The notes under the pieces: model-generated
What the model was told of the DNA's origin: nothing
Databases searched by the model: none
What the model saw: only the letters and a program-made list of their open reading frames with translations
Virus record (IMG/VR): IMGVR_UViG_3300025430_000014
Location: 30,682-94,681 of that record
Reading direction: 5' to 3' (one strand)
DNA length: 64,000 nucleotides
From: a virus
Lineage: Duplodnaviria > Heunggongvirae > Uroviricota > Caudoviricetes
Made by a program: the position numbers and the translations under genes
In this document: one piece after another, positions 1 through 64,000 of the stretch
How positions within the stretch are numbered: position 1 is the stretch's first letter
Layout of the letters: every line of letters begins with the position of its first letter

Positions 1-3000
1 TATAAAGCATTAGTTTTAGCACTTATTATACTATTACCAGTTGCTGGGTTAGTTCTAAAATCACCATATGCTGTACTACCATCAGATCCTCCACTATAAA
101 ATCTAAAAGCATTTGCTAAAATAGTAGTTCCATTTGTTTGTACACTACCATTGAAATATTTACCAGATGTAGCAAATGTTGATATACTACTATTAATTTC
201 AGAGTTTAATACTGTTGATGTATTAGTATTATAATAAGCTACATATTGTAATTCGTATGATCCTGTTGACCTAATATATCCTTCAAAAGTAATAGATACA
301 GATGATGTTACATAATTAGGTATTAAGGCCATATATTTAACACCACCATATGTACAAGTGACTAATTGACCAAGAGATACATTTGATTCTAAAGTTCCTA
401 CAGTACCATTGTATGCAGATTGAGTGTTAACATCATATGTTGAAACAATACATCCTTGATAGGGTGCACCTCTAGTTACATAAAATGTTCCAAAACAAGC
501 ATTGTAATCTAATAGAGTTCCATTATATATTGGATGAAGAAGTATTACATATTGAAGATAATCTCCAGTTCCTCCATTTATATTTCTATTTATATCTTTT
601 TTTACTGAATATCCAGAATCTCCCCATGTACCACCGTATACTGTTAATGGGGCAGTTGGTGCTGTAGTACCTATTCCTACGTTACCTGATGTATTCCAAG
701 TTATTACAGGATTTAATCCTGTTGTTGAACCAAAACTTCCTGAACTTCTATATCCTAAATTATATGAATTACCTGTTGATTGATACCATACTGCATTACT
801 TGCGCTTCCGTTTGTTTCATAATAAACTTGTAAGGCTGCTGCATTACCTGCATAAACAAAACTTCCTGTTTGCACACTACTTGAGAATGTAGCTGCTCCT
901 GTATTAGATAATGTTGCAATTTTAGACCAACCTCCATTATAAGCCCAATAATCTAAACCATAAGAAGCATTTAATTGTTGAAGTATTTGTTGAGATGTAC
1001 CTGATTGTACTAATGTCATATACGACCCTACTCCGACCGAATTGTTTCCTGTTTTTACTACAGCAAGAGAGTTTGAAGCACTTATATCTACTGCACTTAC
1101 ACTACTTGAGAATGTAGCTGCTCCTGTGGATGCTAAACGTAAAGCACCTGTTCCATCATTTACTGCAAATGAAATTCCATTATATCCTCTAATTACTGCA
1201 TCATTTGCTAATGAATTAGTTGAATAGTTCCCATTTGCAGAAGCATAGGCAAAATAAGTATTTACACTTCCATTTGTTATTATGTAAGAACCATAAGTTG
1301 AACTTTTCGTAATTGTAACATCTCCACTAAATCTTCCTGTACCATTAACATCAAGTTTGTAGCCTGCGTCTGTAGGGCTTGCTCCATATCCTATTGAAAT
1401 ATCTCCTCCACTAAAAATACGCATTCTTTCGGCTGATGAAGTAACTCCAAACCTTATATCATTATTACCATCAAGCATTGTGGCAGCAGTTGCAGAAGTT
1501 ACATCATAACCTAATAAAATACCTCTATCTGCTGCTGTTCCCGAACCTGTTAATAAATTTATACCTGCACCTATATAAAATTGATGTGCTGAACCTACGG
1601 CATCTAATAAAATACCATTTTGAGTAGTACCTCCTAATATTTCTAATTTAGCTGATGTTGTTGCATTTATAGTTAATGGACTTGCAGGACTTGTAGTACC
1701 TATTCCTATGTTAGTGCCATTATCATATATTATACTATTGCCTATTGTTGTACTTCCTGTAAACTTAGCTACATAGTTTGTTGTACCACTTATTGTACCA
1801 GCACCAGAGCTTCCTGAGCTTCCTGACGTACCTGCAGAACCACTTGTTCCTGAAGATCCACTGGATGCTGAGGTACCAGAAGAAGCAGATGTACCACTAG
1901 ATGCTGAACTACCTGAAGACCCACTGGTTCCTGAGCTTCCTGAAGTTCCAGAGGAACCATTGGTTCCTGATGTTCCATTAACACCTGATATTCCTGAACT
2001 GCCTGATGTACCATGTGTACCAGATGAAGCACTCGTTCCACTACTTCCTGAGGTTGCACTTGTTCCAGAAGATCCTGATGATCCTGATGTACCTGCACTT
2101 CCAGATGTTCCTGCAGAACCTGAAGTTCCATTAGAACCACCAGTTCCTGCACTTCCTGATGTACCATTAGAGCCAGCTGTACCAGAGCTTCCACTAGATC
2201 CAGATGTAGCTGATGTACCTGAAGATCCACTTGATCCACTACTTCCACTAGAACCACTTGTACCATTAGATCCATTAGTACCTGATGTACCACTAGAGCC
2301 ATTAGTTCCACTTGATCCACTAGAGGCACTTGTACCAGATGAACCAGAGCTAGCACTAGTACCTGAGGACCCTGAAGATCCTGAAGAACCACTAGATGCA
2401 CTTGTTCCACTAGACCCAGAAGATCCACTAGAACCAGAAGTACCAGATGACCCACTCGTTCCACTAGATCCACTTGTAGCACTAGTTCCTGAACTTGCAC
2501 TAGATCCTGAAGAACCTGAAGTTCCTGAACTTCCATTAGTTCCACTTGTACCTGAAGTACCAGAAGGAGCTTGGAAAGAAGTGGTTATATAAGAATAGTT
2601 AGCTCCATCTTCTGTATAAAAGTTAAATACAATAGATGGACTTCCTGAATTATTTGCAAGAAGTTGAACATAAATTCTATCAGTGGCATTTAAAGTGGTT
2701 CCTGGATAGAATGAATCAAAATAATATGAAAATGTTGTAGATGTTTGAGATAGTTGTACTGTACCTGTTGTAAATAATAATGTACTTACACCACCTGTTG
2801 TATACTTGTACACGTTAGCGTATACAGTGATTTGTGATGCTTTATTACTATTACATGTAATGTTTAAATTAAATCCCCATACACCAGGAGGAATAGTTGT
2901 AGTATTTGGCACACCTGAATCAGTGGCATAAGTTGCCCAAAGTTGTGCTGAAGCATTTGCTGCTACAGTCACTGTAACATCTTGTTCAGCAGCTCCTGTA

Positions 3001-5258
3001 GCTATTGGAGATAATTCTTTATATGTAGGAGATCCAAAAGCTGTATTTGTATTTGTTGATTGGTTTATATAATATAACTGTCCACCACCTATACCATTTA
3101 CACCACTTGTTCCTGTAGTCCCAGAAGTCCCAGAAGTCCCACTACTTCCGCTTGTTCCACTGCTTCCTGAAGATCCACTACTAGCAGAAGTACCACTTGA
3201 TCCTGATGATCCACTAGTTCCTGAAGAACCAGATGTTGCTGAGGTACCACTTGAACCACTTGATCCTGAAGAGCCTGATGTAGCACTGGTCCCACTAGAT
3301 CCAGAGGTTCCTGTTGTTCCAGATGATCCACTTGTCCCAGTAGTACCTGATGTTCCATTTTTACCATTAAGTAAATAAGACCATCCCACTTCTGCACCAC
3401 CTAATATACTTCCAAGACCTTCTATATTAGATGAAAATATAACTGTCCATGTATTTGCAACAATATTATGTGTTACAGCATTTATAACCCAGATACCTCC
3501 TTGACCAGTACCTCCATAACGATTAGCTTGCATAATTGCACTATCTGGACCGTTCAAAGTAATCCATGATTGCAATTTGGTAAACCATGCATCTGTATTT
3601 GCACCTTGTGCATTTGTTGCATTAAATTCTACCTGTGTAATAGTTCCAATACCTCCACTTTGTGGTGTTGGATAAAAATACCCTGCTATTGGAGGTTCAG
3701 TTGTTGGATCAGAAATCCAAAGTAATACATTACCACCTTCAAGACCATCAATACCACTGGTACCACTTGATGCTGAAGTTCCACTAGAACCGTTTGTTCC
3801 AGAAGACCCACTAGTGCCACTAGAGCCTGAAGAACCATTAGTACCATTTGTACCTGATGAACCACTAGTTCCAGCTGTACCTGAGCTTCCTGCTGTACCT
3901 GCTGTACCTGAGCTACCATCAGTTCCAGAGGATCCTGAAGATCCACTAGTACCAGATGATCCATCAGTACCGCTTGTTCCTGAAGAACCATCAGTTCCTG
4001 ATGTTCCAGTGGTCCCACTGCTTCCAGAAGATCCTGATGATCCTGAAGAGCCAGAAGAACCATCAGTTCCTGTAGATCCACTGGATCCTGATGTACCACT
4101 AGAACCAGAACTTCCATCTGTACCTGAGGTTCCTGAAGAACCATCGCTACCTGAACTTCCGCTAGAACCATCAGTTCCACTTGTTCCTGCAGAACCTGAT
4201 GTTCCATTACTACCATCAGTTCCAGAGCTTCCATTTGTACCACTTATCCCAGATGAGCCATCTGTTCCTGTTGTACCACTTGAACCATTTGTACCTGATC
4301 TTCCAGATGAACCGCTTGTTCCACTAGAGCCATCCGTACCACTAGACCCATCAGTTCCTGTAGTTCCTGATGATCCTGATGATGCTGATGTTCCACTGCT
4401 TCCAGATATACCTGCAGAACCACTAGTTCCACTAGATCCATTAACACCAGCTGTTCCACTAGAACCATTGGTTCCAGATGAGCCTGATGTTCCACCAGTT
4501 CCTGATGTGCCAGAAGATCCTGAGCTAGCTGATGTCCCACTTGTTCCACTTGTTCCATTTCCACCTGCTGCACCAGCTAAGTTTATTATCCATGAATTAT
4601 ATGTACCAGAACCTTTAACTTCTGTAATATATAATGTCATGAGCCCTGTTAAAGGTTCATAACCTGCTACAGATCCTTCAAAATAATGATTATTATCAAA
4701 AGCAACTAATACAAATTGTGCAGTTGAATATGCTAGTCCTGGTTGTGTAACAAGACTAATACTACCACCAATCATTAATGATGATAAGTTTATACCTGTA
4801 GTGGATGTTCCTAAATATTTATCTCCACTAACTCCTGATGTTCCTGTTGTTCCTGATGTGCCGCTACTTCCACTAGAACCTGAAGTTCCTGAAGATCCAT
4901 TGGTACCATGAGTACCACTTCTTCCTGAACTACCAGATGATCCAGATGACCCAGAGGTACCATTTGTACCTGCTGTTCCAGAGGATCCTGAGGATGCTGA
5001 AGTGCCACTAGTTCCAGAAGATCCTGAAGTACCAGAGGTGCCTGATGTACCACTTGTACCATAACTAAGACCACTAGTACCTGAGGTACCAGATGTTCCT
5101 GCTACAGCAGTGTGTACAGCAATATTTATCTTTTGTAAAGCTAATTCTAGAGTATCATTGGTATTGACACCTATATATATCAAATCCTCACCCTCGTAAA
5201 ATACACAGGCAGAATCTAATAATACAGGGCAGGTTTTTGCAGAACATGTAACATTCAT
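1..5258 (-). CDS. Giant collagen-like tail fibre / receptor-binding protein. The start codon is in the window (ATG at 5258-5256) and the C-terminus runs off the window start, so >1750 codons lie inside the window. An N-terminal ~48-aa conserved fibre module (MNVTCSAKTCPVLLDSACVFYEGEDLIYIGVNTNDTLELALQKINIAV) is followed by four Gly-X-Y repeat blocks separated by globular segments
   Basis: I translated the minus strand by hand from 5258 down: MNVTCSAKTCPVLLDSACVFYEGEDL...AVAGTSGTSGTSGLSYGTSGTSG. An in-frame stop lies at 5303-5301 upstream. The same frame (highest codon coordinate = 2 mod 3) reads GSSGTSGSAGTSGSSGSSG at 1801-1860 and TSASSGTSG at 3755-3779. The frame is still open at positions 1-60. 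The ORF track shows no ORF in this frame, probably because it is not closed inside the window. The track ORFs in the other frames (PEDPDDPDVP / QVLQDLVQ style) are shadows of this repeat. Confidence 0.8.
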   Translation of the reverse strand, partial: MNVTCSAKTCPVLLDSACVFYEGEDLIYIGVNTNDTLELALQKINIAVHTAVAGTSGTSGTSGLSYGTSGTSGTSGTSGSSGTSGTSASSGSSGTAGTNGTSGSSGSSGSSGRSGTHGTNGSSGTSGSSGSSGTSGTTGTSGVSGDKYLGTSTTGINLSSLMIGGSISLVTQPGLAYSTAQFVLVAFDNNHYFEGSVAGYEPLTGLMTLYITEVKGSGTYNSWIINLAGAAGGNGTSGTSGTSASSGSSGTSGTGGTSGSSGTNGSSGTAGVNGSSGTSGSAGISGSSGTSASSGSSGTTGTDGSSGTDGSSGTSGSSGRSGTNGSSGTTGTDGSSGISGTNGSSGTDGSNGTSGSAGTSGTDGSSGSSGSDGSSGTSGTDGSSGSSGTSGSSGSTGTDGSSGSSGSSGSSGSSGTTGTSGTDGSSGTSGTDGSSGTSGSSGSSGTDGSSGTAGTAGSSGTAGTSGSSGTNGTNGSSGSSGTSGSSGTNGSSGTSASSGTSGIDGLEGGNVLLWISDPTTEPPIAGYFYPTPQSGGIGTITQVEFNATNAQGANTDAWFTKLQSWITLNGPDSAIMQANRYGGTGQGGIWVINAVTHNIVANTWTVIFSSNIEGLGSILGGAEVGWSYLLNGKNGTSGTTGTSGSSGTTGTSGSSGTSATSGSSGSSGSSGTSATSGSSGTSGSSGSSGTSASSGSSGSSGTSGSSGTSGTSGTTGTSGVNGIGGGQLYYINQSTNTNTAFGSPTYKELSPIATGAAEQDVTVTVAANASAQLWATYATDSGVPNTTTIPPGVWGFNLNITCNSNKASQITVYANVYKYTTGGVSTLLFTTGTVQLSQTSTTFSYYFDSFYPGTTLNATDRIYVQLLANNSGSPSIVFNFYTEDGANYSYITTSFQAPSGTSGTSGTNGSSGTSGSSGSSASSGTSATSGSSGTSGSSGTSGSSGSSGSSGTSASSGSSGSSGSSGTSASSGSSGTSASSGSSGTNGSSGTSGTNGSNGTSGSSGSSGSSGSSGTSATSGSSGSSGTAGSNGTSGSAGTGGSNGTSGSAGTSGSAGTSGSSGSSGTSATSGSSGTSASSGTHGTSGSSGISGVNGTSGTNGSSGTSGSSGTSGSSGSSASSGTSASSGTSASSGSSGTSGSAGTSGSSGSSGAGTISGTTNYVAKFTGSTTIGNSIIYDNGTNIGIGTTSPASPLTINATTSAKLEILGGTTQNGILLDAVGSAHQFYIGAGINLLTGSGTAADRGILLGYDVTSATAATMLDGNNDIRFGVTSSAERMRIFSGGDISIGYGASPTDAGYKLDVNGTGRFSGDVTITKSSTYGSYIITNGSVNTYFAYASANGNYSTNSLANDAVIRGYNGISFAVNDGTGALRLASTGAATFSSSVSAVDISASNSLAVVKTGNNSVGVGSYMTLVQSGTSQQILQQLNASYGLDYWAYNGGWSKIATLSNTGAATFSSSVQTGSFVYAGNAAALQVYYETNGSASNAVWYQSTGNSYNLGYRSSGSFGSTTGLNPVITWNTSGNVGIGTTAPTAPLTVYGGTWGDSGYSVKKDINRNINGGTGDYLQYVILLHPIYNGTLLDYNACFGTFYVTRGAPYQGCIVSTYDVNTQSAYNGTVGTLESNVSLGQLVTCTYGGVKYMALIPNYVTSSVSITFEGYIRSTGSYELQYVAYYNTNTSTVLNSEINSSISTFATSGKYFNGSVQTNGTTILANAFRFYSGGSDGSTAYGDFRTNPATGNSIISAKTNAL
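1790..2575 (-). repeat. Collagen-like (Gly-X-Y)n coding repeat block D (~260 aa), with occasional Gly-to-Ala interruptions (e.g. GTSATSGS)
   Basis: Translation of 2041-2102 gives GSAGTSGSSGSSGTSATSGS. Shadow ORFs 1790..2545 and 1960..2592. Confidence 0.75.
3100..3365 (-). repeat. Collagen-like (Gly-X-Y)n coding repeat block C (~85 aa)
   Basis: Same periodic codon pattern; shadow ORF 3098..3400. Confidence 0.7.
3750..4575 (-). repeat. Collagen-like (Gly-X-Y)n coding repeat block B (~270 aa)
   Basis: Hand translation gives Gly at every third residue. The shadow ORFs 3686..4243, 3814..4662 and 4244..4573 mark the low-complexity extent. Confidence 0.75.
4830..5080 (-). repeat. Collagen-like (Gly-X-Y)n coding repeat block A (~80 aa; X/Y mostly Ser/Thr/Ala)
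   Basis: 9-bp periodic ggw wcw gat/agt pattern; translation GTSGTSGTSGLSYGTSGTSG... Confidence 0.75.
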
Positions 5259-5372
5259 AGTAATAGGTATGTATGTAAAACAAAAAATGCACAGAGTGCA
5301 CTAATTGTAACAAAAGTAGTTAAAAAATCCATCTATCCAATGGGTGACAGCAAACTATGCTACATAATATAG

Positions 5373-8300
5373 CTATTCTTGTCTAGATTGGGTGGTTGTT
5401 TTTACACCCTCTGCTTTAGATATGTCAGGGAAGAAATAAGGAAGCCATTCGTTCTGTACCTGGTTTGCAGCAGGGAACATATCAACAAAATATTTTGTAG
5501 GATGGGTATGGTCCATAAGCTTTTGATCACCTATAGCTTCTGCATATCCTAATGTAGATGCTGCTTTAATAAACTTAGCAGCTTCTCCTAATATACCTAT
5601 AGCAGGAAGGAAAGATCCTTTTGCCATATTTTGGAATGAAAGAGGATTATAATAGAAAGCTAACCTATCTGAAAGTTTATTTGCAAGCTTTGCCCAGAAG
5701 TTATATTTATTCTTATCAGGATCATTTGATCCAGGAGCAGCTGCACCCACTGCAAATATAAGTCCCATAAGTCCTACTAATACACCTAGTTCTTTTGTTT
5801 GATTAACAAGCTCACGTCTCATTAAATCATAGAATTCTTCTTTTGTAATTTCTAGTTCCTTGCCTTGTTTCTTAAAATAATCATCTTTTTTCTGTTGTAA
5901 TATTTCATCCATTATCTTAAGCCCCTTATCTGTACCTGTCATAACATCTATCATTCTTGCTATTCCTGTAAGTCCTACATGAGCCCATGTCTTAAGGAAA
6001 GCTCTAGCTCTACCATATTCCCAACTTTCTGTTTCTAAATTTCTTTGTATATCACCAGTTCTAGTTTCTATACCTTTAGGAATCCAGTTTCTAAACATCA
6101 CAAAACTTCTCATCAATGTATCTCTTCTATATCCAGCTTTATCATCTTCACTCATTAGATCTCCCACCTTTCTACCAAAACTAGTAACCATTGTTCTATA
6201 TTTTGCTAATGCTTCATCAGAAACACCAGGGATTTCTATAGAATGATCTTTCACTTGAGCTATGTTAGTGAGTGATTCTTTTTCTTTTAATTCCTTCACT
6301 CTAGCTTCAAATGTTCTTTCTAAAGCTCTTCTCTCTTCTTGTGTTGCTTTATATTTTACAGCTCTATCTTGTGCACTCACATAGTCTCTAATGTTTACAA
6401 TCTTTCCATTTCTCACCATTGAGTTATCATTGAAAGCTAATGCATTTGTAATCTGAAGCTTTTTAGCAGCAAATGATGCAGTTGACATTAGAACATCATT
6501 AAATGACCAAGCTGCCATGTAATTATAAAGTCCTTGCTTAGATGCAATCTCTCTTCTTTTTTCTGTAGAAAGATCATCTGTAAGAGGAACTATTTCATTT
6601 AATAATAATTTCTGTGCAATAGAAAGTCCTCCTGGAATTACAGCCTTGATATGGTTTCTTTCCCAGTCTGCAAATGTATAGAACTGTCCACTATTAATAA
6701 ATCCTTGGAAGTGTGTACTTAAATAGTGAGGTGCTGCAACTAAAAGCTTTAATCCTACAGCTTGTGCTTGTATGAGTTTATTAGAGTTTCTTAATAGTTT
6801 TTGTGCAGATAGTTGTCTCTGTTCAGCAGTATCACTATCCTTGGCAAACTTTTCAGTGATGCTTTTTATACTAACATTACCTATGGAAGAAAGATTTTCC
6901 TTTAGTCCATATATACCATCATCAATAATTGTCTGTAGTATCTCAGCATTTTTATTACTACTGTAGTCAATCTTAGGAGCACCATTTTCAAATACAATAT
7001 TACCATTTTGATCCACCACCACATGTCCTTTATTTTTCTCAACATTATATAGTGTAAGAAGTGTATTCTCTATTTGTTTATTAGCTTCATATTCTATTAA
7101 TGCTTTAATCCAAAGAGTACCCACCTTATTAAGATCTGTAGATAATTGAGATATTGCTCTATCTGTACGAGTGAAAGGTTTAGGTATTTCTTTTCTAAGT
7201 GTATGAGTTTCTGGATCTAACTTAGAATAATCTCTTGCTTCACTAACTCTTACAGTGTATGCATCCTTAAACAAATCTTTTGCCTCAGCAAGTTTATCAC
7301 CTGAATTAGCTAGTCTTTGTAATGTAGATGCTTCTATTAATGGGAAGAAAGAACTTCCTTTATTAGATAGATAACCTGCAGCAATTCCTCTATTATTCAA
7401 TGCTGTTAGAAAATTCCACATATCTAAAGCATTCTTACTCTTAGACATTTCTACATACTCTTGAGAGAGATGTTTACTTTCTAACATGTTCTTTTTGAAC
7501 AAATCATTAAATTGCCATTCTCTATATCCATTGAATGATGTACGTGTAATATCTAAACTGTTCTTTAGTTTATTCTTTTGACCATCTCTTCTTTTCTCAT
7601 TCTGCTCATCATCTTGTGAAAACACTGTATCATCAATATCTTTAATTCCTTTATTAATAATATCAGTTGCTTGTTTCATGTAAGCATCTACATCCATATT
7701 ATCTAAAAAGAATTGCTTGTCTTTGTTAGTCTTTGCATTCTCACTATCCTCATAAAACTTTTTACTAATCTTCTTAATTAGTTCAATATTATTCTCACTA
7801 ACTTTACCCACCATACTAAAAGCAGATTTTCCACGAGCATCAGCTTCTTTTTGTAATGGAATAAGTATGTTACTAAAATCATCAATTAGTCTACTAGAAT
7901 GTATATTGATAATACTCTTAGAGTTCTGAACTAAATTAGAACCAAGCTTAACCAAGTTAGCAGGAAGTTTAGATCCTTCTTTAAATGTCCTAGTTAATCC
8001 ATCAACTTCTTTCTCTGCATCTAGAGCACTATATTTAGTATCTTCTGTTGTAAGTCCTTCTTTTAGAGCAAGTTGTACAACAAATTCTCTTTGTAGATCA
8101 TTGATTTTGGTCATCATCCTTTTTGTGGATTCACCTATTGCATCAAGTCTAGAAAGAGTGGCTTGGTCTTCTTTACTCATTCCTTCCTTAGGAAACTGTG
8201 ATAGGAATGTCTCACTTAAGGTTGTATATTTCTCAGCACTGTTTTTAATCTCTAATAAGTTTGCTAGCTTATTATTTATATCATCTTTAGATAACTTAGT

Positions 8301-10295
8301 GTAGTCTATGTTTTCAAAACTCTTAAATGTTTCACTAGCATCTTTTAAGAAGTTCACACCCACATTAGTTAATGGAGCAAAGTTTAGCTGCACTTGTAAA
8401 TGACGAGTGGCTTTAGAAAGTTCTTGCAGTCTTAGAAATTTCTTAAACTTATCTTCAGCAGCAGTGTCTGCTTTATAAAGTTTTTCATATTGAGCATTCA
8501 AAGAAGTTACAAGCTCATTTATTCTTTTGTTTCCTGTATTTTCTGTATTAATAGGAACAGGAAGTAAGTATGTTTTAGTTTCTTTTACATTATCAAACTT
8601 ACCCACCTCAATAGAAGATAGAAGTAGTTTGCTTTTATTATCACCTTTTATAGAGTTTCTATAGTTAGCAATAAATGGAACCATTCTAGCTCTTCTCAAC
8701 TGATTAGGTTTAATCCCATAGTTATATAAGATTTTAGAATACTCTCCCATTTGCTCTTTCCATTCTTTTTTCTTTAATGGTTGAATATCTTCATTAGTGG
8801 TTTTATCTAAATTTGAGAACTTCCAGTCATATATATCCACTTTAATGCCAGTGGTTACATCTGGTGCAATTGCAATTAAATCTATTGTAGAAGCTAGCAT
8901 ACCTTTCACCTTTTCATTCACCACCTTTCTTTCAACAAGAAATCTTGTACCTTCAGGATATGAACTTACTAAATCTTCTATATATGATCTTACACTTTTT
9001 TGTATAGTGGAATTTAATGGACTATTAATAGTTGTATTAGTAAACACAGGTTTACGATAACCATCTTTATCAATCAAGTCATTAATTATTACATTCTCTA
9101 TAAACCCATGTCCTTGCAATCCCCATTCTTGCATCTGACTATCTTGATTCTTTTGAAAGTCAGTACGTTCAATGTTATTCTTACCCTTTACTTTTTCAGT
9201 AACACTTAATGCGATTTTCTTAACACCATCAAGTAAATAATGTCTTTTATCTGTAGCAGTGGCAGGATTTAATACTAAACGATTATCCATACCTGAAACT
9301 TTATCATAAAAGTCATCCACTTGATCTTTATTCAAGCTAAGATATACACCATCTTCTTTAATATCAGATACAGTTCCTTTCACCTTACCAGCAGCTATAT
9401 CTTTAGCTGTCTTACTAAATATATCTACATTACTTTTATTATATAAGCCTTTGACAAAGTCTAATACAGAATCCCAAAGTCTTTGAGCTAAGTTTCTATT
9501 AGCCTTTTCCACTGTAGTGGGTTGTTCTGTATTTCCTTCTGTTTGATTTACAATATGTCTTGTAATCAATTGATCTACAGCTTCTTTCTTTATCTTACGA
9601 ATATTTGGTTTACCATCAGATAATTGGTATTCTGGTCTAGTGCTATATTTATCAAACACTTCTTTATATATCTGATATTTACCAATCTCACTAATCATCT
9701 TAGTCATTAACTGAGGAGCAGTTTGTTCTACAATAGCTGTAGCTATGTGAACTACTTCTTCTGTTAATGCTGCATTTTCTCTACCAACAGCAAGTGCTAC
9801 AACACCTCTAACAGTATCTGCAACACCATTCACTCCATCAATATCAAGTCCAGTTTCTTTAGCATATTTATTTAAATCCTGGAAATCAATACCCATTTGC
9901 TTTCCAGCCTCTTTCATTATATTAAGAGTTTCTTGAGAAGCCTTAGATCCATATTCATCATTTAACTGAAAGAATTCACCTCTCTGTTCTGCTGTATATC
10001 CACCTCTTTCCATCTCAGCTCTTTGTTCTGGAGAAAGTTCTGTGGATTTTCTATTATACACATCTAGATATTTCTGTGCTAGTTCATTAGAAGGGTCAAT
10101 GGTAAAAGATCCTTTTTCACCTTCTTTTATTACTATATCTTTAAAATCTCTATTAATTTTACTAATAGATGCAGATGACTTACTGGGGTTTGGAAAAAAG
10201 CCAGTGGTATCTGAAAGGATAGCACCATCTTTAGCAAGACTAATCTTTACTGAATCTGTTATATCTTTCTTAATATCTAATAAACATTTTGCCAT
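5373..10295 (-). CDS. Giant virion protein (1640 aa), largely alpha-helical, function unknown. Candidate ejected/cargo protein
   Basis: Complete ORF. Its ATG overlaps the stop of the upstream 3755-aa gene (TAATG at 10293-10297). It sits in the giant-gene block. Confidence 0.85.
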   Translation of the reverse strand: MAKCLLDIKKDITDSVKISLAKDGAILSDTTGFFPNPSKSSASISKINRDFKDIVIKEGEKGSFTIDPSNELAQKYLDVYNRKSTELSPEQRAEMERGGYTAEQRGEFFQLNDEYGSKASQETLNIMKEAGKQMGIDFQDLNKYAKETGLDIDGVNGVADTVRGVVALAVGRENAALTEEVVHIATAIVEQTAPQLMTKMISEIGKYQIYKEVFDKYSTRPEYQLSDGKPNIRKIKKEAVDQLITRHIVNQTEGNTEQPTTVEKANRNLAQRLWDSVLDFVKGLYNKSNVDIFSKTAKDIAAGKVKGTVSDIKEDGVYLSLNKDQVDDFYDKVSGMDNRLVLNPATATDKRHYLLDGVKKIALSVTEKVKGKNNIERTDFQKNQDSQMQEWGLQGHGFIENVIINDLIDKDGYRKPVFTNTTINSPLNSTIQKSVRSYIEDLVSSYPEGTRFLVERKVVNEKVKGMLASTIDLIAIAPDVTTGIKVDIYDWKFSNLDKTTNEDIQPLKKKEWKEQMGEYSKILYNYGIKPNQLRRARMVPFIANYRNSIKGDNKSKLLLSSIEVGKFDNVKETKTYLLPVPINTENTGNKRINELVTSLNAQYEKLYKADTAAEDKFKKFLRLQELSKATRHLQVQLNFAPLTNVGVNFLKDASETFKSFENIDYTKLSKDDINNKLANLLEIKNSAEKYTTLSETFLSQFPKEGMSKEDQATLSRLDAIGESTKRMMTKINDLQREFVVQLALKEGLTTEDTKYSALDAEKEVDGLTRTFKEGSKLPANLVKLGSNLVQNSKSIINIHSSRLIDDFSNILIPLQKEADARGKSAFSMVGKVSENNIELIKKISKKFYEDSENAKTNKDKQFFLDNMDVDAYMKQATDIINKGIKDIDDTVFSQDDEQNEKRRDGQKNKLKNSLDITRTSFNGYREWQFNDLFKKNMLESKHLSQEYVEMSKSKNALDMWNFLTALNNRGIAAGYLSNKGSSFFPLIEASTLQRLANSGDKLAEAKDLFKDAYTVRVSEARDYSKLDPETHTLRKEIPKPFTRTDRAISQLSTDLNKVGTLWIKALIEYEANKQIENTLLTLYNVEKNKGHVVVDQNGNIVFENGAPKIDYSSNKNAEILQTIIDDGIYGLKENLSSIGNVSIKSITEKFAKDSDTAEQRQLSAQKLLRNSNKLIQAQAVGLKLLVAAPHYLSTHFQGFINSGQFYTFADWERNHIKAVIPGGLSIAQKLLLNEIVPLTDDLSTEKRREIASKQGLYNYMAAWSFNDVLMSTASFAAKKLQITNALAFNDNSMVRNGKIVNIRDYVSAQDRAVKYKATQEERRALERTFEARVKELKEKESLTNIAQVKDHSIEIPGVSDEALAKYRTMVTSFGRKVGDLMSEDDKAGYRRDTLMRSFVMFRNWIPKGIETRTGDIQRNLETESWEYGRARAFLKTWAHVGLTGIARMIDVMTGTDKGLKIMDEILQQKKDDYFKKQGKELEITKEEFYDLMRRELVNQTKELGVLVGLMGLIFAVGAAAPGSNDPDKNKYNFWAKLANKLSDRLAFYYNPLSFQNMAKGSFLPAIGILGEAAKFIKAASTLGYAEAIGDQKLMDHTHPTKYFVDMFPAANQVQNEWLPYFFPDISKAEGVKTTTQSRQE

Positions 10296-13200
10296 TATCC
10301 GCAGTTATTTTCGTTATTATTTTCAATTGGAGGTAATCCTTCTGGTGTGATAGTTGTATCTACTTCTGATTGTGTAAATAGATCTTCATCTTCTAATAGA
10401 CCTTCTACATTTTGTATTCCACCAAAGTAAGCCATGATGTTTTCATTTGGTATAGTCTCATCAGATGTGATAAATCCATTATCTATTACAGACTTTCTTG
10501 GTGTAAGATAGAACTCATTAGCAAACTTACCATCACCCCAAGCATTAATTGCTTTGTAAATATAGTTCAATTTTCCATCACCTCTATCATATGAACCAAT
10601 TTTTTTGAACAGTCCTTTGTTTTTATAAGACAAATCTCCTTCTTTTCTCATCTTAACTTTCTCAGCTTGAGATATATTCTTTTCCCATGTATATACAAGA
10701 ACATCACTGTCTGATTCTTTAGATAGAGCACTGATTCTTAATAGCTGAGGAATATCACCAGCCTTCATAGCATTGTATACATCTGCATGAAATGCCATGT
10801 TTTCATTGTATGTACGCTCATTATATATAGGATCATATTTAGCCTTAGCTGACATATGAGGAACAACATCACTATAGTTCCAGAATGTTCTTTCAAATAC
10901 ATTTAGTTTCTCGAAATCTGGAAGAGTTGATAACTGTTCCAAATCTGATAATGTATCATTATACACTCTCTTAATATCTTCATAAGGAAGGAATGATGTA
11001 AATGATATATTAGAATCAGTAAGACCTGATTGTAATACAGATAGATTAACAAGTTTATTATATAAATCTTCTTTATCTTCCCCTTTCAAATATTCTTTTA
11101 ACTCTTGAAATGCATGTATCAATTGGTTTTGATCATACACTTTATTGTTCTTATTTCTAATTTGAATGTTATTAACCTCACCAGGAGCACCAAAATGTGG
11201 CTTTAAGATGTTAATCACCTGATTATTATATAAAGGATGACTAGCATCTTTTTTAACATTCTTAACAAAGTTCCAAACCTTCTTAGCTGTATTATCATCT
11301 CCTATTAACTGAGACTTAATTTTCTTATTCAATCCTTCATTAGTTTGAACAGCCCAGTCAAATAATGTAGCTACAGCTCTTTGAGAAGTTCTTACAAAGT
11401 CTCTATCATTCATATCTATATAAGGAGTGAGAACTTTTTCTAATATGTCTCTTGTTCTTCCTTGATCAGCTTTTAATATTGTAGATAGAGCATTTCTTAC
11501 ATCACTTATATTTTCCATTAACTTTCCAAGGAACGAATTCTTTAATAAAGAATCTGCAGAATTAAATATACTATCTCTAGCAGCATCCAATTGTTGCATT
11601 TTTCTGAACAATAAGAATGGATCATTGAATGAAGCTGTATCAAAGTTAGTACCTTGTGTAAGCTTAAACATATGTTCAGCCATCTTAGCATATTTCAAGA
11701 ACTCATTAAGAATAAATCTTTGCTCAGACTTATCCACCTTACTAAGATTAGTTTTTCCTACATTATCAAGTAGCTTTTCTTTAGAAGGCATTTTACTAGT
11801 GAAATATCCACTACTAACATATCTCTTCTGAACTTTATTAAGTATTGTTGTATTAAATAACCATGTATACCCATTCTTTTCTAACTCACGTAAGTAATCA
11901 CGAACAATTGGTTGGTTCATGAAATAAGCTGTTGTATCAATAGGTACTCCAATCTTAGTTAAGAACATCCATGTAGAGGCTACATTTGGTGTAGCACCTA
12001 ATTCCATAATCCATGGACCCTTAGATATATCCACATAACCATCAATAAATTGTCCAAGAATATCAGAGATGAATTCACCATCTGCATTCTTAATCATTGA
12101 TAATGTAGGTTTGCCATCTATTTGATTATACTTCTCAAACTTAATTTTACCATCTCCTAAGAACTTAGCATCTGCAGCACTTAATAATCCTTTCTTAGCA
12201 TTAAAATCTAGAACAATAGGAGATCTCTGATTTAAAGAATGATTTGTTTGGTTCACAGCTGCAATACCAATTGCATATTTACCAGTTACAAATGCATGTC
12301 TTAATGTAGACATAAATCTTCTACTCAACATGTTACCAGTGGATTCATAATCAAATGATCCAAGTCCCATTTTATCTACAATTGTTTTAGCTAAACCTTT
12401 TAATTGATCAGCTGAGTTAGGGGTCGTAAGTCTTTCAAAGTTTAAAGGATGGCTAATTAAATTCTGTAAAGATTGAATATAAGCATTCTCTAAATTTCCT
12501 TTACCTTCACCTTTTAAAGATAACATTCTAGGAACACCCCTTTCACTATCATCTACATTTTTTAAGTAGATAGATAGTTTATCTATATCAAAATCCGATC
12601 CAACCTTCTTCACTAAAGCAGAAGGGATTACCACAGAATCACCAAACTCTTCAGGAAGAAATCTAGCTATTTTAAATACATCAATTGAGTTCTGTTTCTG
12701 TGTAGGAATACGAAAAGCTACACCTTCTAATATACCAGAATCTTTTAATTCTTTAATAAGTTCTTCATCAGATAGATCTGACTTAAACCATCTACCCACC
12801 ATAATCTCACATGTGCGTTGACCATCCTTATCTTCATAGAACTTAAGAGTATCAGATGTATATGCATTCTTACCATTCACCTTTACAGCTTCCACCTTAT
12901 TAGATTCTAATAATGTAGAAGGAACTTGCACTTTCATACCACCATTAATCTTAGGACTAATTACTTCTCTATCAGCAATAGAATATAAAATGTTTCTAAT
13001 TTGTTGGTAAGCAGGAGTGGCTTCAATCACTACATCACCATCTTTAAATCCTTGTAATGCATCAATGATATTGTCATTAACTTCTCTTCTAGTTAACTCT
13101 CTTCTTAATGTATCAGCTAACTTATCAACATTAGTTAACTTATATCCTCCATCTACTTTCTCGATATTAAATGTTTTCAATAGTGAGTTAACACCACTTT

Positions 13201-16200
13201 CAATCATTCTCTCAAGAATATTTTGGTTATTCTTTATCTCTTTATATAAAGGAGAAGCTTTTTCTCTTTCAGCTTCTGTTTTCAAACTGTACCAATCTTC
13301 ATAACTTCCTTTGTAATCAATAGGAACACCTGCTGCCATGAAATCTAATGTAGAAAGCTTGGTCATTTGAGATCCTCTTGTCACTTGGTTATCTTCTTTA
13401 GAAGGAACCTCAGACTGTACACTCATGATAGAGAATGGTACATTTACTATTCCATTAAATGGAGCTTCATTAAAATCTCCAGTGTTTGGATCATATAAGT
13501 TATGAACTTCTTCAGCTCCTACCTTTCTACCACTTTTATATACAGCATAGTCAATACCTTCAGCTTGCATCTTGTTATATAACTTAACAGCGTTAGATTC
13601 AGCATTAAGTTCTTTTGATGCTCTATAAGATAGGACAGTTAAGGCAAACTTATCTAATACAATATCATTATAGTTTTGACCATTTGCTTTATTACCAGTT
13701 ACAATAGGTTTACTAGGAGTGTATGTACGTCTGATTTGAGGATTGCCATCTCTTAATGTTCTCTTTTCAGCACTAGTTAACTTTTCACCTTTATCTTGTT
13801 TCTCCCATGCAATATCATATTCATATTGTCTTTCTTGTTGTGTATCCCACTCACCAGCTCTAATTTTAAAGTTACGATGTGCAGGTAGAGCAATAATACC
13901 ACCACCATCTGTTTCTTCCCATGCACCATAATTAGATAGATCATTAGTAGCAAATACATCACCAAGAGTTATTGTTTTGAAAGAATCTACATTAAAGTCT
14001 GTATGACCAATTTTACCCTTTGCAAATTTCTTATTCCAAACATTATTTAAAGCTGTATTCATTTCTACAGAATCAGCAATGATAGATTGTCTAGGAGAGT
14101 TAAAGCTTTTGATACGTTTTAATTCATCAGAGTATTGATATGGATCAGAATACAGCACCTTATGAAGCTCTATATTATTCATAATATAGTTAGCAGATAA
14201 TGTAGCTAATTCTCTTTCTAATTCTTCTGGTTTCATTAATTCTTTACCAAATGATAAACCTTCTGTCTTAAAGCCATTATCATATGCCTTTAATAAGTTG
14301 TAATCAATTAGTGTTTTCTTTAATGATTCTTTTTCTTTATTTATAAAGTCTGTAACTTTTTCAGCAATCTGATTAACTTTAGTATCTGCATCAGTAAAAC
14401 TATCATACACTTGTTCAGCTGTACCAAGTCTAGAGATGACATCATTGTGCAACTCTTCTCCTAGAATAGCCTTGAAGAAACGTAAGTCATTAGTGTTTCT
14501 ATTTTTTGCTACAGTACGATCTTCCTTAGCTAAGTTAAACTCATCTATAAAATATCCTCTGAATTTATCATGTATAGCTTTATAGTCTGTAAGAATATCA
14601 CTAGTATTAATTCTATTACCCATGAATAACATCCACTCAAGAGCAGCATCACCAGGAATTAGATTTAAATAGTATCCTTCTTTATTAAGATTGATCTCTT
14701 GTAACAGTCTATCTTTATAAGTTAATTTAGATGATTCTTTCTGTTTACCAGTTTCTTCATCAATAACACCACCAGCATATCCAGTGTGCATTAGTTGTTT
14801 AGCATCAAATTCTGCATCCTCATCTGCCTCAATTCTATCTCCAGATTCTTTATCAAACATTGAATACAGTAAGTCAGAATTCTTGCTAAATGTATCAGTT
14901 AGTAAGTATTCATATTGTGTACCTGTAAGTTCGCTTAAGTTATCAATTTGTGATAGATGATCATATAAATCACTAGCAGCATTTGTTCCAATAAATGATT
15001 GAGTCATCTCACCATTAATATTGTAGAATGTACTACTAAATTCAGGATTATCCATCTTAGCTTTAATCTCAGCTAATTGACGCAAACGCTTATCAATATC
15101 TAATGATTTACCAGAGAAGCTCACCACCTGTTTAGCTTGAGCAATACTCTGTCTAATACCATTCACTGCCTTAGAGAATAATGATTTCTCAGGCATTGTT
15201 GATAGTTTCTTATAGTCAAATTCAATACCAAGTTCTTTTAAGAAGTCTACTTGTGATTGTAAACTATCAAGTTTTACTTCTGTAATAGCACTTGCATTAC
15301 CATAATATATATTCTTATATGAGTTGTAAGTAAAGTACTTACTTCCATTATCTATAGATCCTTTAATATCTTCAATAAAATCTTGTTGTGTTTGTCTAGC
15401 AGCTGTAGAAAAGTTAGCATCTCCCACCTGTACATCACCATTTGCTAATAAATATACATTCTTAACTGTAGGAGATTGTTTCTTAAATGTTTTCCATAAA
15501 GAAGCCAATAGCTGTAAATCAGTCTTATTATCTAATTCATCTAAGTTTCTCATCTTACTAAGACGATTATAAAGCTTAGTGTACTTAGAATCTTTTATAG
15601 ACATGTCTTTAATTCTGTTCACCATTTCAGTGATGTTACGAGAATTATGTGTATTATTCATTACACTAATAAATGTCTCACTCATTGGAACTAATGTATA
15701 GCCTCCAATAGAAGATAGTTTATTAGTACCATCTATATTAGTAACAGGAAGACTAGCTAGCAATAATTTAATTGCTGCACTAGCTTTTTTCATATGATCT
15801 ATTTTACTAGCATCACCATATGCATCATCTTTAGACCTATCCATTGTAGGAATTAACTCATCATTCTCATCAAACTCAATACCATAAGACTTGATATATT
15901 CTTCATGTTTAGCTTGAATAGCTTCCCAGTTATCTAATATATTTCCATATAAAGTGTTATTTGCCTCAATTGCTGCATTTACTTCTTCAGGAGATTCATC
16001 AGTCATCTTTTCTAACTGAACAACATTCTCAGCAATTAAATCACCTAATTCATCTTGAAGCTTTTGATAAACTTCTGCTTTATTAGTGGTACCACCTACA
16101 AGATCAAATAATCCTTTATTAGATTCAAATAAATCTTTTACAGTGGTATAAGTCATGTGTTGCATGATATCATTAATCTGTCCACCTGTAAATCCAGCTA

Positions 16201-19200
16201 ATTTAAACTCACTGTTTTCATCACCAATAGCACTATCTATATTCACTATACCCTGTTGAGCAAATGATAATCCAGCTAAGTTTGGAGAGTATTCTGCATA
16301 ATAACCTGTACCAATATTCTCAAATAATCTATTTGTATTCTCTTCTGCTTTAGTTCCAACAAAGAATGTTTTAATCCAGTCTATAATCTGTGAGAAGATT
16401 CTAGATATTAATGACTTACCTTCTTGAGCATCTTGTTTTAATGTACGATCTCTGAACTCTTCAGCTAGTTTTTCTTTAATATCTTGATCTGTAGCTTCAG
16501 AATAATTAATCTCTCTAGCAGTGAATACATCTGTATAAGAACCTTTTCTGTTTCTAAATTCAGTTCTTATAGCATCTTGTTCAGCTTGAGAAGTAAACAT
16601 CTTCCATACAGCTTCAAACACCTCATGATAAGCTGTTCCCACTTCTGCATTTTGATATAAATAGATAGCACCATCCTTTAACATACCCCAAGCTAATTTA
16701 CCATTAGTTGCTTGAATAATGTTATTCACTTTATATACAGGAATATTTGGTAGGGTTTTACCTATCCATTGTTCTACCTTCTTCCAGTTTTCTGTTTGAA
16801 AATTATTTAAGTTACTATTAATCTGTAGTCTATAATCACTTCCTCTCTTGCTATCTCCTTGTTGCTTTCTCTGATTAATCTTTTGCTGTAAGCTAGGATT
16901 CACCTTAGGAGCTTCAGCAGTAATAGGGGCTTCAGGAGCAATGGCTGCTTGTTCTTTAAGTTGCTTAGCTATAATATTTCTAATAAGATTCTTAGCTATA
17001 GCAAATGCTTCTTCATCAGTTGAATCTGCTGTAACACCAGTGCCAGGAATTTCTGCTAATTTACCAGTGATTGTTTCTAATGTTATCTTAAATGCACCAT
17101 CTTCATTCTCATCAGGAAGTTTTATACCTTCAATAATTGCAGCATTAGGATCAAACTTTTCTGGATCAACACTAAATGTAATAGCTACATTTCCAAGTTT
17201 ATCAGAAAGTTTAATTGTATTCTTTTCTCCATTAGTATCAAACTTCTTACTCTCTTCTTTAGTGGTAGTCACCTTAGTTTCTTTAGCTGGTAAAGCTTCT
17301 GCAGAACTACTACTATTCTTATCTGCTAATGTAAAATAGATTCCTTTTCTATTAGTATCTGTAGCATTTTTAAGAGGTCTGATTTGTGTTGTCAAAGGAA
17401 TATCTACACTAGATCTTTTTCTTCCTTCTGGATCATTAGGAGATAATAAATATGATTGATAGTTCTGCCACTCTCTGGTTTTAATACCATCAGCATCAAT
17501 ATCTGTAATTTCTGTATACTTAGAGTTCCAAGGTTTTGTTTTAGAACCTTTTGTTAAAGATGAATTAACATTATGGTATAATCCAGCAAGTCTATCTATA
17601 ATAGCTTCTTTATTCTTATCAAGCTCTTTAGGATCAAGATAAAACTCTTGTTCATCTTTACCAATCTTTAATTTCATGTTCTCAAAGAACACACTACTAT
17701 ATCCAGCTTCTTTTCTATTTCCTTGAGCATCTGTAGGAGTACCCCAATATACCACTGATTTCAACCAGTTGTATAACATTTGAGATTCTCCAGATTTAAG
17801 ATTACCATCATTAATTAAGTTAATGGCAAGCTTATTAATAGCATTATATATTAATGTAGCTTCTGTACGAGTGAATTGTCTATTATCCACTTTAACCATT
17901 CCGTTAGCAGTGAATACTGTAGGCAATCCTTTGATGTTATTCATAGTGACAGATCCTCTTGTTTGAGCATCATCACTTGTAGCAACACCTATCACTCTCT
18001 TTGTTCTTAGTTGTTTATCAGTAACTAATCCAGCATCTGTTACAGGAGTTCTAGCATTATAATCTCTTTCAAACTTACCAGAAGCACTTAATTCTCCTAC
18101 ATAATCAGGAGTTCCAAAAGATGCTTGTATTTGGTATAAGTTAGATGTAGGAGAATCTAATGTTTGTTTTCTCCAGTTATTATATTCTTTTGTAAGAGCT
18201 TCTACATCTTCTTCTGATGTTGTATCTCTAAACATAGAGCCACCACCAGACCAAGTTAAAGTTTTAGGAAACACTTGATATATAGTGTTCTCTAATGTAG
18301 GTTTAGTTAATTTTTTACCATTAACATCTACAAAATATTTCTCACCACTAACAGGATCTACTCCCATTACAACTAATGCAATAGTTTGTTTAGGATCAAT
18401 ATCTTCACCACCTGTACCTTTATCTTTCAACCATTGTGTAAGACCAGGTACACCAATTATAGCTTCATTACCTGATGTAACAATAACACCACGAAAGTTA
18501 TCATTACCAGGTAGGTCATAAAAGTTAGCACCAAACTGATTAGCACGCACATGATGTGCTGCTAAAGGAGTCTTTTGAGAATATCCTTCAACAGGAGCAC
18601 TAGTACTATTAACTACTTGCTCATCTGTTTTTTTAGGATCTATTTCATAAGGTCTATCAAAATCAGCTGTAGGAACACTATCTGTATCTGCAGTAGTTTT
18701 TAACTCTTTAGAGAGATTATCGTTTTGTGTAAGTTTTTGCTTGGTAAGTCTTTCATCTAACTCAGCTTGACTATCTTCTTTAAACTTCTTCTCTATAGCA
18801 TCAGTTAACTCTGCATTGTTTAATGCATTAATATATTGTAACTTATCAGTTCCTTCTGTAGGCTTTTCAATACTAGAGAACTTCTCATCTTTTAAAGTTT
18901 CATCAATGGCATTATCCATTGTTTTCTTAAGCTCTTCAGGATCATGTTCTGTATTGGCTATATTATATCCTGTAAATTCTTCTGGAGTTAGATATTCTGT
19001 AGTTCTATTAGGGTTGGTTATCTGATATTTACCATCAACTAGTCCTGCATTAAGAGTTATCTTAGGAGCAAGAGTTAATGTATTATCTTCTCTATGAACA
19101 AGATCAGTTAAAGGATATGTATCTCCAACATTTAATTCTTTGTCAACTGTTTTATCAGTGTCATTTAAATCCACTTGTTTTATAGATGCAGCAGTGTTAG

Positions 19201-21562
19201 GAGTGCTAGGACTGTTCTTAAGATCTTCAACTATTTTCTTATTAGCTTCTGTTTGTTTTTTTACAGCATCAAATGTATTTCTAAAATTAGTCTTATCTAT
19301 AGATGATCTATATCCTTCTTTAGTAATTTCTAAAGACTTTTCTAATGCTTCATTTTCATCTAGTAATCTATTTGCTCTAACTTCTTGAGGAGATGATGGT
19401 TTTTCCACCTTCTCTAATATTCCTAATCCTGCTAATTCAGCAGTGTTCTTTCTCAACTGAGAGTTAAAGAATATCTGATCTGCTGCATTGAAGTATTGAT
19501 AATTCTTTACACCTTCAATATATTGACCTGCAAGTTTAACTTCATCAGGATTATTCTTATCTATATTAAGACTAGTGAATCCAGCATGTCTTTGATCAAT
19601 AGCATCGTGTGCCTTTTTCAATTCTAATGCATGAGTGATGTTTCTTTGTAGTTGAATTTCAGGAGTAATTTCTATACCTGCTTCATTATCATTCACTCTA
19701 TTAATATCCTCTTTTTGATTCTTAGCTTCAAACCTTAATAGATTATTTAAATACTCCATTCCATTAGGATCATCAAAGAAGTTCTGACCTAATGCAGCTA
19801 ATGAATTAAAGTTTAATTGATCTAATGCTAATTTATTACCATCTTTAATAGCTTGTACCTTTGCTAATATTTCAGTTTGAGAATCCATTAAAGATGCTCC
19901 TAATGAAGCAAGTCTTTCTTGGTTAAACTTAGGTTGAGGTTTTCCTTCATTATCAACAGTTGTAGCTATAGCACCTTTCTCATCTTTTTCAAAAATATCA
20001 TCTGGTGTATTAAAATATCTTCTTCTAGCAGTTGCTTGCAGTATTCCTTTTTTAAAGTTTTCTGCAGCTTCATCTTGTTTTGTATATTCTTTTGTAGCTA
20101 TACTTTTAGCATGTCCACCTAAGGTCATTAACATACCTTGAATAGTACCTAGAGCAATATTGTTCTGACCATTAGGATCATTAACATTATCTATCCAGTC
20201 TGTCATGATACTAGCAAATCCACCTTGGTCTTTCTTTATACTACCATTTTTTACTTTACCAGCAATAGAGTCTTCTAAATATCTACCAATGGCTACTTGA
20301 GCACTTTCATTTTGACCATGCTCTAACCCTGTTAAAAATGTCTTTCCTAATAATTTACCTATTGTAGGTTTAGAACTAGTCACTGTAGTTTCTAAAGCTT
20401 CAAGTGTTTCTGCATTAAAATATTTCTTTAATGCACTTTGAGCAGTTTTTGCTGTAGAAAATATCTGAGGAAGTTCATATAATGATGCACCTATACTTAA
20501 AGGAAGTGTATAACCAAATCCTTTCATTGCACCCTCTGCTGCTTTTTGTTCTATCTCATCATCTGATACATTAATTAATCCTTGATCTCTTTGTTCTTGT
20601 AAAGATTTTCTAATTGCCACTTGAGCTTCTTTACCATTCAATCCAGACTGACCAATTACATTCCAAGTGTATAATTCTGCTTTTTGAGCACCTTGTATAA
20701 GTCCTTTAAATCTTAATGCTGTAGCAGCCTCTAAATCAGAAGCTCCTGTACCAGCCACTTTATATATTTGGTTACCTAGCATTTTACCAAGCTTACCATA
20801 TAATTCAGGATTTTCAGAAAGAGCTTGAATTCCTTTTGCTCCAAGTCCTGTAGCTCTTAATCCTCCAGCTTCTTCCATTGCTCCAAATAATCCAACTCCT
20901 TTAGCTTCTAATGCTCCAGGAGCAATCATAGATGCTGTAAGAGCAAGACGATCTGCAGCATCATCTAACCACCAACTAGAAGTGGTTAACTTACTCCAGA
21001 TATTACCATTAGTGTATTTAGCACTTTTATATATAGGATTGGTTTCTTCCACTTTGTTTTTCCAAAGATCTCCTAGGTTAGTCATGAAGTTATCTGTCAT
21101 TAAAGAGACAGCATTTCCATTATTAACAAGATCTCCTTTTCCACCAACTGCTTCATTTGCTAAATTAGCTATTCCACCAATAGCTGCAGGAACTGCACCT
21201 AATATAAATCCAGCATTTTGTAAGAAATATGCTCCTGTTTTATTAACAAAGTTCCATCCAGCATTTGCCACTCTATCTAGTCCAGATTGTCCTTGTGCAT
21301 GATAATCCTCTTGATCTCCAATAGTGGGATTATAAACACCATATCTTTTATTATCTATTAATTCTTTTGTACTATATACAACATCAGGTTTACTATAGTT
21401 AGATGTATCACTATAATAATCAATTAGGTCCATACCATTAGTGCGTGGTGCAGCACCATCACTATCAAGTTGTGGAATTACTGCAGCTGGATTGTAAGCA
21501 GACTTACGTTCTACAGGAGTATCAGGAGTTATTATTGGATCTAAACCTTGAAAATCTGGCAT
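10295..21562 (-). CDS. Giant virion protein (3755 aa) with a putative double-psi beta-barrel RNA polymerase catalytic module (beta-prime-like RIPT...DFDID). Candidate virion-packaged RNAP of crAss-like type
   Basis: Complete ORF, ATG at 21562. AFRIPTQK is encoded at ~12701-12720 and VGSDFDIDK at ~12575-12601 (DFDID codons 12581-12595). This matches the NRAPT...NADFDGD architecture of the beta-prime DPBB. A GNKANG segment lies ~330 aa upstream (13679-13696). Confidence 0.55.
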   Translation of the reverse strand: MPDFQGLDPIITPDTPVERKSAYNPAAVIPQLDSDGAAPRTNGMDLIDYYSDTSNYSKPDVVYSTKELIDNKRYGVYNPTIGDQEDYHAQGQSGLDRVANAGWNFVNKTGAYFLQNAGFILGAVPAAIGGIANLANEAVGGKGDLVNNGNAVSLMTDNFMTNLGDLWKNKVEETNPIYKSAKYTNGNIWSKLTTSSWWLDDAADRLALTASMIAPGALEAKGVGLFGAMEEAGGLRATGLGAKGIQALSENPELYGKLGKMLGNQIYKVAGTGASDLEAATALRFKGLIQGAQKAELYTWNVIGQSGLNGKEAQVAIRKSLQEQRDQGLINVSDDEIEQKAAEGAMKGFGYTLPLSIGASLYELPQIFSTAKTAQSALKKYFNAETLEALETTVTSSKPTIGKLLGKTFLTGLEHGQNESAQVAIGRYLEDSIAGKVKNGSIKKDQGGFASIMTDWIDNVNDPNGQNNIALGTIQGMLMTLGGHAKSIATKEYTKQDEAAENFKKGILQATARRRYFNTPDDIFEKDEKGAIATTVDNEGKPQPKFNQERLASLGASLMDSQTEILAKVQAIKDGNKLALDQLNFNSLAALGQNFFDDPNGMEYLNNLLRFEAKNQKEDINRVNDNEAGIEITPEIQLQRNITHALELKKAHDAIDQRHAGFTSLNIDKNNPDEVKLAGQYIEGVKNYQYFNAADQIFFNSQLRKNTAELAGLGILEKVEKPSSPQEVRANRLLDENEALEKSLEITKEGYRSSIDKTNFRNTFDAVKKQTEANKKIVEDLKNSPSTPNTAASIKQVDLNDTDKTVDKELNVGDTYPLTDLVHREDNTLTLAPKITLNAGLVDGKYQITNPNRTTEYLTPEEFTGYNIANTEHDPEELKKTMDNAIDETLKDEKFSSIEKPTEGTDKLQYINALNNAELTDAIEKKFKEDSQAELDERLTKQKLTQNDNLSKELKTTADTDSVPTADFDRPYEIDPKKTDEQVVNSTSAPVEGYSQKTPLAAHHVRANQFGANFYDLPGNDNFRGVIVTSGNEAIIGVPGLTQWLKDKGTGGEDIDPKQTIALVVMGVDPVSGEKYFVDVNGKKLTKPTLENTIYQVFPKTLTWSGGGSMFRDTTSEEDVEALTKEYNNWRKQTLDSPTSNLYQIQASFGTPDYVGELSASGKFERDYNARTPVTDAGLVTDKQLRTKRVIGVATSDDAQTRGSVTMNNIKGLPTVFTANGMVKVDNRQFTRTEATLIYNAINKLAINLINDGNLKSGESQMLYNWLKSVVYWGTPTDAQGNRKEAGYSSVFFENMKLKIGKDEQEFYLDPKELDKNKEAIIDRLAGLYHNVNSSLTKGSKTKPWNSKYTEITDIDADGIKTREWQNYQSYLLSPNDPEGRKRSSVDIPLTTQIRPLKNATDTNRKGIYFTLADKNSSSSAEALPAKETKVTTTKEESKKFDTNGEKNTIKLSDKLGNVAITFSVDPEKFDPNAAIIEGIKLPDENEDGAFKITLETITGKLAEIPGTGVTADSTDEEAFAIAKNLIRNIIAKQLKEQAAIAPEAPITAEAPKVNPSLQQKINQRKQQGDSKRGSDYRLQINSNLNNFQTENWKKVEQWIGKTLPNIPVYKVNNIIQATNGKLAWGMLKDGAIYLYQNAEVGTAYHEVFEAVWKMFTSQAEQDAIRTEFRNRKGSYTDVFTAREINYSEATDQDIKEKLAEEFRDRTLKQDAQEGKSLISRIFSQIIDWIKTFFVGTKAEENTNRLFENIGTGYYAEYSPNLAGLSFAQQGIVNIDSAIGDENSEFKLAGFTGGQINDIMQHMTYTTVKDLFESNKGLFDLVGGTTNKAEVYQKLQDELGDLIAENVVQLEKMTDESPEEVNAAIEANNTLYGNILDNWEAIQAKHEEYIKSYGIEFDENDELIPTMDRSKDDAYGDASKIDHMKKASAAIKLLLASLPVTNIDGTNKLSSIGGYTLVPMSETFISVMNNTHNSRNITEMVNRIKDMSIKDSKYTKLYNRLSKMRNLDELDNKTDLQLLASLWKTFKKQSPTVKNVYLLANGDVQVGDANFSTAARQTQQDFIEDIKGSIDNGSKYFTYNSYKNIYYGNASAITEVKLDSLQSQVDFLKELGIEFDYKKLSTMPEKSLFSKAVNGIRQSIAQAKQVVSFSGKSLDIDKRLRQLAEIKAKMDNPEFSSTFYNINGEMTQSFIGTNAASDLYDHLSQIDNLSELTGTQYEYLLTDTFSKNSDLLYSMFDKESGDRIEADEDAEFDAKQLMHTGYAGGVIDEETGKQKESSKLTYKDRLLQEINLNKEGYYLNLIPGDAALEWMLFMGNRINTSDILTDYKAIHDKFRGYFIDEFNLAKEDRTVAKNRNTNDLRFFKAILGEELHNDVISRLGTAEQVYDSFTDADTKVNQIAEKVTDFINKEKESLKKTLIDYNLLKAYDNGFKTEGLSFGKELMKPEELERELATLSANYIMNNIELHKVLYSDPYQYSDELKRIKSFNSPRQSIIADSVEMNTALNNVWNKKFAKGKIGHTDFNVDSFKTITLGDVFATNDLSNYGAWEETDGGGIIALPAHRNFKIRAGEWDTQQERQYEYDIAWEKQDKGEKLTSAEKRTLRDGNPQIRRTYTPSKPIVTGNKANGQNYNDIVLDKFALTVLSYRASKELNAESNAVKLYNKMQAEGIDYAVYKSGRKVGAEEVHNLYDPNTGDFNEAPFNGIVNVPFSIMSVQSEVPSKEDNQVTRGSQMTKLSTLDFMAAGVPIDYKGSYEDWYSLKTEAEREKASPLYKEIKNNQNILERMIESGVNSLLKTFNIEKVDGGYKLTNVDKLADTLRRELTRREVNDNIIDALQGFKDGDVVIEATPAYQQIRNILYSIADREVISPKINGGMKVQVPSTLLESNKVEAVKVNGKNAYTSDTLKFYEDKDGQRTCEIMVGRWFKSDLSDEELIKELKDSGILEGVAFRIPTQKQNSIDVFKIARFLPEEFGDSVVIPSALVKKVGSDFDIDKLSIYLKNVDDSERGVPRMLSLKGEGKGNLENAYIQSLQNLISHPLNFERLTTPNSADQLKGLAKTIVDKMGLGSFDYESTGNMLSRRFMSTLRHAFVTGKYAIGIAAVNQTNHSLNQRSPIVLDFNAKKGLLSAADAKFLGDGKIKFEKYNQIDGKPTLSMIKNADGEFISDILGQFIDGYVDISKGPWIMELGATPNVASTWMFLTKIGVPIDTTAYFMNQPIVRDYLRELEKNGYTWLFNTTILNKVQKRYVSSGYFTSKMPSKEKLLDNVGKTNLSKVDKSEQRFILNEFLKYAKMAEHMFKLTQGTNFDTASFNDPFLLFRKMQQLDAARDSIFNSADSLLKNSFLGKLMENISDVRNALSTILKADQGRTRDILEKVLTPYIDMNDRDFVRTSQRAVATLFDWAVQTNEGLNKKIKSQLIGDDNTAKKVWNFVKNVKKDASHPLYNNQVINILKPHFGAPGEVNNIQIRNKNNKVYDQNQLIHAFQELKEYLKGEDKEDLYNKLVNLSVLQSGLTDSNISFTSFLPYEDIKRVYNDTLSDLEQLSTLPDFEKLNVFERTFWNYSDVVPHMSAKAKYDPIYNERTYNENMAFHADVYNAMKAGDIPQLLRISALSKESDSDVLVYTWEKNISQAEKVKMRKEGDLSYKNKGLFKKIGSYDRGDGKLNYIYKAINAWGDGKFANEFYLTPRKSVIDNGFITSDETIPNENIMAYFGGIQNVEGLLEDEDLFTQSEVDTTITPEGLPPIENNNENNCG

Positions 21563-21576
21563 CTTGAATTCTTTTT

Positions 21577-24099
21577 TTAAAATAATTTACCTTTGAAATT
21601 AGGATTGTAATGTCTAATTATATCTATTATACTAGCATCATCTAATCCACTAAAAAATTCACTGGCTTTATCAATTGACATTCCTTTATCAATTTGTATT
21701 GGCATCCATCCATCTTTTGTTTTTATCTGAATTTTTGGAAACACTTTATTATTATTACCATACTCTTCATGAAGATCTCCCACTACAGTTATACGTTTAG
21801 CAAGTGGGAAGGCAGACTGTTGCCATTTAGCTCCTTCTGGGCTTTCATTAGCAGCATTTGTTGTACCGCCTGTCATCATCATCTCGCCTTTAATTTGAAC
21901 TGAATTGTTTGTCTGAGCTTCTGGAAGTTGGGCTATATCTGTATAACTTAATGTTCTTTTTTGAACACTTCCATCAGGACCAGTTACCCAAAGTTGTTTA
22001 GTGACACCATCATTATATATACCATATTTAAGTCCAGCTGCTACAGATTTATCAGCTAACCATGAATTTACTTTATTCTTATCCCAACTATCGTACCCAC
22101 CCACATCATGTCTATCTACCTTACTTAAAGCATCTGCTATTCCTGACCATCTTGATTGTGCAGTTGGTGAAGGGGTATCAATAGGAGTTACTGTAGGAGC
22201 ATATTGTGGAGTTTTAGAAGCAATTATTTCATTATATTTTTCATTATATTTATCAAGAGCTTCATGTCTTTTTGCAAGTATAGGATTAGTCCATGCTATA
22301 ATTTTATTTTTATCACTATTTTTATTTAATAGTAATTCTTTATCAGTAAGTCTACTTAAATCTTCTATAACAAATTCACCTTGACCCCATGCTCTTCCAG
22401 AAAGAATTTTTGTTTTAGGCTTTTGGGCAAAATCAAAAAGTTCTCTTGGTGTAAATGTAACATTTCTACCTGACTCATCTTTGATAGTAACTGATTTTTG
22501 ACCAGCTATAGATTGATTAACTTCATTTTGAAGATTCTTCATCTCAGGATCATTCTCTACTTGCTCATGTGCTGTATTCAAAACAGCAGCATTTAACCCT
22601 GCTTGTCTTCTATTTTCTAAAATAGAATTTACAGCAGCTTTGTATTCAGGACCAATTGGATTTTTAATAGGACCATGATAAGATCCATTAATCATATTTT
22701 CTACATCAGTGGGTGTAACTACAACTGTTTTATCTGGACCTAGCTTTCTAGCATTCTCTTGAATTTTTGCAGCTAGTGCTGATACACCTGCAGTTGCAGC
22801 ATTTGTATAAGTTGCCACTTGACCATTTACAATATCTTCAGGTTTTTTAACTGGTTGTTCATTTCCTCCAACAGCTACAAATGGTTCTCCTGTTCCACCA
22901 TGAGCTACCCAGAAATCTAAATCATATTTTTTTCCAGATAGTGCTTCTTCTGCTAAATTATGTCTTCTTGTTTCCTTTTGAGCAGCTGCTTTTAATCCAT
23001 AATCAGCAGTCCAATGATCTGCATCTAATATTGGATTATTTACATATTTTAATACACTTTCTTCCCAAGAATGAGAATTTGCAAATTCTTTTATAGTTCC
23101 TTCTTTATATAAATCTGCCTTAACTTGATTAGGATCTCTAGCAATAGCTGCTAGTTGACTGTTTAATTTTTGTGTTAGTTCTCCTCTATATGCTCCACCT
23201 TCTCCAATTTGTTTCTGTAATTCTGCTATAGCTGTTTTAGATTGATTAACTATATTTGCATTAGCTGAATTTGTTGCAGCATATTTCTGTAATGCTGCAA
23301 TCTTATCTGTAACTGTTTGTATACCAGCTTTATATTGATCTTGTGCATGATTAGCTAAATCTTCTGGAGTGTAGTTTCTAAACTGGTACATACCAGATAT
23401 TTGCATTTGACGAAGATCATTTGCATCAAGAGAAGATCTTATTGCATTTTCTATTTTTGCAGAAGTGATTCCTTTGAACCCATTCTCAACCATTGCCTTA
23501 GCTGTCTTATTATAATCTATATTTCCATTAGCATCAGTTGCCCAAGGAACTTCTGTATCTGAACCACTTTCATGAAGGCTTTTAAGTACCTCAATCATTT
23601 TTGGTTGTATATCTCTATGTTCTATATATCCTCCTGAATATGAAGCATTTACATCTGTATTACTCAAATAAGCATTAGCTCCTTGATCAAAAAACCAATC
23701 ATTATCAACTGAACCTTTTCCTGATTTATTGGCAGCTTGTTTATCTGAAACTCCTTGTTTTAATCTCTGTGTAGATGCAGCAGCATTTTGTACAATAGGA
23801 TCCTTGATAATAGATGTAGCCATTCCTCCTACAGAATTAACAAGCTGTTGATTAGAGAAATCTCCAGCAGCAACTGTTCTTAGATTATTACCTAAATCAT
23901 CAAGTTTTGATTGTAAATATTTTTTTTGAGACTCATTAGCAATGTCCATACCAGCCACATTATCTATCTGTGTCTGAATTTTTTGCACTCCTTGATCATA
24001 TTGCTGTTGCTTCCATTGACCCACTTCTGTCATAGCCTGTATAGGAAGCTGTGAGATGTAGGGATTAAATTGTGATATTTGATCTGTAAATGATGCCAT
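21577..24099 (-). CDS. Large virion protein (840 aa), unknown function
   Basis: Complete ORF in the structural operon; start ATG at 24099. Confidence 0.8.
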   Translation of the reverse strand: MASFTDQISQFNPYISQLPIQAMTEVGQWKQQQYDQGVQKIQTQIDNVAGMDIANESQKKYLQSKLDDLGNNLRTVAAGDFSNQQLVNSVGGMATSIIKDPIVQNAAASTQRLKQGVSDKQAANKSGKGSVDNDWFFDQGANAYLSNTDVNASYSGGYIEHRDIQPKMIEVLKSLHESGSDTEVPWATDANGNIDYNKTAKAMVENGFKGITSAKIENAIRSSLDANDLRQMQISGMYQFRNYTPEDLANHAQDQYKAGIQTVTDKIAALQKYAATNSANANIVNQSKTAIAELQKQIGEGGAYRGELTQKLNSQLAAIARDPNQVKADLYKEGTIKEFANSHSWEESVLKYVNNPILDADHWTADYGLKAAAQKETRRHNLAEEALSGKKYDLDFWVAHGGTGEPFVAVGGNEQPVKKPEDIVNGQVATYTNAATAGVSALAAKIQENARKLGPDKTVVVTPTDVENMINGSYHGPIKNPIGPEYKAAVNSILENRRQAGLNAAVLNTAHEQVENDPEMKNLQNEVNQSIAGQKSVTIKDESGRNVTFTPRELFDFAQKPKTKILSGRAWGQGEFVIEDLSRLTDKELLLNKNSDKNKIIAWTNPILAKRHEALDKYNEKYNEIIASKTPQYAPTVTPIDTPSPTAQSRWSGIADALSKVDRHDVGGYDSWDKNKVNSWLADKSVAAGLKYGIYNDGVTKQLWVTGPDGSVQKRTLSYTDIAQLPEAQTNNSVQIKGEMMMTGGTTNAANESPEGAKWQQSAFPLAKRITVVGDLHEEYGNNNKVFPKIQIKTKDGWMPIQIDKGMSIDKASEFFSGLDDASIIDIIRHYNPNFKGKLF

Positions 24100-24185
24100 A
24101 TTAGTAGAATTAGCAAATGTAATTTAAAATATTATATATACCAAGAGAAATAACTATTCCGATTAATTTGGTATAATAAGATTGA

Positions 24186-27100
24186 TTAGATAGTTTTTAA
24201 AGCTTTTACAATAGCACCATTTCTTGCAGGTTTTGTATCTTTTTTAAGCTGTGATTCAAACTGATTCACCATTGCTTTAGCTTTTTCATAATCAGCTAAT
24301 GTAGAAGGCTTACTGCTCACTTGATCCACTGAAGGGGTTCCTTCTCCTGCAGTAGGGATATTGAATGTAGCAGGACTATTTACATTATAAGCCTTTCCAG
24401 TTGTAGGGTCAAATCTAAAGTTATATTTGTTTTGTTCTACACCTGACGCTAGATTTTCTAGCTTATTTTGAGCAATTTTAGAACTGATGGAATTAAGAGC
24501 AGCAATATTTTGTTCCTTAGTCTTACTTTGAGCTGTAGCTTGTCTAACATATTGTTGATCAAGAATATTTAGATTCTGTAACTGAGCTTGATTCATTAAG
24601 TCCCTATTCTTACCATACACTTGAGCTTTCTGAGCCTGATTTGCTCTAAACTGTTCTCCTAGCACTTTATTCTTCATCTCTGCAGCACTAGCCATAATTT
24701 GAGCCTGAGCAGCAGGATTTCTTCCAGCACCTCTAATAGCAGCATTAGCCTGTTGATCTATAGAGTTTATTTGATCTTGTAAAGAAATGTTATAAGGAGT
24801 ATCTAACATAGGTTGATACGTTTGAGCTTTTACAGGTTCTACTTGATTATGACCTAGAGCATACATTTCACCCATTAACTGATTAGTATCTAAAGGCATT
24901 TGGTTAGTAGGTCTAGCAAAGTCATATATACTAGCAAGTGCTGTAGCAATAGCATTCTTTTTATCAAACTTCTTAGTACCTTTATCTTTAGTTGGACTAG
25001 CTAATCCTGGAAGATCTTCTTCTTTTGGATAAGGGTATGCAACAGGAGAAGTGGCTCCAGTAAAGGTAGTTGGTGCATTAGTATATCCTAAAGAAGGATA
25101 TGCTGGACCTCTTTTAGAACTAGCAACTGCTACATTTCCTAAGTCAGCATTTCCAAAAGATTGATTACCCAATCCCAATGCTTGCATTCTAGCATCAGCT
25201 GCATCAGCATCACTTTGAGGAGCTGATTGTGTACCAGTGTGATCAAGATAATAATCTTCTCCTATACCAATTCCATTTTGAGCCATAGGAATACTTGCTC
25301 CTAATTTGGCCATATTTTTAACCTTACCTTTCATAACATCTTGATTAAACTTATCAGAGTCTTCATAACCAAATTCTTTAGCTGTATCTAGAATAGCATT
25401 CTGAACACGAGCTGCTGCTTCTAATTTAGCTGCATTAGCTTTTTGTTTAGCTGTTGCACCCATCATCATAGCCTTGCCAGAGTTTAAAGCTAATTGATCA
25501 AATACAGTGTTATCTTTTGAACTGTTCACTATATCTGTAGCTTTATTGATAATTTGATTTTGCTTCTTATCATTTAATGCTACATCATTAGCATAATGTT
25601 TAAACTTCCTTCCTTCAGAATCTTTATCCCCTATTTCACTAGCACCAAATTGAGGAATCTTCATATTACCATACACCACTAGATTACTTCCAGTGGGACT
25701 TCCACCATCTTGTAATTTTGTAGCTGGTTCACCACCTTCCACTTCTACACCATTATCTCCATATGTAACAGGCATTCCACCATTGTCATGAGAAGGACCT
25801 CTAAACATAATAGTTTCTCCACCATGAGGTAGGAATGGATTATAAGATAGAGTTTCAGCTTTTCCACGATGTACTTGCAAATCACCACCCATAGCTAACT
25901 GTGTACCATCTTCAGCAATAGGCATAAGTCCTCTTTCTGTAGATAGAGCACTTGCACTAGGGTTTACATAATCTTCTTTAAGATGTCCACCACTTCTTAG
26001 CATATCTGCATCATGTGGAGGATGTAATAAATCTTTTAAATTGTGTTCACCAAACTTAGTGATTAGTTGTGGTTGCCATGTATGACTATTCCATTCGTAC
26101 GGAGAGGTTTTACCACCATCTTCCATAAATGAAGCATTTTGTCCTTGTATACCTTGTGCTCCTGATGCCCATGCAGCTCTCATTGCATTAGTTTGAGCTT
26201 CAGCTTGTTTAGCTTTAAGTGCGTTAGCATCTTTTGCACCACCAAGTAAATTACCTGCAACAGTACCTACAAGTTTACCAACTTCTCCACCCACTGGACC
26301 AAAGAATGCAGAACCTATAGCACTTCCCACTCCTGAACCAATACTAGCTTGTCCTGAAGATTGGAAATAGTCTCCAAACTCTGCCTGTGGTAAAACACCA
26401 CCTCTTCTATATTGTTTAGGATTACTTTCTTCTAAAGGCTCATATCCAAGATCACCATATAGATTGTTAGGAGCATATGTATTTTGTACCTGTGTTGGAT
26501 TACCACTTATTCTAGTTCCGTATTGAGCTAGATAGTTGGTGCCCACTCCTGTAGGACTTCCCATCTGTCCAGGTTGTAATAACTGATCTTCAGGTCTTAC
26601 ATATTTATTTTGCACTCTTTCTTTACGACCAGAAGCAGCTTGAAGTGTTAAACCAGAAATATCAGCAGCTTGATCAGCTTTCAACATGTTTTGTTTCTGC
26701 TGTTTAATTTGCTGAACTCCTTGTAATATTTGAGGAGCAGCATTCACTATACCAATACCAGCAGCTTCAGAACCTGCACCAAATCCTGCACCACCTTGAC
26801 CAAGAGCTCCTTGAGGACCAACGTTTGTAAGTTTATTTGCTGTACCTTTACCACCAAATATATTTGCAAACTCACTACCAAGTCCACCTTGTCCTTGTGT
26901 AGCAGTTCCAAGAGCAGTTCCTAAATTACCCCAGTTAAATCCTCCAGGAGTAGTTCCACCACCTTGAAATATAGGAAGTTCACCACCTTCTTGGAATGAA
27001 GGAGCTGTATCTATTGTTGTGAAATCTAATGAAGGAGCAGATGAACCACCACCACTAGGCATCATTTTACCTAATATAGAACCAATCTGACTACCTATAC

Positions 27101-27431
27101 CACCACTAGAAGATTTAGCATTAGCAGCATCCATAGCTGTTTGTCTAGCTGCATCTTCTTTCAATTGCTCATCGTATTGCTTTCTACTTATTCCTTGGTT
27201 TGTAGCATTTGCATTTGCTAACAAATCATTGAATCCCATACCATTCTGAGCTATAGGAGGATTACCAAAGTCTGTAAGTTGGTGTAACTGTGTGTTCACC
27301 ATCTTAGTACCCATTTCAGCTTTCTTTAAAGCTTTACCATGAGCTTTCATAAATGATTCTTCTGTAGGATATTTCTTGTAGAATTCCTTTTCAGATTTAA
27401 CTTTGGCGATCTTTAGTATTTGATCTTTCAT
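24186..27431 (-). CDS. Large Gly/Gln/Ala-rich virion protein (1081 aa). Candidate internal/ejection or tape-measure-like protein
   Basis: Complete ORF. Long Gly-rich low-complexity stretches (GGGTTPGGFNWGNLGTALGTATQGQGGLG). Confidence 0.75.
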   Translation of the reverse strand: MKDQILKIAKVKSEKEFYKKYPTEESFMKAHGKALKKAEMGTKMVNTQLHQLTDFGNPPIAQNGMGFNDLLANANATNQGISRKQYDEQLKEDAARQTAMDAANAKSSSGGIGSQIGSILGKMMPSGGGSSAPSLDFTTIDTAPSFQEGGELPIFQGGGTTPGGFNWGNLGTALGTATQGQGGLGSEFANIFGGKGTANKLTNVGPQGALGQGGAGFGAGSEAAGIGIVNAAPQILQGVQQIKQQKQNMLKADQAADISGLTLQAASGRKERVQNKYVRPEDQLLQPGQMGSPTGVGTNYLAQYGTRISGNPTQVQNTYAPNNLYGDLGYEPLEESNPKQYRRGGVLPQAEFGDYFQSSGQASIGSGVGSAIGSAFFGPVGGEVGKLVGTVAGNLLGGAKDANALKAKQAEAQTNAMRAAWASGAQGIQGQNASFMEDGGKTSPYEWNSHTWQPQLITKFGEHNLKDLLHPPHDADMLRSGGHLKEDYVNPSASALSTERGLMPIAEDGTQLAMGGDLQVHRGKAETLSYNPFLPHGGETIMFRGPSHDNGGMPVTYGDNGVEVEGGEPATKLQDGGSPTGSNLVVYGNMKIPQFGASEIGDKDSEGRKFKHYANDVALNDKKQNQIINKATDIVNSSKDNTVFDQLALNSGKAMMMGATAKQKANAAKLEAAARVQNAILDTAKEFGYEDSDKFNQDVMKGKVKNMAKLGASIPMAQNGIGIGEDYYLDHTGTQSAPQSDADAADARMQALGLGNQSFGNADLGNVAVASSKRGPAYPSLGYTNAPTTFTGATSPVAYPYPKEEDLPGLASPTKDKGTKKFDKKNAIATALASIYDFARPTNQMPLDTNQLMGEMYALGHNQVEPVKAQTYQPMLDTPYNISLQDQINSIDQQANAAIRGAGRNPAAQAQIMASAAEMKNKVLGEQFRANQAQKAQVYGKNRDLMNQAQLQNLNILDQQYVRQATAQSKTKEQNIAALNSISSKIAQNKLENLASGVEQNKYNFRFDPTTGKAYNVNSPATFNIPTAGEGTPSVDQVSSKPSTLADYEKAKAMVNQFESQLKKDTKPARNGAIVKALKTI

Positions 27432-27449
27432 ATCTTATGTTTGTATGAT

Positions 27450-30008
27450 TTATTTATATTTTTCTAACCAGCCACCTTTAGGTGTTTCAGTGACATAATC
27501 TCCATCAAATTTATATTTCTTTCCTGGTTTCATCAACTTTTTATCTCCAGTGTTACTTTCTCCTATAACATCATAATTCACTCCTTTCATTGTTATTTCA
27601 TTAGAAGGAATAATAGTAGTTTCACCTGGATGTGCCCATTGTCCCATAGGATCTATAATAGCTCCACCATGTTGATATTTATTATCAGTGGCAGCTTGAT
27701 CAGCAGCATATGCTCCTCCTGCCACCACTGGTGCAGTGGTTAAAAGTTTATTGATATTTTTAGACAGCACCTTAGTATTTTTCTCTATTTTATTAGGATC
27801 CATAATATCATACATTCGTAATGGATATTGTTCTCCCTCAGTATTTATATAGTCTTTATAATGACTTTTTATCATTTCAGGACTAATTGGATCATAAGGA
27901 TGACTGATTACTCCTTTGTTTAACATATCACTTCTTACCTCTTCTAACATTGCCATCTTTTCTTGACCACCACTTCCTTTTTCAAAATAATCTTTTGCGT
28001 CTTTTAAATAATCTTTTCCACCAAATATATTACTCTTAGAATAAGATGATACATCACCAGCATCTTTTAATTTCAAATTACGTAAGCTATAGTCAATGTT
28101 AGTTGGACTTGTATATTGTTGAAGATGACTAATTTCATGCTCTGCAATATTTTTAGCTTGTTCAGGAGAAAACCCTTCTCCTATAGAAATAACAGGACTT
28201 CTATTTGTAGTGGGTATTTCACTCGAAGGATACATTTGTTTATGAATAGCACCTGTTCCACCAAAAGGATCTACATCTTTTACAACTTCTGCTTTTTGTA
28301 AATCACCTAATAAAGATTCAGGAGTTACATTATATTTACTAAACTCTGTTAATGCTGGAGATCCTCTCCACCATTGTGTGTTAGCATTTACAAAATTCTT
28401 TAATCTAGATTGTCCTTCAGGAGTTTGTAATCTTGCTATTCTTTCATTCAATGCTTGCTTTACAACATCTATGTTTTTACTAGATCCAGAAGCTCCTGCT
28501 CCTGGAATACTTTCTTCTGATATTCCAGCAATTCTAGGTAATGCATTTTCTACACTTCCACTTCCTACAGCATATTTACCCAATGCTCCCAATCCTTCAC
28601 TTAAAGCTCCTACACCTTCAGCAGCTGCCATTGTGTTAAGAGCAAAGTTTCCTGCTTCAGCTATATTAGCTGCTGCTTTGCTAGAGGCTGCTCTATTAAG
28701 AGCACCTTCATTATAATTTCCACTTTCATCAACAGACCCACCATGTATATCTGCATATGCTTGGTTTCTAGCAGCTCTTGCAGCAGTATCTCCTTTTTTA
28801 TATACATCTTTAGAAAGAGTTGGTTGAGAAGCTATTTTATTAATTTCTTTTTGATTTTTAATATCTTGTTGTAATGCTAATCTTCTTTCTATATCAGATC
28901 TATTAAGAACTCCTGGAGAAGAGGATATATCACCTCTCATCATAGAGCCATTCTGACTAATAGTTTTAGGAGTCCAATCAAGACCTTCTTGATAGAACTT
29001 CATCTCTTGTCCATTCTGTGCAGAAGCTTTTGTCTTCTTTGCATATTTACCATTAGCTGGAGCAGAACCTGCTACTCTTCCATAACTAAATCCTACAGCA
29101 CCTGGCATGCTTCCACCCATTTGAAATTGTCCACCCCATGCAGGAGAATAGTTTCTTCCTTTTGTATTATATCCAAGTCCTACAAATCCAGGACCTGTAG
29201 AAGCAGAAGCATCATTATAATTACCATGTTTACCATAGTTATCATGTATCTTCTCTAGATTCATTCCATTCTTAGCCTTACTATTTCCTTTAGATTCTTT
29301 CTTTAACTCTTCAAACTTTTTAGTGGTGGCATCTGTCCATTGACCACCTGTACTATGTAAAGCTTTAAATGCTCTTGTCACTTTACTATGTGTAACTACA
29401 TCATCAGTCTTAGGAGCATTCTCAACAAAGTCAAAAGCTTTCTCCATTCTTTGTTTAAAGTTATCAAAAGACTCTCCACCTGGAATAGGAGTATTAGGAT
29501 GTTTTACCCAATCCTTTTCTTTAAAGCTTCCTTCAGGAGCTCCATCATATTCACCAATATCCCATGTTCTTAATAATGGATTAGTATACACTGGTAAGTT
29601 AGCAGTTTGTCCAATTACATTTGCTGTTTGTTTAGCTCTTTCTATATCACTAGTGATAACATTTTCTTTTCCTCTCTTTAATGCTTCTTTACCAATTCCT
29701 TCAGCATATTTAATTCCTTTCTTAGTTAGATCGGTGGGATTTACACCATTCTCTAATCTATCTGCAGTTGCTGTATCTTCACCATGTTCAAACACTTCTG
29801 TACCATCTACCTTCACTGGAGCAACCTTAGGTCCTTGTAATTCTCCACCTGAAGCAAACTTATCTAACCATCCTCCTTGTTTATAAGGTTTTGCACCACC
29901 AGCTATAGCACCAAAGAACTTTCTTTGCTGGTCTGTAATAGGATGTCCATGCACAGTTTTATCATGCAGGATTTCTTTAGCTTTATTTGATGTTAACTTT
30001 TTTGCCAT
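27450..30008 (-). CDS. Large virion protein (852 aa). The N-terminal region resembles the histidine-phosphatase (phosphoglycerate-mutase-like) fold but has EHGE where RHGE is expected. An HExxH motif (AEHEISHLQQ) lies in the C-terminal half
   Basis: VFEHGEDTATADRLENG ... ITSDIERAKQTANVIG ... VVTHSKV follows the RHGE / SxxxRAxQTA / H pattern of the family. HEISH is encoded at ~28125-28139. An HExxH can occur by chance in this much protein, so this is weak. Confidence 0.6.
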   Translation of the reverse strand: MAKKLTSNKAKEILHDKTVHGHPITDQQRKFFGAIAGGAKPYKQGGWLDKFASGGELQGPKVAPVKVDGTEVFEHGEDTATADRLENGVNPTDLTKKGIKYAEGIGKEALKRGKENVITSDIERAKQTANVIGQTANLPVYTNPLLRTWDIGEYDGAPEGSFKEKDWVKHPNTPIPGGESFDNFKQRMEKAFDFVENAPKTDDVVTHSKVTRAFKALHSTGGQWTDATTKKFEELKKESKGNSKAKNGMNLEKIHDNYGKHGNYNDASASTGPGFVGLGYNTKGRNYSPAWGGQFQMGGSMPGAVGFSYGRVAGSAPANGKYAKKTKASAQNGQEMKFYQEGLDWTPKTISQNGSMMRGDISSSPGVLNRSDIERRLALQQDIKNQKEINKIASQPTLSKDVYKKGDTAARAARNQAYADIHGGSVDESGNYNEGALNRAASSKAAANIAEAGNFALNTMAAAEGVGALSEGLGALGKYAVGSGSVENALPRIAGISEESIPGAGASGSSKNIDVVKQALNERIARLQTPEGQSRLKNFVNANTQWWRGSPALTEFSKYNVTPESLLGDLQKAEVVKDVDPFGGTGAIHKQMYPSSEIPTTNRSPVISIGEGFSPEQAKNIAEHEISHLQQYTSPTNIDYSLRNLKLKDAGDVSSYSKSNIFGGKDYLKDAKDYFEKGSGGQEKMAMLEEVRSDMLNKGVISHPYDPISPEMIKSHYKDYINTEGEQYPLRMYDIMDPNKIEKNTKVLSKNINKLLTTAPVVAGGAYAADQAATDNKYQHGGAIIDPMGQWAHPGETTIIPSNEITMKGVNYDVIGESNTGDKKLMKPGKKYKFDGDYVTETPKGGWLEKYK

Positions 30009-30874
30009 TATTTGTAAGAGATTTGATCTTCTGCAACAATAAACTGACTAACTAAATGAGCTGTAGAAGTGTTATCTAGAATATGTCTCACCTTTAAACT
30101 TTTTGATCTAATAGGTTCTTTCCTAAAGCTTCTCTTTCCATAATCCATATTAGCTTGATTAAGCACCTTATCTATAGACATTGATTCACAGGTAGTTATG
30201 AACAAAGGTACGTTTTTATCTCTAACAAGTCCCCAGAATGTATTATATTGATAGAAGTTATCACTCTTAGTATATGTAATAGTTTTACTGTAAGTGTTAT
30301 ATATAGGATAGTTTAAATAGCTCTGTAGGTTATTTATGGGTTTAGGAACTAATTCAAGTAGTCCTGAAGTTTGTTGACCATTGTATAGAATAGCTTTATT
30401 AAACCATTGGTCATCTGTTTCTATTCTGTTTGTTGTACTATACACTCCTTCTGTACTAGGGAAATATCTATAGGCCTTAGTGAAATCTTTTACACTTTGT
30501 AATATCTCATCATAAGATTGGAATGAGAATGGATATTCTATAATATAAGGCTCTATGTTTCCATAGTAGTTGTTATATAAAGTGATGTTAGTTAAATGTC
30601 TCCAAAGAGATGCAGTGTTACAAGGAGTGAATGTAATAGCTGCTATTTGATCTACATTAAGACTTTCAATAGACATTTCTATTATAGTCTGACATTTACC
30701 AACAGATTGTAAAACAATAATATTCACTGAGTCACTTACAGACACACTGTACCCATCTATAAGGTCATCCTTAGAGATGTTGGTACCAAGAACATTTCCT
30801 AGATCATCATAGACATCAAAAGGACCAGTTCTATAGCCAGCACAAGTTAATTTTACTATTATTGTTTTAGACAT
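30008..30874 (-). CDS. Structural protein (288 aa from ATG 30874; the track ORF starts at GTG 30913). Its N-terminal GPF module is shared with the 39419..39937 protein
   Basis: MSKTIIVKLTCAGYRTGPFDVYDDLGNVLGTNISKDDLIDGYSVSV aligns with MYTVTITFTLAGTDVGPFNLYSDADGYTTPFATGISRTALLAGYTSTV. The upstream gene ends at 30894, leaving 19 nt. Confidence 0.7.
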   Translation of the reverse strand: MSKTIIVKLTCAGYRTGPFDVYDDLGNVLGTNISKDDLIDGYSVSVSDSVNIIVLQSVGKCQTIIEMSIESLNVDQIAAITFTPCNTASLWRHLTNITLYNNYYGNIEPYIIEYPFSFQSYDEILQSVKDFTKAYRYFPSTEGVYSTTNRIETDDQWFNKAILYNGQQTSGLLELVPKPINNLQSYLNYPIYNTYSKTITYTKSDNFYQYNTFWGLVRDKNVPLFITTCESMSIDKVLNQANMDYGKRSFRKEPIRSKSLKVRHILDNTSTAHLVSQFIVAEDQISYK

Positions 30875-30893
30875 CTTTAAATTATATTTTAGA

Positions 30894-33800
30894 TCAAATT
30901 GAACACTCAACACCTTTTAATAACAATGCAGCATCACCACCATATGGTGAATTATTAATTGCACAAATTGCACTATTTACATCTATAGTTTGATTAGAGA
31001 AAACAGTTCCATTACAATCTGTATAGTTTACACCAAGTAGTGGATTAGCAGTTTCATTAGTATAAGTGTAACATACTGTAGGAGGAGTTGTTGTTGTTGT
31101 GGTTGTAGTGGTAGTAGTGCATTCAACACATACAGCAGTTCCTGCTGCTGCACAACTATCTGATATAAATACAGCACCCCCTGCTACAGCACAGTTTGAT
31201 ATAGTGGTAGTTGTAGTAGTGGTAGTTGGTGTAGGTATTTCATTTATAGCTACAGCTTGTAAATTACATCCTTCATTTAATCCAGAATAAAAGAATGTTT
31301 GATCTGTTACATAGAAGTTTGGAAGATAGCTATGGAAGCTCACCCAGCTCTTACTATTGAAATTAAATGAAATAGTGAAGCTCTTATTACAGAAGTATTG
31401 TCTATCTGTAAGCTGTACCACCTTTCTTAATGTAGTGGATCCATAAGTCTTATTTACATAAAACTCTTGTGTAGATGAATCATATTGTACACCACTATTG
31501 CTAAGAGGAATATAATCAAGCTTTGTAATAATCACTCTATCATACTTGGCATCATATACACCATGTAGTCCTAATCCATTATAATGATTATCTGTGTTTA
31601 CTGTAGGGAAGTAGTTGAGAATTTGGAATGGTAAGTAGTTTGAAAAGAACCTATTCATTCCAGATCCAAATGCAGCCATGTCTGTAGGCATATATCTACC
31701 ATACATACTTAGACTAATTAGAAATATTTGACCTCTTTTAGCATCTACAGATATTTGTCCTTCAGGTATTTTTATCAGAAGTTTATTCTGAGTACCCATA
31801 TATCCTATATCTGTTTCAGCAAAATCTTGTGGAGGAGCAGATTTAAATAATTGATCATTACCTAAATAAGCAGCTTGAGGATTACTTGTATTAATTGTAA
31901 GTAGAGAGTTATATACAAATCCTTTGTTCTCAAATCTAGCCAATATCCCTTTGTTCTGAATACCATCTAATGCTACAAGCTTACCATAATTCTCAGGGAA
32001 GTCAAAGAAAGATACTGGTCTATATATCAACCAGTTATTCACTCTATTATCTACATAGCTTTGTTGAGGATCAGAATAGATTGCTCTAAATGGAAAATTA
32101 GTATAACATTGATCATCAGTCCAGTTTATAGGCAAGTGGGAGAAATAGTTCTCTTTATTCTGCTTAGAAAAAGTTACATTATATGTATATGTATTATCAA
32201 AAGCAATTGGTACAAATGCTTGTTGTAACCAGTTATCAGGAATACCTGTGCTTACATGTGGATAAAAGTCTCCTTCTTGATTATTAAATGCTTGACGTAA
32301 GTCTACATTAATAGAAGACTCTGTATAATAGTAAGGAATACCATATGCAAATAAATACATCTTACCAGTGTAAGTGGCATTTAATGGAGCAGATGTTACA
32401 TTACCATTAGGAGAAGCTGTAGTGGAACTTGTTGTTGTAGTGGTTCCTTGTAATACTGTACCTCCAGTGGAGCAATCAAAGTTATGAGCTTTAATTGATA
32501 TGATATTATTAAGTAGTACGTTATTAGGGGTGGTCCAGTTGTACAAGATAGATCTAGCAGAGTGCCAGTATTGTGGAAATGCTACATTACCAATCTCATC
32601 ATAAAATATATCACTATCATCAGGAGCATTCACTCTATTATCTATAAAGAAAGGAAGCTTTGTTTTAAATGCAAATCTACCAATGAATGTATCTCCACCA
32701 AATATCATTCCTGGATCAGATGCAGGAAGTGCTTTGAATATTCTTTGGAATCCTGTATCAATTGTTGTATATGAATACATTTCTCCCCATTGATCAGGAG
32801 ATATCACCTTTATAGATCCATAATAAGAAACAACATCAATTGGATTTAAAAACTCTGGAGTATCACAATGTCCACTTTGAGAAAGTGTAAACCTAGATGA
32901 ATCAGAAATTAAACTTCCATTATTACCAATTAAAGATGGAGTGGCATTAGGAAAAGGAAGACTATCAACATATAAAGAATTTCTTGTGTCTATAGTTTTC
33001 ATATAAACAGAAGATTCTCTTTGATAATTATTTACATTCCATACATCTCCTACAGATTCAACACCAGGAATAAGATATTGACATATGTCAAGTTCTCTTT
33101 GTTTAATACCTAGATTATTATCTATATCAGAAGAGTAGTCATAGGTAGCTACAGAGTTAAAAGAATAAGCATAGTTTTGTCTACTGATACCGTTTATATA
33201 TATTTGTATATATGCTTGATATGCAGTAAACATTGCTGTTGCATTAAATCCTCCTAAGTTAGCAATAGCATAACTTGAAACTAATGCAGCCAATTGAGCA
33301 TCTCTAGTAAGAAGTTTATATTGTGCATTATTCTTCACTGGTACAAAATGAGCTTGTCCAGCACCATACATTACATTCTCTAACTTAAGAACAGTTCCTA
33401 ATGTAGGTTGTCCAAAAGAAGTTTCAGGAGAATTAAATACCATTCTATATTTAGAATCAGCTTGAAACCCATCTAATTGAGAAGGATAACATGCAACATT
33501 CTTATCACTTTCTAAAATACTATATTTACTTGATCCACCTACACGAACAGGTATAGTAGATGAGTTTAATGTTTGAGGATCAATAGCATACACTCTAGCA
33601 ACTTGTAATGTTGTTGTATTTGGATCAGTGTATTGAAAATCTGTATAATTAACAGTTCCATCAACATATGAAGTTAATACAAATGATATAGATGTAACAT
33701 TAGTGATTGTTGCTGTTCCAGACAATACCACTGGATAACTAATAGAACACACTTGTGTTAAAGTGGTTGGCATATCTACAGTGATTAAAACTCCATCATT

Positions 33801-35735
33801 ACAATCATTATATTGTATTGTGCCAGGTGTTGTTACTACTAATTTATAGGTTTGACACTGTTGATTAAATGCATTGTTCTGTGTAAGAAGGAATGGATCT
33901 GGATCAAGGTCATTATAAGGATAGTTTGGATAGTAGTAATAAGTTGGTGAAGGATTGTTTAATGTATTACTATCTCTTGTATACTTACCTACATTTCTTA
34001 ATATACCTTTACCTATAATAGATCTATTAGTTGATCTATCTCCTCTAACTATTTTAAATCCAATAATCTGAGCTTTTTGTTCTGCTGTAAGATTAGATGC
34101 AGTGATTAATTCTGTGATTTGTTCTGGATCTATCTTAACACCAATAGGATATACAGCATCTGCTGTTTGCATTTCTACTTGATACTTATTATTAATAATA
34201 ATAGGATTGGCACTTTCAAATGCAGGACTCACTAATATATCAGGAAACTTATGATGTCTTATATGTTGACCAGCAAGATCTCCCCAAACTAATGTATCAC
34301 AAGGATAAGTATCTATTGATTCCCAATATGCAAACTCACCATATTGATACGGAGTGGCATTACCAATATTAGGACCTGTAGCATCACCTAATACAGAAGC
34401 TGTATTATATATTTGCCAATAAGGTGCACTAGTTCCATTACCAATAAAGTCAGGATTTGTACTAGGTACATCTGGTTGGGAGAACTCATTATAGTTCTTT
34501 GCTCTACCAGGAATATGAAAACCATCTGTTTGCTTGCCATTATCTAATAGAAATACTATCTCAAAAGGATATATCTCATCTCTAAGATAACCTCTTAAGT
34601 TAGTAGCATTGAATGGATCTGCATAATTCTCTGTAGCAGGAATTCTATAGGTTTCCCATAATAGAGTGATCTGACTAGCAATAGACTGATAATTAATCTT
34701 ATCTATAGATGTAAGATTGTCCCATATAAGTATATCTCTTGCAGTGGTTAAATCTTGTGCAATATCGTAGTATGGAAACTTTTCAAATATATCATCAAGT
34801 GTAAGAGGAATAGAAGTTACGTTCTGTCCTGTATAGGTTATTTGTTTTGTTGTATTATCAATAAAATAAGTACCTACTAATTCAACAGAGGTAATATCAT
34901 TTATTGTTTTTATTACAGCTATGTTATAATATTGAAAGTATCCTGTAACATCTATATTACTGATATCCAATACAATAGACTTACTCACTGGATAATTAAA
35001 ATCAGGAGTGGTTAATTGTGGATTAGCAATTGGTGTAGGATTAGTTATAGAGTAGTAAGATGTATAAGGATCTCCAAAAGCTGTACCATATTGTATTGCA
35101 AATTGGTATGTACCAGCAAGTAAATTACCACCATTAACAACACTATTTACAGAGAGTTCTGGAATAGCAAAGTTAGGTTGTACCTTTAATTTGTTGCAAT
35201 CAACAACTCCTGTATCAGGAGTGTTTTCACAAATAGTTTCTCCTGGGATTGTTACCCAAGGTGGATTTTGTAAGTCTATAAATCTTCTAGGATTATATCC
35301 ATCTGTCCAATAAACTTCTGTTGTACAGTTGGTAATTTTGTGTACAGCTTTGAGAATTGGATAGTTTATATTAAAATTAAGACAAGGAGCATTAATGTAT
35401 GTAACATAATTACAATCATTATTTACCATATATCCTATTTCACAATCTCCTGTTTCAGGATGTGTTAGAAAGAATACATGTTTATTTTGTTCTGGAATAA
35501 AATGCTCTCCAAGAACATGATAATTTGCAGGGAAGTTTAGACATAACTCATTACCTGGCTCATTCTGATAGTTAACAGAAGCTGAGTCATAGTTTTCTAA
35601 AGCAGCATTTAGTGCATAAGTGAGACTACCTTTCTCTATCTGGTTCACAGATAGATCCATGTTTAATCCTTTTCTACCTAGATTAAACTCACTTCTAACA
35701 TTACCTTGTTGTGATTGTTGTTCTTGTTCAGCCAT
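30894..35735 (-). CDS. Giant virion protein (1613 aa) with C-terminal poly-Thr linkers (TTTTTTTTISNC...TTTTTTTTTTTPPTV). Candidate tail/muzzle/baseplate protein
   Basis: Complete ORF, ATG at 35735. The poly-Thr runs are encoded at ~31080-31250. Confidence 0.8.
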   Translation of the reverse strand: MAEQEQQSQQGNVRSEFNLGRKGLNMDLSVNQIEKGSLTYALNAALENYDSASVNYQNEPGNELCLNFPANYHVLGEHFIPEQNKHVFFLTHPETGDCEIGYMVNNDCNYVTYINAPCLNFNINYPILKAVHKITNCTTEVYWTDGYNPRRFIDLQNPPWVTIPGETICENTPDTGVVDCNKLKVQPNFAIPELSVNSVVNGGNLLAGTYQFAIQYGTAFGDPYTSYYSITNPTPIANPQLTTPDFNYPVSKSIVLDISNIDVTGYFQYYNIAVIKTINDITSVELVGTYFIDNTTKQITYTGQNVTSIPLTLDDIFEKFPYYDIAQDLTTARDILIWDNLTSIDKINYQSIASQITLLWETYRIPATENYADPFNATNLRGYLRDEIYPFEIVFLLDNGKQTDGFHIPGRAKNYNEFSQPDVPSTNPDFIGNGTSAPYWQIYNTASVLGDATGPNIGNATPYQYGEFAYWESIDTYPCDTLVWGDLAGQHIRHHKFPDILVSPAFESANPIIINNKYQVEMQTADAVYPIGVKIDPEQITELITASNLTAEQKAQIIGFKIVRGDRSTNRSIIGKGILRNVGKYTRDSNTLNNPSPTYYYYPNYPYNDLDPDPFLLTQNNAFNQQCQTYKLVVTTPGTIQYNDCNDGVLITVDMPTTLTQVCSISYPVVLSGTATITNVTSISFVLTSYVDGTVNYTDFQYTDPNTTTLQVARVYAIDPQTLNSSTIPVRVGGSSKYSILESDKNVACYPSQLDGFQADSKYRMVFNSPETSFGQPTLGTVLKLENVMYGAGQAHFVPVKNNAQYKLLTRDAQLAALVSSYAIANLGGFNATAMFTAYQAYIQIYINGISRQNYAYSFNSVATYDYSSDIDNNLGIKQRELDICQYLIPGVESVGDVWNVNNYQRESSVYMKTIDTRNSLYVDSLPFPNATPSLIGNNGSLISDSSRFTLSQSGHCDTPEFLNPIDVVSYYGSIKVISPDQWGEMYSYTTIDTGFQRIFKALPASDPGMIFGGDTFIGRFAFKTKLPFFIDNRVNAPDDSDIFYDEIGNVAFPQYWHSARSILYNWTTPNNVLLNNIISIKAHNFDCSTGGTVLQGTTTTTSSTTASPNGNVTSAPLNATYTGKMYLFAYGIPYYYTESSINVDLRQAFNNQEGDFYPHVSTGIPDNWLQQAFVPIAFDNTYTYNVTFSKQNKENYFSHLPINWTDDQCYTNFPFRAIYSDPQQSYVDNRVNNWLIYRPVSFFDFPENYGKLVALDGIQNKGILARFENKGFVYNSLLTINTSNPQAAYLGNDQLFKSAPPQDFAETDIGYMGTQNKLLIKIPEGQISVDAKRGQIFLISLSMYGRYMPTDMAAFGSGMNRFFSNYLPFQILNYFPTVNTDNHYNGLGLHGVYDAKYDRVIITKLDYIPLSNSGVQYDSSTQEFYVNKTYGSTTLRKVVQLTDRQYFCNKSFTISFNFNSKSWVSFHSYLPNFYVTDQTFFYSGLNEGCNLQAVAINEIPTPTTTTTTTTISNCAVAGGAVFISDSCAAAGTAVCVECTTTTTTTTTTTPPTVCYTYTNETANPLLGVNYTDCNGTVFSNQTIDVNSAICAINNSPYGGDAALLLKGVECSI

Positions 35736-35742
35736 AGTTTAT

Positions 35743-36774
35743 TTATTGGGTGCCACCATAGTAAGAATTTCCACTATATCCATATCCACCATTTACACTA
35801 GAATATCCATAATCTCCATTAGGACTAGCGTTTGGTAATTCATACATCTGATTTCTATTAAGATCATTTTTAATTCTTCTTTGTTTTTCCCAAGAAGTTT
35901 GTTTCTTAATTTCAATATCAGCCATTATGAATGCTTCATCATGTAGTCCTTTATAATATCCTAACTTCTGTTGTATCTGAACAAATGTCTCATCATTAAT
36001 CTGATTTGATAATGTTTCAAACATTTTCCATTTAATGAATGCTTCCACAAACTCTCTAACACGATAGTTATCAGGAACTAATTGATTACCAATTTGATCA
36101 TATTCTGTTACATAGAACACAAGATGCACTATGCCAGATCTAAAGTTTGTAACAAATTTATTATCTCTAATGTCAAATGAATCATAGCTAGCAGCTCCTG
36201 GAGTGAACTCACGTAATGGAGGAGCATAGTTTACAAATTCCCAAGCATCAGTATATTGTACATCACAATTCTTTTTTACAGATATATTACCTGGCTTAAG
36301 TAAGTATTGTTGTTGATAAGATCTAGGAATGGTACCATTTGTTTTATATACAGCTTGTACAAGCTCAGGCATACATCTTCCATCACAACCAGGAGTTTGA
36401 CAATTAGGATTACCAGAAACACAAGGAGCTCCAGCAATTGTTATAGGACTCACCTGTATAGTTGTTCTATCAACAGCTTGTGTGTATAGTGAATTAGCTG
36501 ATTGATAAGGGTAATTAGGAATCTCTGCACACATCCAAGCTTCTCTTACAGCAATAAAATTGTCTGGAAGTCTAGCTTGAAAATCTTCAATGTATAAAGG
36601 TTGTTCTTGTATAACATAAGATGACTTGCCCAACTTTCTAAGACATTTGTCTAAGTAGGTTGGAAACAATAGATCATCTATTGCTCCTGTATCAAAATAA
36701 CTTTTTAATTCTTCCCTAACTGTTGAATAAATTGGTTCAGGGGAGACAAAGTTGTACTTGTAATAATATGACAT
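35743..36774 (-). CDS. Structural protein (343 aa), Cys-containing, Gly/Tyr-rich C-terminus
   Basis: Complete ORF, ATG 36774. Confidence 0.75.
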   Translation of the reverse strand: MSYYYKYNFVSPEPIYSTVREELKSYFDTGAIDDLLFPTYLDKCLRKLGKSSYVIQEQPLYIEDFQARLPDNFIAVREAWMCAEIPNYPYQSANSLYTQAVDRTTIQVSPITIAGAPCVSGNPNCQTPGCDGRCMPELVQAVYKTNGTIPRSYQQQYLLKPGNISVKKNCDVQYTDAWEFVNYAPPLREFTPGAASYDSFDIRDNKFVTNFRSGIVHLVFYVTEYDQIGNQLVPDNYRVREFVEAFIKWKMFETLSNQINDETFVQIQQKLGYYKGLHDEAFIMADIEIKKQTSWEKQRRIKNDLNRNQMYELPNASPNGDYGYSSVNGGYGYSGNSYYGGTQ

Positions 36775-36780
36775 ATTATT

Positions 36781-37257
36781 TTATTTTATCCACTCACAAT
36801 AAATATGTTGATATTTATCATCAGCGTTTATGTAATGAGATAGTAATCTTGATGTAACTCTAGAGGGTTTAAAATACCAAAGGTCCACATTCTTTAATCT
36901 AGCTGACTCTTTAAACCATACCCATCCGAAGAAATATCCTTCTGTATGATAATTAAAATTATATATGCGTTTTCCTTTCTCTTTGCTTCTTTTCCAATCT
37001 ACAGGAAGATTAATATATTCCTTACCATTGATATCTTTAAGCTTCTTTCTTTTCTTCTTATTTATAGAGAAGTCTCCAAAACCAAATGGAAGCTTACACT
37101 TTTCACCAGTCTCCAGTATGTAGATTTTAAACTGTTCGTTAAATAGATAGATGATGTTTCTCCACTCATTAAATGTTAATTTTAAAGTGGGATTCTTTTT
37201 ACAAAAGTCATTATAGTTTTCTTTACTTGAGCTTCTCCAATCTATTTTTGTACGCAT
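36781..37257 (-). CDS. Hypothetical protein (158 aa), basic
   Basis: Complete ORF. Its ATG overlaps the upstream stop (TAATG). Confidence 0.7.
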   Translation of the reverse strand: MRTKIDWRSSSKENYNDFCKKNPTLKLTFNEWRNIIYLFNEQFKIYILETGEKCKLPFGFGDFSINKKKRKKLKDINGKEYINLPVDWKRSKEKGKRIYNFNYHTEGYFFGWVWFKESARLKNVDLWYFKPSRVTSRLLSHYINADDKYQHIYCEWIK

Positions 37258-37988
37258 TAATTTGTTGGTTTTGCATTAGGTGCTTGACCATCTACATTAT
37301 CTGAAGTCATATCTGATTTAATGTTAAAATATGTACTTAGTAATCTCTGAGAGGTAAGATCTAATACTTGTTTTTCTAAATATCCAGGACATCCATATTC
37401 TTTATCTAAAGGATTTACACACAACTCATCTGTTGTATAGCTTCCACATCCACAACCAATCGTTGGATACATAATCTCATTAGGAACATCTTCTTCAAAG
37501 AATGCAGAGAATCGTATAGCTTTTAGTAAAGGATTGTTTACATAAACATATCCTCCATTAGCTATCCAATAGTATTGTTCATTTTTTATTATAGGAAGCT
37601 TTAATAAGTTTAAATATCTATTGATAGTAACCTCTTTAAACTTCCTTCCTTGACCACCCATTGCATTTATTGAATAAACACCTTGGATGAGATATTGATA
37701 GTTTCCTTCACTCATGCGAGGAAGCTTATACTTACTTCTAGCAACTTGACAAGGATCTGTATATCCACAGCATTCAGAAATAGGAACTTCTATCATCTCT
37801 AAACAAGGGATGGTAGTAAATAATGTATCAGTAGCCCAAAGCTTTCTGAGATTAGTTTCTCTCTTTATTAATAACTGTGTATTGTTTTTAATCTCAGAAG
37901 CTATCGCTCTGTTGGTTATTAGACCATCAGAGGATAGCAATTTGTGAGTTGACCTCACATCTGAAACTAATTTACGTAATGTTGCCAT
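37257..37988 (-). CDS. Hypothetical structural-operon protein (243 aa)
   Basis: Complete ORF; 1-nt overlaps on both ends. Confidence 0.7.
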   Translation of the reverse strand: MATLRKLVSDVRSTHKLLSSDGLITNRAIASEIKNNTQLLIKRETNLRKLWATDTLFTTIPCLEMIEVPISECCGYTDPCQVARSKYKLPRMSEGNYQYLIQGVYSINAMGGQGRKFKEVTINRYLNLLKLPIIKNEQYYWIANGGYVYVNNPLLKAIRFSAFFEEDVPNEIMYPTIGCGCGSYTTDELCVNPLDKEYGCPGYLEKQVLDLTSQRLLSTYFNIKSDMTSDNVDGQAPNAKPTN

Positions 37989-39238
37989 TATAAGTATTGT
38001 TTAAATATATTTGTCATTCCTGACACTTCTTCTATTAAGAATCCTGTCACTTCAGCTTTAGACATTGTGTGACCATTTTTATCATCCCAAAGACTCTTAG
38101 CATTAGAGAATGCTGGAATTTGATAAAATTTAATACCATTGAAGTCATGACTCACTTCATGATGCTTATCTCCTGTGAAGATATAAAAGTTCTGGTGGAA
38201 AGACCAACCATCTTTAAACTCCATTGGAAATAAAGCTGCTAACTTAGCAGGCTTGATAGCATCTCCATGATTGAACATTAATGCTGAGTTACCATATGTT
38301 ACATACTTTCTATACTTAGGACTAATGTCAAACGTAAGTCTATTTGTATTTCTGAAATAAGCCTGTAACCATGTAATCATATGCCATCCTACAAACTCAT
38401 CATGATTACCTGCTACATACACTACATTCACATTTTGAGCATACTGTAATAACATTGTAATTACGAATATCTCATGTTCACATATAAACTGAAAAGAATC
38501 CTGATATGTATGTGTGTTTGTTTGAGGAGTTCCTTTTGTTGTAGTTCCTGTGAACTCACTATTAAACTCATCAGATCCAATGATGTATGTAATTTGATCT
38601 AGGTTATTTGAAAGTTGTGCTTGGTTAGCAATTACTTCTAACTTATATACAATCTCACCTAATCTTTTAGAAATGTCATTATTACCATCAATGTCATATT
38701 TATTTAGATGAGCATCTTGTTTATTGATAACTAACATTGCAGGGCATTTACCTCCAGAGAACTTAGGACTCATGATCTCCTGACTAATAGGCTCATATGA
38801 ACTTAAAAAGTCTACAAACGAATCTTGAAAAACTTGTTCTGTAGACTTCTTACCTAACCATGCTTTAACTTGCCAATGTGGCTGTCCAGAGTTTCCCCAG
38901 AAGTTCTGTACGTATTTAGTTACTTCCCACTTCTCTGTATCTATATTACATTTTTCAATTAGATCTTCTAAACTCTTAATCTCTTCTTTAACATTAGCTA
39001 CCACTTCACCTGTTCCTTTAACCACATCTTCTGTAAACTTAACTACTAGGTCTTCTAAATCACTTATGTAGTTTCCTATCTCTGCATCATCTTCCGCTTG
39101 TTCTTTTGTCTTCATACCACTCAGTAACTCATCTATCTCATTTTCTGTGATTCCAAGCTTTTCAGCATAGAATTTCTTTGATTTTTTCCAGTGTAACATT
39201 TGTTGAAGCTGCTGAAGAAGTGATTGGTTTTCAGACAT
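37988..39238 (-). CDS. Calcineurin-like metallophosphoesterase (416 aa)
   Basis: Motifs appear in order: DAH (DxH), GSDEF, VVYVAGNHDEF (GNHD/E), FNHGD, TGDKHHE (GHxH-like). Confidence 0.55.
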   Translation of the reverse strand: MSENQSLLQQLQQMLHWKKSKKFYAEKLGITENEIDELLSGMKTKEQAEDDAEIGNYISDLEDLVVKFTEDVVKGTGEVVANVKEEIKSLEDLIEKCNIDTEKWEVTKYVQNFWGNSGQPHWQVKAWLGKKSTEQVFQDSFVDFLSSYEPISQEIMSPKFSGGKCPAMLVINKQDAHLNKYDIDGNNDISKRLGEIVYKLEVIANQAQLSNNLDQITYIIGSDEFNSEFTGTTTKGTPQTNTHTYQDSFQFICEHEIFVITMLLQYAQNVNVVYVAGNHDEFVGWHMITWLQAYFRNTNRLTFDISPKYRKYVTYGNSALMFNHGDAIKPAKLAALFPMEFKDGWSFHQNFYIFTGDKHHEVSHDFNGIKFYQIPAFSNAKSLWDDKNGHTMSKAEVTGFLIEEVSGMTNIFKQYL

Positions 39239-39345
39239 ATATGTTTTTTTTTGGTTAAAATTACTGTAAAGATATACTATTATTAGGTAATTACCAAATT
39301 TAATTAACTGATTAGGTTAAACTATATAATCAAATTAATTAGAAA

Positions 39346-39378
39346 TTAAATAAAAACTCCCAGCCTAGAAAGGCCAGG
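39346..39378 (-). terminator. Candidate intrinsic terminator downstream of the 39419..39937 gene
   Basis: Minus-strand RNA: CCUGGCC-UUUCUA-GGCUGGG (7-bp stem with two G-U pairs) followed by AGUUUUUAUUU. A second hairpin with a T6 run in the plus orientation lies at 39386-39412 (cctgt-N10-acagg-gtttttt). Confidence 0.4.
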
Positions 39379-39418
39379 AGAACTTCCTGTAAACCAACAA
39401 ACAGGGTTTTTTAATATA

Positions 39419-39937
39419 TTAACATGCTCCTAGCACTGTAACTACACCCACTGAACTGATATGACCGTAGTTTACATTTTGCCAGTATACAAATCCTGTA
39501 CCATCAAATAAGGTTCTATCAGCATTATATAGAACATCCCCATCAACTAAATATGTATAATTATAAGAATATACTACAGTTGTTTGTGGTTGACTACATG
39601 CATCTGGACCGCTTACATTTGAAGGAGCTATATAGAATGAATTAGAAGGAGGTCCTACTGTAGTGGTTGTTGTAGTTGTGCTACTACTTGTACTAGTTGT
39701 AGTTGTAGTGGGAGCACCTACAATAGGCATATAAAGATCTCTAACACAAGTTCCTGTAGACATTGCAAGGATGGTTGTACTACCATCTGGAACCACTGTA
39801 GAAGTGTAACCAGCAAGTAAGGCTGTTCTAGATATTCCTGTAGCAAAAGGAGTTGTATACCCATCTGCATCTGAATAAAGATTAAATGGTCCTACATCTG
39901 TTCCTGCTAGTGTGAAAGTTATTGTTACTGTGTACAT
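39419..39937 (-). CDS. Structural protein (172 aa) with N-terminal GPF module and poly-Thr/Ser linker
   Basis: Complete ORF. Paralogous N-terminus to 30008..30874. Linker TTTTTSTSSSTTTTTTT. Confidence 0.7.
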   Translation of the reverse strand: MYTVTITFTLAGTDVGPFNLYSDADGYTTPFATGISRTALLAGYTSTVVPDGSTTILAMSTGTCVRDLYMPIVGAPTTTTTSTSSSTTTTTTTVGPPSNSFYIAPSNVSGPDACSQPQTTVVYSYNYTYLVDGDVLYNADRTLFDGTGFVYWQNVNYGHISSVGVVTVLGAC

Positions 39938-39956
39938 ATATTAAATGTTAAAAAGA

Positions 39957-40652
39957 TTAAGGGGTACAGTTACTAGTTACAGATCTTGCTGTTATATTAG
40001 AATGATTATAAGTATCTCTTAAAGCATTCCACCAAGTACCATTTGGTTCATTTTCGTATGTAAATGAATTACTTCCAGGTGATACACTCTGCCAAGATGT
40101 TGCAGCAAGTGCAGCAGCTTCTGAAGAATAATATCCTATTGTTATATCAAAATCACCGCTACCTCCAGCAAGTGATGTTGCTAACCAATTATTTTCTGTT
40201 CCATTACAAGATGCAGCAATTGAAAAACTAACTGGAACTACAGCATGAGTTGTTGTTGTTGTTGTAGTTGGTGTTGCAGTGGTTGTTGTACTAGTTGTAC
40301 TAGTGGTACTTGTTGTACTTGTAGTAGTGGTAGATGATGTGGATGATGTAGAAGAGGTAGTAGTTGTAGTTGATGTACAGTTACTAACTAATGTACAAAA
40401 CTCTGCACTCAGTGATGGACTAGCTGCAATTGCAGCTAATATAGTTGCTGGGTTAAGGGCATTATCTATTTTTTGAAAAGCTAATGTAGCACAATCACCA
40501 GTTTTAATTCCTGTATAAGGAAGATTAGTACCTGTATATATTACATCATTTGTACTATATACAAAAGATGCACAGCCAGGACCTCCTGGAGGTAATACTA
40601 AATATTTACCATAGCATGGATCTCCAGGTTGACAAGGAAGAGGTATGTTCAT
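39957..40652 (-). CDS. Tail fibre / receptor-binding protein paralog (231 aa): conserved N-terminal fibre module, 45-residue poly-Thr/Ser linker, distinct C-terminal domain
   Basis: N-terminus ...CASFVYSTNDVIYTGTNLPYTGIKTGDCATLAFQKIDNAL matches the collagen-fibre N-terminus ...ACVFYEGEDLIYIGVNTNDTLELALQKINIAV. Confidence 0.7.
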   Translation of the reverse strand: MNIPLPCQPGDPCYGKYLVLPPGGPGCASFVYSTNDVIYTGTNLPYTGIKTGDCATLAFQKIDNALNPATILAAIAASPSLSAEFCTLVSNCTSTTTTTSSTSSTSSTTTTSTTSTTSTTSTTTTATPTTTTTTTHAVVPVSFSIAASCNGTENNWLATSLAGGSGDFDITIGYYSSEAAALAATSWQSVSPGSNSFTYENEPNGTWWNALRDTYNHSNITARSVTSNCTP

Positions 40653-40653
40653 A

Positions 40654-41775
40654 TTAAGAAGGTATATACATTATATAATAAGTGGCAAGTACAGGTTGGA
40701 TGTTATTATGAGATCCACCTCCGCCTGTATTAGAGTTTGTTACACTAACTGATGTAGTCACTGAATTAGTTAAACCTACATTAGCAACACCAGTTCCAGA
40801 AGTTAAACGATATGAACCATTTCCACCATCAGAATGATCGTACCAAATAGGATGACTAGCATCTATATTTACTCCTGTATCACCTCCTAAATTAGTTGAT
40901 GTAAGATGTGAGTGAGGAGTTTCTCCTACAGTTGTAGTGTGTGTATGTGAAGGTATTTGCGAAGTGGCTAATGTCACTGAATTAGCACCTTCTGTTCCTA
41001 AGAAAGTATAATTAGGGTTACCAGCATATATAGGATCCACTGCAGGATTTAAAGGTCCACCAGGAACATTATAAATAGCCCCAACTCCCACTCTACCTCT
41101 TTTATCTGGAGTACCATTTTCACCATTACACAAGTACACTTTATTCCATCCTCGTGAAGAAAGACCTGCACCTGTACCATCAAAGTTACTTAATGGTCCA
41201 TAATATTCAACCACTGTATAAGGAACCATCTTTGTATATTGTTGAGTTCCTGCATTTATACTATTTAAATAAGATTGTATTAAGCCATTTAAATCAGCAA
41301 TCTTTACATAGTTAGTATTTACATCAAGAGTGAGTGCTGTAAGATTTGTAACAGTGGTACAAAGCTGTGTAATAATAGCTTGTACAACATCATGTGTATT
41401 TGATGAAGAAGTTACACCATCTAAACATCCCACTGTATATGGAGCATTTAGTGTACTTAATATTCCATCTATTGTAACCACTTGACCTTGTAAATTACAA
41501 GCAGCTCTTACCAAAGCTGTTAATACATCAAGAAGAGTAGGAGTTCCTCCTGGTAAATATTGAGTGACAAGACTACAATAATATGAAGGGTTGATTGTGA
41601 TATCAATACCTGTTCCATCTAAAAATGAAACTACTTTCTCAATAAGTGTATTCTCAATACACAAGAGATTAGTTGGTATAGTGATACCTAATGCAGGTAC
41701 AGCTGCTCCTGTATAATTAACACATTTATCTGATACACTCTCAGTGCAGCCATTATAACAATTATCACAAGACAT
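40654..41775 (-). CDS. Tail fibre / receptor-binding protein paralog (373 aa) with the same N-terminal module (CVNYTGAAVPALGITIPTNLLCIENTLIEKV)
   Basis: Complete ORF, ATG 41775. It shares the C-x-C...CV.Y.G..L..GI...N.L....L.K(I/V) pattern with the two other fibre genes. Confidence 0.7.
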   Translation of the reverse strand: MSCDNCYNGCTESVSDKCVNYTGAAVPALGITIPTNLLCIENTLIEKVVSFLDGTGIDITINPSYYCSLVTQYLPGGTPTLLDVLTALVRAACNLQGQVVTIDGILSTLNAPYTVGCLDGVTSSSNTHDVVQAIITQLCTTVTNLTALTLDVNTNYVKIADLNGLIQSYLNSINAGTQQYTKMVPYTVVEYYGPLSNFDGTGAGLSSRGWNKVYLCNGENGTPDKRGRVGVGAIYNVPGGPLNPAVDPIYAGNPNYTFLGTEGANSVTLATSQIPSHTHTTTVGETPHSHLTSTNLGGDTGVNIDASHPIWYDHSDGGNGSYRLTSGTGVANVGLTNSVTTSVSVTNSNTGGGGSHNNIQPVLATYYIMYIPS

Positions 41776-41782
41776 TTTAAAA

Positions 41783-42049
41783 TTATTTATGGATTAATAC
41801 TATCACTCTACTAGCTATCATTTGCACACTAAAGGGCATAGCATAGTCTGGATTACAACTCTTATACGTTAGTATTTGTTTGTAATTTAATAAGTCGTTA
41901 ACTAGTTCACCTGATATATATTTGTTTAAAGAAAATACAATATTATTATATTGATCATTAGCTAAATCAGTTAGCTTACAATTAATATCATTTAATAATG
42001 CAGGTATACTAGCACACTCTATACAATCTGTTAATCTTGTGTATAACAT
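41783..42049 (-). CDS. Small hypothetical protein (88 aa)
   Basis: Complete ORF, ATG 42049. Confidence 0.55.
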   Translation of the reverse strand: MLYTRLTDCIECASIPALLNDINCKLTDLANDQYNNIVFSLNKYISGELVNDLLNYKQILTYKSCNPDYAMPFSVQMIASRVIVLIHK

Positions 42050-42161
42050 TTTTTATTCTTTGAGCTACTTGTTTTGACTTGTAATTACAAGCTGAACATA
42101 AGCCATTAATTAATTGACATCCACATCCAACTTGGATGCCACATTCTCTACAGTTTGCCAT
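42009..42161 (-). CDS. Possible small Cys-rich (zinc-ribbon-like) protein, 50 aa: MANCRECGIQVGCGCQLINGLCSACNYKSKQVAQRIKNVIHKINRLYRVC
   Basis: Hand-translated, so below the track cutoff. Its ATG at 42161 lies 1 nt after the upstream stop (42163-42165). It overlaps the start of 41783..42049 by 40 nt in another frame. Confidence 0.3.
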   Translation of the reverse strand: MANCRECGIQVGCGCQLINGLCSACNYKSKQVAQRIKNVIHKINRLYRVC

Positions 42162-42162
42162 A

Positions 42163-42723
42163 TTAATAAAAGTTAATTACGTAGTTATTACCAGTACATC
42201 CACAATTATTTCTTATAAAATTGTTTAGCATGTTGTCTGCTTGTACGTATAACTTATTTGCTGTATCTACAGCACAGTTATTAGCAGCAGCAACTGCTCC
42301 TTGTATCATAAAATAGATTGTACTTAGAGTCACCTTAGATTGTGTTCTAATTGCTGAATCACATTCCATCATGTCAAGTTTCATAAATGCAGAATCATAC
42401 TTCTCTTGTATAATGTCTATACGCATGAATGTCTTTGTTACAAAATTGGTTTGAGCAGGAGCAACAGAATAAGTAGCAGTCCAAACTCCATCAGGAAGAG
42501 GAAGTAAGGGTTGACCTGATGTGCTAAGTCCTAATGTAAGTGAGTTATAAGTATTAAAACTCAACGGTGTAAAAGGAAGAACCACAGGTGTTGTATATCC
42601 TGGAATAATAAAACTCATACTAGGACTGGTAACAGTAGGAGGGTTAGTATCATAAATTGATATATCCGCTATACCTAATGTATTTGCAGTGTAAGTATTT
42701 ATTACTAAAAAATCTAAAGTCAT
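42163..42723 (-). CDS. Structural protein (186 aa from ATG 42723; the track ORF begins at GTG 42771 inside the upstream terminator hairpin)
   Basis: The codon at 42769-42771 is GTG (plus-strand cac). The first ATG, MTLDFLVINTYT, is at 42723. Confidence 0.65.
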   Translation of the reverse strand: MTLDFLVINTYTANTLGIADISIYDTNPPTVTSPSMSFIIPGYTTPVVLPFTPLSFNTYNSLTLGLSTSGQPLLPLPDGVWTATYSVAPAQTNFVTKTFMRIDIIQEKYDSAFMKLDMMECDSAIRTQSKVTLSTIYFMIQGAVAAANNCAVDTANKLYVQADNMLNNFIRNNCGCTGNNYVINFY

Positions 42724-42730
42724 CTTATTT

Positions 42731-42780
42731 AAAATAAAAATACCAGAGGATTTGAGAATTAATCCTCTCACCCTCTGGTA
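42731..42780 (-). terminator. Strong rho-independent terminator after the 386-aa structural gene
   Basis: Minus-strand RNA: UACCAGAGG-N-CCUCUGGUA (9-bp perfect stem, inner GAGGA/UCCUC stem) followed by UUUUUAUUUU. Confidence 0.65.
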
Positions 42781-42808
42781 TAGGTTATATGATACCTACT
42801 TTATTCTA

Positions 42809-43969
42809 TTAAGGAATCAAAGTAGTTGTTGAAGTTGTTGTACTAGTACTAGAAGTAGAGCTGGTAGTGGTTGTTGTTACACAAGCATTATCAGAAGCTA
42901 CAGCACCTAAAGCAGCAACTAAGATAGCTTCGATTGCAGAAGTGTATCCTTGAGGAACAGCAATTATTGAACTACTATCTTCTTGAATATAAGCACCCCA
43001 TTCGTAAGCAGATTTGTCAAACGCATTATACTTAATGTAATAAGTATCGTACGTAGTACCAGTTGATACCCAAGATTCAAAGTTCTCATTGTAACCAACC
43101 ATTCTGTATAAATGTTTCAAATATCCAGCTTGGTAGCTATAAAAGTTCTTTTCTAATTGTTGAATCTCAGCAGCTGTACCAGTTGCATAAGAAGAACGTT
43201 GAATGATAACAGGTTCAGCAACAAAGTTACATCTGTCAGCAACAATAAAGTCAGCAGTTGTAGCAGGACCAGAATAAACGAAGGTACGGAAATAGAACCT
43301 ATCGTATTCAAAAGGATCTGCAGCAACATCACAAGGTTGTCCATAAACAGTTAATGGTTTACCAGTGATTTGTAAAACAGCAGTTTGATCATCACCAATT
43401 CTTTCAAATGTGTAGAAAGTGTTGAAGCTAATGTTATCTGGGTTGTCACCAGGAGCTTGTTGTGTTAACTTAATGATGAAAGCATCAATTAAAGCAGGAA
43501 CATCAACATCAGTGCAAGGGTTTCCACCACAATCGCAACAAGGAGCTTGAACAGTTACACTACGAGTGAAACCATTAAAGTACAATGTGTCAACATAGCT
43601 AGAAAATCCACGTAAAGTTAAAGTTACAATATCACCACATTTAACTGTCCAACCACCAACTTGAGTGATTTGGTTAGCTGCTGTAGGACATCCATTAACT
43701 TTGTACCATTGAGTTACGTTAGTACCGTAAGCTGAATTGTTGATACCAGAGATTTTGTCTGAACGTTTAGATCCTTGTAAATAGGTATTAACTCTACCTT
43801 GTGCTAAATAGAAGTAGGGAGATGCAGCAATGTTACCTGAAGTGGCAACTGTGTAATCGCTTTTGAAAATCCCAAACTGACCAGCTGTTAAATTTTGTGT
43901 AGATCCAGAGCTAGGTAGAGTATTTCCTACTGGAACCACAAAGAGCGTGGTTAATGAAAAATCGGCCAT
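42809..43969 (-). CDS. Probable abundant structural protein (386 aa) ending in a poly-Thr/Ser tail (TTTTTSSTSSTSTTTSTTTLIP). Candidate major tail, decoration or head-fibre protein
   Basis: Complete ORF, ATG 43969. It is followed by the strongest terminator in the operon. Confidence 0.6.
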   Translation of the reverse strand: MADFSLTTLFVVPVGNTLPSSGSTQNLTAGQFGIFKSDYTVATSGNIAASPYFYLAQGRVNTYLQGSKRSDKISGINNSAYGTNVTQWYKVNGCPTAANQITQVGGWTVKCGDIVTLTLRGFSSYVDTLYFNGFTRSVTVQAPCCDCGGNPCTDVDVPALIDAFIIKLTQQAPGDNPDNISFNTFYTFERIGDDQTAVLQITGKPLTVYGQPCDVAADPFEYDRFYFRTFVYSGPATTADFIVADRCNFVAEPVIIQRSSYATGTAAEIQQLEKNFYSYQAGYLKHLYRMVGYNENFESWVSTGTTYDTYYIKYNAFDKSAYEWGAYIQEDSSSIIAVPQGYTSAIEAILVAALGAVASDNACVTTTTTSSTSSTSTTTSTTTLIP

Positions 43970-43994
43970 TGTTTTTTATTTAAATTGTAAAAAA

Positions 43995-44726
43995 TTATTC
44001 GTTTGTTTGTATTCTATATATTGAACTTTGCATAGCACCTTGGTTCTCTGTATACATTGCTAGGTTCTGAACTGTTAAATCTAATAGTTCATCCTCTAAA
44101 TATAATTCAAGTTCACAATCACTATCTATTGAATCTGTTCCATCAAATCTTACATAACCAACTTTATCTATATACTGAGGATACCTCATATATGAAATGT
44201 TAATTGAAGTTGGTGTGAATGTTCCATCTGTGTATATATTCACTTCATCTGTTGACAAGAAGATAAATGTTTCTTGATATTCAAAAGATGGCTTATAGTG
44301 ATCGTTAGTTAAAAGAAACTGTAAGTCAGAATGTTTAGCTAAGTCTCTATTTATAAATACTTTTCTGTTAACACATGGACCTTTATCTGCTAATAAATAA
44401 GCATCAATATAAAACATATACATTGGAACCAATGAATGTATATCCGCACCCCACTGATTCAAGTCAGCATTCTTTAGATATAAAGGAAGGGGCTGGTGAT
44501 TATATGTAATGATTAAACTTTGTAGGTCTTCATAACGCTTTCTAAAAGCATCTAAACCTAAACCCGAAGCTGTACTAAACCCATCAACCTTTTGCTTAAT
44601 CAACTTGATCTGAGCTTCATTTAAAGCTAATATCTTATCTTCTAAGTTAATCTGTTGATGTTCGTTTGTTGATAGTTTATTTAGTTTCTGGTCAATTTTA
44701 TATAATAAACTATCTACAGGGATCAT
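43995..44726 (-). CDS. Structural protein (243 aa)
   Basis: Complete ORF; ATGA overlap with the upstream gene at 44723-44726. Confidence 0.7.
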   Translation of the reverse strand: MIPVDSLLYKIDQKLNKLSTNEHQQINLEDKILALNEAQIKLIKQKVDGFSTASGLGLDAFRKRYEDLQSLIITYNHQPLPLYLKNADLNQWGADIHSLVPMYMFYIDAYLLADKGPCVNRKVFINRDLAKHSDLQFLLTNDHYKPSFEYQETFIFLSTDEVNIYTDGTFTPTSINISYMRYPQYIDKVGYVRFDGTDSIDSDCELELYLEDELLDLTVQNLAMYTENQGAMQSSIYRIQTNE

Positions 44727-45691
44727 ACAGAAGCTAGTTTTTTAGTTTTTAATTTACCTTCTAGAGTTAATAGTTGATCTTGGTTATCTTCATCAGCAAG
44801 TATTTTCACTAAATCATCTTCATCTTTTGCTATTTCAAAATCACCTTCATAAACTTTACCATTAGGCTTTGATCTATATATTGAGTGTGCGATTGCTTGT
44901 TTTACTAAATCTTTAATATGGAGTAAGTTTTCTTTCATGTCTGCAAATCTACCAAAGATTTCTACAGGGTTTAAGCCTGCATATTTGCCATTCTTGAATT
45001 CTGTTTGTTTCAATAGGTTATCCACTTGGTTATACACCACTTCTTCTTTAGTATCATCACTAACAGGAAGTCCTAATAAGCGAGCTACCTTCTTCTTTTT
45101 CTCAGGAGTCATAGCATCAAACTTAATGATTGCTTTATTGATCAACTGTTTCTTCTTATACATCACTGCATTTTCAATCTCATCATCAGCTACATAGAAC
45201 TGTATATCTGCAGGATATTCACCACGTTCCCAAGCTTGATAGCTGGAAGCAATTGTTGGATGAACTCTTAACCATGCAAAAGCTAACTCTTGAAAAGGTT
45301 GTGAAAAATCAAAATAGTTATCACCATCCATAAGTTTCACAGGCTGTACATGCGTAGGATCATCTGTAGAAGTTGATAAACCATAGTTCCAAAATGAAGA
45401 TCTAGGACCTAAGTCAATATCACCTAAAGCAAGTTCAAGCTTCTTTCTTAAATCTGTTACTCTTTCTATTTCTAATTCTCTTTCTACTTTATCACCAATA
45501 CGTCTAATATAAGAAGCATTAGCATCAAGTCCTGTTCTGTACTGACCATCTAGTTCTTTGTAAGGATATTTGAAAACTCCTGTACCAGGAATTCTTGTCA
45601 TACCTTTCTGAGCAAGGCCACCTTGCATTGTTTGTAACTGAGAACTGTTGTAATCTTTCTTAATAGTTGAGATTTTTCCTATTTTTCCCAT
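44723..45691 (-). CDS. Structural protein (322 aa). Candidate head-tail connector/adaptor by position
   Basis: Complete ORF, ATG 45691. Confidence 0.65.
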   Translation of the reverse strand: MGKIGKISTIKKDYNSSQLQTMQGGLAQKGMTRIPGTGVFKYPYKELDGQYRTGLDANASYIRRIGDKVERELEIERVTDLRKKLELALGDIDLGPRSSFWNYGLSTSTDDPTHVQPVKLMDGDNYFDFSQPFQELAFAWLRVHPTIASSYQAWERGEYPADIQFYVADDEIENAVMYKKKQLINKAIIKFDAMTPEKKKKVARLLGLPVSDDTKEEVVYNQVDNLLKQTEFKNGKYAGLNPVEIFGRFADMKENLLHIKDLVKQAIAHSIYRSKPNGKVYEGDFEIAKDEDDLVKILADEDNQDQLLTLEGKLKTKKLASV

Positions 45692-45712
45692 AATGTAATT
45701 GTTTGTTTTTTA

Positions 45713-46021
45713 TTATTGGTTTATTTTATTATTTCTTCTTTCATGTGTAACAATTCTATGACAATTACAACATCTTATTTCACATTTATCAATTTCATCT
45801 TTTATAAGTTCTAATTTGTAAGCTTTTGTTACCATATGAGAAACATGATATAATTTAACACCTCTTACATGATCAAACTCTAAAACTCTAATATCTGAAT
45901 TCCCACAGTCTACACATGATTTATTTTCCAAATAATTTTTAACATACAATTTATTTCTGAGAATGGACTTATCCCTACTTCTTTTTTGAATTTCGTAGGT
46001 ATTCCATTTTTCCTTACCCAT
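45713..46021 (-). mobile_element. Free-standing HNH homing-type endonuclease (102 aa), inserted between the capsid gene and downstream structural genes
   Basis: CVDCGNSDIRVLEFDHVRGVK...CEIRCCNCHRIVTHER: CxxC...DH...N...CxxCH, a classic HNH/zinc architecture. Confidence 0.8.
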
Positions 46022-46119
46022 ATGTAGTTTATTTTATTTGGTTTGTTTGCAGATGGTGTTCGGTGAAGAACAGGGCAGCAAACCTATAATTTGTTCCCCC
46101 ATCTGTATTTGAGAAGACT

Positions 46120-46140
46120 CCCCCAGGGGTTGCCTGGGGG
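46120..46140 (-). other. GC-rich hairpin cccccagg-ggttg-cctggggg in the 180-bp GC-richer spacer between the MCP stop and the HNH gene
   Basis: 8-bp perfect stem in a ~30% GC genome. No clean U-tract on either strand. Confidence 0.4.
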
Positions 46141-46203
46141 GTAATTCTTCTCGGTATGTTGACTAGTGAGCTGTTCTTATGGTAAGCCACACCAGTACTG
46201 TTA

Positions 46204-47757
46204 TTAGAACTGTGGTATTTCTTCAATCAAAACTGTACGAGACAAATCTTCAATGAATACATCACAACGATCCTTCATCCAAATTTCATAACCAGGAAAT
46301 TTATTAGCAGAACTCATACCCTGAGATTTAGCAAAACCTAAGTGGTGACGAGTACCATCAATATAACCCCAAGTCATAGAAGGAGCACCTTTCATACGTA
46401 CTTCACGAATGTTATTAACCATTGAACCATCGCTCATAGGACTAACATCAAATACCATGAATACAGGTGTAGATTTTTTGTTCTGACCAAACTCTAAGTT
46501 TGTTTGTGGTAAATCTAATTCTTTTAAGTGAATCAATTCAACACGACCAGTTTCACGAGTAACCATTGCATCGAATGCAAAGTTATAAGTGATATGCTGA
46601 CCTTCACCTTGCATGTAACGGTTACCGCTATCTGCCATGAAAGTTAAACCAGAATTTAAAGCGTCATTCTTTAAAGCTTGTTGGAATACATCAAAACCAG
46701 CTTCATTAGTGTACATCTTAACTCTACGATCCTTAACATCAACACGTCTGTAGAACAAATCACCAAAAACCGAACGAATCAAGTTAGCAGTGAACTCACC
46801 ACGATTGTATTGTACTAAGTTACCATTGTTACGCATTCTGTGGTATACACCAGCAGATGTACGTTTTAATTCTTGTTTAGAACCATTAGTTTTAACGGTA
46901 CCAGGTCTAGCCCAGATCATACGTTTAACTTTTAATTCTAACATAGATTTACGCATCCAGAATTCAATGAACGGTTCCCATTTAACATCATTACGAGTTA
47001 AAGGTAATTGGTTCCTACGTTGAGGAGCATATACTAAGATGTCTAGTGGTTTACCAGAAGCATCACGCATCATTTTATCATCAGCCCATTCAGTAATTTT
47101 GTGCTCATAACCATATGCAGAACCTAAAGATTCAAACATTGTGATTTGTTCACCCAAACGAGGAAGACCTAATAAATCTTGGTCAAACTCACCGATAGCA
47201 GCATCAACTAGTTCTAATTCGATACCCACTTTCAAGAAGGTTGAATTTACATAGTCAACTGTTGGATTATCAGTTACAAGAGTAAAGCTGTACAAATATC
47301 CTACGTTCCAAGGAACTGGATCTTTAACTACATAGAAACGAGGACCATATTGACGAGTACCTACAGATACAATTGCATTTTTAGAGAACTCATTAGTGTC
47401 AATCACTAAAGAGAATTCTTGTCCATCAATACCAGGTTTGTCTAAATCTAGAGTGCTGGTAGGAACATCAATAATCTTAGGGAACTTGTAAGGTACTTGT
47501 ACCTGCCACTTCCAAGCATCACTGTTGTTATCAATATAGTAAGGAGTGCTCTTGTTAATCATATCCAAGAAGTCATTACTGTAAAGAGAACTCTGAGTGT
47601 ACAAACTGATAATTTTCTTATCATAGTCTGCTGGTTCAGTTGAGTGAAAGCTTTCCAAGTGGTTTGAATCTGTTAATTTACCTACAGCACGCTTATCCAT
47701 TGAAGCGACCCTAGCGTAAGTAAAACCAGTTAAACCTGGAATTGTCTGAATTGCCAT
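46204..47757 (-). CDS. Candidate major capsid protein (517 aa)
   Basis: Position and size, directly after the acidic scaffold-like gene and downstream of portal; ATG 47757. No search possible. Confidence 0.55.
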   Translation of the reverse strand: MAIQTIPGLTGFTYARVASMDKRAVGKLTDSNHLESFHSTEPADYDKKIISLYTQSSLYSNDFLDMINKSTPYYIDNNSDAWKWQVQVPYKFPKIIDVPTSTLDLDKPGIDGQEFSLVIDTNEFSKNAIVSVGTRQYGPRFYVVKDPVPWNVGYLYSFTLVTDNPTVDYVNSTFLKVGIELELVDAAIGEFDQDLLGLPRLGEQITMFESLGSAYGYEHKITEWADDKMMRDASGKPLDILVYAPQRRNQLPLTRNDVKWEPFIEFWMRKSMLELKVKRMIWARPGTVKTNGSKQELKRTSAGVYHRMRNNGNLVQYNRGEFTANLIRSVFGDLFYRRVDVKDRRVKMYTNEAGFDVFQQALKNDALNSGLTFMADSGNRYMQGEGQHITYNFAFDAMVTRETGRVELIHLKELDLPQTNLEFGQNKKSTPVFMVFDVSPMSDGSMVNNIREVRMKGAPSMTWGYIDGTRHHLGFAKSQGMSSANKFPGYEIWMKDRCDVFIEDLSRTVLIEEIPQF

Positions 47758-47789
47758 TGTGTTATTTTTTTAATTTTTGTTATATAAAT

Positions 47790-49058
47790 TTATTGAAACC
47801 ATGATGTATTCTTGACAGGAGCTTTAGATTTAATAGCACTCTTACTCGCCTGTCTAGCTACTTCTCCAAACAATTCATTAGATTTTTTGGTGATACCAGC
47901 CTTTTGAATTGTAGAGAGAGTAGGATCTTTTTCTAATATCTTCATTAGTAAAGCCATCTTAACTTTCTTTTCATGATTCTCAGGACGTTTAAGTTCCAGA
48001 ATAGTACGATCGAAATCTGTGAGTGTTTCTCCAGTGGGTGTTTTGTACTTATCTGTTACTAAGAAATCTTGTAGTTCACCAGCCAATTTAGGATTGAGAG
48101 CAATACCATCAAACTCTTTAGCTTTCAACTTCTCTTGTAGAATGTTACTTACATTCTGCTGATACTGTTGTTTAATAACTTGTTGTTGTTGTAATTGTAC
48201 TTCTCTTTGTTGTTCTAGTTGCTGAAGCTTTGCAGCTTCTTTTTTAACCAACACTTTATGATTTCTAGTTGCAACTGTTTCTAGATCACCATAATTTTTA
48301 AGTCTTTCTATTTCTGTTGTAACATCTTCAGGTTCATAACCTTGATCAGCTAGAGCCTGTTTGATCACTGATATTTGATTTGCTTCATCAGCAAGATCCA
48401 TTTCAGCAAAAGATTGTATTTTATTGAATGTACCAAAGTATTCTTTAGGATCAACTCCCTTTACAAATATGGCATCAAATGCTTGTTGATAATCTTCTCC
48501 AAATTGACCTATGAAGTTATTTACCACTTCAATAGCTCCTTTCTTTTTCTCTGCATTGAATCTTTCTAAGAATTCTTCAGGAGTAGAAACTATTGCTTCT
48601 TCTTCATCATCATCTTTAGAAAACACTCCTAACTTATATAGATCTTTTGAAAGAGCTGCGAACTGATTAGGTTCTTCTTCTCCTTCTGTATCTTCTTCAG
48701 ATGTACTATCAGCTACTTCCTGTAAAGTTTTCTTTGCAGGTTTAGCTGGTGTAGTTTCTTCCTCTCCTTCTTCCTCATCTTCATCTCCTAATAGGAAATC
48801 TTGAATTGATTTAGATGCATCTTCCTTTTCATTTGTATCTTCTGCTTTTGTATCTGGAATAACAGATTTAGCAGGAGCTTTCTTTGCAGGAGCTGCAGGA
48901 GCAGGTTCGTCTTTAATATCTTGAATATCGTCAGGATTAGTTGTGGATGTTTCTGGTGCAAACAAGTCATTTAAAAGTTCTTGACTTCCTGTACCAAACT
49001 CCATAGTATTTTCAATACTGAAGTTTCCCATTTGGGGAGTATCTAGATTTTCAGCCAT
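47790..49058 (-). CDS. Candidate scaffolding protein (422 aa): highly acidic, Glu/Lys-rich, coiled-coil-like (EEEGEEETTPAKPAKK; QQLEQQREVQLQQQQVIKQQYQQ)
   Basis: Composition and position immediately upstream of the capsid candidate. Confidence 0.5.
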   Translation of the reverse strand: MAENLDTPQMGNFSIENTMEFGTGSQELLNDLFAPETSTTNPDDIQDIKDEPAPAAPAKKAPAKSVIPDTKAEDTNEKEDASKSIQDFLLGDEDEEEGEEETTPAKPAKKTLQEVADSTSEEDTEGEEEPNQFAALSKDLYKLGVFSKDDDEEEAIVSTPEEFLERFNAEKKKGAIEVVNNFIGQFGEDYQQAFDAIFVKGVDPKEYFGTFNKIQSFAEMDLADEANQISVIKQALADQGYEPEDVTTEIERLKNYGDLETVATRNHKVLVKKEAAKLQQLEQQREVQLQQQQVIKQQYQQNVSNILQEKLKAKEFDGIALNPKLAGELQDFLVTDKYKTPTGETLTDFDRTILELKRPENHEKKVKMALLMKILEKDPTLSTIQKAGITKKSNELFGEVARQASKSAIKSKAPVKNTSWFQ

Positions 49059-49195
49059 ATGTAGTTATATTTATTTGGTTTTCAAGTTGTAAAAGTATAT
49101 TACTTAATGTTAATAGCAAAGAGATAAGTGGTATAATGAATCATTATTCAGGATAATATAGCATTAATATTTTTTACTCTAATGAAAAATGTTTA

Positions 49196-49723
49196 TCATT
49201 CTTTAAAAACTGTAAACATCTTAGTGGTTACAATCCTTCCAAAGTACACTTTAAGAACAGCAACACCCATATCATCACACTCACCTTTGAGCTTATTCTT
49301 AATTTGTGTAAGGGTTTTTCTATCTTTTATCTCATCAAAGGTGCAGTCTGTTAAGTGATCTGCTATCACTCCTCTAGCTATATCGTGTAGATTATCAGCT
49401 GCATTGTTTGTATCTATTAGATACTTCTTAAAGTCAACTATATCAAATTTGATAATAGGTTCTACACTCACCTGTTTGTTATCAGCAGTGGTGATGTCTA
49501 CAGCTGCTACATGAAAGGTGTCTGTAGTCTTTATCACTGTATGTATCTCATCAATGAACGGTAACTTGAAATTCAATCCTTCCTTCAGCTCATGCTTATA
49601 TTTACCAAGTCTAAGTAACACTCCTCCCTCATAACATCTAAGGATGGACCAGGGAGATAAGTAGTCTTTCCACTTCTCTCCCAGCCATTCCAGGGAATTT
49701 ATTATAATGTTACCATCGAGCAT
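49196..49723 (-). CDS. Hypothetical head-module protein (175 aa)
   Basis: Complete ORF between the portal and scaffold candidates. Confidence 0.6.
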   Translation of the reverse strand: MLDGNIIINSLEWLGEKWKDYLSPWSILRCYEGGVLLRLGKYKHELKEGLNFKLPFIDEIHTVIKTTDTFHVAAVDITTADNKQVSVEPIIKFDIVDFKKYLIDTNNAADNLHDIARGVIADHLTDCTFDEIKDRKTLTQIKNKLKGECDDMGVAVLKVYFGRIVTTKMFTVFKE

Positions 49724-49726
49724 AGG

Positions 49727-52309
49727 TTATTTTTTGTTTCGTCCACTAGCATTTATCTTAGCTATCTCTATATCATCCTTGTGGTTCTTTCTTTCATTAT
49801 CTAGTTTCTCTCTTTCCACTTTTAATTTTTCCATGGCCATATTGCTCTTACTCTGTATATCCATAGTCTTCAATCTATATTCATTTGCAGCTTTAGTTTG
49901 CTCATGCATTAATCTATTGTTTTCTAGGATGTCAGGAATGGCATTGTTATTTGTATCCAAAGGAACCTTCTCAACACTTTCAGCTCTAATAGTAGCAATT
50001 TGTTCCTTGCTGATTCTATCAAGTTGTTTTTGGTATTCATCATGAGCCATTTGTTCTTCATGTTGTCTCTGGGCTTCTTGTATCTGAGCATCAGTGGCAT
50101 ACCTTTGTTGATCGATCTCTTGTTGTTTTTGTTGCATTTGTTGTTGCTGAATAGTAGATTGCTTATCTTTAAGATCCTTGAATATCTTCTTCATCTGACG
50201 TACAGAGTTAGTACTGTACAATTCAATGATGTCATATAAGCTACCACCATTCTGAATAACAGCTTGAGATAGACTTCTAATCTCAGCAAACATTTTCTGA
50301 TCTTCAGGTCTGTTAGTTAAGAACACTTTCAAGTCTCTGAACTTAAGATCATTACCATTAACAGAAACAAAAGCAGATTCACCTGCACTTGTTACATAGG
50401 ATATTGTTGATTCAGGTTTTTTACTTTCTACATATAAAGCAGCATCAATAATAGCTTGATAGAGCTGGCCTAATACATATTCATGAGCTACAAATAAAGG
50501 TTCTGTCTGTGAATAGCTTTGACTGATGGCAGTGTTTGTACCTGTAGCAGTTTCACTAGCTGCAACACTTCCAAGTCTTTGCTTAGACATACCTACCAAT
50601 TCCCAACACTCATTTTTAAGCTGCATAGCAAGCTGATAGCGAGACTGAATTTCCTGGGTACGTGTAAGGTCAATGTCCCTAAATTGATTGAAGCTAGAGG
50701 GGCTTTTTAAGTTCTCAGGGCTATCATCAATAAACATCACTCCTCTATTACGTGCTTCCATCTCCCATACATCTAATGCATCTTGTGCATCACCATCTTT
50801 AGGAATAGGAATATGCCTAATAGATGTTAAATAAACCTTACCCACTTCTTTCTCAAGTAGTTTGTAAAGCTGGTTCATACATACATTGTATAACACCTGG
50901 AAAGGCTTCATCAAATCTACCAAGCTTTTAGCTTCTGTATTCTTCACCTCATGCACCACTCCTATAATAGGACAGTAGTCTAATAGTTTGTATGGTTTAA
51001 TATTGTATATGTCTGGACCAATCTTCACTCCTTGGTACCACTGGTTAATCCATCCCCATTCTAAAGATTGTTCTGTAGGAATAGTTTTAGATTTATAGTT
51101 TTCATCTACAAGTAGAGATTGTTCATTACCTAGTTCATCTGTATATATAAGTTTACCTATCTTCTTTTTAGAAATCCAATATGCTCTCACCACCACATAC
51201 TTATAACCAAATGAAGATACATTAGATGTAAGTCCTAAGAAGTCTCTTAGTCCATCATTGTTCTCTTTCATTTCTGATTCAATCATCATCCTTGTCTGTA
51301 AAACAAGAGGATCATATGTATCATATGTTACAGAGTCTATACCTGGAGTGGCATTAGCATTACCTAAATTAGATTCACGCACATTGATTAATCCATAATC
51401 TTGTAGAGAACTTCTTAGGTGATCTATCTCATCCTTAGTTATATCAGGAAAGGTTTCAATAATCTCAGATAGCTCCATCACTTGTACAGTACCTGCAGCA
51501 TATGCTCCCTGTGCTCTACCTGTAGGATCTGATATCCATTTCTTATCTGGAGTGGTTAAGAACCAAACATTCTTAGGATTGGCCACCTCAACATTAAATC
51601 CAAGCTTTGAATTATCCTCATATATATGAAAGAACTCTCTAGAAGAAATTAATAAATCTCTAAAGGCATCTTCTGATTTCTCCTTCATTACAAACTCAGC
51701 CTTCTGAGATGTTAATACATGGTTAGCCCATTTTTCAGCAACAGATGTATATGAATCAAGTTGATCCTTTACACTATCAAGAGTCATCTGCTGAACCTGT
51801 GGATCAGTTTCATCTAACTGTTGTCCTTTTAATAAAGCTTCTATTTGTAACTTCTTCTTGGCTTCATTGATAACATAATCTTGTAATATCTGTGTCTTGA
51901 ACTCAAGCTCTTCAGATTGACTATCATCATCAAACGCTTTCACTCTAAAAGAATCTGGTCTCTTAGATATCTCACCCACTAACTCATTTAAAGGAGTGGT
52001 TACAATAGAATACATCTTTACATAAGCTGGAAGCTGAAGATCTGCTGTAAGTACGTCAGTGAAGCTTCTCACTTGTGGCTCTTGGTAAAAGTCTTCCATT
52101 CTAAGGATTCCTTTTACAAGATCATAGTTCTTAACAAATGTATCTCTATTCTTTACATATTCGGCATAAGATCTATTTGCGAAATAGTCCATGGTATTCT
52201 TTACCCAACTCTCATCTTGCTTCTCCTTATCAGTCTTAAACTGATCAGGGAATATATTCAAATAGGCATACCTAATTGTCGCATCTTTTGTATATCTTAT
52301 AATTGCCAT
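49727..52309 (-). CDS. Candidate portal protein (860 aa) with a C-terminal Gln/Glu-rich coiled-coil tail
   Basis: Directly downstream of the large terminase with a 2-nt gap; the size is typical of large podovirus portals. Confidence 0.55.
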   Translation of the reverse strand: MAIIRYTKDATIRYAYLNIFPDQFKTDKEKQDESWVKNTMDYFANRSYAEYVKNRDTFVKNYDLVKGILRMEDFYQEPQVRSFTDVLTADLQLPAYVKMYSIVTTPLNELVGEISKRPDSFRVKAFDDDSQSEELEFKTQILQDYVINEAKKKLQIEALLKGQQLDETDPQVQQMTLDSVKDQLDSYTSVAEKWANHVLTSQKAEFVMKEKSEDAFRDLLISSREFFHIYEDNSKLGFNVEVANPKNVWFLTTPDKKWISDPTGRAQGAYAAGTVQVMELSEIIETFPDITKDEIDHLRSSLQDYGLINVRESNLGNANATPGIDSVTYDTYDPLVLQTRMMIESEMKENNDGLRDFLGLTSNVSSFGYKYVVVRAYWISKKKIGKLIYTDELGNEQSLLVDENYKSKTIPTEQSLEWGWINQWYQGVKIGPDIYNIKPYKLLDYCPIIGVVHEVKNTEAKSLVDLMKPFQVLYNVCMNQLYKLLEKEVGKVYLTSIRHIPIPKDGDAQDALDVWEMEARNRGVMFIDDSPENLKSPSSFNQFRDIDLTRTQEIQSRYQLAMQLKNECWELVGMSKQRLGSVAASETATGTNTAISQSYSQTEPLFVAHEYVLGQLYQAIIDAALYVESKKPESTISYVTSAGESAFVSVNGNDLKFRDLKVFLTNRPEDQKMFAEIRSLSQAVIQNGGSLYDIIELYSTNSVRQMKKIFKDLKDKQSTIQQQQMQQKQQEIDQQRYATDAQIQEAQRQHEEQMAHDEYQKQLDRISKEQIATIRAESVEKVPLDTNNNAIPDILENNRLMHEQTKAANEYRLKTMDIQSKSNMAMEKLKVEREKLDNERKNHKDDIEIAKINASGRNKK

Positions 52310-52311
52310 TA

Positions 52312-54342
52312 TTAAAACAATTTACTTTTATAGTTTCTAGGACGTGATTTAAACATCCCTCTTGATTCTGTGAATAACATGTTACCATTTTTCTTAAGAA
52401 ACATAGATGCCACCCTTTCATCAGACGATCCTCCAACCTTTCCAAGGATGGGATCCATCTTAAGTGCCTGGGCAATAGCTAGTTCTGCAGCAATGATTCT
52501 ATCAAAGTTACCTTGATCATTGTATTGAATAATCTCTTCAAGGAGTACAGGATCAAATATCTTACTCACCCCATACACTTCTTTAATAGTTTCTCCTGCA
52601 TCATTTGTTTCTTTGTATACAGTGCCTTCTAAATACTTCTTTAAGCAGGTGTGAAGATACTCAATTATCTTATCACTTGAACGATGTATACCATAATCTC
52701 TTTTAACAGTGGTATTTGGTACTATCTCCTTTAACCATTGTGGTTGTTTCTCTAGATAATGAGCATCACCTTTTGCTTTCATATACTCTATAAAAGATAT
52801 ATCATCATTCTCACAGAGTGTTCTAGCATTGTAATACTTAATAAGTAGACGAGCTTGTTCTTCCCATGTATCTTTCTTATCAGGTCTAGCTGAATAGGAA
52901 GCAACAAACATATCTTGATATTTCTCACCTGTCAAATCATGCATACGTTTATATATGTATACAGATCCTAGAGATGAGCTATATGCAGATTTACCCTGTC
53001 TGTAGGGATCCACTCCTGCTGTGTACAGTCCATATGGAGGATTTTCTACAGGGAATTCATATATAATTATAGGAGCATCCTTTGAGTCACTGTTCTTTAA
53101 AGGGAAGTTTGTAATAGGAAGTTTGTCTGTAAACTCATGTTTAATCCCTGTATCATCAGTGTATAATATTACAGGAATCCCTGTTCTCTCTTGTTGTAAC
53201 AGTCTGGTTTTCTGTCTCTTAGCTCCTTCAATCTCAAATATATTAGTATCTTCATTTAAGAATATATCATCCACATCAAATGGATAGTACATCTTTTCTT
53301 TTAAATAGGCTATTCTATCACCAGCTTTCTTAAGTCTGTCTAGGTTCTTTGTAGTTATTTCATTGGCCTTCTCTTCATTACTCACTAACATCTTTATATT
53401 ATGTAAGTCACTAGAGGTAGGTTGATCTAAATAGGCACCTAACGTACTATCTTCCTTGGCTTCCATTCTATATTTATTAGAAATGAATAGTCCATGGATC
53501 CTTTTATCATCATTATTGTTATTGTATTCTAGGAAATTGAAGTTGGCTACATCGAACATTAAGCTCTTTGCATCCATAAATTTCTTCATATCACCCCCAG
53601 TACCAGTAAGAATTGGAGAACATCCCCAACCATAAGGAGTTGTAAACCCTGGAATAGCAGCTTGTAAGCCTCTAAGAAAATTCCCTTTACCAATCTCATC
53701 TATAATAAGTTTACGTGGTTTTGTACCTGCAATTGCTTCTTCATTATTACCCTCATCTAAGTTACGTATTAGAATAGAAGAGAAGGGTATACGCTCTCCT
53801 GATTTAGTTTTAATACCAAGAGTCACCTGGTTTTTCCAGTTATCCTCAATCCTTTGCCACCTCCAATACTCAGGAATAAACCCAAGTCCCTTATCTATCT
53901 TATCTGTAATCAGTTTAATATCTGGTGCATTCAAACCAGCAATAATGTTTTGGGAGTTCTCATCAAACGTAGCTCCCCATGCTATATAAGATGCCTCAAG
54001 AACGGATTTAGCAAAACGTCTAATACCTAGAATAATTAAACCTTTTTTGTCTATTTGAGCTTTATCAATTTCGTTCGTCACAATCCATTCATTGTCCCTT
54101 AACAAAGGGTTGGCATACTTTTGACTTATTCTTCCCCTATCATCTATAACATCCACCTCAGTGTGCCAGATGTTTAGGTGCCAATACAAAAAGGGGTTAA
54201 TATACACCCCATTCATCATTGCACCATTTAAGGCTATGTCTTTATGAAAATCAAAGAAAGGTTTACACTCTTCGCTATCCTTATCAGGAATGCGTTTCTG
54301 ATTTATGAACCAATCCTTATAGTCTATACTTTTGATTTCCAT
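52312..54342 (-). CDS. terL: Terminase large subunit (676 aa)
   Basis: Deviant Walker A LIILGIRRFAKS, Walker B KLIIDEIGKG, and a C-terminal nuclease-like region with conserved Asp (GVDPYRQG). Followed by the portal. Confidence 0.75.
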   Translation of the reverse strand: MEIKSIDYKDWFINQKRIPDKDSEECKPFFDFHKDIALNGAMMNGVYINPFLYWHLNIWHTEVDVIDDRGRISQKYANPLLRDNEWIVTNEIDKAQIDKKGLIILGIRRFAKSVLEASYIAWGATFDENSQNIIAGLNAPDIKLITDKIDKGLGFIPEYWRWQRIEDNWKNQVTLGIKTKSGERIPFSSILIRNLDEGNNEEAIAGTKPRKLIIDEIGKGNFLRGLQAAIPGFTTPYGWGCSPILTGTGGDMKKFMDAKSLMFDVANFNFLEYNNNNDDKRIHGLFISNKYRMEAKEDSTLGAYLDQPTSSDLHNIKMLVSNEEKANEITTKNLDRLKKAGDRIAYLKEKMYYPFDVDDIFLNEDTNIFEIEGAKRQKTRLLQQERTGIPVILYTDDTGIKHEFTDKLPITNFPLKNSDSKDAPIIIYEFPVENPPYGLYTAGVDPYRQGKSAYSSSLGSVYIYKRMHDLTGEKYQDMFVASYSARPDKKDTWEEQARLLIKYYNARTLCENDDISFIEYMKAKGDAHYLEKQPQWLKEIVPNTTVKRDYGIHRSSDKIIEYLHTCLKKYLEGTVYKETNDAGETIKEVYGVSKIFDPVLLEEIIQYNDQGNFDRIIAAELAIAQALKMDPILGKVGGSSDERVASMFLKKNGNMLFTESRGMFKSRPRNYKSKLF

Positions 54343-54674
54343 TACTTTCTTGTCTTTAAGAACTCTTCAGCTTGTCCACCTAAGTTTCCTTTACCTCTAA
54401 TCTCCACCTTAGCTTCTTCCATACTTCTTAGCTTATCTACCACTTCCACTAGGGCTAAATAGTTCTTCATTGTCTCTTGTACAAACTTACCTTGAGCTTC
54501 AATGCTGGCAATCACCATAGGTAACATGCCTCCTTTAGCTGTAGGCTTCCATTCAATTCTATCCTTAAGTTCATGTAAGGGATTTGCATTTACATAAGCT
54601 TTCCAGGAGATGAGTTGTTGCTCAGCCCATTCAAGCTCTGTATTTATATATGTAGTTTTTTTAATAGTCGCCAT
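54342..54674 (-). CDS. Small protein (110 aa) immediately upstream of terL. Possible small terminase subunit or packaging accessory
   Basis: Position only; its stop overlaps the terL start. Confidence 0.3.
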   Translation of the reverse strand: MATIKKTTYINTELEWAEQQLISWKAYVNANPLHELKDRIEWKPTAKGGMLPMVIASIEAQGKFVQETMKNYLALVEVVDKLRSMEEAKVEIRGKGNLGGQAEEFLKTRK

Positions 54675-54939
54675 CTTCTTCTTCCTCTTCGTTTAATATG
54701 TTATCAAGGTCCATACCTTCTTTAACTATCTTATCTATTTCAGAATCATCAGCATGTTGAACATCTAGATCTAATTGACTCTTATACTTACTTAAAGCAA
54801 ATACCATTTCCTTGTCTGTCATTCCCCATACATCTCCATACTCATCTAGAGCTGTAGATATATGCCTTCCCATATTGTAGGAAGGGAAGTTCTTATGTAG
54901 CTCCTCAAGAATAAGTATTATATTGTTATAATTACTCAT
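54661..54939 (-). CDS. Small acidic protein (92 aa)
   Basis: Complete ORF. Confidence 0.5.
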   Translation of the reverse strand: MSNYNNIILILEELHKNFPSYNMGRHISTALDEYGDVWGMTDKEMVFALSKYKSQLDLDVQHADDSEIDKIVKEGMDLDNILNEEEEEDGDY

Positions 54940-54940
54940 T

Positions 54941-55123
54941 TTAGTTAGTTATAATACCAGCTTGTGTAGCTGATAATTTGATTAAGCTAGGAGATATCAC
55001 ATTGTTTAAAAGGTTGGTTATCTGCGTATTAGCTATAATTTTTACATCATCTGATACACCTTCTGTAGTACATAGAGCAGCAAGCTTCTCTATTACAATC
55101 CATGATTCTATTACTGGGTTCAT
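54941..55123 (-). CDS. Small protein (60 aa)
   Basis: Complete ORF, ATG 55123. Confidence 0.45.
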   Translation of the reverse strand: MNPVIESWIVIEKLAALCTTEGVSDDVKIIANTQITNLLNNVISPSLIKLSATQAGIITN

Positions 55124-55416
55124 ATTAATTGGTTTAAATCTTCGTCTGTTAATGGTTTTTCTTCTACTATCTCTTCTTCCTCCTCCTCATAATCTTCATC
55201 CTCTTCCTCTTCATCCTCTTCTTCTTGTTCTTCTTTCATGGCTTTTGCAGCCTCCTTATTCATATATTCTATTCCATATTCTATTTGCATCTTATCCTGT
55301 ATCTCACCTTTCTCTGCTACAATATCTATAAAATCTACACCACCATTATATAATGACACTAATGCTGCTATCAGCTTGTGAAGTGGTATCTTCTTTATAA
55401 CAGTTTCATCACTCAT
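55120..55416 (-). CDS. Small poly-acidic protein (98 aa; EEQEEEDEEEEDEDYEEEEEE)
   Basis: Complete ORF. Confidence 0.55.
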   Translation of the reverse strand: MSDETVIKKIPLHKLIAALVSLYNGGVDFIDIVAEKGEIQDKMQIEYGIEYMNKEAAKAMKEEQEEEDEEEEDEDYEEEEEEIVEEKPLTDEDLNQLI

Positions 55417-55705
55417 TTTTTATAGCAGTTTTAAGTTCATCTTCCTTATCACCATCTATCAAGGCTACCCATTTCTTTATTGGGCAATCACAAGAGAGAC
55501 ATTTTGTTTTAGCAGATAGTGTACATCCGCAATTTGTACAATGGTCATCGAGTCTTAATGTCTTATGATGCTTGGAATGGAACTCACATTGTTCACAAAT
55601 GGCAGTTCTTTCCTTGCTGATTTTACTAATTAAAGGCCTGAGTTCTTTGGCTGGAAGGAGGTTGTTCTTCCATCCTTCGTACACCTGTGAGAAATCAATC
55701 TTCAT
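55409..55705 (-). CDS. Small Cys-rich zinc-finger protein (98 aa; CEQCEFH...HCTNCGC...CLSCDCP)
   Basis: Multiple CxxC pairs. Confidence 0.55.
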   Translation of the reverse strand: MKIDFSQVYEGWKNNLLPAKELRPLISKISKERTAICEQCEFHSKHHKTLRLDDHCTNCGCTLSAKTKCLSCDCPIKKWVALIDGDKEDELKTAIKNE

Positions 55706-56048
55706 ATTTAGTTCTAAGTTTAAGTTGGTTTATACTTATCAATGTCTTTTCAAGTGTGACATTTGCACTTCTTTTCTTTTGTTCTGTAGTTTGATCACTA
55801 GCAATAATCTTCTCCATTGCTTCTTTCTTCACAATCAACGTCTGTATCTTCTTTAGAGCTTTCTTATTATTAAAGAACAACTTACCAAACCCTGATATCT
55901 CCAAACTGTCATTTAAATCCATTGCCTGATTGGCAGATTGAAACTGATGGTTCACTACAGCCTCTATTGTCTTTTCACTTGTTAACATCTTCACTGCCAG
56001 GATTCTAATAAGATAGTCCTTGACAGACATACTCACTGGCTTATCCAT
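55695..56048 (-). CDS. HU/IHF-like (DNABII) DNA-binding protein (117 aa)
   Basis: SVKDYLIRILAVKMLTSEKTIEAVVNHQF...DSLEISGFGKLFFNNKKA matches the HU pattern including the GFG arm. Confidence 0.6.
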   Translation of the reverse strand: MDKPVSMSVKDYLIRILAVKMLTSEKTIEAVVNHQFQSANQAMDLNDSLEISGFGKLFFNNKKALKKIQTLIVKKEAMEKIIASDQTTEQKKRSANVTLEKTLISINQLKLRTKYED

Positions 56049-56397
56049 GACTTATAGTTATTTGTAACACAATATTATTATCAAAGTTTAATAGAATAAC
56101 TGGGTTCACCTTTATCTTCGTTCCATCCTTCACGAGAATACCAAGCTTCTTAAGCTTAGAAATCATGTTATTAATTGTAGGAGTGGAGCTATTATGTTTG
56201 TTACAAAACTCCTCCCGTATATTAGCATAACTTATATTCCCCTTAATAGCAGCAAAGGCTATAAGCTGTATTTCCCTTTGTGTAAGCTTTAAATCATTTA
56301 AGGCTGACAACAATGTATAATACTTCTCTGCACAGGAATAATTATCCCCTACAGGTTTCTTAAGCTTTTGAACTACTATCTTCTTATTGGTTTCCAT
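56041..56397 (-). CDS. Winged-helix (MarR/PadR-like) transcriptional regulator, first gene of the minus-strand operon (118 aa)
   Basis: LTQREIQLIAFAAIKGNISYANIREEF...INNMISKLKKLGIL resembles a wHTH. Confidence 0.45.
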   Translation of the reverse strand: METNKKIVVQKLKKPVGDNYSCAEKYYTLLSALNDLKLTQREIQLIAFAAIKGNISYANIREEFCNKHNSSTPTINNMISKLKKLGILVKDGTKIKVNPVILLNFDNNIVLQITISHG

Positions 56398-56409
56398 AAT
56401 TAGTTAGAG

Positions 56410-56417
56410 CAAAGATA
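56410..56417 (-). promoter_or_regulatory. Candidate Bacteroidota sigma-A -7 element (TAnnTTTG: TATCTTTG) ~12 nt upstream of the regulator gene ATG
   Basis: Minus-strand sequence tatatctttgctctaactaattATG. Confidence 0.3.
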
Positions 56418-56850
56418 TACATTATATACATACCCACAAATAACTATATTGGTTATTTAAAATATCTAATGCTATATTATGCACTATTTCTATAGAACAA
56501 GATATAAATGTTAACAATCAACATACCTATTCTGAACTCTTTTTCCTGTCCTCCATCCTGTAGAGTGTATGTCCTATTAGATATTCCTAGCTCAAAATCA
56601 AAAGCTGAAAGACTAATAAGCTCAATACCCATTTCCACTTCCTCAGAACCTGTCCATGCCTTAGCAATAGCAAACAGAAGAAACACAACAATAATAACAT
56701 ATATCATATACATAGAATTTAGTTAATACTAACCCACCCAACCACCCCAAAGGTAGTGGTAAAAATAAATACCAACCAAATTTATTTTTTATATGCTTTA
56801 AGATATAATTTGTCATTAAAGGCACAAATTATATCTTAATGCGTATAATA

Positions 56851-56935
56851 TGACACATTATGTAAACCTATAGCTTGACAATATGTAAAGAAAAGTAAAG
56901 CTATTGATTGACAAATGTTCCATGTGAAACATTTT
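56851..56935. promoter_or_regulatory. Three to four repeated ACA-N2-3-TGT / TTGACA-like boxes in the divergent intergenic region; candidate operators for the adjacent wHTH/HU proteins
   Basis: tgacacattatgtaaa (56851-66), ttgacaatatgtaaag (56875-90), ttgacaaatgtt (56908-19), atgtgaaacat (56921-31), plus a GTAAAG direct repeat. Confidence 0.45.
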
Positions 56936-57024
56936 ACAAAATTTTTTTCTAAACCCCCTACCCCCTATATCAAAGGGAGATGAGGCTACTTCCAGCCACA
57001 ACCCCTCCACATGTTGCCAGGGTT

Positions 57025-57037
57025 GGGGGTATCCCCC
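57025..57037 (+). promoter_or_regulatory. GGGGG-TAT-CCCCC hairpin 38 nt upstream of the first plus-strand gene, next to C5-TA-C5 at 56954-56966
   Basis: Unusual G/C runs in an AT-rich genome; related to the ccaggggttgcctggggg element at 46120. Confidence 0.4.
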
Positions 57038-57074
57038 ATTCGATATAACCTGATAAAAATCAAAATCTAAAATC

Positions 57075-57461
57075 ATGAAAAAAGAAATTAAAGGTAGAGA
57101 CGTACTAAAGATCAAGTTAATCTCTAAAGGCAAAGCTTACCAAGTTGAAGAAGGTCATTCTTTCTACGGTCAAACGTTCAATACTTATCAGTATAATGGT
57201 ACTGCGTTCACTGTTAATAGTAATGATGAGTTTGCTCAATGGAAAGATAACGCTAAATTATATAGTGTTACGTTCGATGAAGGAACTCGTGATAGAGAAA
57301 TCAATGGTGAACTAGTTAAGGTGCAAACTTTACAATTGGCTAGCTGTACTAATATTGACCAAGAAATCTCTATGGCTCAAACTGAAAAGACTTTAAGTGA
57401 TATCTTTAAAGATGAACCTGCAGAAAAGGTTAGTGAATCTTTATTGAATGCTCTTAGTTAA
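57075..57461 (+). CDS. First early-region protein (128 aa), unknown
   Basis: Complete ORF followed by a strong terminator. Confidence 0.65.
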   Translation: MKKEIKGRDVLKIKLISKGKAYQVEEGHSFYGQTFNTYQYNGTAFTVNSNDEFAQWKDNAKLYSVTFDEGTRDREINGELVKVQTLQLASCTNIDQEISMAQTEKTLSDIFKDEPAEKVSESLLNALS

Positions 57462-57468
57462 TGTAAGT

Positions 57469-57505
57469 AAAGGCTCTCTGTTAATTCAGGGAGCCTTTAT
57501 TTCAT
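57469..57505 (+). terminator. Rho-independent terminator
   Basis: aaaggctctctg-ttaattc-cagggagccttt (12-bp stem with one G-U) followed by atttcat. Confidence 0.65.
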
Positions 57506-57511
57506 ATATAA

Positions 57512-57541
57512 GGGTGGGAAAGAATAGCTTCTTTGGGTGGG
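57512..57541. promoter_or_regulatory. GGGTGGG direct repeats flanking the small palindrome aaagaa-tagc-ttcttt
   Basis: agGGTGGGaaagaatagcttctttGGGTGGGcat. Confidence 0.35.
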
Positions 57542-57629
57542 CATATATGCACAACAGCATTAAACCAGCAGAAACCTGCAACTATTAAACTTTTCTATTA
57601 GGAGAAAATAAACTTTTGTAGTGTATTTA

Positions 57630-57700
57630 TGCAGGAATGTGCAGGTATTAGCATAAATGTTGCAGGAATGTAGAATAAATCCTGCAGGTTTATGAGTGTA
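57630..57700. promoter_or_regulatory. Cluster of TGCAGGAATGT direct repeats (x2) plus two TGCAGGT copies, the second within an ATAAA-t-CCTGCAGG-TTTAT imperfect inverted repeat
   Basis: Copies at 57630-40 and 57661-71. The CCTGCAGG perfect 8-bp palindrome is at 57682-89. Confidence 0.4.
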
Positions 57701-57968
57701 AATGAGGTGGTGTGAGACCCCTCAAGCTCTAAGACATACAATTTACATAGTGTAAAAACCAAGCTACAAGGGAAATATATAGCATTAAACCATAACAACA
57801 TGACAATTACATACTATGACACACTGCTTAATAAAACAGTTAGTATAATAGCAAAAGATATACAACGTAAAAAAAAGTATGATAAAGAGTATATTTATTG
57901 TTATTTAAGATGTAATGGTTATTGTAATGTTCATCCTACATATAAACTAACTATTAAACGATAATTAT

Positions 57969-58247
57969 ATGAAAATAGAACTAATATACAATATAAACAA
58001 TTTTTGTGTAGGATACACTATACTTCCTGATAATGATGATGATAAATCTGTTATTAGGGAGATAATAGACTTACATTACTTTTTTGAGCCTATAGAATAT
58101 CAAGACAAAGGAGAAGATTGTATATGGGATAATTTAGGTGTAGTTGGTGTTAATAGAGCTCATAGTGATAAATCCATTACAACATTCACTATGATAGATG
58201 AATCTTTATCTTCTGATATATTATATGAGGATGAGGATGATGAATAA
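57969..58247 (+). CDS. Small acidic early protein (92 aa), paralog of 58857..59129
   Basis: MKIELIYNINNFCVGYTILPDNDDDKSVIREIIDLHYFFEP aligns with MKLELIKNDNNQLSGYKIIRETSDELDTIEIIRDMYFWGH. Confidence 0.65.
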   Translation: MKIELIYNINNFCVGYTILPDNDDDKSVIREIIDLHYFFEPIEYQDKGEDCIWDNLGVVGVNRAHSDKSITTFTMIDESLSSDILYEDEDDE

Positions 58248-58588
58248 TGTACCATTTCTATGTGGATATGAAGACTTCTTACTTAGGCCAATATTAAGTA
58301 GATGTGAAACCACCTGATCGAAACCTGAGAAAGTCAGCCACTATTGGTTACTGTAGATGATTATAGAAATATAGTCGTAGGTAGGAAAACTGATCAAGTG
58401 TAAGATAGTAAATCAGCTCCCAAGGATAGACAAATAGTGCTCAGGACTCTGTAGAAATACAATGTAATTGCTCTGATTAAATGTACATGAACAGCTATTT
58501 GAGTACAGAGGGATTTGTTGCACATGAATACAATAGAATATATAGCTGAGGCAACATTAAGCTATATATTCGCTTTAATCATTATATT

Positions 58589-58765
58589 ATGAATAAATTA
58601 GAAAGAAACGTAGCTCAACACAAATCTACACCACCTAAGATGAAGAATAGTAGAGAGTTTGTTATGGAATGGTCATCAGGAGAGTCTAGACTAGCTAGAA
58701 GGATTAAAGCTGGTAAATCTAATGGTGATAAACTAAAGAGAAACTCACCTTATATAACTAAATAA
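58589..58765 (+). CDS. Possible small basic protein (58 aa; MNKLERNVAQHKSTPPKMKNSREFVMEWSSGESRLARRIKAGKSNGDKLKRNSPYITK)
   Basis: Hand-translated; below the track cutoff. Confidence 0.3.
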   Translation: MNKLERNVAQHKSTPPKMKNSREFVMEWSSGESRLARRIKAGKSNGDKLKRNSPYITK

Positions 58766-58856
58766 TATATATATCTCTGTCATTAGCCTTTAGCGTTTAC
58801 CAAAGGCGATATATATTACACAACACATTATTAATCAACCATTTAACACACATAAC

Positions 58857-59129
58857 ATGAAACTAGAACTTATTAAAAATGACAACAACCAACTCAGTGG
58901 TTATAAGATCATTAGAGAGACATCTGATGAGTTGGATACTATAGAGATAATTAGAGATATGTACTTTTGGGGACATTTAGGTAAGATTAAGTATGGTGGA
59001 CGCTGTTCTGAACCAGGAACAGATAATACTATGGAGCTTAAGTTTTACACTGAAGAGTATGCACAACAAGAAAGAGAGGGTCTTCAAGCATATTTAGAAG
59101 CAAGAAGAACAGAATTAGAAGATAAATAA
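58857..59129 (+). CDS. Small early protein (90 aa), paralog of 57969..58247
   Basis: See the paralog alignment above. Confidence 0.65.
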   Translation: MKLELIKNDNNQLSGYKIIRETSDELDTIEIIRDMYFWGHLGKIKYGGRCSEPGTDNTMELKFYTEEYAQQEREGLQAYLEARRTELEDK

Positions 59130-59148
59130 TCATTTAAACCAACTAATT

Positions 59149-59382
59149 ATGAAAATGTTCATTGGAATGTTCATAGCTAATATGACAACAGTGTTGTTAT
59201 TTGTCTACATGTTTTTCTTTCCTTACAATAGGTATATGCTTACAGGATTGATTTTAATATCAATTGTAGGCTATTTAGCCTCTTATGAGGTGATAAGCTC
59301 AACTATTAGTAAGAAGTGTCAGCAAGCCTATTTAGATGGTGTAGCTGATGGTGATAAACAATCTAGAAACGAAGTAATATAG
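59149..59382 (+). CDS. Small membrane protein (77 aa, 2 predicted TM helices)
   Basis: Hydrophobic stretches MFIANMTTVLLFVYMFFF and LTGLILISIVGYLA. Confidence 0.55.
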   Translation: MKMFIGMFIANMTTVLLFVYMFFFPYNRYMLTGLILISIVGYLASYEVISSTISKKCQQAYLDGVADGDKQSRNEVI

Positions 59383-59386
59383 CATT

Positions 59387-59671
59387 ATGGAAACTATCTT
59401 CTATTATTGTGTTCAATTATTGCAATGGATGGCTGATGTTACAGGTACAACATATATAGAAGTGAATGTTGTTATATTCTGTATCATTGAGCCATTGTTG
59501 TTCATTTATTTATTATTTAAAATCAGAAAAATGAAGAAATTATTAGTAATTGCATGCCTTGCCTGCTTTCTTACATCATGTACAGCAGAATTTGGAGCAA
59601 GATTGGGAGGATATAAAGCTCCAAGACATAGAGTGTGTTTTGTAGGAGATCATAATTACAGAACCTATTAA
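59387..59671 (+). CDS. Membrane/lipoprotein (94 aa). The internal start at 59531 gives a 46-aa lipoprotein with a classic signal peptide and lipobox (MKKLLVIACLACFLTS|C)
   Basis: KK + hydrophobic core + LTSC lipobox. The upstream 48 aa form a TM-like segment. The true start is ambiguous. Confidence 0.5.
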   Translation: METIFYYCVQLLQWMADVTGTTYIEVNVVIFCIIEPLLFIYLLFKIRKMKKLLVIACLACFLTSCTAEFGARLGGYKAPRHRVCFVGDHNYRTY

Positions 59672-59681
59672 ACATTACACT

Positions 59682-59885
59682 ATGAGAAACATAGCAAAAA
59701 TAATTAGAGCAACAGCTATTATATTAATAGCTTGCTCTTTATTAGCAATAGCAATGTTATTGTTGCTTACAGCAATAATGTCAGCTATATACTTTTTTGC
59801 AAACATATATTACACGCTATTATTCATATTATTAGGTGTATTATTGGTATCATTTATTATTTTAATCATAACAAAAGACGCTTAA
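59682..59885 (+). CDS. Small membrane protein (67 aa, 2 TM)
   Basis: Almost entirely hydrophobic. Confidence 0.55.
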   Translation: MRNIAKIIRATAIILIACSLLAIAMLLLLTAIMSAIYFFANIYYTLLFILLGVLLVSFIILIITKDA

Positions 59886-59886
59886 C

Positions 59887-60147
59887 ATGGAAAAAGAACC
59901 AATTGAATATGATTATGATGGCATTAGAAAAGCCATTATATTCATAACCATCGCAATTCTAGTGTATGTAGGCTCGTTAATTTTAAAATTAAGAGATAAT
60001 ACATACAAATATGATATGCCAGATGGGTTTAATAAGACATTAATTAGTAAGGATGAAAACAATCCAACTAAAATGCAAGTCACATACAGTGAGGAGCAAG
60101 GTAAATATCTATTCAGATTCATATTAGATACATTAAAAAAGAAATAA
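59887..60147 (+). CDS. Type-II-like membrane protein (86 aa, N-terminal TM), tandem paralog of 60149..60391
   Basis: KYDMPDGFNKTLISKDENNPTKMQVTYSEEQGKYLFRF aligns with KYDMPEEFNIHTISRDSWKPTKMEVIYSEEEHQFLFRF. Confidence 0.65.
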   Translation: MEKEPIEYDYDGIRKAIIFITIAILVYVGSLILKLRDNTYKYDMPDGFNKTLISKDENNPTKMQVTYSEEQGKYLFRFILDTLKKK

Positions 60148-60148
60148 C

Positions 60149-60391
60149 ATGCAAACAGAACCATTATTTGACATCAAACGTATGATTCCACTATTTGTAG
60201 CTCTATTAGTGGGATTTGCCTATTATTTAGGCACATTAACTGAGAAAGTTAAATACGACATGCCTGAAGAGTTTAATATACACACTATAAGTAGAGATTC
60301 CTGGAAACCAACTAAAATGGAAGTGATATATAGTGAGGAAGAACATCAGTTCTTATTTAGATTTGCTGACACCATCATCAAAAAACCATAA
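60149..60391 (+). CDS. Type-II-like membrane protein (80 aa), tandem paralog of 59887..60147
   Basis: See alignment above. Confidence 0.65.
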   Translation: MQTEPLFDIKRMIPLFVALLVGFAYYLGTLTEKVKYDMPEEFNIHTISRDSWKPTKMEVIYSEEEHQFLFRFADTIIKKP

Positions 60392-60395
60392 TCAA

Positions 60396-60533
60396 ATGAA
60401 AACCATCCAATTGACACTAAGAGAATTTTACGTATTTAAACAATTAGCCAAGTTTATATACGAGTTTAAAATAACTAATTCATCAGTGAATATAACAGCT
60501 GATGAGACAATGTTGGCTATGTTGGGATATTAG
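60396..60533 (+). CDS. Possible small protein (45 aa from ATG 60396; the track ORF 60333.. overlaps the previous gene)
   Basis: The ATG lies 5 nt after the upstream stop and is followed by a terminator. Confidence 0.3.
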   Translation: MKTIQLTLREFYVFKQLAKFIYEFKITNSSVNITADETMLAMLGY

Positions 60534-60539
60534 ACAATA

Positions 60540-60566
60540 GGGCTCTGTAACAGGAGCCCTTAATTT
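60540..60566 (+). terminator. Candidate intrinsic terminator
   Basis: agggctctg-taa-caggagccct followed by taatttaaac. Confidence 0.45.
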
Positions 60567-60586
60567 AAACACAAAACCTTTATTAT

Positions 60587-61168
60587 ATGTTTGTTCCAGC
60601 AAAACTAGTATTCAAAAGCTATATGCCTAGAGAATTAGAAAAAGGCATGTTCTTTTTACAAAGAATGAACGATGGTGATTATAACTACATGCAAATCAGA
60701 GAGTTAGATCAATTACCACGTGATCAAGACCATTATATGGAGATAAATGGTGCTCCAGTTGAACCATATATAGTGGCTCAAATGTTAAATCCTGATGATT
60801 CAGAGATTGTATTAGCTGATCCAGAACAGATAGGCTGGTATGATCCAGGAGATGATTCAGAAGACCTAATGGACATTGATGTAAAGATTATCAATATGAT
60901 ATTAGAAGAATGGAATGGTGACATTGCTATTGAGATGATGGAAGATGATGAGTTTGAAGGTGATGCTGTCATACTATTCTATAATAAAGTGACCATTAGA
61001 ACAATTGATAACGTTTCTGATGAGGAAGATGATGATGAAGAGGAATATGAAGAAGAAATGTGTTCATTTTGTAATGGAACAGGAGAAGGCTCTCATCCAG
61101 ATGCTACATGTCCAATATGTGGAGGAGAAGGAGTACGTAAATTTTATTATGAAGAAGACCCAGACTAA
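60587..61168 (+). CDS. Highly acidic protein (193 aa) with two C-terminal DnaJ-type CxxCxGxG zinc-finger repeats (CSFCNGTGEG...CPICGGEGV). Candidate DNA-mimic / anti-restriction or chaperone-like early protein
   Basis: Asp/Glu-rich throughout (SDEEDDDEEEYEEE); CxxCxGxG x2. Confidence 0.6.
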   Translation: MFVPAKLVFKSYMPRELEKGMFFLQRMNDGDYNYMQIRELDQLPRDQDHYMEINGAPVEPYIVAQMLNPDDSEIVLADPEQIGWYDPGDDSEDLMDIDVKIINMILEEWNGDIAIEMMEDDEFEGDAVILFYNKVTIRTIDNVSDEEDDDEEEYEEEMCSFCNGTGEGSHPDATCPICGGEGVRKFYYEEDPD

Positions 61169-61179
61169 ACCAAACCTTT

Positions 61180-61365
61180 ATGGAAGATTTAAAGAAAATA
61201 ATAACACTACTATTTAACGACAAACCACTAGAAGAACAACCAAAGAAGGTAGAATTCAAGATTAGAAATATAATAACACCAGAAGAAAGAGAAGCTTTCA
61301 ACAAATGGTGTCAAGAGATGAACGTTAGTGCAATGTATGATGCACATAATAGAAATATTGGTTAG
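61180..61365 (+). CDS. Small protein (61 aa)
   Basis: Complete ORF followed by a terminator. Confidence 0.55.
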   Translation: MEDLKKIITLLFNDKPLEEQPKKVEFKIRNIITPEEREAFNKWCQEMNVSAMYDAHNRNIG

Positions 61366-61382
61366 TTGGTGGATTTTTCATT

Positions 61383-61412
61383 GGGGCTCCTCAGAAATGG
61401 GGAGCTTTTTTA
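61383..61412 (+). terminator. Intrinsic terminator
   Basis: ggggctcc-N10-ggagcttt (5 Watson-Crick + 3 G-U pairs) followed by a T6 run. Confidence 0.55.
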
Positions 61413-61423
61413 ATTTAATTATT

Positions 61424-61921
61424 ATGCCTACAATAGATATTCCAGATAAGATATGTCCACATTGTGGTGGTACAAAATGGTATATGACTAAACATACAAA
61501 TGGTAAACTTCATATAAACACTTGTTTTTATAAAATGGCTGAAAGACGTAAAGCATTTAGAGCTACGGATAAAGGAAAAGAGTTTACAAACAATTACTAT
61601 AAAACACCTGCTGGTAAAAAACATAGAGAAAAATACCAAGAAAAAGAATCTACTAAAAAACTTAGATCACAGTTAGCTATAAATCAATATCATAGAGATA
61701 TGAAAAATAACAGAGAAAAAGTTTTAGAAAGAAAATCTCGTTATGATAAAAAACTTAGAGCTAAACTTACTGATGGTATAGTCAAACATTATATTATTAA
61801 GAGTTGTTCTGAATTTGGTTTAAAAATTAATGAAATACCACCAGAGCTCATAGAACTTAAACGTAAACAAATACAATTGTATAGAAAATTAAAATCAAAC
61901 AAATGGCAAGTAAAACAGTAA
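61424..61921 (+). CDS. Basic Lys/Arg-rich protein with an N-terminal zinc ribbon (CPHCGG...C), 165 aa from ATG 61424. Candidate nucleic-acid-binding protein
   Basis: The track ORF begins at 61328, but residues 1-32 span the terminator hairpin. MPTIDIPDKICPHCGG starts after it. Confidence 0.55.
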   Translation: MPTIDIPDKICPHCGGTKWYMTKHTNGKLHINTCFYKMAERRKAFRATDKGKEFTNNYYKTPAGKKHREKYQEKESTKKLRSQLAINQYHRDMKNNREKVLERKSRYDKKLRAKLTDGIVKHYIIKSCSEFGLKINEIPPELIELKRKQIQLYRKLKSNKWQVKQ

Positions 61922-62121
61922 AAACAACAACAGTTACAGATGTAATTGATGTAACACGTGACATGGGTGACAAACTATTAACCCAATATCACAAAGGTAA
62001 TGACTTAAAGGTGGGACATTTAGCATTAGATGCTTATAAAACAGCAATTAGTGGTGCTAAGACACAGCTCATCTATAAAAAGCTTACAGGAACACCAACA
62101 GAAATTGATTTTTTAAAATAA
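61903..62121 (+). CDS. Small protein (72 aa)
   Basis: Complete ORF. Confidence 0.5.
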   Translation: MASKTVKTTTVTDVIDVTRDMGDKLLTQYHKGNDLKVGHLALDAYKTAISGAKTQLIYKKLTGTPTEIDFLK

Positions 62122-62143
62122 ACCAAACAAAAACACACCAATC

Positions 62144-62473
62144 ATGCCTAAAATCAAAATGCTAGACTGTGGCAGTTACAGTCAAGAAGAGTTAACACAA
62201 TTAGAAATTGTAGCAGCTAATCCCAAGATTAAGATTAGTAGAGCAGCATTAACCTATGGTAGAAAGTTCAATCGTTCTTCACAAGGAGTGTATGCAAAGC
62301 TTAGAAAGCTTAGAAGGGATTTAAACAATCCTATTGTACAACAAGAAGAAGCTGTAATATCTGTAGAAGAACAAGCTCCTATTGTTGTAGAACAAGCTAC
62401 ACCAGTATTCTCATTCAATATTACATCTATAGATGTATATGAGGATCATATTAAACTATATTATTCTAAATAA
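62144..62473 (+). CDS. Small protein (109 aa)
   Basis: Complete ORF. Confidence 0.55.
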   Translation: MPKIKMLDCGSYSQEELTQLEIVAANPKIKISRAALTYGRKFNRSSQGVYAKLRKLRRDLNNPIVQQEEAVISVEEQAPIVVEQATPVFSFNITSIDVYEDHIKLYYSK

Positions 62474-62489
62474 CTAAATCATTCCCAAC

Positions 62490-62705
62490 ATGAAAGCAAC
62501 ATTAGTTTATTCCACAAGGAATTATACAACTAGAAACATATTAGTGTATGAGCCAACAGTCACTAATCCATTTGATAAGCTTCTTACAGCAATTGCAAAT
62601 CATTGCGAGAGAAAAATAGCATCTAAACGATTAATAATTAAGAACAATCGTTATCTTTACACTCCATCTGATGAATGGAAACAAAGAATCATAAGGTTCA
62701 GATAA
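62490..62705 (+). CDS. Small protein (71 aa)
   Basis: Complete ORF followed by a terminator. Confidence 0.5.
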   Translation: MKATLVYSTRNYTTRNILVYEPTVTNPFDKLLTAIANHCERKIASKRLIIKNNRYLYTPSDEWKQRIIRFR

Positions 62706-62721
62706 CACAACCTAGACTCCA

Positions 62722-62758
62722 AGGATGGGGAGTTTCTACTCCCTTCCTATTTTATTTT
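62722..62758 (+). terminator. Rho-independent terminator
   Basis: aggatggggagt-ttct-actcccttcct followed by attttatttt. Confidence 0.6.
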
Positions 62759-62770
62759 AAATATAACGTT

Positions 62771-63079
62771 ATGGTAGAATGCATATGTATTGATGATAGT
62801 AATAGACCAAAAGAAATACCTGCTAATAAGTGGGTAAAGAAGGATAATGAGTATAATATTATATTCACTGTCACTGTATTACCACAAAAAGAATTAGGTG
62901 TTGTTCTAGCAGAGATAGAGCTCACTGATAAAGAATTGCCATATGAGTATTTCCTTGCTAAACGCTTTGCATTTACAGAAGAAGCATTGAAAAAACTAAT
63001 TGAATTGATTAAAGATTGCAGTGACATAAATTTCTCAATGGACGAACTACTAGAACAAACACAATTAGCAGAACTATAA
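62771..63079 (+). CDS. Small protein (103 aa from ATG 62771, MVECICIDD...; the track ORF 62675.. spans the terminator)
   Basis: Start relocated downstream of the terminator. Confidence 0.5.
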   Translation: MVECICIDDSNRPKEIPANKWVKKDNEYNIIFTVTVLPQKELGVVLAEIELTDKELPYEYFLAKRFAFTEEALKKLIELIKDCSDINFSMDELLEQTQLAEL

Positions 63080-63090
63080 ATTATAATTAT

Positions 63091-63450
63091 ATGAAAGGTA
63101 AATTGATTAAAAAAGACCAAGATTGGTTCATCATCACAACAGATAGTGATGAATACTCATTACATCCAGATCACACAAAGATATGTGATGATATTGATGA
63201 ATGGAATAACAGTGATGTAGAGTTTGAAATAGTGAAGAGATTTCTATACAATGAAACACAATACTTTGCTAAGCTGTTACCACCTACTAACAAGAAGATG
63301 ATAACATTAGATGATAAGTATAAAGAGTATAAGATAAACCATCCAGATTCAACCTATTCATTTCATGAATGGATGAACATCATATACATTCCTTATACAG
63401 ATGATATTGTTAAGCAAATAGAGGAATATAAAGCAACCCAAAACAAATAA
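63091..63450 (+). CDS. Small protein (119 aa)
   Basis: Complete ORF. Confidence 0.55.
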   Translation: MKGKLIKKDQDWFIITTDSDEYSLHPDHTKICDDIDEWNNSDVEFEIVKRFLYNETQYFAKLLPPTNKKMITLDDKYKEYKINHPDSTYSFHEWMNIIYIPYTDDIVKQIEEYKATQNK

Positions 63451-63453
63451 TCT

Positions 63454-63987
63454 ATGAAAGAACTACTAATGAAATTAAATGCTTGTCAAGAGGCAATGGA
63501 ATGGGTAGGAAATAAATCTTGGGAAGAATGTTATGCTACCTGTCACAGAGGAGATTGGCTTCTTTGGTTATTCAAAAGAACTAATCCAGATGACTTACAA
63601 CCACTAACCTTAGCTAAAGGACATTGTGCCAATACTGTTCGCCACTTAATGGAGGATGAAAGAAGCCTTAAAGCTGTTGATGCAGCTATCGCATTTGGGG
63701 AGGGTAAAATAAGTGGAGAGGAGTTGAATACTTCTGCTGCTGCTGCTGCTTATGCTGCTGCTTCTGATGCTTATGCTTATGCTGCTTATGCTGCTTATGC
63801 TGCTAATGCTGCTGCTGCTTCTAATGCTTTTGCTTCTAATGCTGTTGCTGCTGTTGCTGCTGCTTATGCTGCTTATGCTGCTAATGCTGCTGCTGCTTCT
63901 AATGCTGCTGCTAAAAAAGAAAATCAACAATTAACAGCAGACATTTGTAGAAAGTATTTACCAATAGAAGTTTGGAACATAAAATAG
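63454..63987 (+). CDS. Protein (177 aa) with an Ala/Tyr/Asn low-complexity C-terminal half (AAAAAYAAASDAYAYAAYAAYAANAAAASNAF...)
   Basis: Complete ORF. The DNA contains a perfect 48-bp direct repeat. Confidence 0.6.
   Translation: MKELLMKLNACQEAMEWVGNKSWEECYATCHRGDWLLWLFKRTNPDDLQPLTLAKGHCANTVRHLMEDERSLKAVDAAIAFGEGKISGEELNTSAAAAAYAAASDAYAYAAYAAYAANAAAASNAFASNAVAAVAAAYAAYAANAAAASNAAAKKENQQLTADICRKYLPIEVWNIK
63781..63906 (+). repeat. Perfect 48-bp direct repeat (63781-63828 and 63859-63906) inside the gct-rich codon repeat; encodes AAYAAYAANAAAASNA twice
   Basis: gctgcttatgctgcttatgctgctaatgctgctgctgcttctaatgct occurs twice, 78 bp apart start to start. Confidence 0.8.
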
Positions 63988-64000
63988 ATAACCTATGAAT

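Follow-up and report, generated by a model that had tools for sequence, protein, structure and literature searches.

A proline-free collagen-like protein, probably a giant tail fibre, in an uncultured crAss-like phage

The fibre gene and its extent

The stretch of DNA analysed here (64,000 nucleotides, called the window below) comes from an uncultured crAss-like phage. At its beginning, on the minus strand, lies a very long gene that we call the fibre gene, after the reading favoured below. When the window was translated from position 5258 to position 1, 1752 codons without a single stop were obtained, as an earlier note on this DNA had claimed, and no start codon lies between ATG 5258 and an in-frame TAG located 15 codons upstream of it. 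Homologues share this Met start (P0121, 'MNVTCSAKSCPVILDS'). No Shine-Dalgarno-like sequence was seen when the spacer at 5259..5372 was read directly.

That the gene runs off the window, another point of the note, was confirmed with contigs in which identical DNA extends past the window edge. The full-length fibre has 2318 aa, 566 of which are encoded beyond the edge (L002, 20294-21994), and following the gene past the window start revealed a C-terminal Peptidase_S74 domain. The fibre DNA is identical in L002, L004 and L006, which have different sources, and independent assemblies obtained from ENA, Logan and JGI agree in sequence; an assembly artefact was therefore ruled out as the source of the long frame. 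Neither the fibre region nor 20 kb of the structural module had a megablast match among 50,697 phage records.

The repeat DNA is overlaid, on both of its strands, by seven shadow open reading frames of 60 aa or more, six of which reach 100 aa. It had been claimed that any ORF finder would report six such frames in place of the real one; the shadow frames do exist, but the gene callers applied to the complete public contigs recovered the true gene (2318 or 2330 aa). The true frame is absent from the ORF list of the window because ORFs that run off the window were omitted from it.

The features of the locus are the following.

5259..5372, minus strand: intergenic spacer that separates the fibre start from the stop (5373) of the upstream 1640-aa gene, from direct sequence reading
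5100..5258, minus strand: N-terminal adaptor module (MNVTCSAKTCPVLLDSACVFYEG...LQKINIAV), aa 1-53, from homology
4818..5099, minus strand: collagen block 1, aa 54-147; 31 triplets, one Ala-for-Gly; best Pfam Collagen stretch at aa 91-145
4575..4817, minus strand: node D1, aa 148-228; GD.Y...GLAY..AQ...W.VNL.GAAGG
3729..4574, minus strand: collagen block 2, aa 229-510; 94 triplets, three Ala-for-Gly; site of strain polymorphism
3366..3728, minus strand: node D2, a non-repetitive segment, aa 511-631
3078..3365, minus strand: collagen block 3, aa 632-727; 32 triplets, three Ala-for-Gly
2562..3077, minus strand: node D3, aa 728-899
1797..2561, minus strand: collagen block 4, aa 900-1154; 85 triplets, eleven Ala-for-Gly
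1..1796, minus strand: beginning of the distal region, which is not collagen-like, aa 1155-1752 of 2318, from mosaic homologues and motifs

Composition of the collagen-like repeats

The four blocks contain 242 Gly-X-Y triplets (726 residues, 2178 nt), about one third of the fibre, and Pfam Collagen (PF01391) matches the protein in 10 stretches with E 8.5e-77, which bears out the earlier description of about 700 collagen-like residues in four blocks. The longest unbroken run, 67 triplets, is found in block 2; in block 1 the register slips by one residue at Tyr66 (GLS-Y-GTS). The first triplet position is taken by Gly in 224 of 242 cases and by Ala in the other 18 (7.4%), and by nothing else, so that the claim of Gly at every third residue is correct apart from these Ala residues and the single slip. 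All 18 Ala-for-Gly sites lie within G[TS]S-A[ST]S-G. Gly replacements disturb the collagen helix; that Ala, the smallest alternative, is the sole non-Gly residue tolerated is the steric signature of a position on the axis of a triple helix.

The X position (n=242) is Thr in 113 triplets and Ser in 109, together 92%, and the Y position (n=242) is Ser in 178 (74%), Asn in 22, Ala in 13 and Asp in 12. The X and Y residues had been described as nearly all Ser, Thr or Ala with very little Pro; the dominance of Ser and Thr was confirmed, but Pro is entirely absent (0 of 484 X/Y positions). Charged residues occupy 18 of the 484 positions (13 Asp, 2 Arg, 2 Lys and 1 Glu). As in collagen proteins, there are long unbroken Gly-X-Y runs and an adjacent trimerisation or registration domain (Peptidase_S74 together with nodes D1-D3, trimerisation being predicted). 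Among the known stabilisers of collagen, Pro/Hyp and charge pairs are missing and the polar Ser/Thr component alone is present.

The N-terminal module, the nodes and the distal region

A fibre N-terminal module had been said to precede the repeats, and indeed the first 53 residues recur N-terminally in the products of the syntenic fibre genes of the related contigs L010 and L011 and in the metagenomic proteins P0121, P0122, P0123, P0126 and P0128 (phmmer E 1e-13 to 1e-21). A related motif was also found in window ORF 39957-40652 (blastp E 5.6e-6). The module, which has no model in PHROG or Pfam, presumably attaches the fibre to the tail.

Node D1 is, we are confident, a small β-barrel. It is flanked by collagen in every case and is often repeated within proteins; neither Pfam nor PHROG has a model for it, but metagenomes contain 843 cluster representatives. 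Node D2 matched nothing in Pfam, in PHROG or among PDB sequences, and none of 390 fetched proteins was homologous to it. Node D3, whose homologues were obtained by an iterative HMM search over the proteins already fetched, is a jelly-roll β-sandwich that resembles the galactose-binding-like or carbohydrate-binding-module type. None of the non-collagen nodes matched a PHROG family.

The distal region opens with the junction motif GTTNYVAKFTG...NIGIGTTSP, which is also common to many non-collagen fibres; a second motif, NVGIGTTAP, follows further on, and a conserved globular domain lies at aa ~1570-1720. The homologues of this region are mosaic, each covering no more than 40% of it, and its ~1050 aa had no PDB sequence match at E<=1.

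The C-terminal Peptidase_S74 domain

Peptidase_S74 was identified at the extreme C-terminus of the fibre, at aa 2212-2272 of 2318 (E 2.3e-13; 50.6 bits, cutoff 22). The catalytic dyad of this domain consists of a Ser and a Lys five residues downstream, and an intramolecular chaperone with this motif distinguishes phage fibres and spikes that trimerise by themselves. The sole PDB sequence match of the fibre, confined to the chaperone domain, is 6f45 (6f45_A, S16 long tail fibre; E 1.6e-8); S2212-D-K-R-L-K2217 aligns with SDRRIK of this entry. The C-terminal Peptidase_S74, the Ser-x4-Lys motif and the terminal helix are all shared with the distal subunits of S16/T4-like long tail fibres. Additionally, the domain is matched by 665 phage records, whose usual annotation is long tail fibre distal subunit.

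K1F endosialidase and T5 pb1 are likewise fibres or spikes with a C-terminal intramolecular chaperone, and in these and in S16/T4-like fibres the Peptidase_S74 chaperone folds β-helical or β-structured shafts. Unlike in other Peptidase_S74 fibres, the chaperone here is situated ~1050 residues downstream of a collagen shaft, with cleavage predicted.

Genomic context and relatives

TerL, portal, MCP, muzzle and ring make up a crAss-like structural module, and the fibre gene stands at its distal end. Proteins of this module matched PF25731 crAss_MUZ (E 6.4e-37) and PF24228 CrAss_Ring_1 (E 8.5e-8), and PHROG 6681, 6547 and 11589 were matched in it as well. Relatives of the TerL are found in Leptolyngbya phage Lbo-JY46 (39.8%), in Cellulophaga phi4:1 and in gut crAss-like phages. 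In L011 the syntenic fibre gene shares the N-terminal module and contains no collagen; L010 has the module and three to four collagen genes, three of them consecutive. PHROG matches named 'tail fiber' were dropped as independent evidence, every aligned stretch being collagen repeat. Of the genes in the window that were scanned with Pfam, none matched a glycosyltransferase or hydroxylase, most of the genome lying outside the window.

Variation in the repeat DNA

Two contigs of 24.9 kb that are otherwise identical show 55 differences, 48 of which fall within block 2, including an in-frame +36 nt. In block 2 of L001 a 45-nt patch is exchanged for one of 81 nt, which adds 12 aa in frame. No exact DNA repeat exceeds 25 nt, about the length expected under random synonymous codon choice (mean 22.8); the periodicity is held at the protein level and the codons are fully scrambled. 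Simple slippage is unlikely because of this scrambling. It was also rejected as the origin of the +12-aa allele, since a patch was replaced and the rest of the gene contains no copy of its L001 version that could have served as donor (the best candidate has 55 of 77 identities). The 9-bp periodic DNA had been called a hotspot of recombination and length variation; the clustering of differences in block 2 agrees with this, whereas slippage is not supported.

A proposed tail fibre of rods and nodes

We consider it likely that the gene product is a homotrimeric lateral tail fibre serving host adhesion of this crAss-like podophage, and that it works as set out here. The core of the earlier reading (a giant tail-fibre gene with collagen-like blocks, an N-terminal module and a C-terminal part beyond the window) is supported. 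In the mechanism, docking, chaperone action and binding surfaces are derived from domain identities; zipping, joints and stability are steps that we infer.

The 53-aa N-terminal module would dock the fibre, probably on the tail rather than on the head. The C-terminal Peptidase_S74 would trimerise three chains, and it is predicted to remove itself at Ser2212 by means of its Ser-Lys dyad, which would leave a mature chain of 2211 aa. With the chains in register, the four Gly-X-Y blocks would zip into collagen triple helices, the predicted rods being ~27, 81, 27 and 73 nm long (~208 nm in total at 0.286 nm per residue). The three globular nodes may re-register the chains and act as joints, giving a fibre of 'rods and beads' with likely points of local weakness at the 18 Ala sites that keep the register. 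The jelly-roll D3 and the ~1050-aa mosaic distal region would provide binding surfaces, probably for carbohydrate recognition. Shaft length and distal modules appear to be swapped freely among related phages, which may tune reach and host range. Since the repeats have no Pro and almost no charge, stability would have to come from other sources, namely backbone hydrogen bonds, hydration of the Ser/Thr hydroxyls, tethering of the rod ends by trimeric nodes and possibly O-glycosylation.

The same composition gives the repeats a low predicted helix propensity, so the Gly-Ser/Thr blocks might be disordered, perhaps O-glycosylated mucin-like tethers that space the nodes and the distal domain from the virion. 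The virion-module protein of ORF 39957-40652 carries a non-periodic poly-Thr/Ser linker after its related N-terminal module, and Ser/Thr linkers thus belong to the repertoire of this phage; moreover, the collagen-like shaft of phi24B was not resolved by cryo-EM and is considered flexible (bioRxiv 10.64898/2026.04.10.717836). However, a disordered tether would have no use for a Gly in each third position throughout 242 triplets, or for Ala as its only substitute. The Gly-X-Y periodicity is kept in the diverged L010 and in hundreds of metagenomic homologues despite scrambled codons. The block ends, in addition, always abut conserved, trimer-compatible nodes. We therefore regard disordered tethers as unlikely.

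Still less probable, in our judgement, is a fibre that sits on the capsid or on the collar (a head fibre or 'whisker') and is used for environmental adhesion and not for primary receptor recognition. Peptidase_S74 is typical of tail fibres and spikes, the gene follows the tail genes for muzzle and ring and does not adjoin capsid genes, and the syntenic gene of L011 shares the N-terminal module and otherwise resembles metagenomic fibre proteins. These points outweigh the extreme length of more than 200 nm of rod for a podophage, the mid-shaft position of the CBM-like node and the occurrence of collagen-like segments in non-tail virion proteins as well (PHROG 38766 'virion structural protein', E 6e-35).

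The polyglycine-II folds of the S16 gp38 adhesin and the snow-flea antifreeze protein are bundles of short strands joined by turns or loops, with more than one Gly per triplet. Helix bundles or sandwiches of this type, in place of a three-chain collagen superhelix, are very improbable here: the chain backbone would be equally PPII-like and the only PDB sequence match is to an S16 entry, 6f45, but this match is confined to the C-terminal chaperone domain and does not include the repeats, which have one Gly per triplet and up to 67 triplets without a turn-forming break.

Within the tail fibre reading, we put forward tentatively, and with more doubt than confidence, that (Gly-Thr/Ser-Ser)n without imino acids and with nearly no charge forms stable triple-helical rods of up to ~80 nm, held only by the end-tethering nodes and by Ser/Thr hydration or unrecognised glycosylation, and that GTS-A(S/T)S-G is a programmed hinge. 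If this were true, the rods would represent a stabilisation regime beyond the Pro/Hyp or charge-pair rules, and D1 would stand for a new class of domain that sets the register of triple helices. In that case neither imino acids nor charge pairs would be required when both ends are tethered, which would be of relevance to the design of recombinant collagen materials.

Comparison with known collagen-like fibres

Phage fibres of the collagen-like kind are already known, and the one described here is extreme in length and composition. 'Bacteriophage collagen' was the subject of Smith et al. 1998 (cited in PMC1079782). Because collagen-like phage fibre shafts have been known since the 1990s, the existence of the gene changes little. 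Its value is that of an extreme, clean test case, with 726 Gly-X-Y residues, no Pro, little charge and separately expressible rods between compact nodes. The locus also represents a conserved 53-aa adaptor with interchangeable shafts in closely related crAss-like phages and may be useful for host-range prediction and for the annotation of unnamed 'collagen repeat' proteins in aquatic viromes. The literature searched for crAss-like phages together with collagen, or for proline-free natural triple helices, contained nothing relevant.

The fibre is similar to those of E. coli Stx/lambdoid prophages (EPclA, phi24B gp61) in that a part for attachment at the N-terminus is followed by a long Gly-X-Y shaft and then by a domain for trimerisation or binding at the C-terminus. 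For EPclA, experiments established a trimeric triple helix with a Tm of 42 °C, with Pro in about half of the X positions and with charge pairs (PMC3368898); bacterial collagens have 19% Pro in X (PMC8968730). In contrast to EPclA, the fibre here has no Pro in its repeats and lacks the many charge pairs. The collagen-like shaft of phi24B gp61 comprises ~325 residues and is interrupted mid-way (bioRxiv 10.64898/2026.04.10.717836); unlike in EPclA and phi24B, the shaft here, of over twice the length, is split by nodes into four blocks and is capped by Peptidase_S74. No Pfam match at E<=0.1 was found in the fibre to the EPclA-type PfN (PF08400), PCoil, PfC (PF06820) and Pf2 (PF03406). Taken by themselves, the absence of the stabilisers of characterised phage and bacterial collagens and the presence of Ala at 7.4% of Gly positions speak against a triple helix. 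The cyanophage P-SSM2 orf028 belongs to a T4-like myovirus lineage and contains Pro, and it has no described node or chaperone architecture.

The closest likeness in architecture, an N-terminal module followed by G-T/S-S collagen, D1 and again collagen, was seen in proteins of uncultured aquatic phages named 'Collagen triple helix repeat' or 'Tail fiber protein' (UniProt A0A6J5*/A0A6J7*, Virus NIOZ-UU157) and in metagenomic proteins of ~400 aa (P0121-P0240). These also share the Pro-free Ser/Thr repeats and the GTS-A(S/T)S-G motif. They are mostly 300-1300 aa long with one or two short blocks, in contrast to the 242 triplets of the fibre, and Ala-for-Gly is 7-12 times more frequent in the fibre than in them. 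In an unbiased sample of D1 proteins the largest had 167 triplets, and none with at least 100 triplets was Pro-free.

Reading frame and complete length of the fibre gene

Translation of the window gave a minus-strand frame from 5258 to 1 with 1752 codons and no stop, as the earlier note had read it from ATG 5258. An in-frame TAG lies 15 codons upstream of this ATG and no earlier start codon is possible; the first Met of the closest homologue, the metagenomic protein P0121, is the same Met. The spacer between the stop of the neighbouring 1640-aa gene and the ATG is 114 nt, and no Shine-Dalgarno-like sequence was found in it. An identical copy of the 1640-aa protein is encoded on each of 14 public contigs. 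Wherever they overlap with it, the contigs L002 (ENA), L004 (Logan) and L006 (JGI) have the same DNA as the window, thus the long frame is not an assembly accident. The gene does run off the window, and extension past base 1, proposed as a check, gave a complete protein of 2318 aa on L002, with a Peptidase_S74 C-terminus, and of 2330 aa on the related contig L001. Six shadow ORFs of at least 100 aa exist on both strands over the fibre region, as had been claimed, but they do not generally displace the real frame: it was called on the public contigs, so the problem is an effect of window truncation.

Gly-X-Y repeats and the domains between them

The repeats (Pfam Collagen, E 8.5e-77) comprise 242 triplets, i.e. 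726 residues or 2178 nt, which agrees with the previously described ~2.1 kb of DNA with Gly at every third residue in four blocks, except that the first position is Ala in 18 of the 242 triplets, always (18/18) in the context G[TS]S-A[ST]S-G.

Collagen-like blocks of the fibre
Block 1, aa 54-147, 31 triplets
Block 2, aa 229-510, 94 triplets, unbroken run of up to 67
Block 3, aa 632-727, 32 triplets
Block 4, aa 900-1154, 85 triplets

The register slips by one residue in block 1, at Tyr66. Position X is nearly always Thr (113) or Ser (109) and Y mostly Ser (178; Asn 22, Ala 13, Asp 12), in line with the composition first reported; Pro, put there at "very little", is entirely absent. Charged residues occupy 18 of the 484 X/Y positions (13 Asp, 2 Arg, 2 Lys, 1 Glu).

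The N-terminal 53 residues (N-module) are conserved, being found also at the start of several metagenomic proteins and of the syntenic fibre genes in two diverged IMG/VR relatives. The globular node D2 (aa 511-631) had no match in Pfam, PHROG or PDB sequences and no homologue among 390 fetched proteins. The distal region of ~1050 aa begins with the junction GTTNYVAKFTG...NIGIGTTSP, common to many fibres without collagen; its homologues each span at most 40% of it, so the region is a mosaic. Peptidase_S74 ("chaperone of endosialidase") was found at aa 2212-2272 (E 2.3e-13), with the motif S2212-D-K-R-L-K2217, which has the Ser/Lys spacing of autocleaving intramolecular chaperones. The C-terminus also aligns with a long-tail-fibre distal subunit (PDB 6f45, E 1.6e-8), the annotation of most of the 665 phage records that match the S74 domain.

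A motif related to the N-module (blastp E 5.6e-6) was also seen in a 231-aa protein (39957-40652, minus strand), followed by a non-periodic, mucin-like poly-Thr/Ser linker (~45 residues) and, at the C-terminus, a small domain; the protein may form a second appendage that docks by the same motif.

Genomic context

From 5 to 54 kb of the window every large gene is on the minus strand; together they make up a virion module, whose last large gene is the fibre.

Marker genes of the virion module (all minus strand)
TerL, PHROG 6681
Portal, PHROG 6547
Major head protein, PHROG 11589
crAss muzzle protein, PF25731, E 6.4e-37
crAss tail ring protein 1, PF24228, E 8.5e-8

The closest TerL relatives are those of Leptolyngbya phage Lbo-JY46 (39.8% aa), Cellulophaga phages phi4:1 and phi17:2 and gut crAss-like phages; megablast of the fibre region and 20 kb of the structural module against 50,697 phage records found no close DNA-level relative among cultured phages. 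Just past base 1, L002 (21978-22787) carries a gene overlapping the fibre stop codon by 17 nt, whose 269-aa Laminin_G_3/concanavalin-like lectin product matches PHROG 8510 ("virion structural protein") and could be a fibre-associated adhesin.

Several other genes of the module were noted. A 3755-aa ORF (10295-21562, minus strand) without Pfam or PHROG matches lies directly upstream of the 1640-aa gene and shares base 10295 with it. An 852-aa protein of the tail/virion module (27450-30008, minus strand) contains a His_Phos_1 histidine phosphatase domain (E 1.6e-20), unusual for a structural-module gene. A 416-aa protein (37988-39238, minus strand) in mid-module, between ring-like and structural genes, matches PHROG 704 ("DNA repair exonuclease", E 1e-43) and nothing in Pfam. 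At ~55000-58000 GC skew and gene orientation switch sign; the minus-strand structural genes stop near 56.4 kb, beyond which lie small ORFs on the plus strand without an assigned function.

Comparison with known collagen-like proteins

Collagen-like phage fibre shafts have long been known (Smith et al. 1998 and P-SSM2 orf028, both via PMC1079782; EPclA, PMC3368898; phi24B gp61, bioRxiv 10.64898/2026.04.10.717836), as have S74-capped fibres, and unnamed public aquatic-phage proteins already have the order N-module, collagen, D1 (the first node), collagen; the fibre therefore belongs to a known kind. What sets it apart is its size, the lack of Pro, the near lack of charge, the frequent in-register Ala and the multi-node layout. 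For its stability the characterised prophage collagen EPclA depends on charge pairs and on Pro at roughly half of the X positions (PMC3368898), and in bacterial collagens Pro averages 19% of X (PMC8968730), whereas here Pro is zero and charge is confined to the 18 positions. Among 91 D1-containing proteins sampled without bias for composition, 22% of the X positions hold Pro and just 6 proteins lack it (0 of 7 with at least 100 triplets), and Ala at the Gly position amounts to 0.6% as against 7.4% here; these figures put the fibre at one extreme of its family. The GTS-A(S/T)S-G motif and the Pro-free G-T/S-S type are, however, also present in other members. No experimental work on a natural triple helix of this Pro-free type turned up in the searchable literature.

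Proposed architecture

The evidence best supports a homotrimeric lateral tail fibre of "rods and beads" build. This model draws on the domains identified, on a strict periodicity in which Ala alone replaces Gly at the axial position, on the S74 chaperone and its Ser/Lys dyad, on the location in a tail module and on a conserved adaptor whose shafts are exchangeable. Folding would be nucleated by the S74 chaperone, followed by self-cleavage; the rods would be triple helices of ~27, 81, 27 and 73 nm, with the nodes acting as registration points and joints, D3 (aa 728-899) and the distal domains may bind carbohydrate, and the Ala sites may be soft spots. Stability is the main weakness of the model, because Pro is absent and charge nearly so when compared with EPclA and bacterial collagens. 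A disordered Ser/Thr tether in place of the helix seems unlikely, given the strict Gly periodicity kept by selection over scrambled codons. Attachment to the capsid rather than the tail is rather less probable again, and polyglycine-II bundles are very improbable, as up to 67 successive triplets with a single Gly in each do not fit this fold.

Variation of the shaft

The 9-bp periodic DNA had been called a hotspot of recombination and length variation. Strain differences support this in part: of the 55 that separate L001 from L002 over 24.9 kb, 48 fall inside block 2, where a 45-nt patch is exchanged in frame for one of 81 nt (+4 triplets). Since no donor for the 81-nt patch exists elsewhere in the fibre gene, the replacement suggests that a diverged allele recombined with it. 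Slippage fares worse. The DNA repeats with periods of 9, 18 and 27 nt, but the copies are just 60-80% identical, and the longest exact repeat in the 2.2 kb of collagen-coding DNA (25 nt) is that expected from random synonymous codon choice (200 resamplings; mean 22.8, range 18-32), which makes the repeats poor slippage substrates.

At larger evolutionary distance the shaft is completely plastic. The contig L011 (14783-18274; neighbour gene 75% identical) has the same 53-aa N-module, a shaft without any Gly-X-Y and a different C-terminal domain (GFLPPRMTT...), and in L010 (14743-22652; neighbour gene 58% identical) three consecutive collagen-like genes of 548, 645 and 886 aa replace the giant gene, with a probable fourth on the opposite strand (21231-22652). 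Collagen block lengths, whose comparison had been suggested, are identical in L009. After an NVGIG motif, the fibre of L003 (ERZ27272001 k141_139556, 19650-19754) switches to the distal sequence of the unrelated fibre P0018, and just afterwards the contig terminates with Nextera adapter sequence (LLYTSPSPR in translation); either a module was swapped or the assembly is chimeric. In L009 (IMG/VR 3300000553_000036), a strain ~1% diverged, the last ~80 nt (18600-18682) diverge sharply directly after the collagen/distal junction motif, which may be a further recombination boundary or a contig-end artefact.

Follow-up and report, generated by a model that had tools for sequence, protein, structure and literature searches.

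A probable muzzle and ejected-cargo gene block in an uncultured crAss-like podophage

Gene content and layout of the block

Positions 5373-35735 of the window, i.e., of the whole 64-kb stretch of phage DNA analysed here, are almost entirely coding (99.7%). ORF calling retrieves six giant frames that had been claimed in a sequence-only reading, all co-oriented on the minus strand, which encode proteins of 1613 aa (30894-35735), 852 aa (27450-30008), 1081 aa (24186-27431), 840 aa (21577-24099), 3755 aa (10295-21562) and 1640 aa (5373-10295). For comparison, the longest open frame in 100 shuffles of the region reaches 167 codons (mean 123). The count of only six proteins is nevertheless short by one, as a 288-aa gene (30008-30874) between the 1613- and 852-aa ORFs had been overlooked. 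The TAATG overlaps described for the block exist at two junctions only, from the 288- to the 852-aa gene (30008) and from the 3755- to the 1640-aa gene (10295), whereas the remaining genes are separated by gaps of 14-86 nt.

Position 5373 was also taken as the distal end of the operon, which it is not, because an eighth giant ORF follows on the minus strand. This frame lies outside the six-gene finding; it is open from 5300 to 3 with its first ATG at 5258 (3-5258, at least 1752 aa) and was missing from the ORF list because it runs off the window. Its product is collagen-like, consisting of 19.8% Gly, 22.5% Ser and 14.4% Thr with G-X-Y runs, and matches the Pfam Collagen family at 8.5e-77. Stop-codon reassignment was considered for the ORF-poor left end and rejected, the region being one long standard-code ORF that continues beyond the window.

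At the other border, the tail-barrel ring genes (35743-37988, minus strand) lie directly upstream of the 1613-aa gene and comprise Ring_1 (35743-36774), a 158-aa ORF and Ring_2 (37257-37988). The CrAss_Ring families PF24228 and PF25702 match the corresponding proteins in other assemblies of the same phage, and the region matches phrog_9863, annotated as 'virion structural protein'. The overall order of TerL, portal, MCP, Ring_2, Ring_1, muzzle and cargo is canonical for crassviruses, and the gene order is the same in about 25 IMG/VR relatives and in one diverged ENA contig. No tRNA genes or Rfam families were found within the 64-kb window, and a megablast search with 20 kb against 50,697 phage records gave no match.

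A giant fusion with a predicted virion RNA polymerase

Sequence homology identifies the 3755-aa ORF (10295-21562, minus strand) as a gp47/gp67-like, RNAP-associated protein fused to a virion RNA polymerase of the gp66/gp50 type, with a degenerate zincin in between. Residues 85-781 resemble residues 67-678 of phi14:2 gp67 (E 2e-13), and this homologous N-terminus includes a hydrophobic helix at residues 117-135 that has counterparts at 172-190 in gp67 and at 106-124 in crAss001 gp47. Further along, residues 1593-1722 align to residues 2097-2218 of gp47 (1.5e-10). This zincin-like region (16397-16786, minus strand) differs from the intact gp47 zincin in that HEVFE (nt 16613-16627) stands opposite HEAFH, in place of HExxH; relatives retain the YHEVFEAVWKMF of the region, with identities of 62-83%.

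The RNAP signature that had been spotted from the sequence proved sound. It falls within an alignment of 577 residues to gp66, the virion RNAP of phi14:2 (E 7e-19), and includes an identical GSDFDIDK (residues 2987-2994) that is conserved in relatives; the catalytic DFDID lies at nt 12581-12595 (residues 2990-2994). Similarity to gp66 spans the polymerase body and downstream segments (residues 2447-3560; 10883-14224, minus strand), and residues 2508-3226 also resemble crAss001 gp50. The full-length protein is collinear with gp054 and gp053 of phage cr108_1 (3e-28 and 4e-16), and the fusion is kept in the relatives L036 and L037. PDB sequence searches with the entire protein or with the polymerase region alone returned nothing, not even phi14:2 gp66, which pairwise BLASTP detects.

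There is a considerable chance, not far short of even, that this ORF encodes a polyprotein which is cut, before or after ejection, to yield a free polymerase alongside the gp47/gp67-like protein, and which would not act as a single chain. Phages phi14:2 and crAss001 encode the two halves as separate genes, the zincin-like region lies between these halves in the fusion, and cleavage of fused gp65-gp66-gp67 polyproteins is expected in the literature (Drobysheva et al., 10.1101/2020.03.07.982082). The internal zincin, however, carries the conserved HEVFE instead of HExxH, the sequence offers no identifiable cleavage site, and the N4 vRNAP enters the virion uncut although it has a zincin domain of its own (Iyer et al., 2017; PMC5512222).

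Downstream of the fusion, the 1640-aa ORF (5373-10295, minus strand) probably encodes a further RNAP-associated cargo protein of the gp49/gp65 type. Its membership in the gp49 family is suggested by a transitive link through cr108_1 gp052, which matches the 1640-aa protein (BLASTP 1e-15 and 1e-9) as well as crAss001 gp49 (1e-12 and 5e-11), itself a virion protein by mass spectrometry (PMC10172136), direct comparisons not being significant (BLASTP 0.008; hhalign 20% for gp49 and 2% for gp65). A hydrophobic helix (residues 1503-1521, nt 5733-5789) is placed 112-137 residues from the C-terminus in this protein, in phi14:2 gp65 and in gp49. In contrast to gp65, which has HEIMH at residue 245, the 1640-aa protein contains no HExxH, and an intact zincin is found in the 852-aa protein instead. 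The family comprises 436 homologues; a PDB sequence search with the 1640-aa protein found nothing.

Two mid-size predicted cargo proteins

The 840-aa protein (21577-24099, minus strand) is a conserved, mostly alpha-helical predicted cargo protein of constant size. Its family, like a module of the 852-aa protein that is described below, has matches in phi17:2 gp40/gp41, whose phi4:1 counterparts are structural proteins verified by MS/MS. In the PDB, its family profile matches a calmodulin EF-hand weakly (best 5e-5); we distrust this match because the loop has no acidic residue at position 12 and is modelled as a beta-hairpin.

The neighbouring 1081-aa protein (24186-27431, minus strand) is indeed Gly-rich, as had been noted (11.6% Gly, 11.7% Ala), and possesses a glycine zipper at residues 350-400 (nt 26232-26384). 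Syntenic homologues exist in all relatives, and its C-terminal region matches a 484-aa protein of phage Lbo-JY46 (hhalign 92%). It finds no Pfam family, and its family profile retrieves nothing from the PDB. The family aligns to the transmembrane region of crAss001 gp45, where a similar glycine zipper occurs, at an hhalign probability of only 46.6%, and the 1081-aa protein is possibly the counterpart of gp45 (C1). In hhalign comparisons, the families of the 1081- and 840-aa proteins show no significant similarity to the single sequences of crAss001 gp45/gp46 and phi14:2 gp68/gp69, so that an equivalence to C1 and C2 is no more than possible; none of the 852-, 1081- and 840-aa proteins matches gp46. 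PHROGs holds no family for the 1081-, 840-, 3755- and 1640-aa proteins.

A predicted mosaic cargo protein with exchangeable cassettes

The 852-aa protein (27450-30008, minus strand) consists of short conserved modules that flank two enzyme-like cassettes. What its 1259 homologues (366-1479 aa) have in common is limited to the modules GGWLxKY, SPAWGGQF, KASAQNG and GQWAHPGE, while the regions between them vary; the relative L008 (424 aa, 84% identity), for instance, is devoid of residues 358-781. The most conserved module (residues 776-843; 27480-27683, minus strand) is nearly invariant in 111 homologues and represents a putative virion-docking anchor. It matches the N-terminus of the gene product that follows the muzzle in Lbo-JY46 (hhalign 98.5%) and that of phi17:2 gp41 (79%), and its counterpart in phi4:1, gp040, has been verified in virions by MS/MS. 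The short modules probably dock the protein inside the tail barrel or the portal.

The two cassettes bring a histidine-phosphatase and a zincin domain, which are unrelated, together in one protein encoded between the muzzle and RNAP genes, an arrangement typical of polyvalent proteins. Elsewhere in the family, the cassettes include SLT lytic transglycosylase or ART-PolyVal domains, both of which are typical domains of injected proteins. A Pfam search of ten IMG/VR and 47 database homologues detected only SLT (two) and Peptidase_M78 (one of the 47).

The HExxH site reported earlier corresponds to HEISH at residues 624-628 (nt 28125-28139), and structure prediction bears out a zincin fold for the surrounding metallopeptidase-like cassette (residues ~560-760; 27729-28331, minus strand). 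Among 20 homologues, H624, E625 and the downstream E683 are invariant, and H628 and E690 are conserved in at least 90%. The model comprises a helix, a three-stranded sheet, the HExxH helix and a Glu helix, and structurally matches known zincins; a Foldseek search of the PDB gave nothing below E 0.1. No Pfam peptidase family, such as MPTase-PolyVal or M78, matches the 852-aa protein itself at E <= 0.1.

The N-terminal cassette (residues 56-250; 29259-29843, minus strand) belongs to the histidine-phosphatase superfamily, in agreement with the sequence-only reading, and matches PF00300 with 74.1 bits (cut-off 21.7; E 1.6e-20) and CobC/PhoE structures at 2e-7 to 6e-5. We refer to it as the 'EHGED' type, as EHGE (residues 74-77) takes the place of RHGE. 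In the alignment to CobC, E74 replaces the Arg of the RHG motif, and T148, likewise conserved, aligns with the acid Glu (L-x-E...G-x-W-E-G segment) that serves as proton donor. The phosphate pocket is otherwise retained, with H75, R124 (SDIERAKQTA) and H207 (THSKVTRAF) aligned and invariant; in terms of the superfamily, these would be the nucleophilic His, the second Arg and the second His of the pocket, respectively. EHGE occurs in all 22 cassette-bearing homologues that have the motif region and is thus conserved, not degenerate. With two canonical catalytic residues absent, the domain may therefore have no enzymatic role.

The closest relatives of the EHGE domain sit within other giant phage proteins. 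The cassette recurs on three carrier classes, and both ART and His_Phos cassettes are also present on homologues of the 1640-aa protein and on RNAP polyproteins. We found no paper connecting either phosphoglycerate mutase or histidine phosphatase to crAss-like phages.

Neither cassette may be directed at the host, a possibility to which we give an appreciable weight, if clearly less than an even one. The zincin would then merely process phage proteins, cleaving the mosaic protein or the 3755-aa fusion at maturation or after ejection, while the EHGE domain would be a catalytically dead structural or binding module. Both substitutions, E74 and T148, fit a dead module. Autoprocessing has been proposed for the zincin (MPTase) domains of polyvalent proteins (Iyer et al., 2017; PMC5512222), cleavage is anticipated for the RNAP polyproteins of crAss-like phages (Drobysheva et al., 10.1101/2020.03.07.982082), and a trans-acting peptidase would be useful since the zincin of the fusion is degenerate (HEVFE). 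Yet strong purifying selection acts on the phosphatase-like domain, which keeps 64-78% identity and its three invariant pocket residues amid shuffling elsewhere in the protein, and the recurrence of this domain on three carrier classes suits a portable function. The zincin is moreover not essential for maturation, given that the close relative L008 exists without this cassette.

As to a host-directed role, we tentatively speculate, while regarding it as less likely than not, that the 'EHGED' domain stands for a class of phage-injected effectors or pseudoenzymes of which we found no description. The cassette would move among mosaic cargo, RNAP polyprotein and gp49-like carriers and act within the first minutes of infection, with the GGWLxKY-type flanking modules serving as recombination joints or as cleavage or docking sites. 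Its targets might include host phospho-signalling, nucleotide-derived immune signals or nascent RNA ends, with a chemistry altered by the Arg to Glu and Glu to Thr replacements.

A muzzle encoded by two genes

The 1613-aa ORF (30894-35735, minus strand), which follows the Ring_1 gene directly, is assigned by homology to the crassvirus muzzle, and the 288-aa gene (30008-30874, minus strand) to its detached C-terminal part. The main chain matches the crAss_MUZ family PF25731 in three stretches (127.7 bits, cut-off 27; E 6.4e-37), phrog_37948 at 2.7e-94 and the N-terminal part of phrog_15100. Against the muzzle homologue of Lbo-JY46 (1654 aa), it shows 33% identity over residues 30-1457 of the latter, and hhalign relates it to residues 966-1151 of crAss001 gp44 with 63% probability; a PDB sequence search with it found nothing. 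The 288-aa protein in turn covers the final 194 positions of phrog_15100 (1588-1781 of 1783) and, in the undivided muzzle chain of Lbo-JY46, residues 1461-1654 (BLASTP 3.5e-22; hhalign 99%).

The C-terminal ~190 residues thus form a gene of their own throughout the clade. It is highly improbable that the two ORFs constitute a single gene, whether one read through by programmed +1 frameshifting or one that an assembly error has broken, and we reject both on the independent assemblies and the relatives. The ORFs are jointly collinear with single-chain muzzle proteins, and the shorter frame is open up to a GTG at 30913 (301 aa, against 288 aa from the ATG at 30874), a start that would make the two overlap by 20 nt in different frames. 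However, an ATG for the 288-aa gene itself lies 20 nt past the upstream stop, and this gene is called in independent assemblies of the phage, at least four of which show the identical split. It is also a separate ORF in all of the ~25 relatives, where the gap to the main chain extends up to 500 nt or small genes are inserted. A muzzle of two genes offers a natural domain boundary for structural work.

Relationship to known phages

By terminase and muzzle sequence, the closest cultured relatives are Leptolyngbya phage Lbo-JY46 and the Cellulophaga phages phi4:1 and phi17:2, which give the best muzzle matches and the highest TerL identities (39.8% for the unclassified Lbo-JY46 and 32% for Lightbulbvirus, compared with about 26-27% for Crassvirales), whereas the polymerase module compares most closely with Crassvirales. 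Homologues of the 840-aa family and of the anchor module occur in the same order in Lbo-JY46 and phi4:1/phi17:2, and the C-terminal region of the 1081-aa protein in Lbo-JY46 only. Unlike the present phage, these have a single-chain muzzle, giant downstream proteins without BLAST-level similarity to the 3755- and 1640-aa proteins, and no histidine-phosphatase cassette that we could see. We found no literature that mentions Lbo-JY46.

The proteins gp45, gp46, gp47, gp49 and gp50 have been found in crAss001 virions, where they are modelled as cargo to be ejected (Bayfield et al., 2023; PMC10172136). The block resembles crAss001 gp43-gp50 in its order of ring genes, muzzle (gp44), smaller cargo (C1 gp45, C2 gp46) and giant RNAP-associated proteins (gp47/gp49/gp50), in the Pfam family of its muzzle, in its gp47-, gp50- and, transitively, gp49-like sequences and in hydrophobic helices at the same relative positions. 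It differs in its two muzzle genes, in HEVFE at the gp47-type HExxH and in three mid-size cargo genes, rather than two, without significant similarity to gp45/gp46. The gp47- and gp50-like parts are moreover fused and all genes co-oriented, while crAss001 gp49 and gp50 lie on the other strand.

Orthologues of gp65, gp66 and gp67 are present in virions and fused in some phages (Drobysheva et al., 10.1101/2020.03.07.982082). Phage phi14:2 shares with our phage the GSDFDIDK, the gp67-like N-terminus and a last operon gene of ~1400-1600 aa with a C-terminal-proximal hydrophobic helix, but keeps gp67 and gp66 unfused. A further related phage is the uncultured crAss-like cr108_1 (NC_055878; Steigviridae, Pipoluvirus; gp052-gp057), whose gp054 (2967 aa) is a collinear fusion of a gp47-like protein and RNAP and whose gp052 is the best match of the 1640-aa protein in annotated phages. 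Its polymerase gene, however, breaks off at the catalytic motif, with the continuation in gp053, and its cargo proteins gp056 and gp055 bear a clear resemblance to gp45 and gp46, which those encoded here do not.

Polyvalent proteins are likewise multi-domain, encoded among virion genes and predicted to be packaged and injected, and a zincin-like peptidase is their commonest domain (Iyer et al., 2017; PMC5512222); the ART and lysozyme/SLT-type domains seen there recur in relatives of the 852-aa protein. In contrast, the word 'phosphatase' is absent from the text of that paper, the zincin described here has no Pfam MPTase-PolyVal match, and the GGWLxKY-type scaffold is specific to this phage group. 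As a working analogy, the internal virion proteins of N4 (gp51, gp52, vRNAP) and T7 (gp14, gp15, gp16) precede the DNA and span the envelope, and N4 also has a giant polymerase with an HExxH domain among its ejected proteins. No sequence or fold similarity to these was detected, and the polymerase encoded here is of the two-barrel and not the T7-like kind.

Proposed function of the block

Altogether, these homologies make it probable that the block constitutes the distal section of the late (virion) operon in a crAss-like podophage that is environmental and uncultured, with a muzzle and ejected cargo that includes an RNAP. The crAss-like muzzle and cargo interpretation already offered from the sequence withstood every comparison that homology permits. 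The accompanying view that most of the giant proteins have no recognizable motifs was too pessimistic.

We infer the virion association of the block proteins from homology only; packaging, ejection through the tail, ejection order, channel formation and early transcription would follow the examples of crAss001, phi14:2 and phi4:1. The 1613-aa main chain and the 288-aa C-terminal piece would form the muzzle at the tail tip. The modules of the 852-aa mosaic cargo would dock within the tail barrel or the portal, and the variable cassettes of this protein would be delivered into the host. The 1081-aa Gly-rich protein with its glycine zipper likely inserts in the membrane and helps to build an ejection channel, next to the 840-aa protein as a conserved helical ejection protein. 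After ejection of the 3755-aa fusion, its two-barrel virion RNA polymerase would transcribe early genes, with the 1640-aa gp49/gp65-family protein as a partner. That the block is instead an intracellular transcription or replication module beside the structural genes, as packaging in this phage is predicted from homology only and the 1081-, 840- and 1640-aa proteins are without characterised domains, is hardly credible in view of its co-orientation and tight packing with the ring and muzzle genes and of the homologues in phi14:2, phi4:1 and crAss001, all found in virions.

Significance

The module of muzzle, cargo and virion polymerase is known in outline from crAss001 and phi14:2, and what the window chiefly adds is therefore its extension to an environmental lineage that is abundant, with hundreds to thousands of metagenomic homologues for every cargo family. 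The kind of module is thus familiar, and its unusual point is the set of swappable enzyme domains in one protein. The payload of the 852-aa protein differs among close relatives (zincin, SLT, ART or histidine-phosphatase-like), as one would expect at an arms-race interface. A histidine-phosphatase domain that is short of two catalytic residues, yet conserved and recurrent in giant virion proteins, provides a concrete and cheap biochemical target, and the highly recombinogenic carrier of the 852-aa type constitutes a ready source of candidate early anti-host or anti-defence activities.

Organization of the giant-gene block

The block at 5373-35735 (minus strand) is 99.7% coding. A sequence-only reading had assigned six virion genes to it, and ORFs of the lengths proposed (1613, 852, 1081, 840, 3755 and 1640 aa) are all present on that strand; when the region was shuffled 100 times, no open frame exceeded 167 codons, so that the six lie far beyond chance. 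They are not the only genes, as had been supposed: a seventh ORF (30008-30913; 288 aa from the ATG at 30874) sits between the 1613-aa (30894-35735) and 852-aa (27450-30008) ORFs. Nor does the series of giant genes stop at 5373, since another giant frame on the minus strand stays open from 5300 as far as the window edge. The TAATG overlaps described in that reading occur at junctions 30008 and 10295 and are absent from all others. Each protein feature named in the same reading was recovered, namely EHGE at residues 74-77 and HEISH at 624-628 of the 852-aa protein, the RNAP signature DFDID at 2990-2994 of the 3755-aa protein (10295-21562), and the Gly-rich character of the 1081-aa protein (24186-27431; 11.6% Gly and 11.7% Ala). 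The interpretation of the block as a virion module is likewise supported by homology, and the module is of a known kind. GC skew is close to 0 over the muzzle gene (30000-36000) versus -0.15 to -0.23 over the cargo genes (6000-30000), which agrees with the change in protein composition, rich in Thr/Asn/Tyr for the muzzle and in Lys/Glu/Ala for the helical cargo proteins.

A mosaic carrier protein

The gene of the 852-aa protein is the most interesting of the block. Its family comprises more than 1200 proteins of 366-1479 aa, which share only short modules (GGWLxKY, SPAWGGQF, KASAQNG and a GQWAHPGE...ITMxGV module of about 60 residues), while the stretches between these modules are freely replaced. 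The module of about 60 residues also forms the N-terminus of the post-muzzle gene in Leptolyngbya phage Lbo-JY46 and of phi17:2 gp41. Among the homologues P0001-P0120, GGWL(D/N)KY lies within 10 residues of the C-terminus in 99/120 and near the N-terminus in 60/120, and in many it stands between cassettes; its possible roles are those of a joint for recombination, a site of cleavage and a peptide for docking. In gp45, a cargo protein of Bacteroides phage crAss001, GGWL is present at residue 155 and again at 427, where the portal-bound domain starts; this may be a coincidence.

Both enzyme-like regions of the 852-aa protein are insertions between conserved modules. The relative L008, at 84% identity, is without residues 358-781, and no recognisable histidine-phosphatase domain was found in the IMG/VR relatives scanned. 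Other family members carry an SLT lytic transglycosylase, ART-PolyVal or an additional HExxH as cassettes. The protein shows the architecture described for polyvalent proteins, in an account that makes no mention of a phosphatase (PMC5512222); we also found no paper linking crAss-like phages to a histidine-phosphatase domain.

A recurrent histidine-phosphatase cassette

The 852-aa protein matches PF00300 well over threshold. Alignment to CobC/PhoE structures places E74 at the RHG arginine and T148 at the acid Glu, and retains H75, R124 and H207; the roles of the residues are assigned by analogy with the superfamily at large. The pattern is not one of decay: across proteins that are otherwise different the domain keeps 64-78% identity, and EHGE occurs in all homologues whose motif region is present.

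An exhaustive HMMER search with the domain returned 2237 relatives, the closest of which sit inside giant proteins of 1700-5181 aa and mostly have EHGE or another non-Arg variant at the RHG position (among 146 matched stretches scanned, EHG occurs in 27 and RHG in 48). In some of these giant carriers, which are RNAP polyproteins of the 3755-aa type, the domain is C-terminal; in others, which are homologous to the 1640-aa protein, it is N-terminal, and further members of the latter family have canonical RHG versions or ART-PolyVal. Because it is found on carriers of the 852-aa, RNAP and 1640-aa types, the domain is a recurrent passenger of all three putatively ejected carrier classes. In P0175, a homologue of the 1640-aa protein, residues ~110-300 hold a canonical RHGQ insert whose C-terminal half (…FDFGSLEG…VTHNSV…) seems to stand ahead of the RHG half, an arrangement that points to permutation or duplication of the domain.

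The polymerase fusion and its partner

On homology, the 3755-aa protein is a fusion with three recognisable regions. Residues 85-781 resemble gp67 of Cellulophaga phage phi14:2 (2e-13); residues 1593-1722 resemble the C-terminal zincin-like region of crAss001 gp47 (1.5e-10), with HEVFE aligned to HEAFH and the substitution kept in relatives; and residues 2447-3560 resemble the virion RNA polymerases phi14:2 gp66 (7e-19, GSDFDIDK identical) and crAss001 gp50. The joining of gp47-like and RNAP regions has precedent, both in the phi14:2 study, which states that such proteins are joined in one polyprotein in some phages (10.1101/2020.03.07.982082), and in gp054 of cr108_1 (Crassvirales), which is collinear with the fusion. 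In cr108_1 (NC_055878, 28409-28700), gp054 stops where the first Asp of DFDID aligns, and the polymerase continues in gp053 after a 290-nt gap; the break thus falls at the active site and may be an intron, an intein remnant or a real split. Relatives of the fusion reach 4100-5200 aa (P0387, 4953; P0447, 5181; P0397, 4125; P0419, 4138), including a 4124-aa gene in a diverged ENA contig, and several giant relatives have an appended histidine-phosphatase domain with the variants EHSE, EHAE and RHGE.

The 1640-aa protein (5373-10295) matches cr108_1 gp052 (1e-15), which in turn matches crAss001 gp49 (1e-12); direct comparison of the 1640-aa protein with gp49 and phi14:2 gp65 gave no significant match. 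All four proteins have one hydrophobic helix, 112-137 residues from the C-terminus.

The middle, putative cargo proteins

The family of the 840-aa protein (21577-24099) has 2204 matches, the best 120 of which are mostly ~815-895 aa long, and no Pfam domain was found in it. The N-terminal ~360 residues match a syntenic Lbo-JY46 protein (99.5%) and phi17:2 gp40 (95-96%), and the counterpart in phi4:1, gp039, has a virion-protein annotation based on MS/MS. The AF2 model (pLDDT 79.9) is mostly helical and a fold search with it gave no informative match, which agrees with the crAss001 cargo proteins as reported (PMC10172136). At residues ~167-221 (23437-23601) the family profile weakly resembles a calmodulin EF-hand pair (best E 5e-5), and one homologue is named 'Ca2+-binding EF-hand superfamily protein' in one database source; the loop, however, has no acid at position 12, and in the AF2 model this stretch is a beta-hairpin.

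The 1081-aa protein is kept in all relatives. Its glycine-zipper stretch (350-400) resembles the predicted transmembrane segment of crAss001 gp45, with a profile match of only 46.6%, and we regard a 'C1-like' assignment as a lead, not a result. The most conserved stretch is residues 516-570 (25722-25886), which reads MGG..Q...G.AET.SYNP.LP.GGET.MFRG.SHDNGG.P..YG...VEVEGGEP, and in which over a dozen residues are invariant among 15 relatives. No family in Pfam or the PDB matches this stretch, for which catalysis or metal binding is a possible role.

A split muzzle and a collagen-like gene

Profile searches place the 1613-aa protein in Pfam crAss_MUZ (6.4e-37) and in two PHROG families annotated 'virion structural protein'. 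It aligns with the N-terminal part of phrog_15100 and the 288-aa protein (30008-30874) with the last ~190 positions; the latter also matches residues 1461-1654 of the single-chain Lbo-JY46 muzzle (hhalign 99%). In every relative the smaller ORF is separate, at up to ~500 nt from the main chain or with small genes inserted, which rules out a frameshift or assembly error and makes the muzzle a genuine gene split in this lineage.

At the other end, an eighth giant ORF (3-5258, minus strand) begins at an ATG at 5258, encodes at least 1752 aa and runs off the window. Gly, Ser and Thr make up 19.8%, 22.5% and 14.4% of its residues. Four long tracts of collagen-like G-X-Y repeats (Pfam Collagen 8.5e-77) have globular segments between them, and the C-terminal ~600 aa are non-repetitive; the protein is probably a fibre. 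The ORF accounts for the higher GC (0.40-0.42) of 2-6 kb. A terminator-like hairpin with a T-run (5286-5302, minus strand) separates it from the 1640-aa stop at 5373, and the gene may be a separate transcription unit. In relatives, the genes downstream of the homologue of the 1640-aa gene vary (548, 645, 886 and >1177 aa in L036; 1163 aa in L037).

Genome context and relatives

Upstream of the block, on the same strand, lie genes for the large terminase, portal and major head protein, for a tail-fibre-like protein, and for Ring_2 and Ring_1, the two ring proteins of the crassvirus tail barrel. Directly upstream of Ring_2, among tail genes, a 416-aa protein (37988-39238, minus strand) matches phrog_704 'DNA repair exonuclease' (1e-43); its position is unchanged in the independent assemblies L002-L004 and in the diverged ENA contig. 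The interval 54342-60587 has no ORF of at least 150 aa with any stop-codon reassignment tested, GC and AT skew switch sign at about 56-58 kb, and the first plus-strand genes stand at 60587; it probably marks the place where the late operon and the other genome arm diverge.

Four or more independent assemblies (ENA, JGI), as well as IMG/VR, contain the same phage, with proteins 97-100% identical, and gene order is kept in ~25 IMG/VR relatives (muzzle identity 55-63%). No DNA-level similarity to any phage record was found. [quoted passage not shown]

A proposed mechanism

From comparison with crAss001, phi14:2, phi4:1 and N4, we infer how a module with the observed gene content, homology, synteny and conservation could work. 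The products of 5373-30008 would be packed in the capsid and tail barrel and would leave through the muzzle ahead of the DNA. The Gly-zipper and hydrophobic-helix proteins may help to span the envelope, the polymerase fusion and its partner would begin early transcription, and the targets of the mosaic protein's cassettes may lie in the host or among the cargo of the phage itself. To the known module the window adds a split muzzle, a gp47-RNAP fusion (which cr108_1 shares) and a third cargo gene of middle size. Most of all, it adds a carrier protein that swaps cassettes and has a histidine-phosphatase domain that is conserved though non-canonical.
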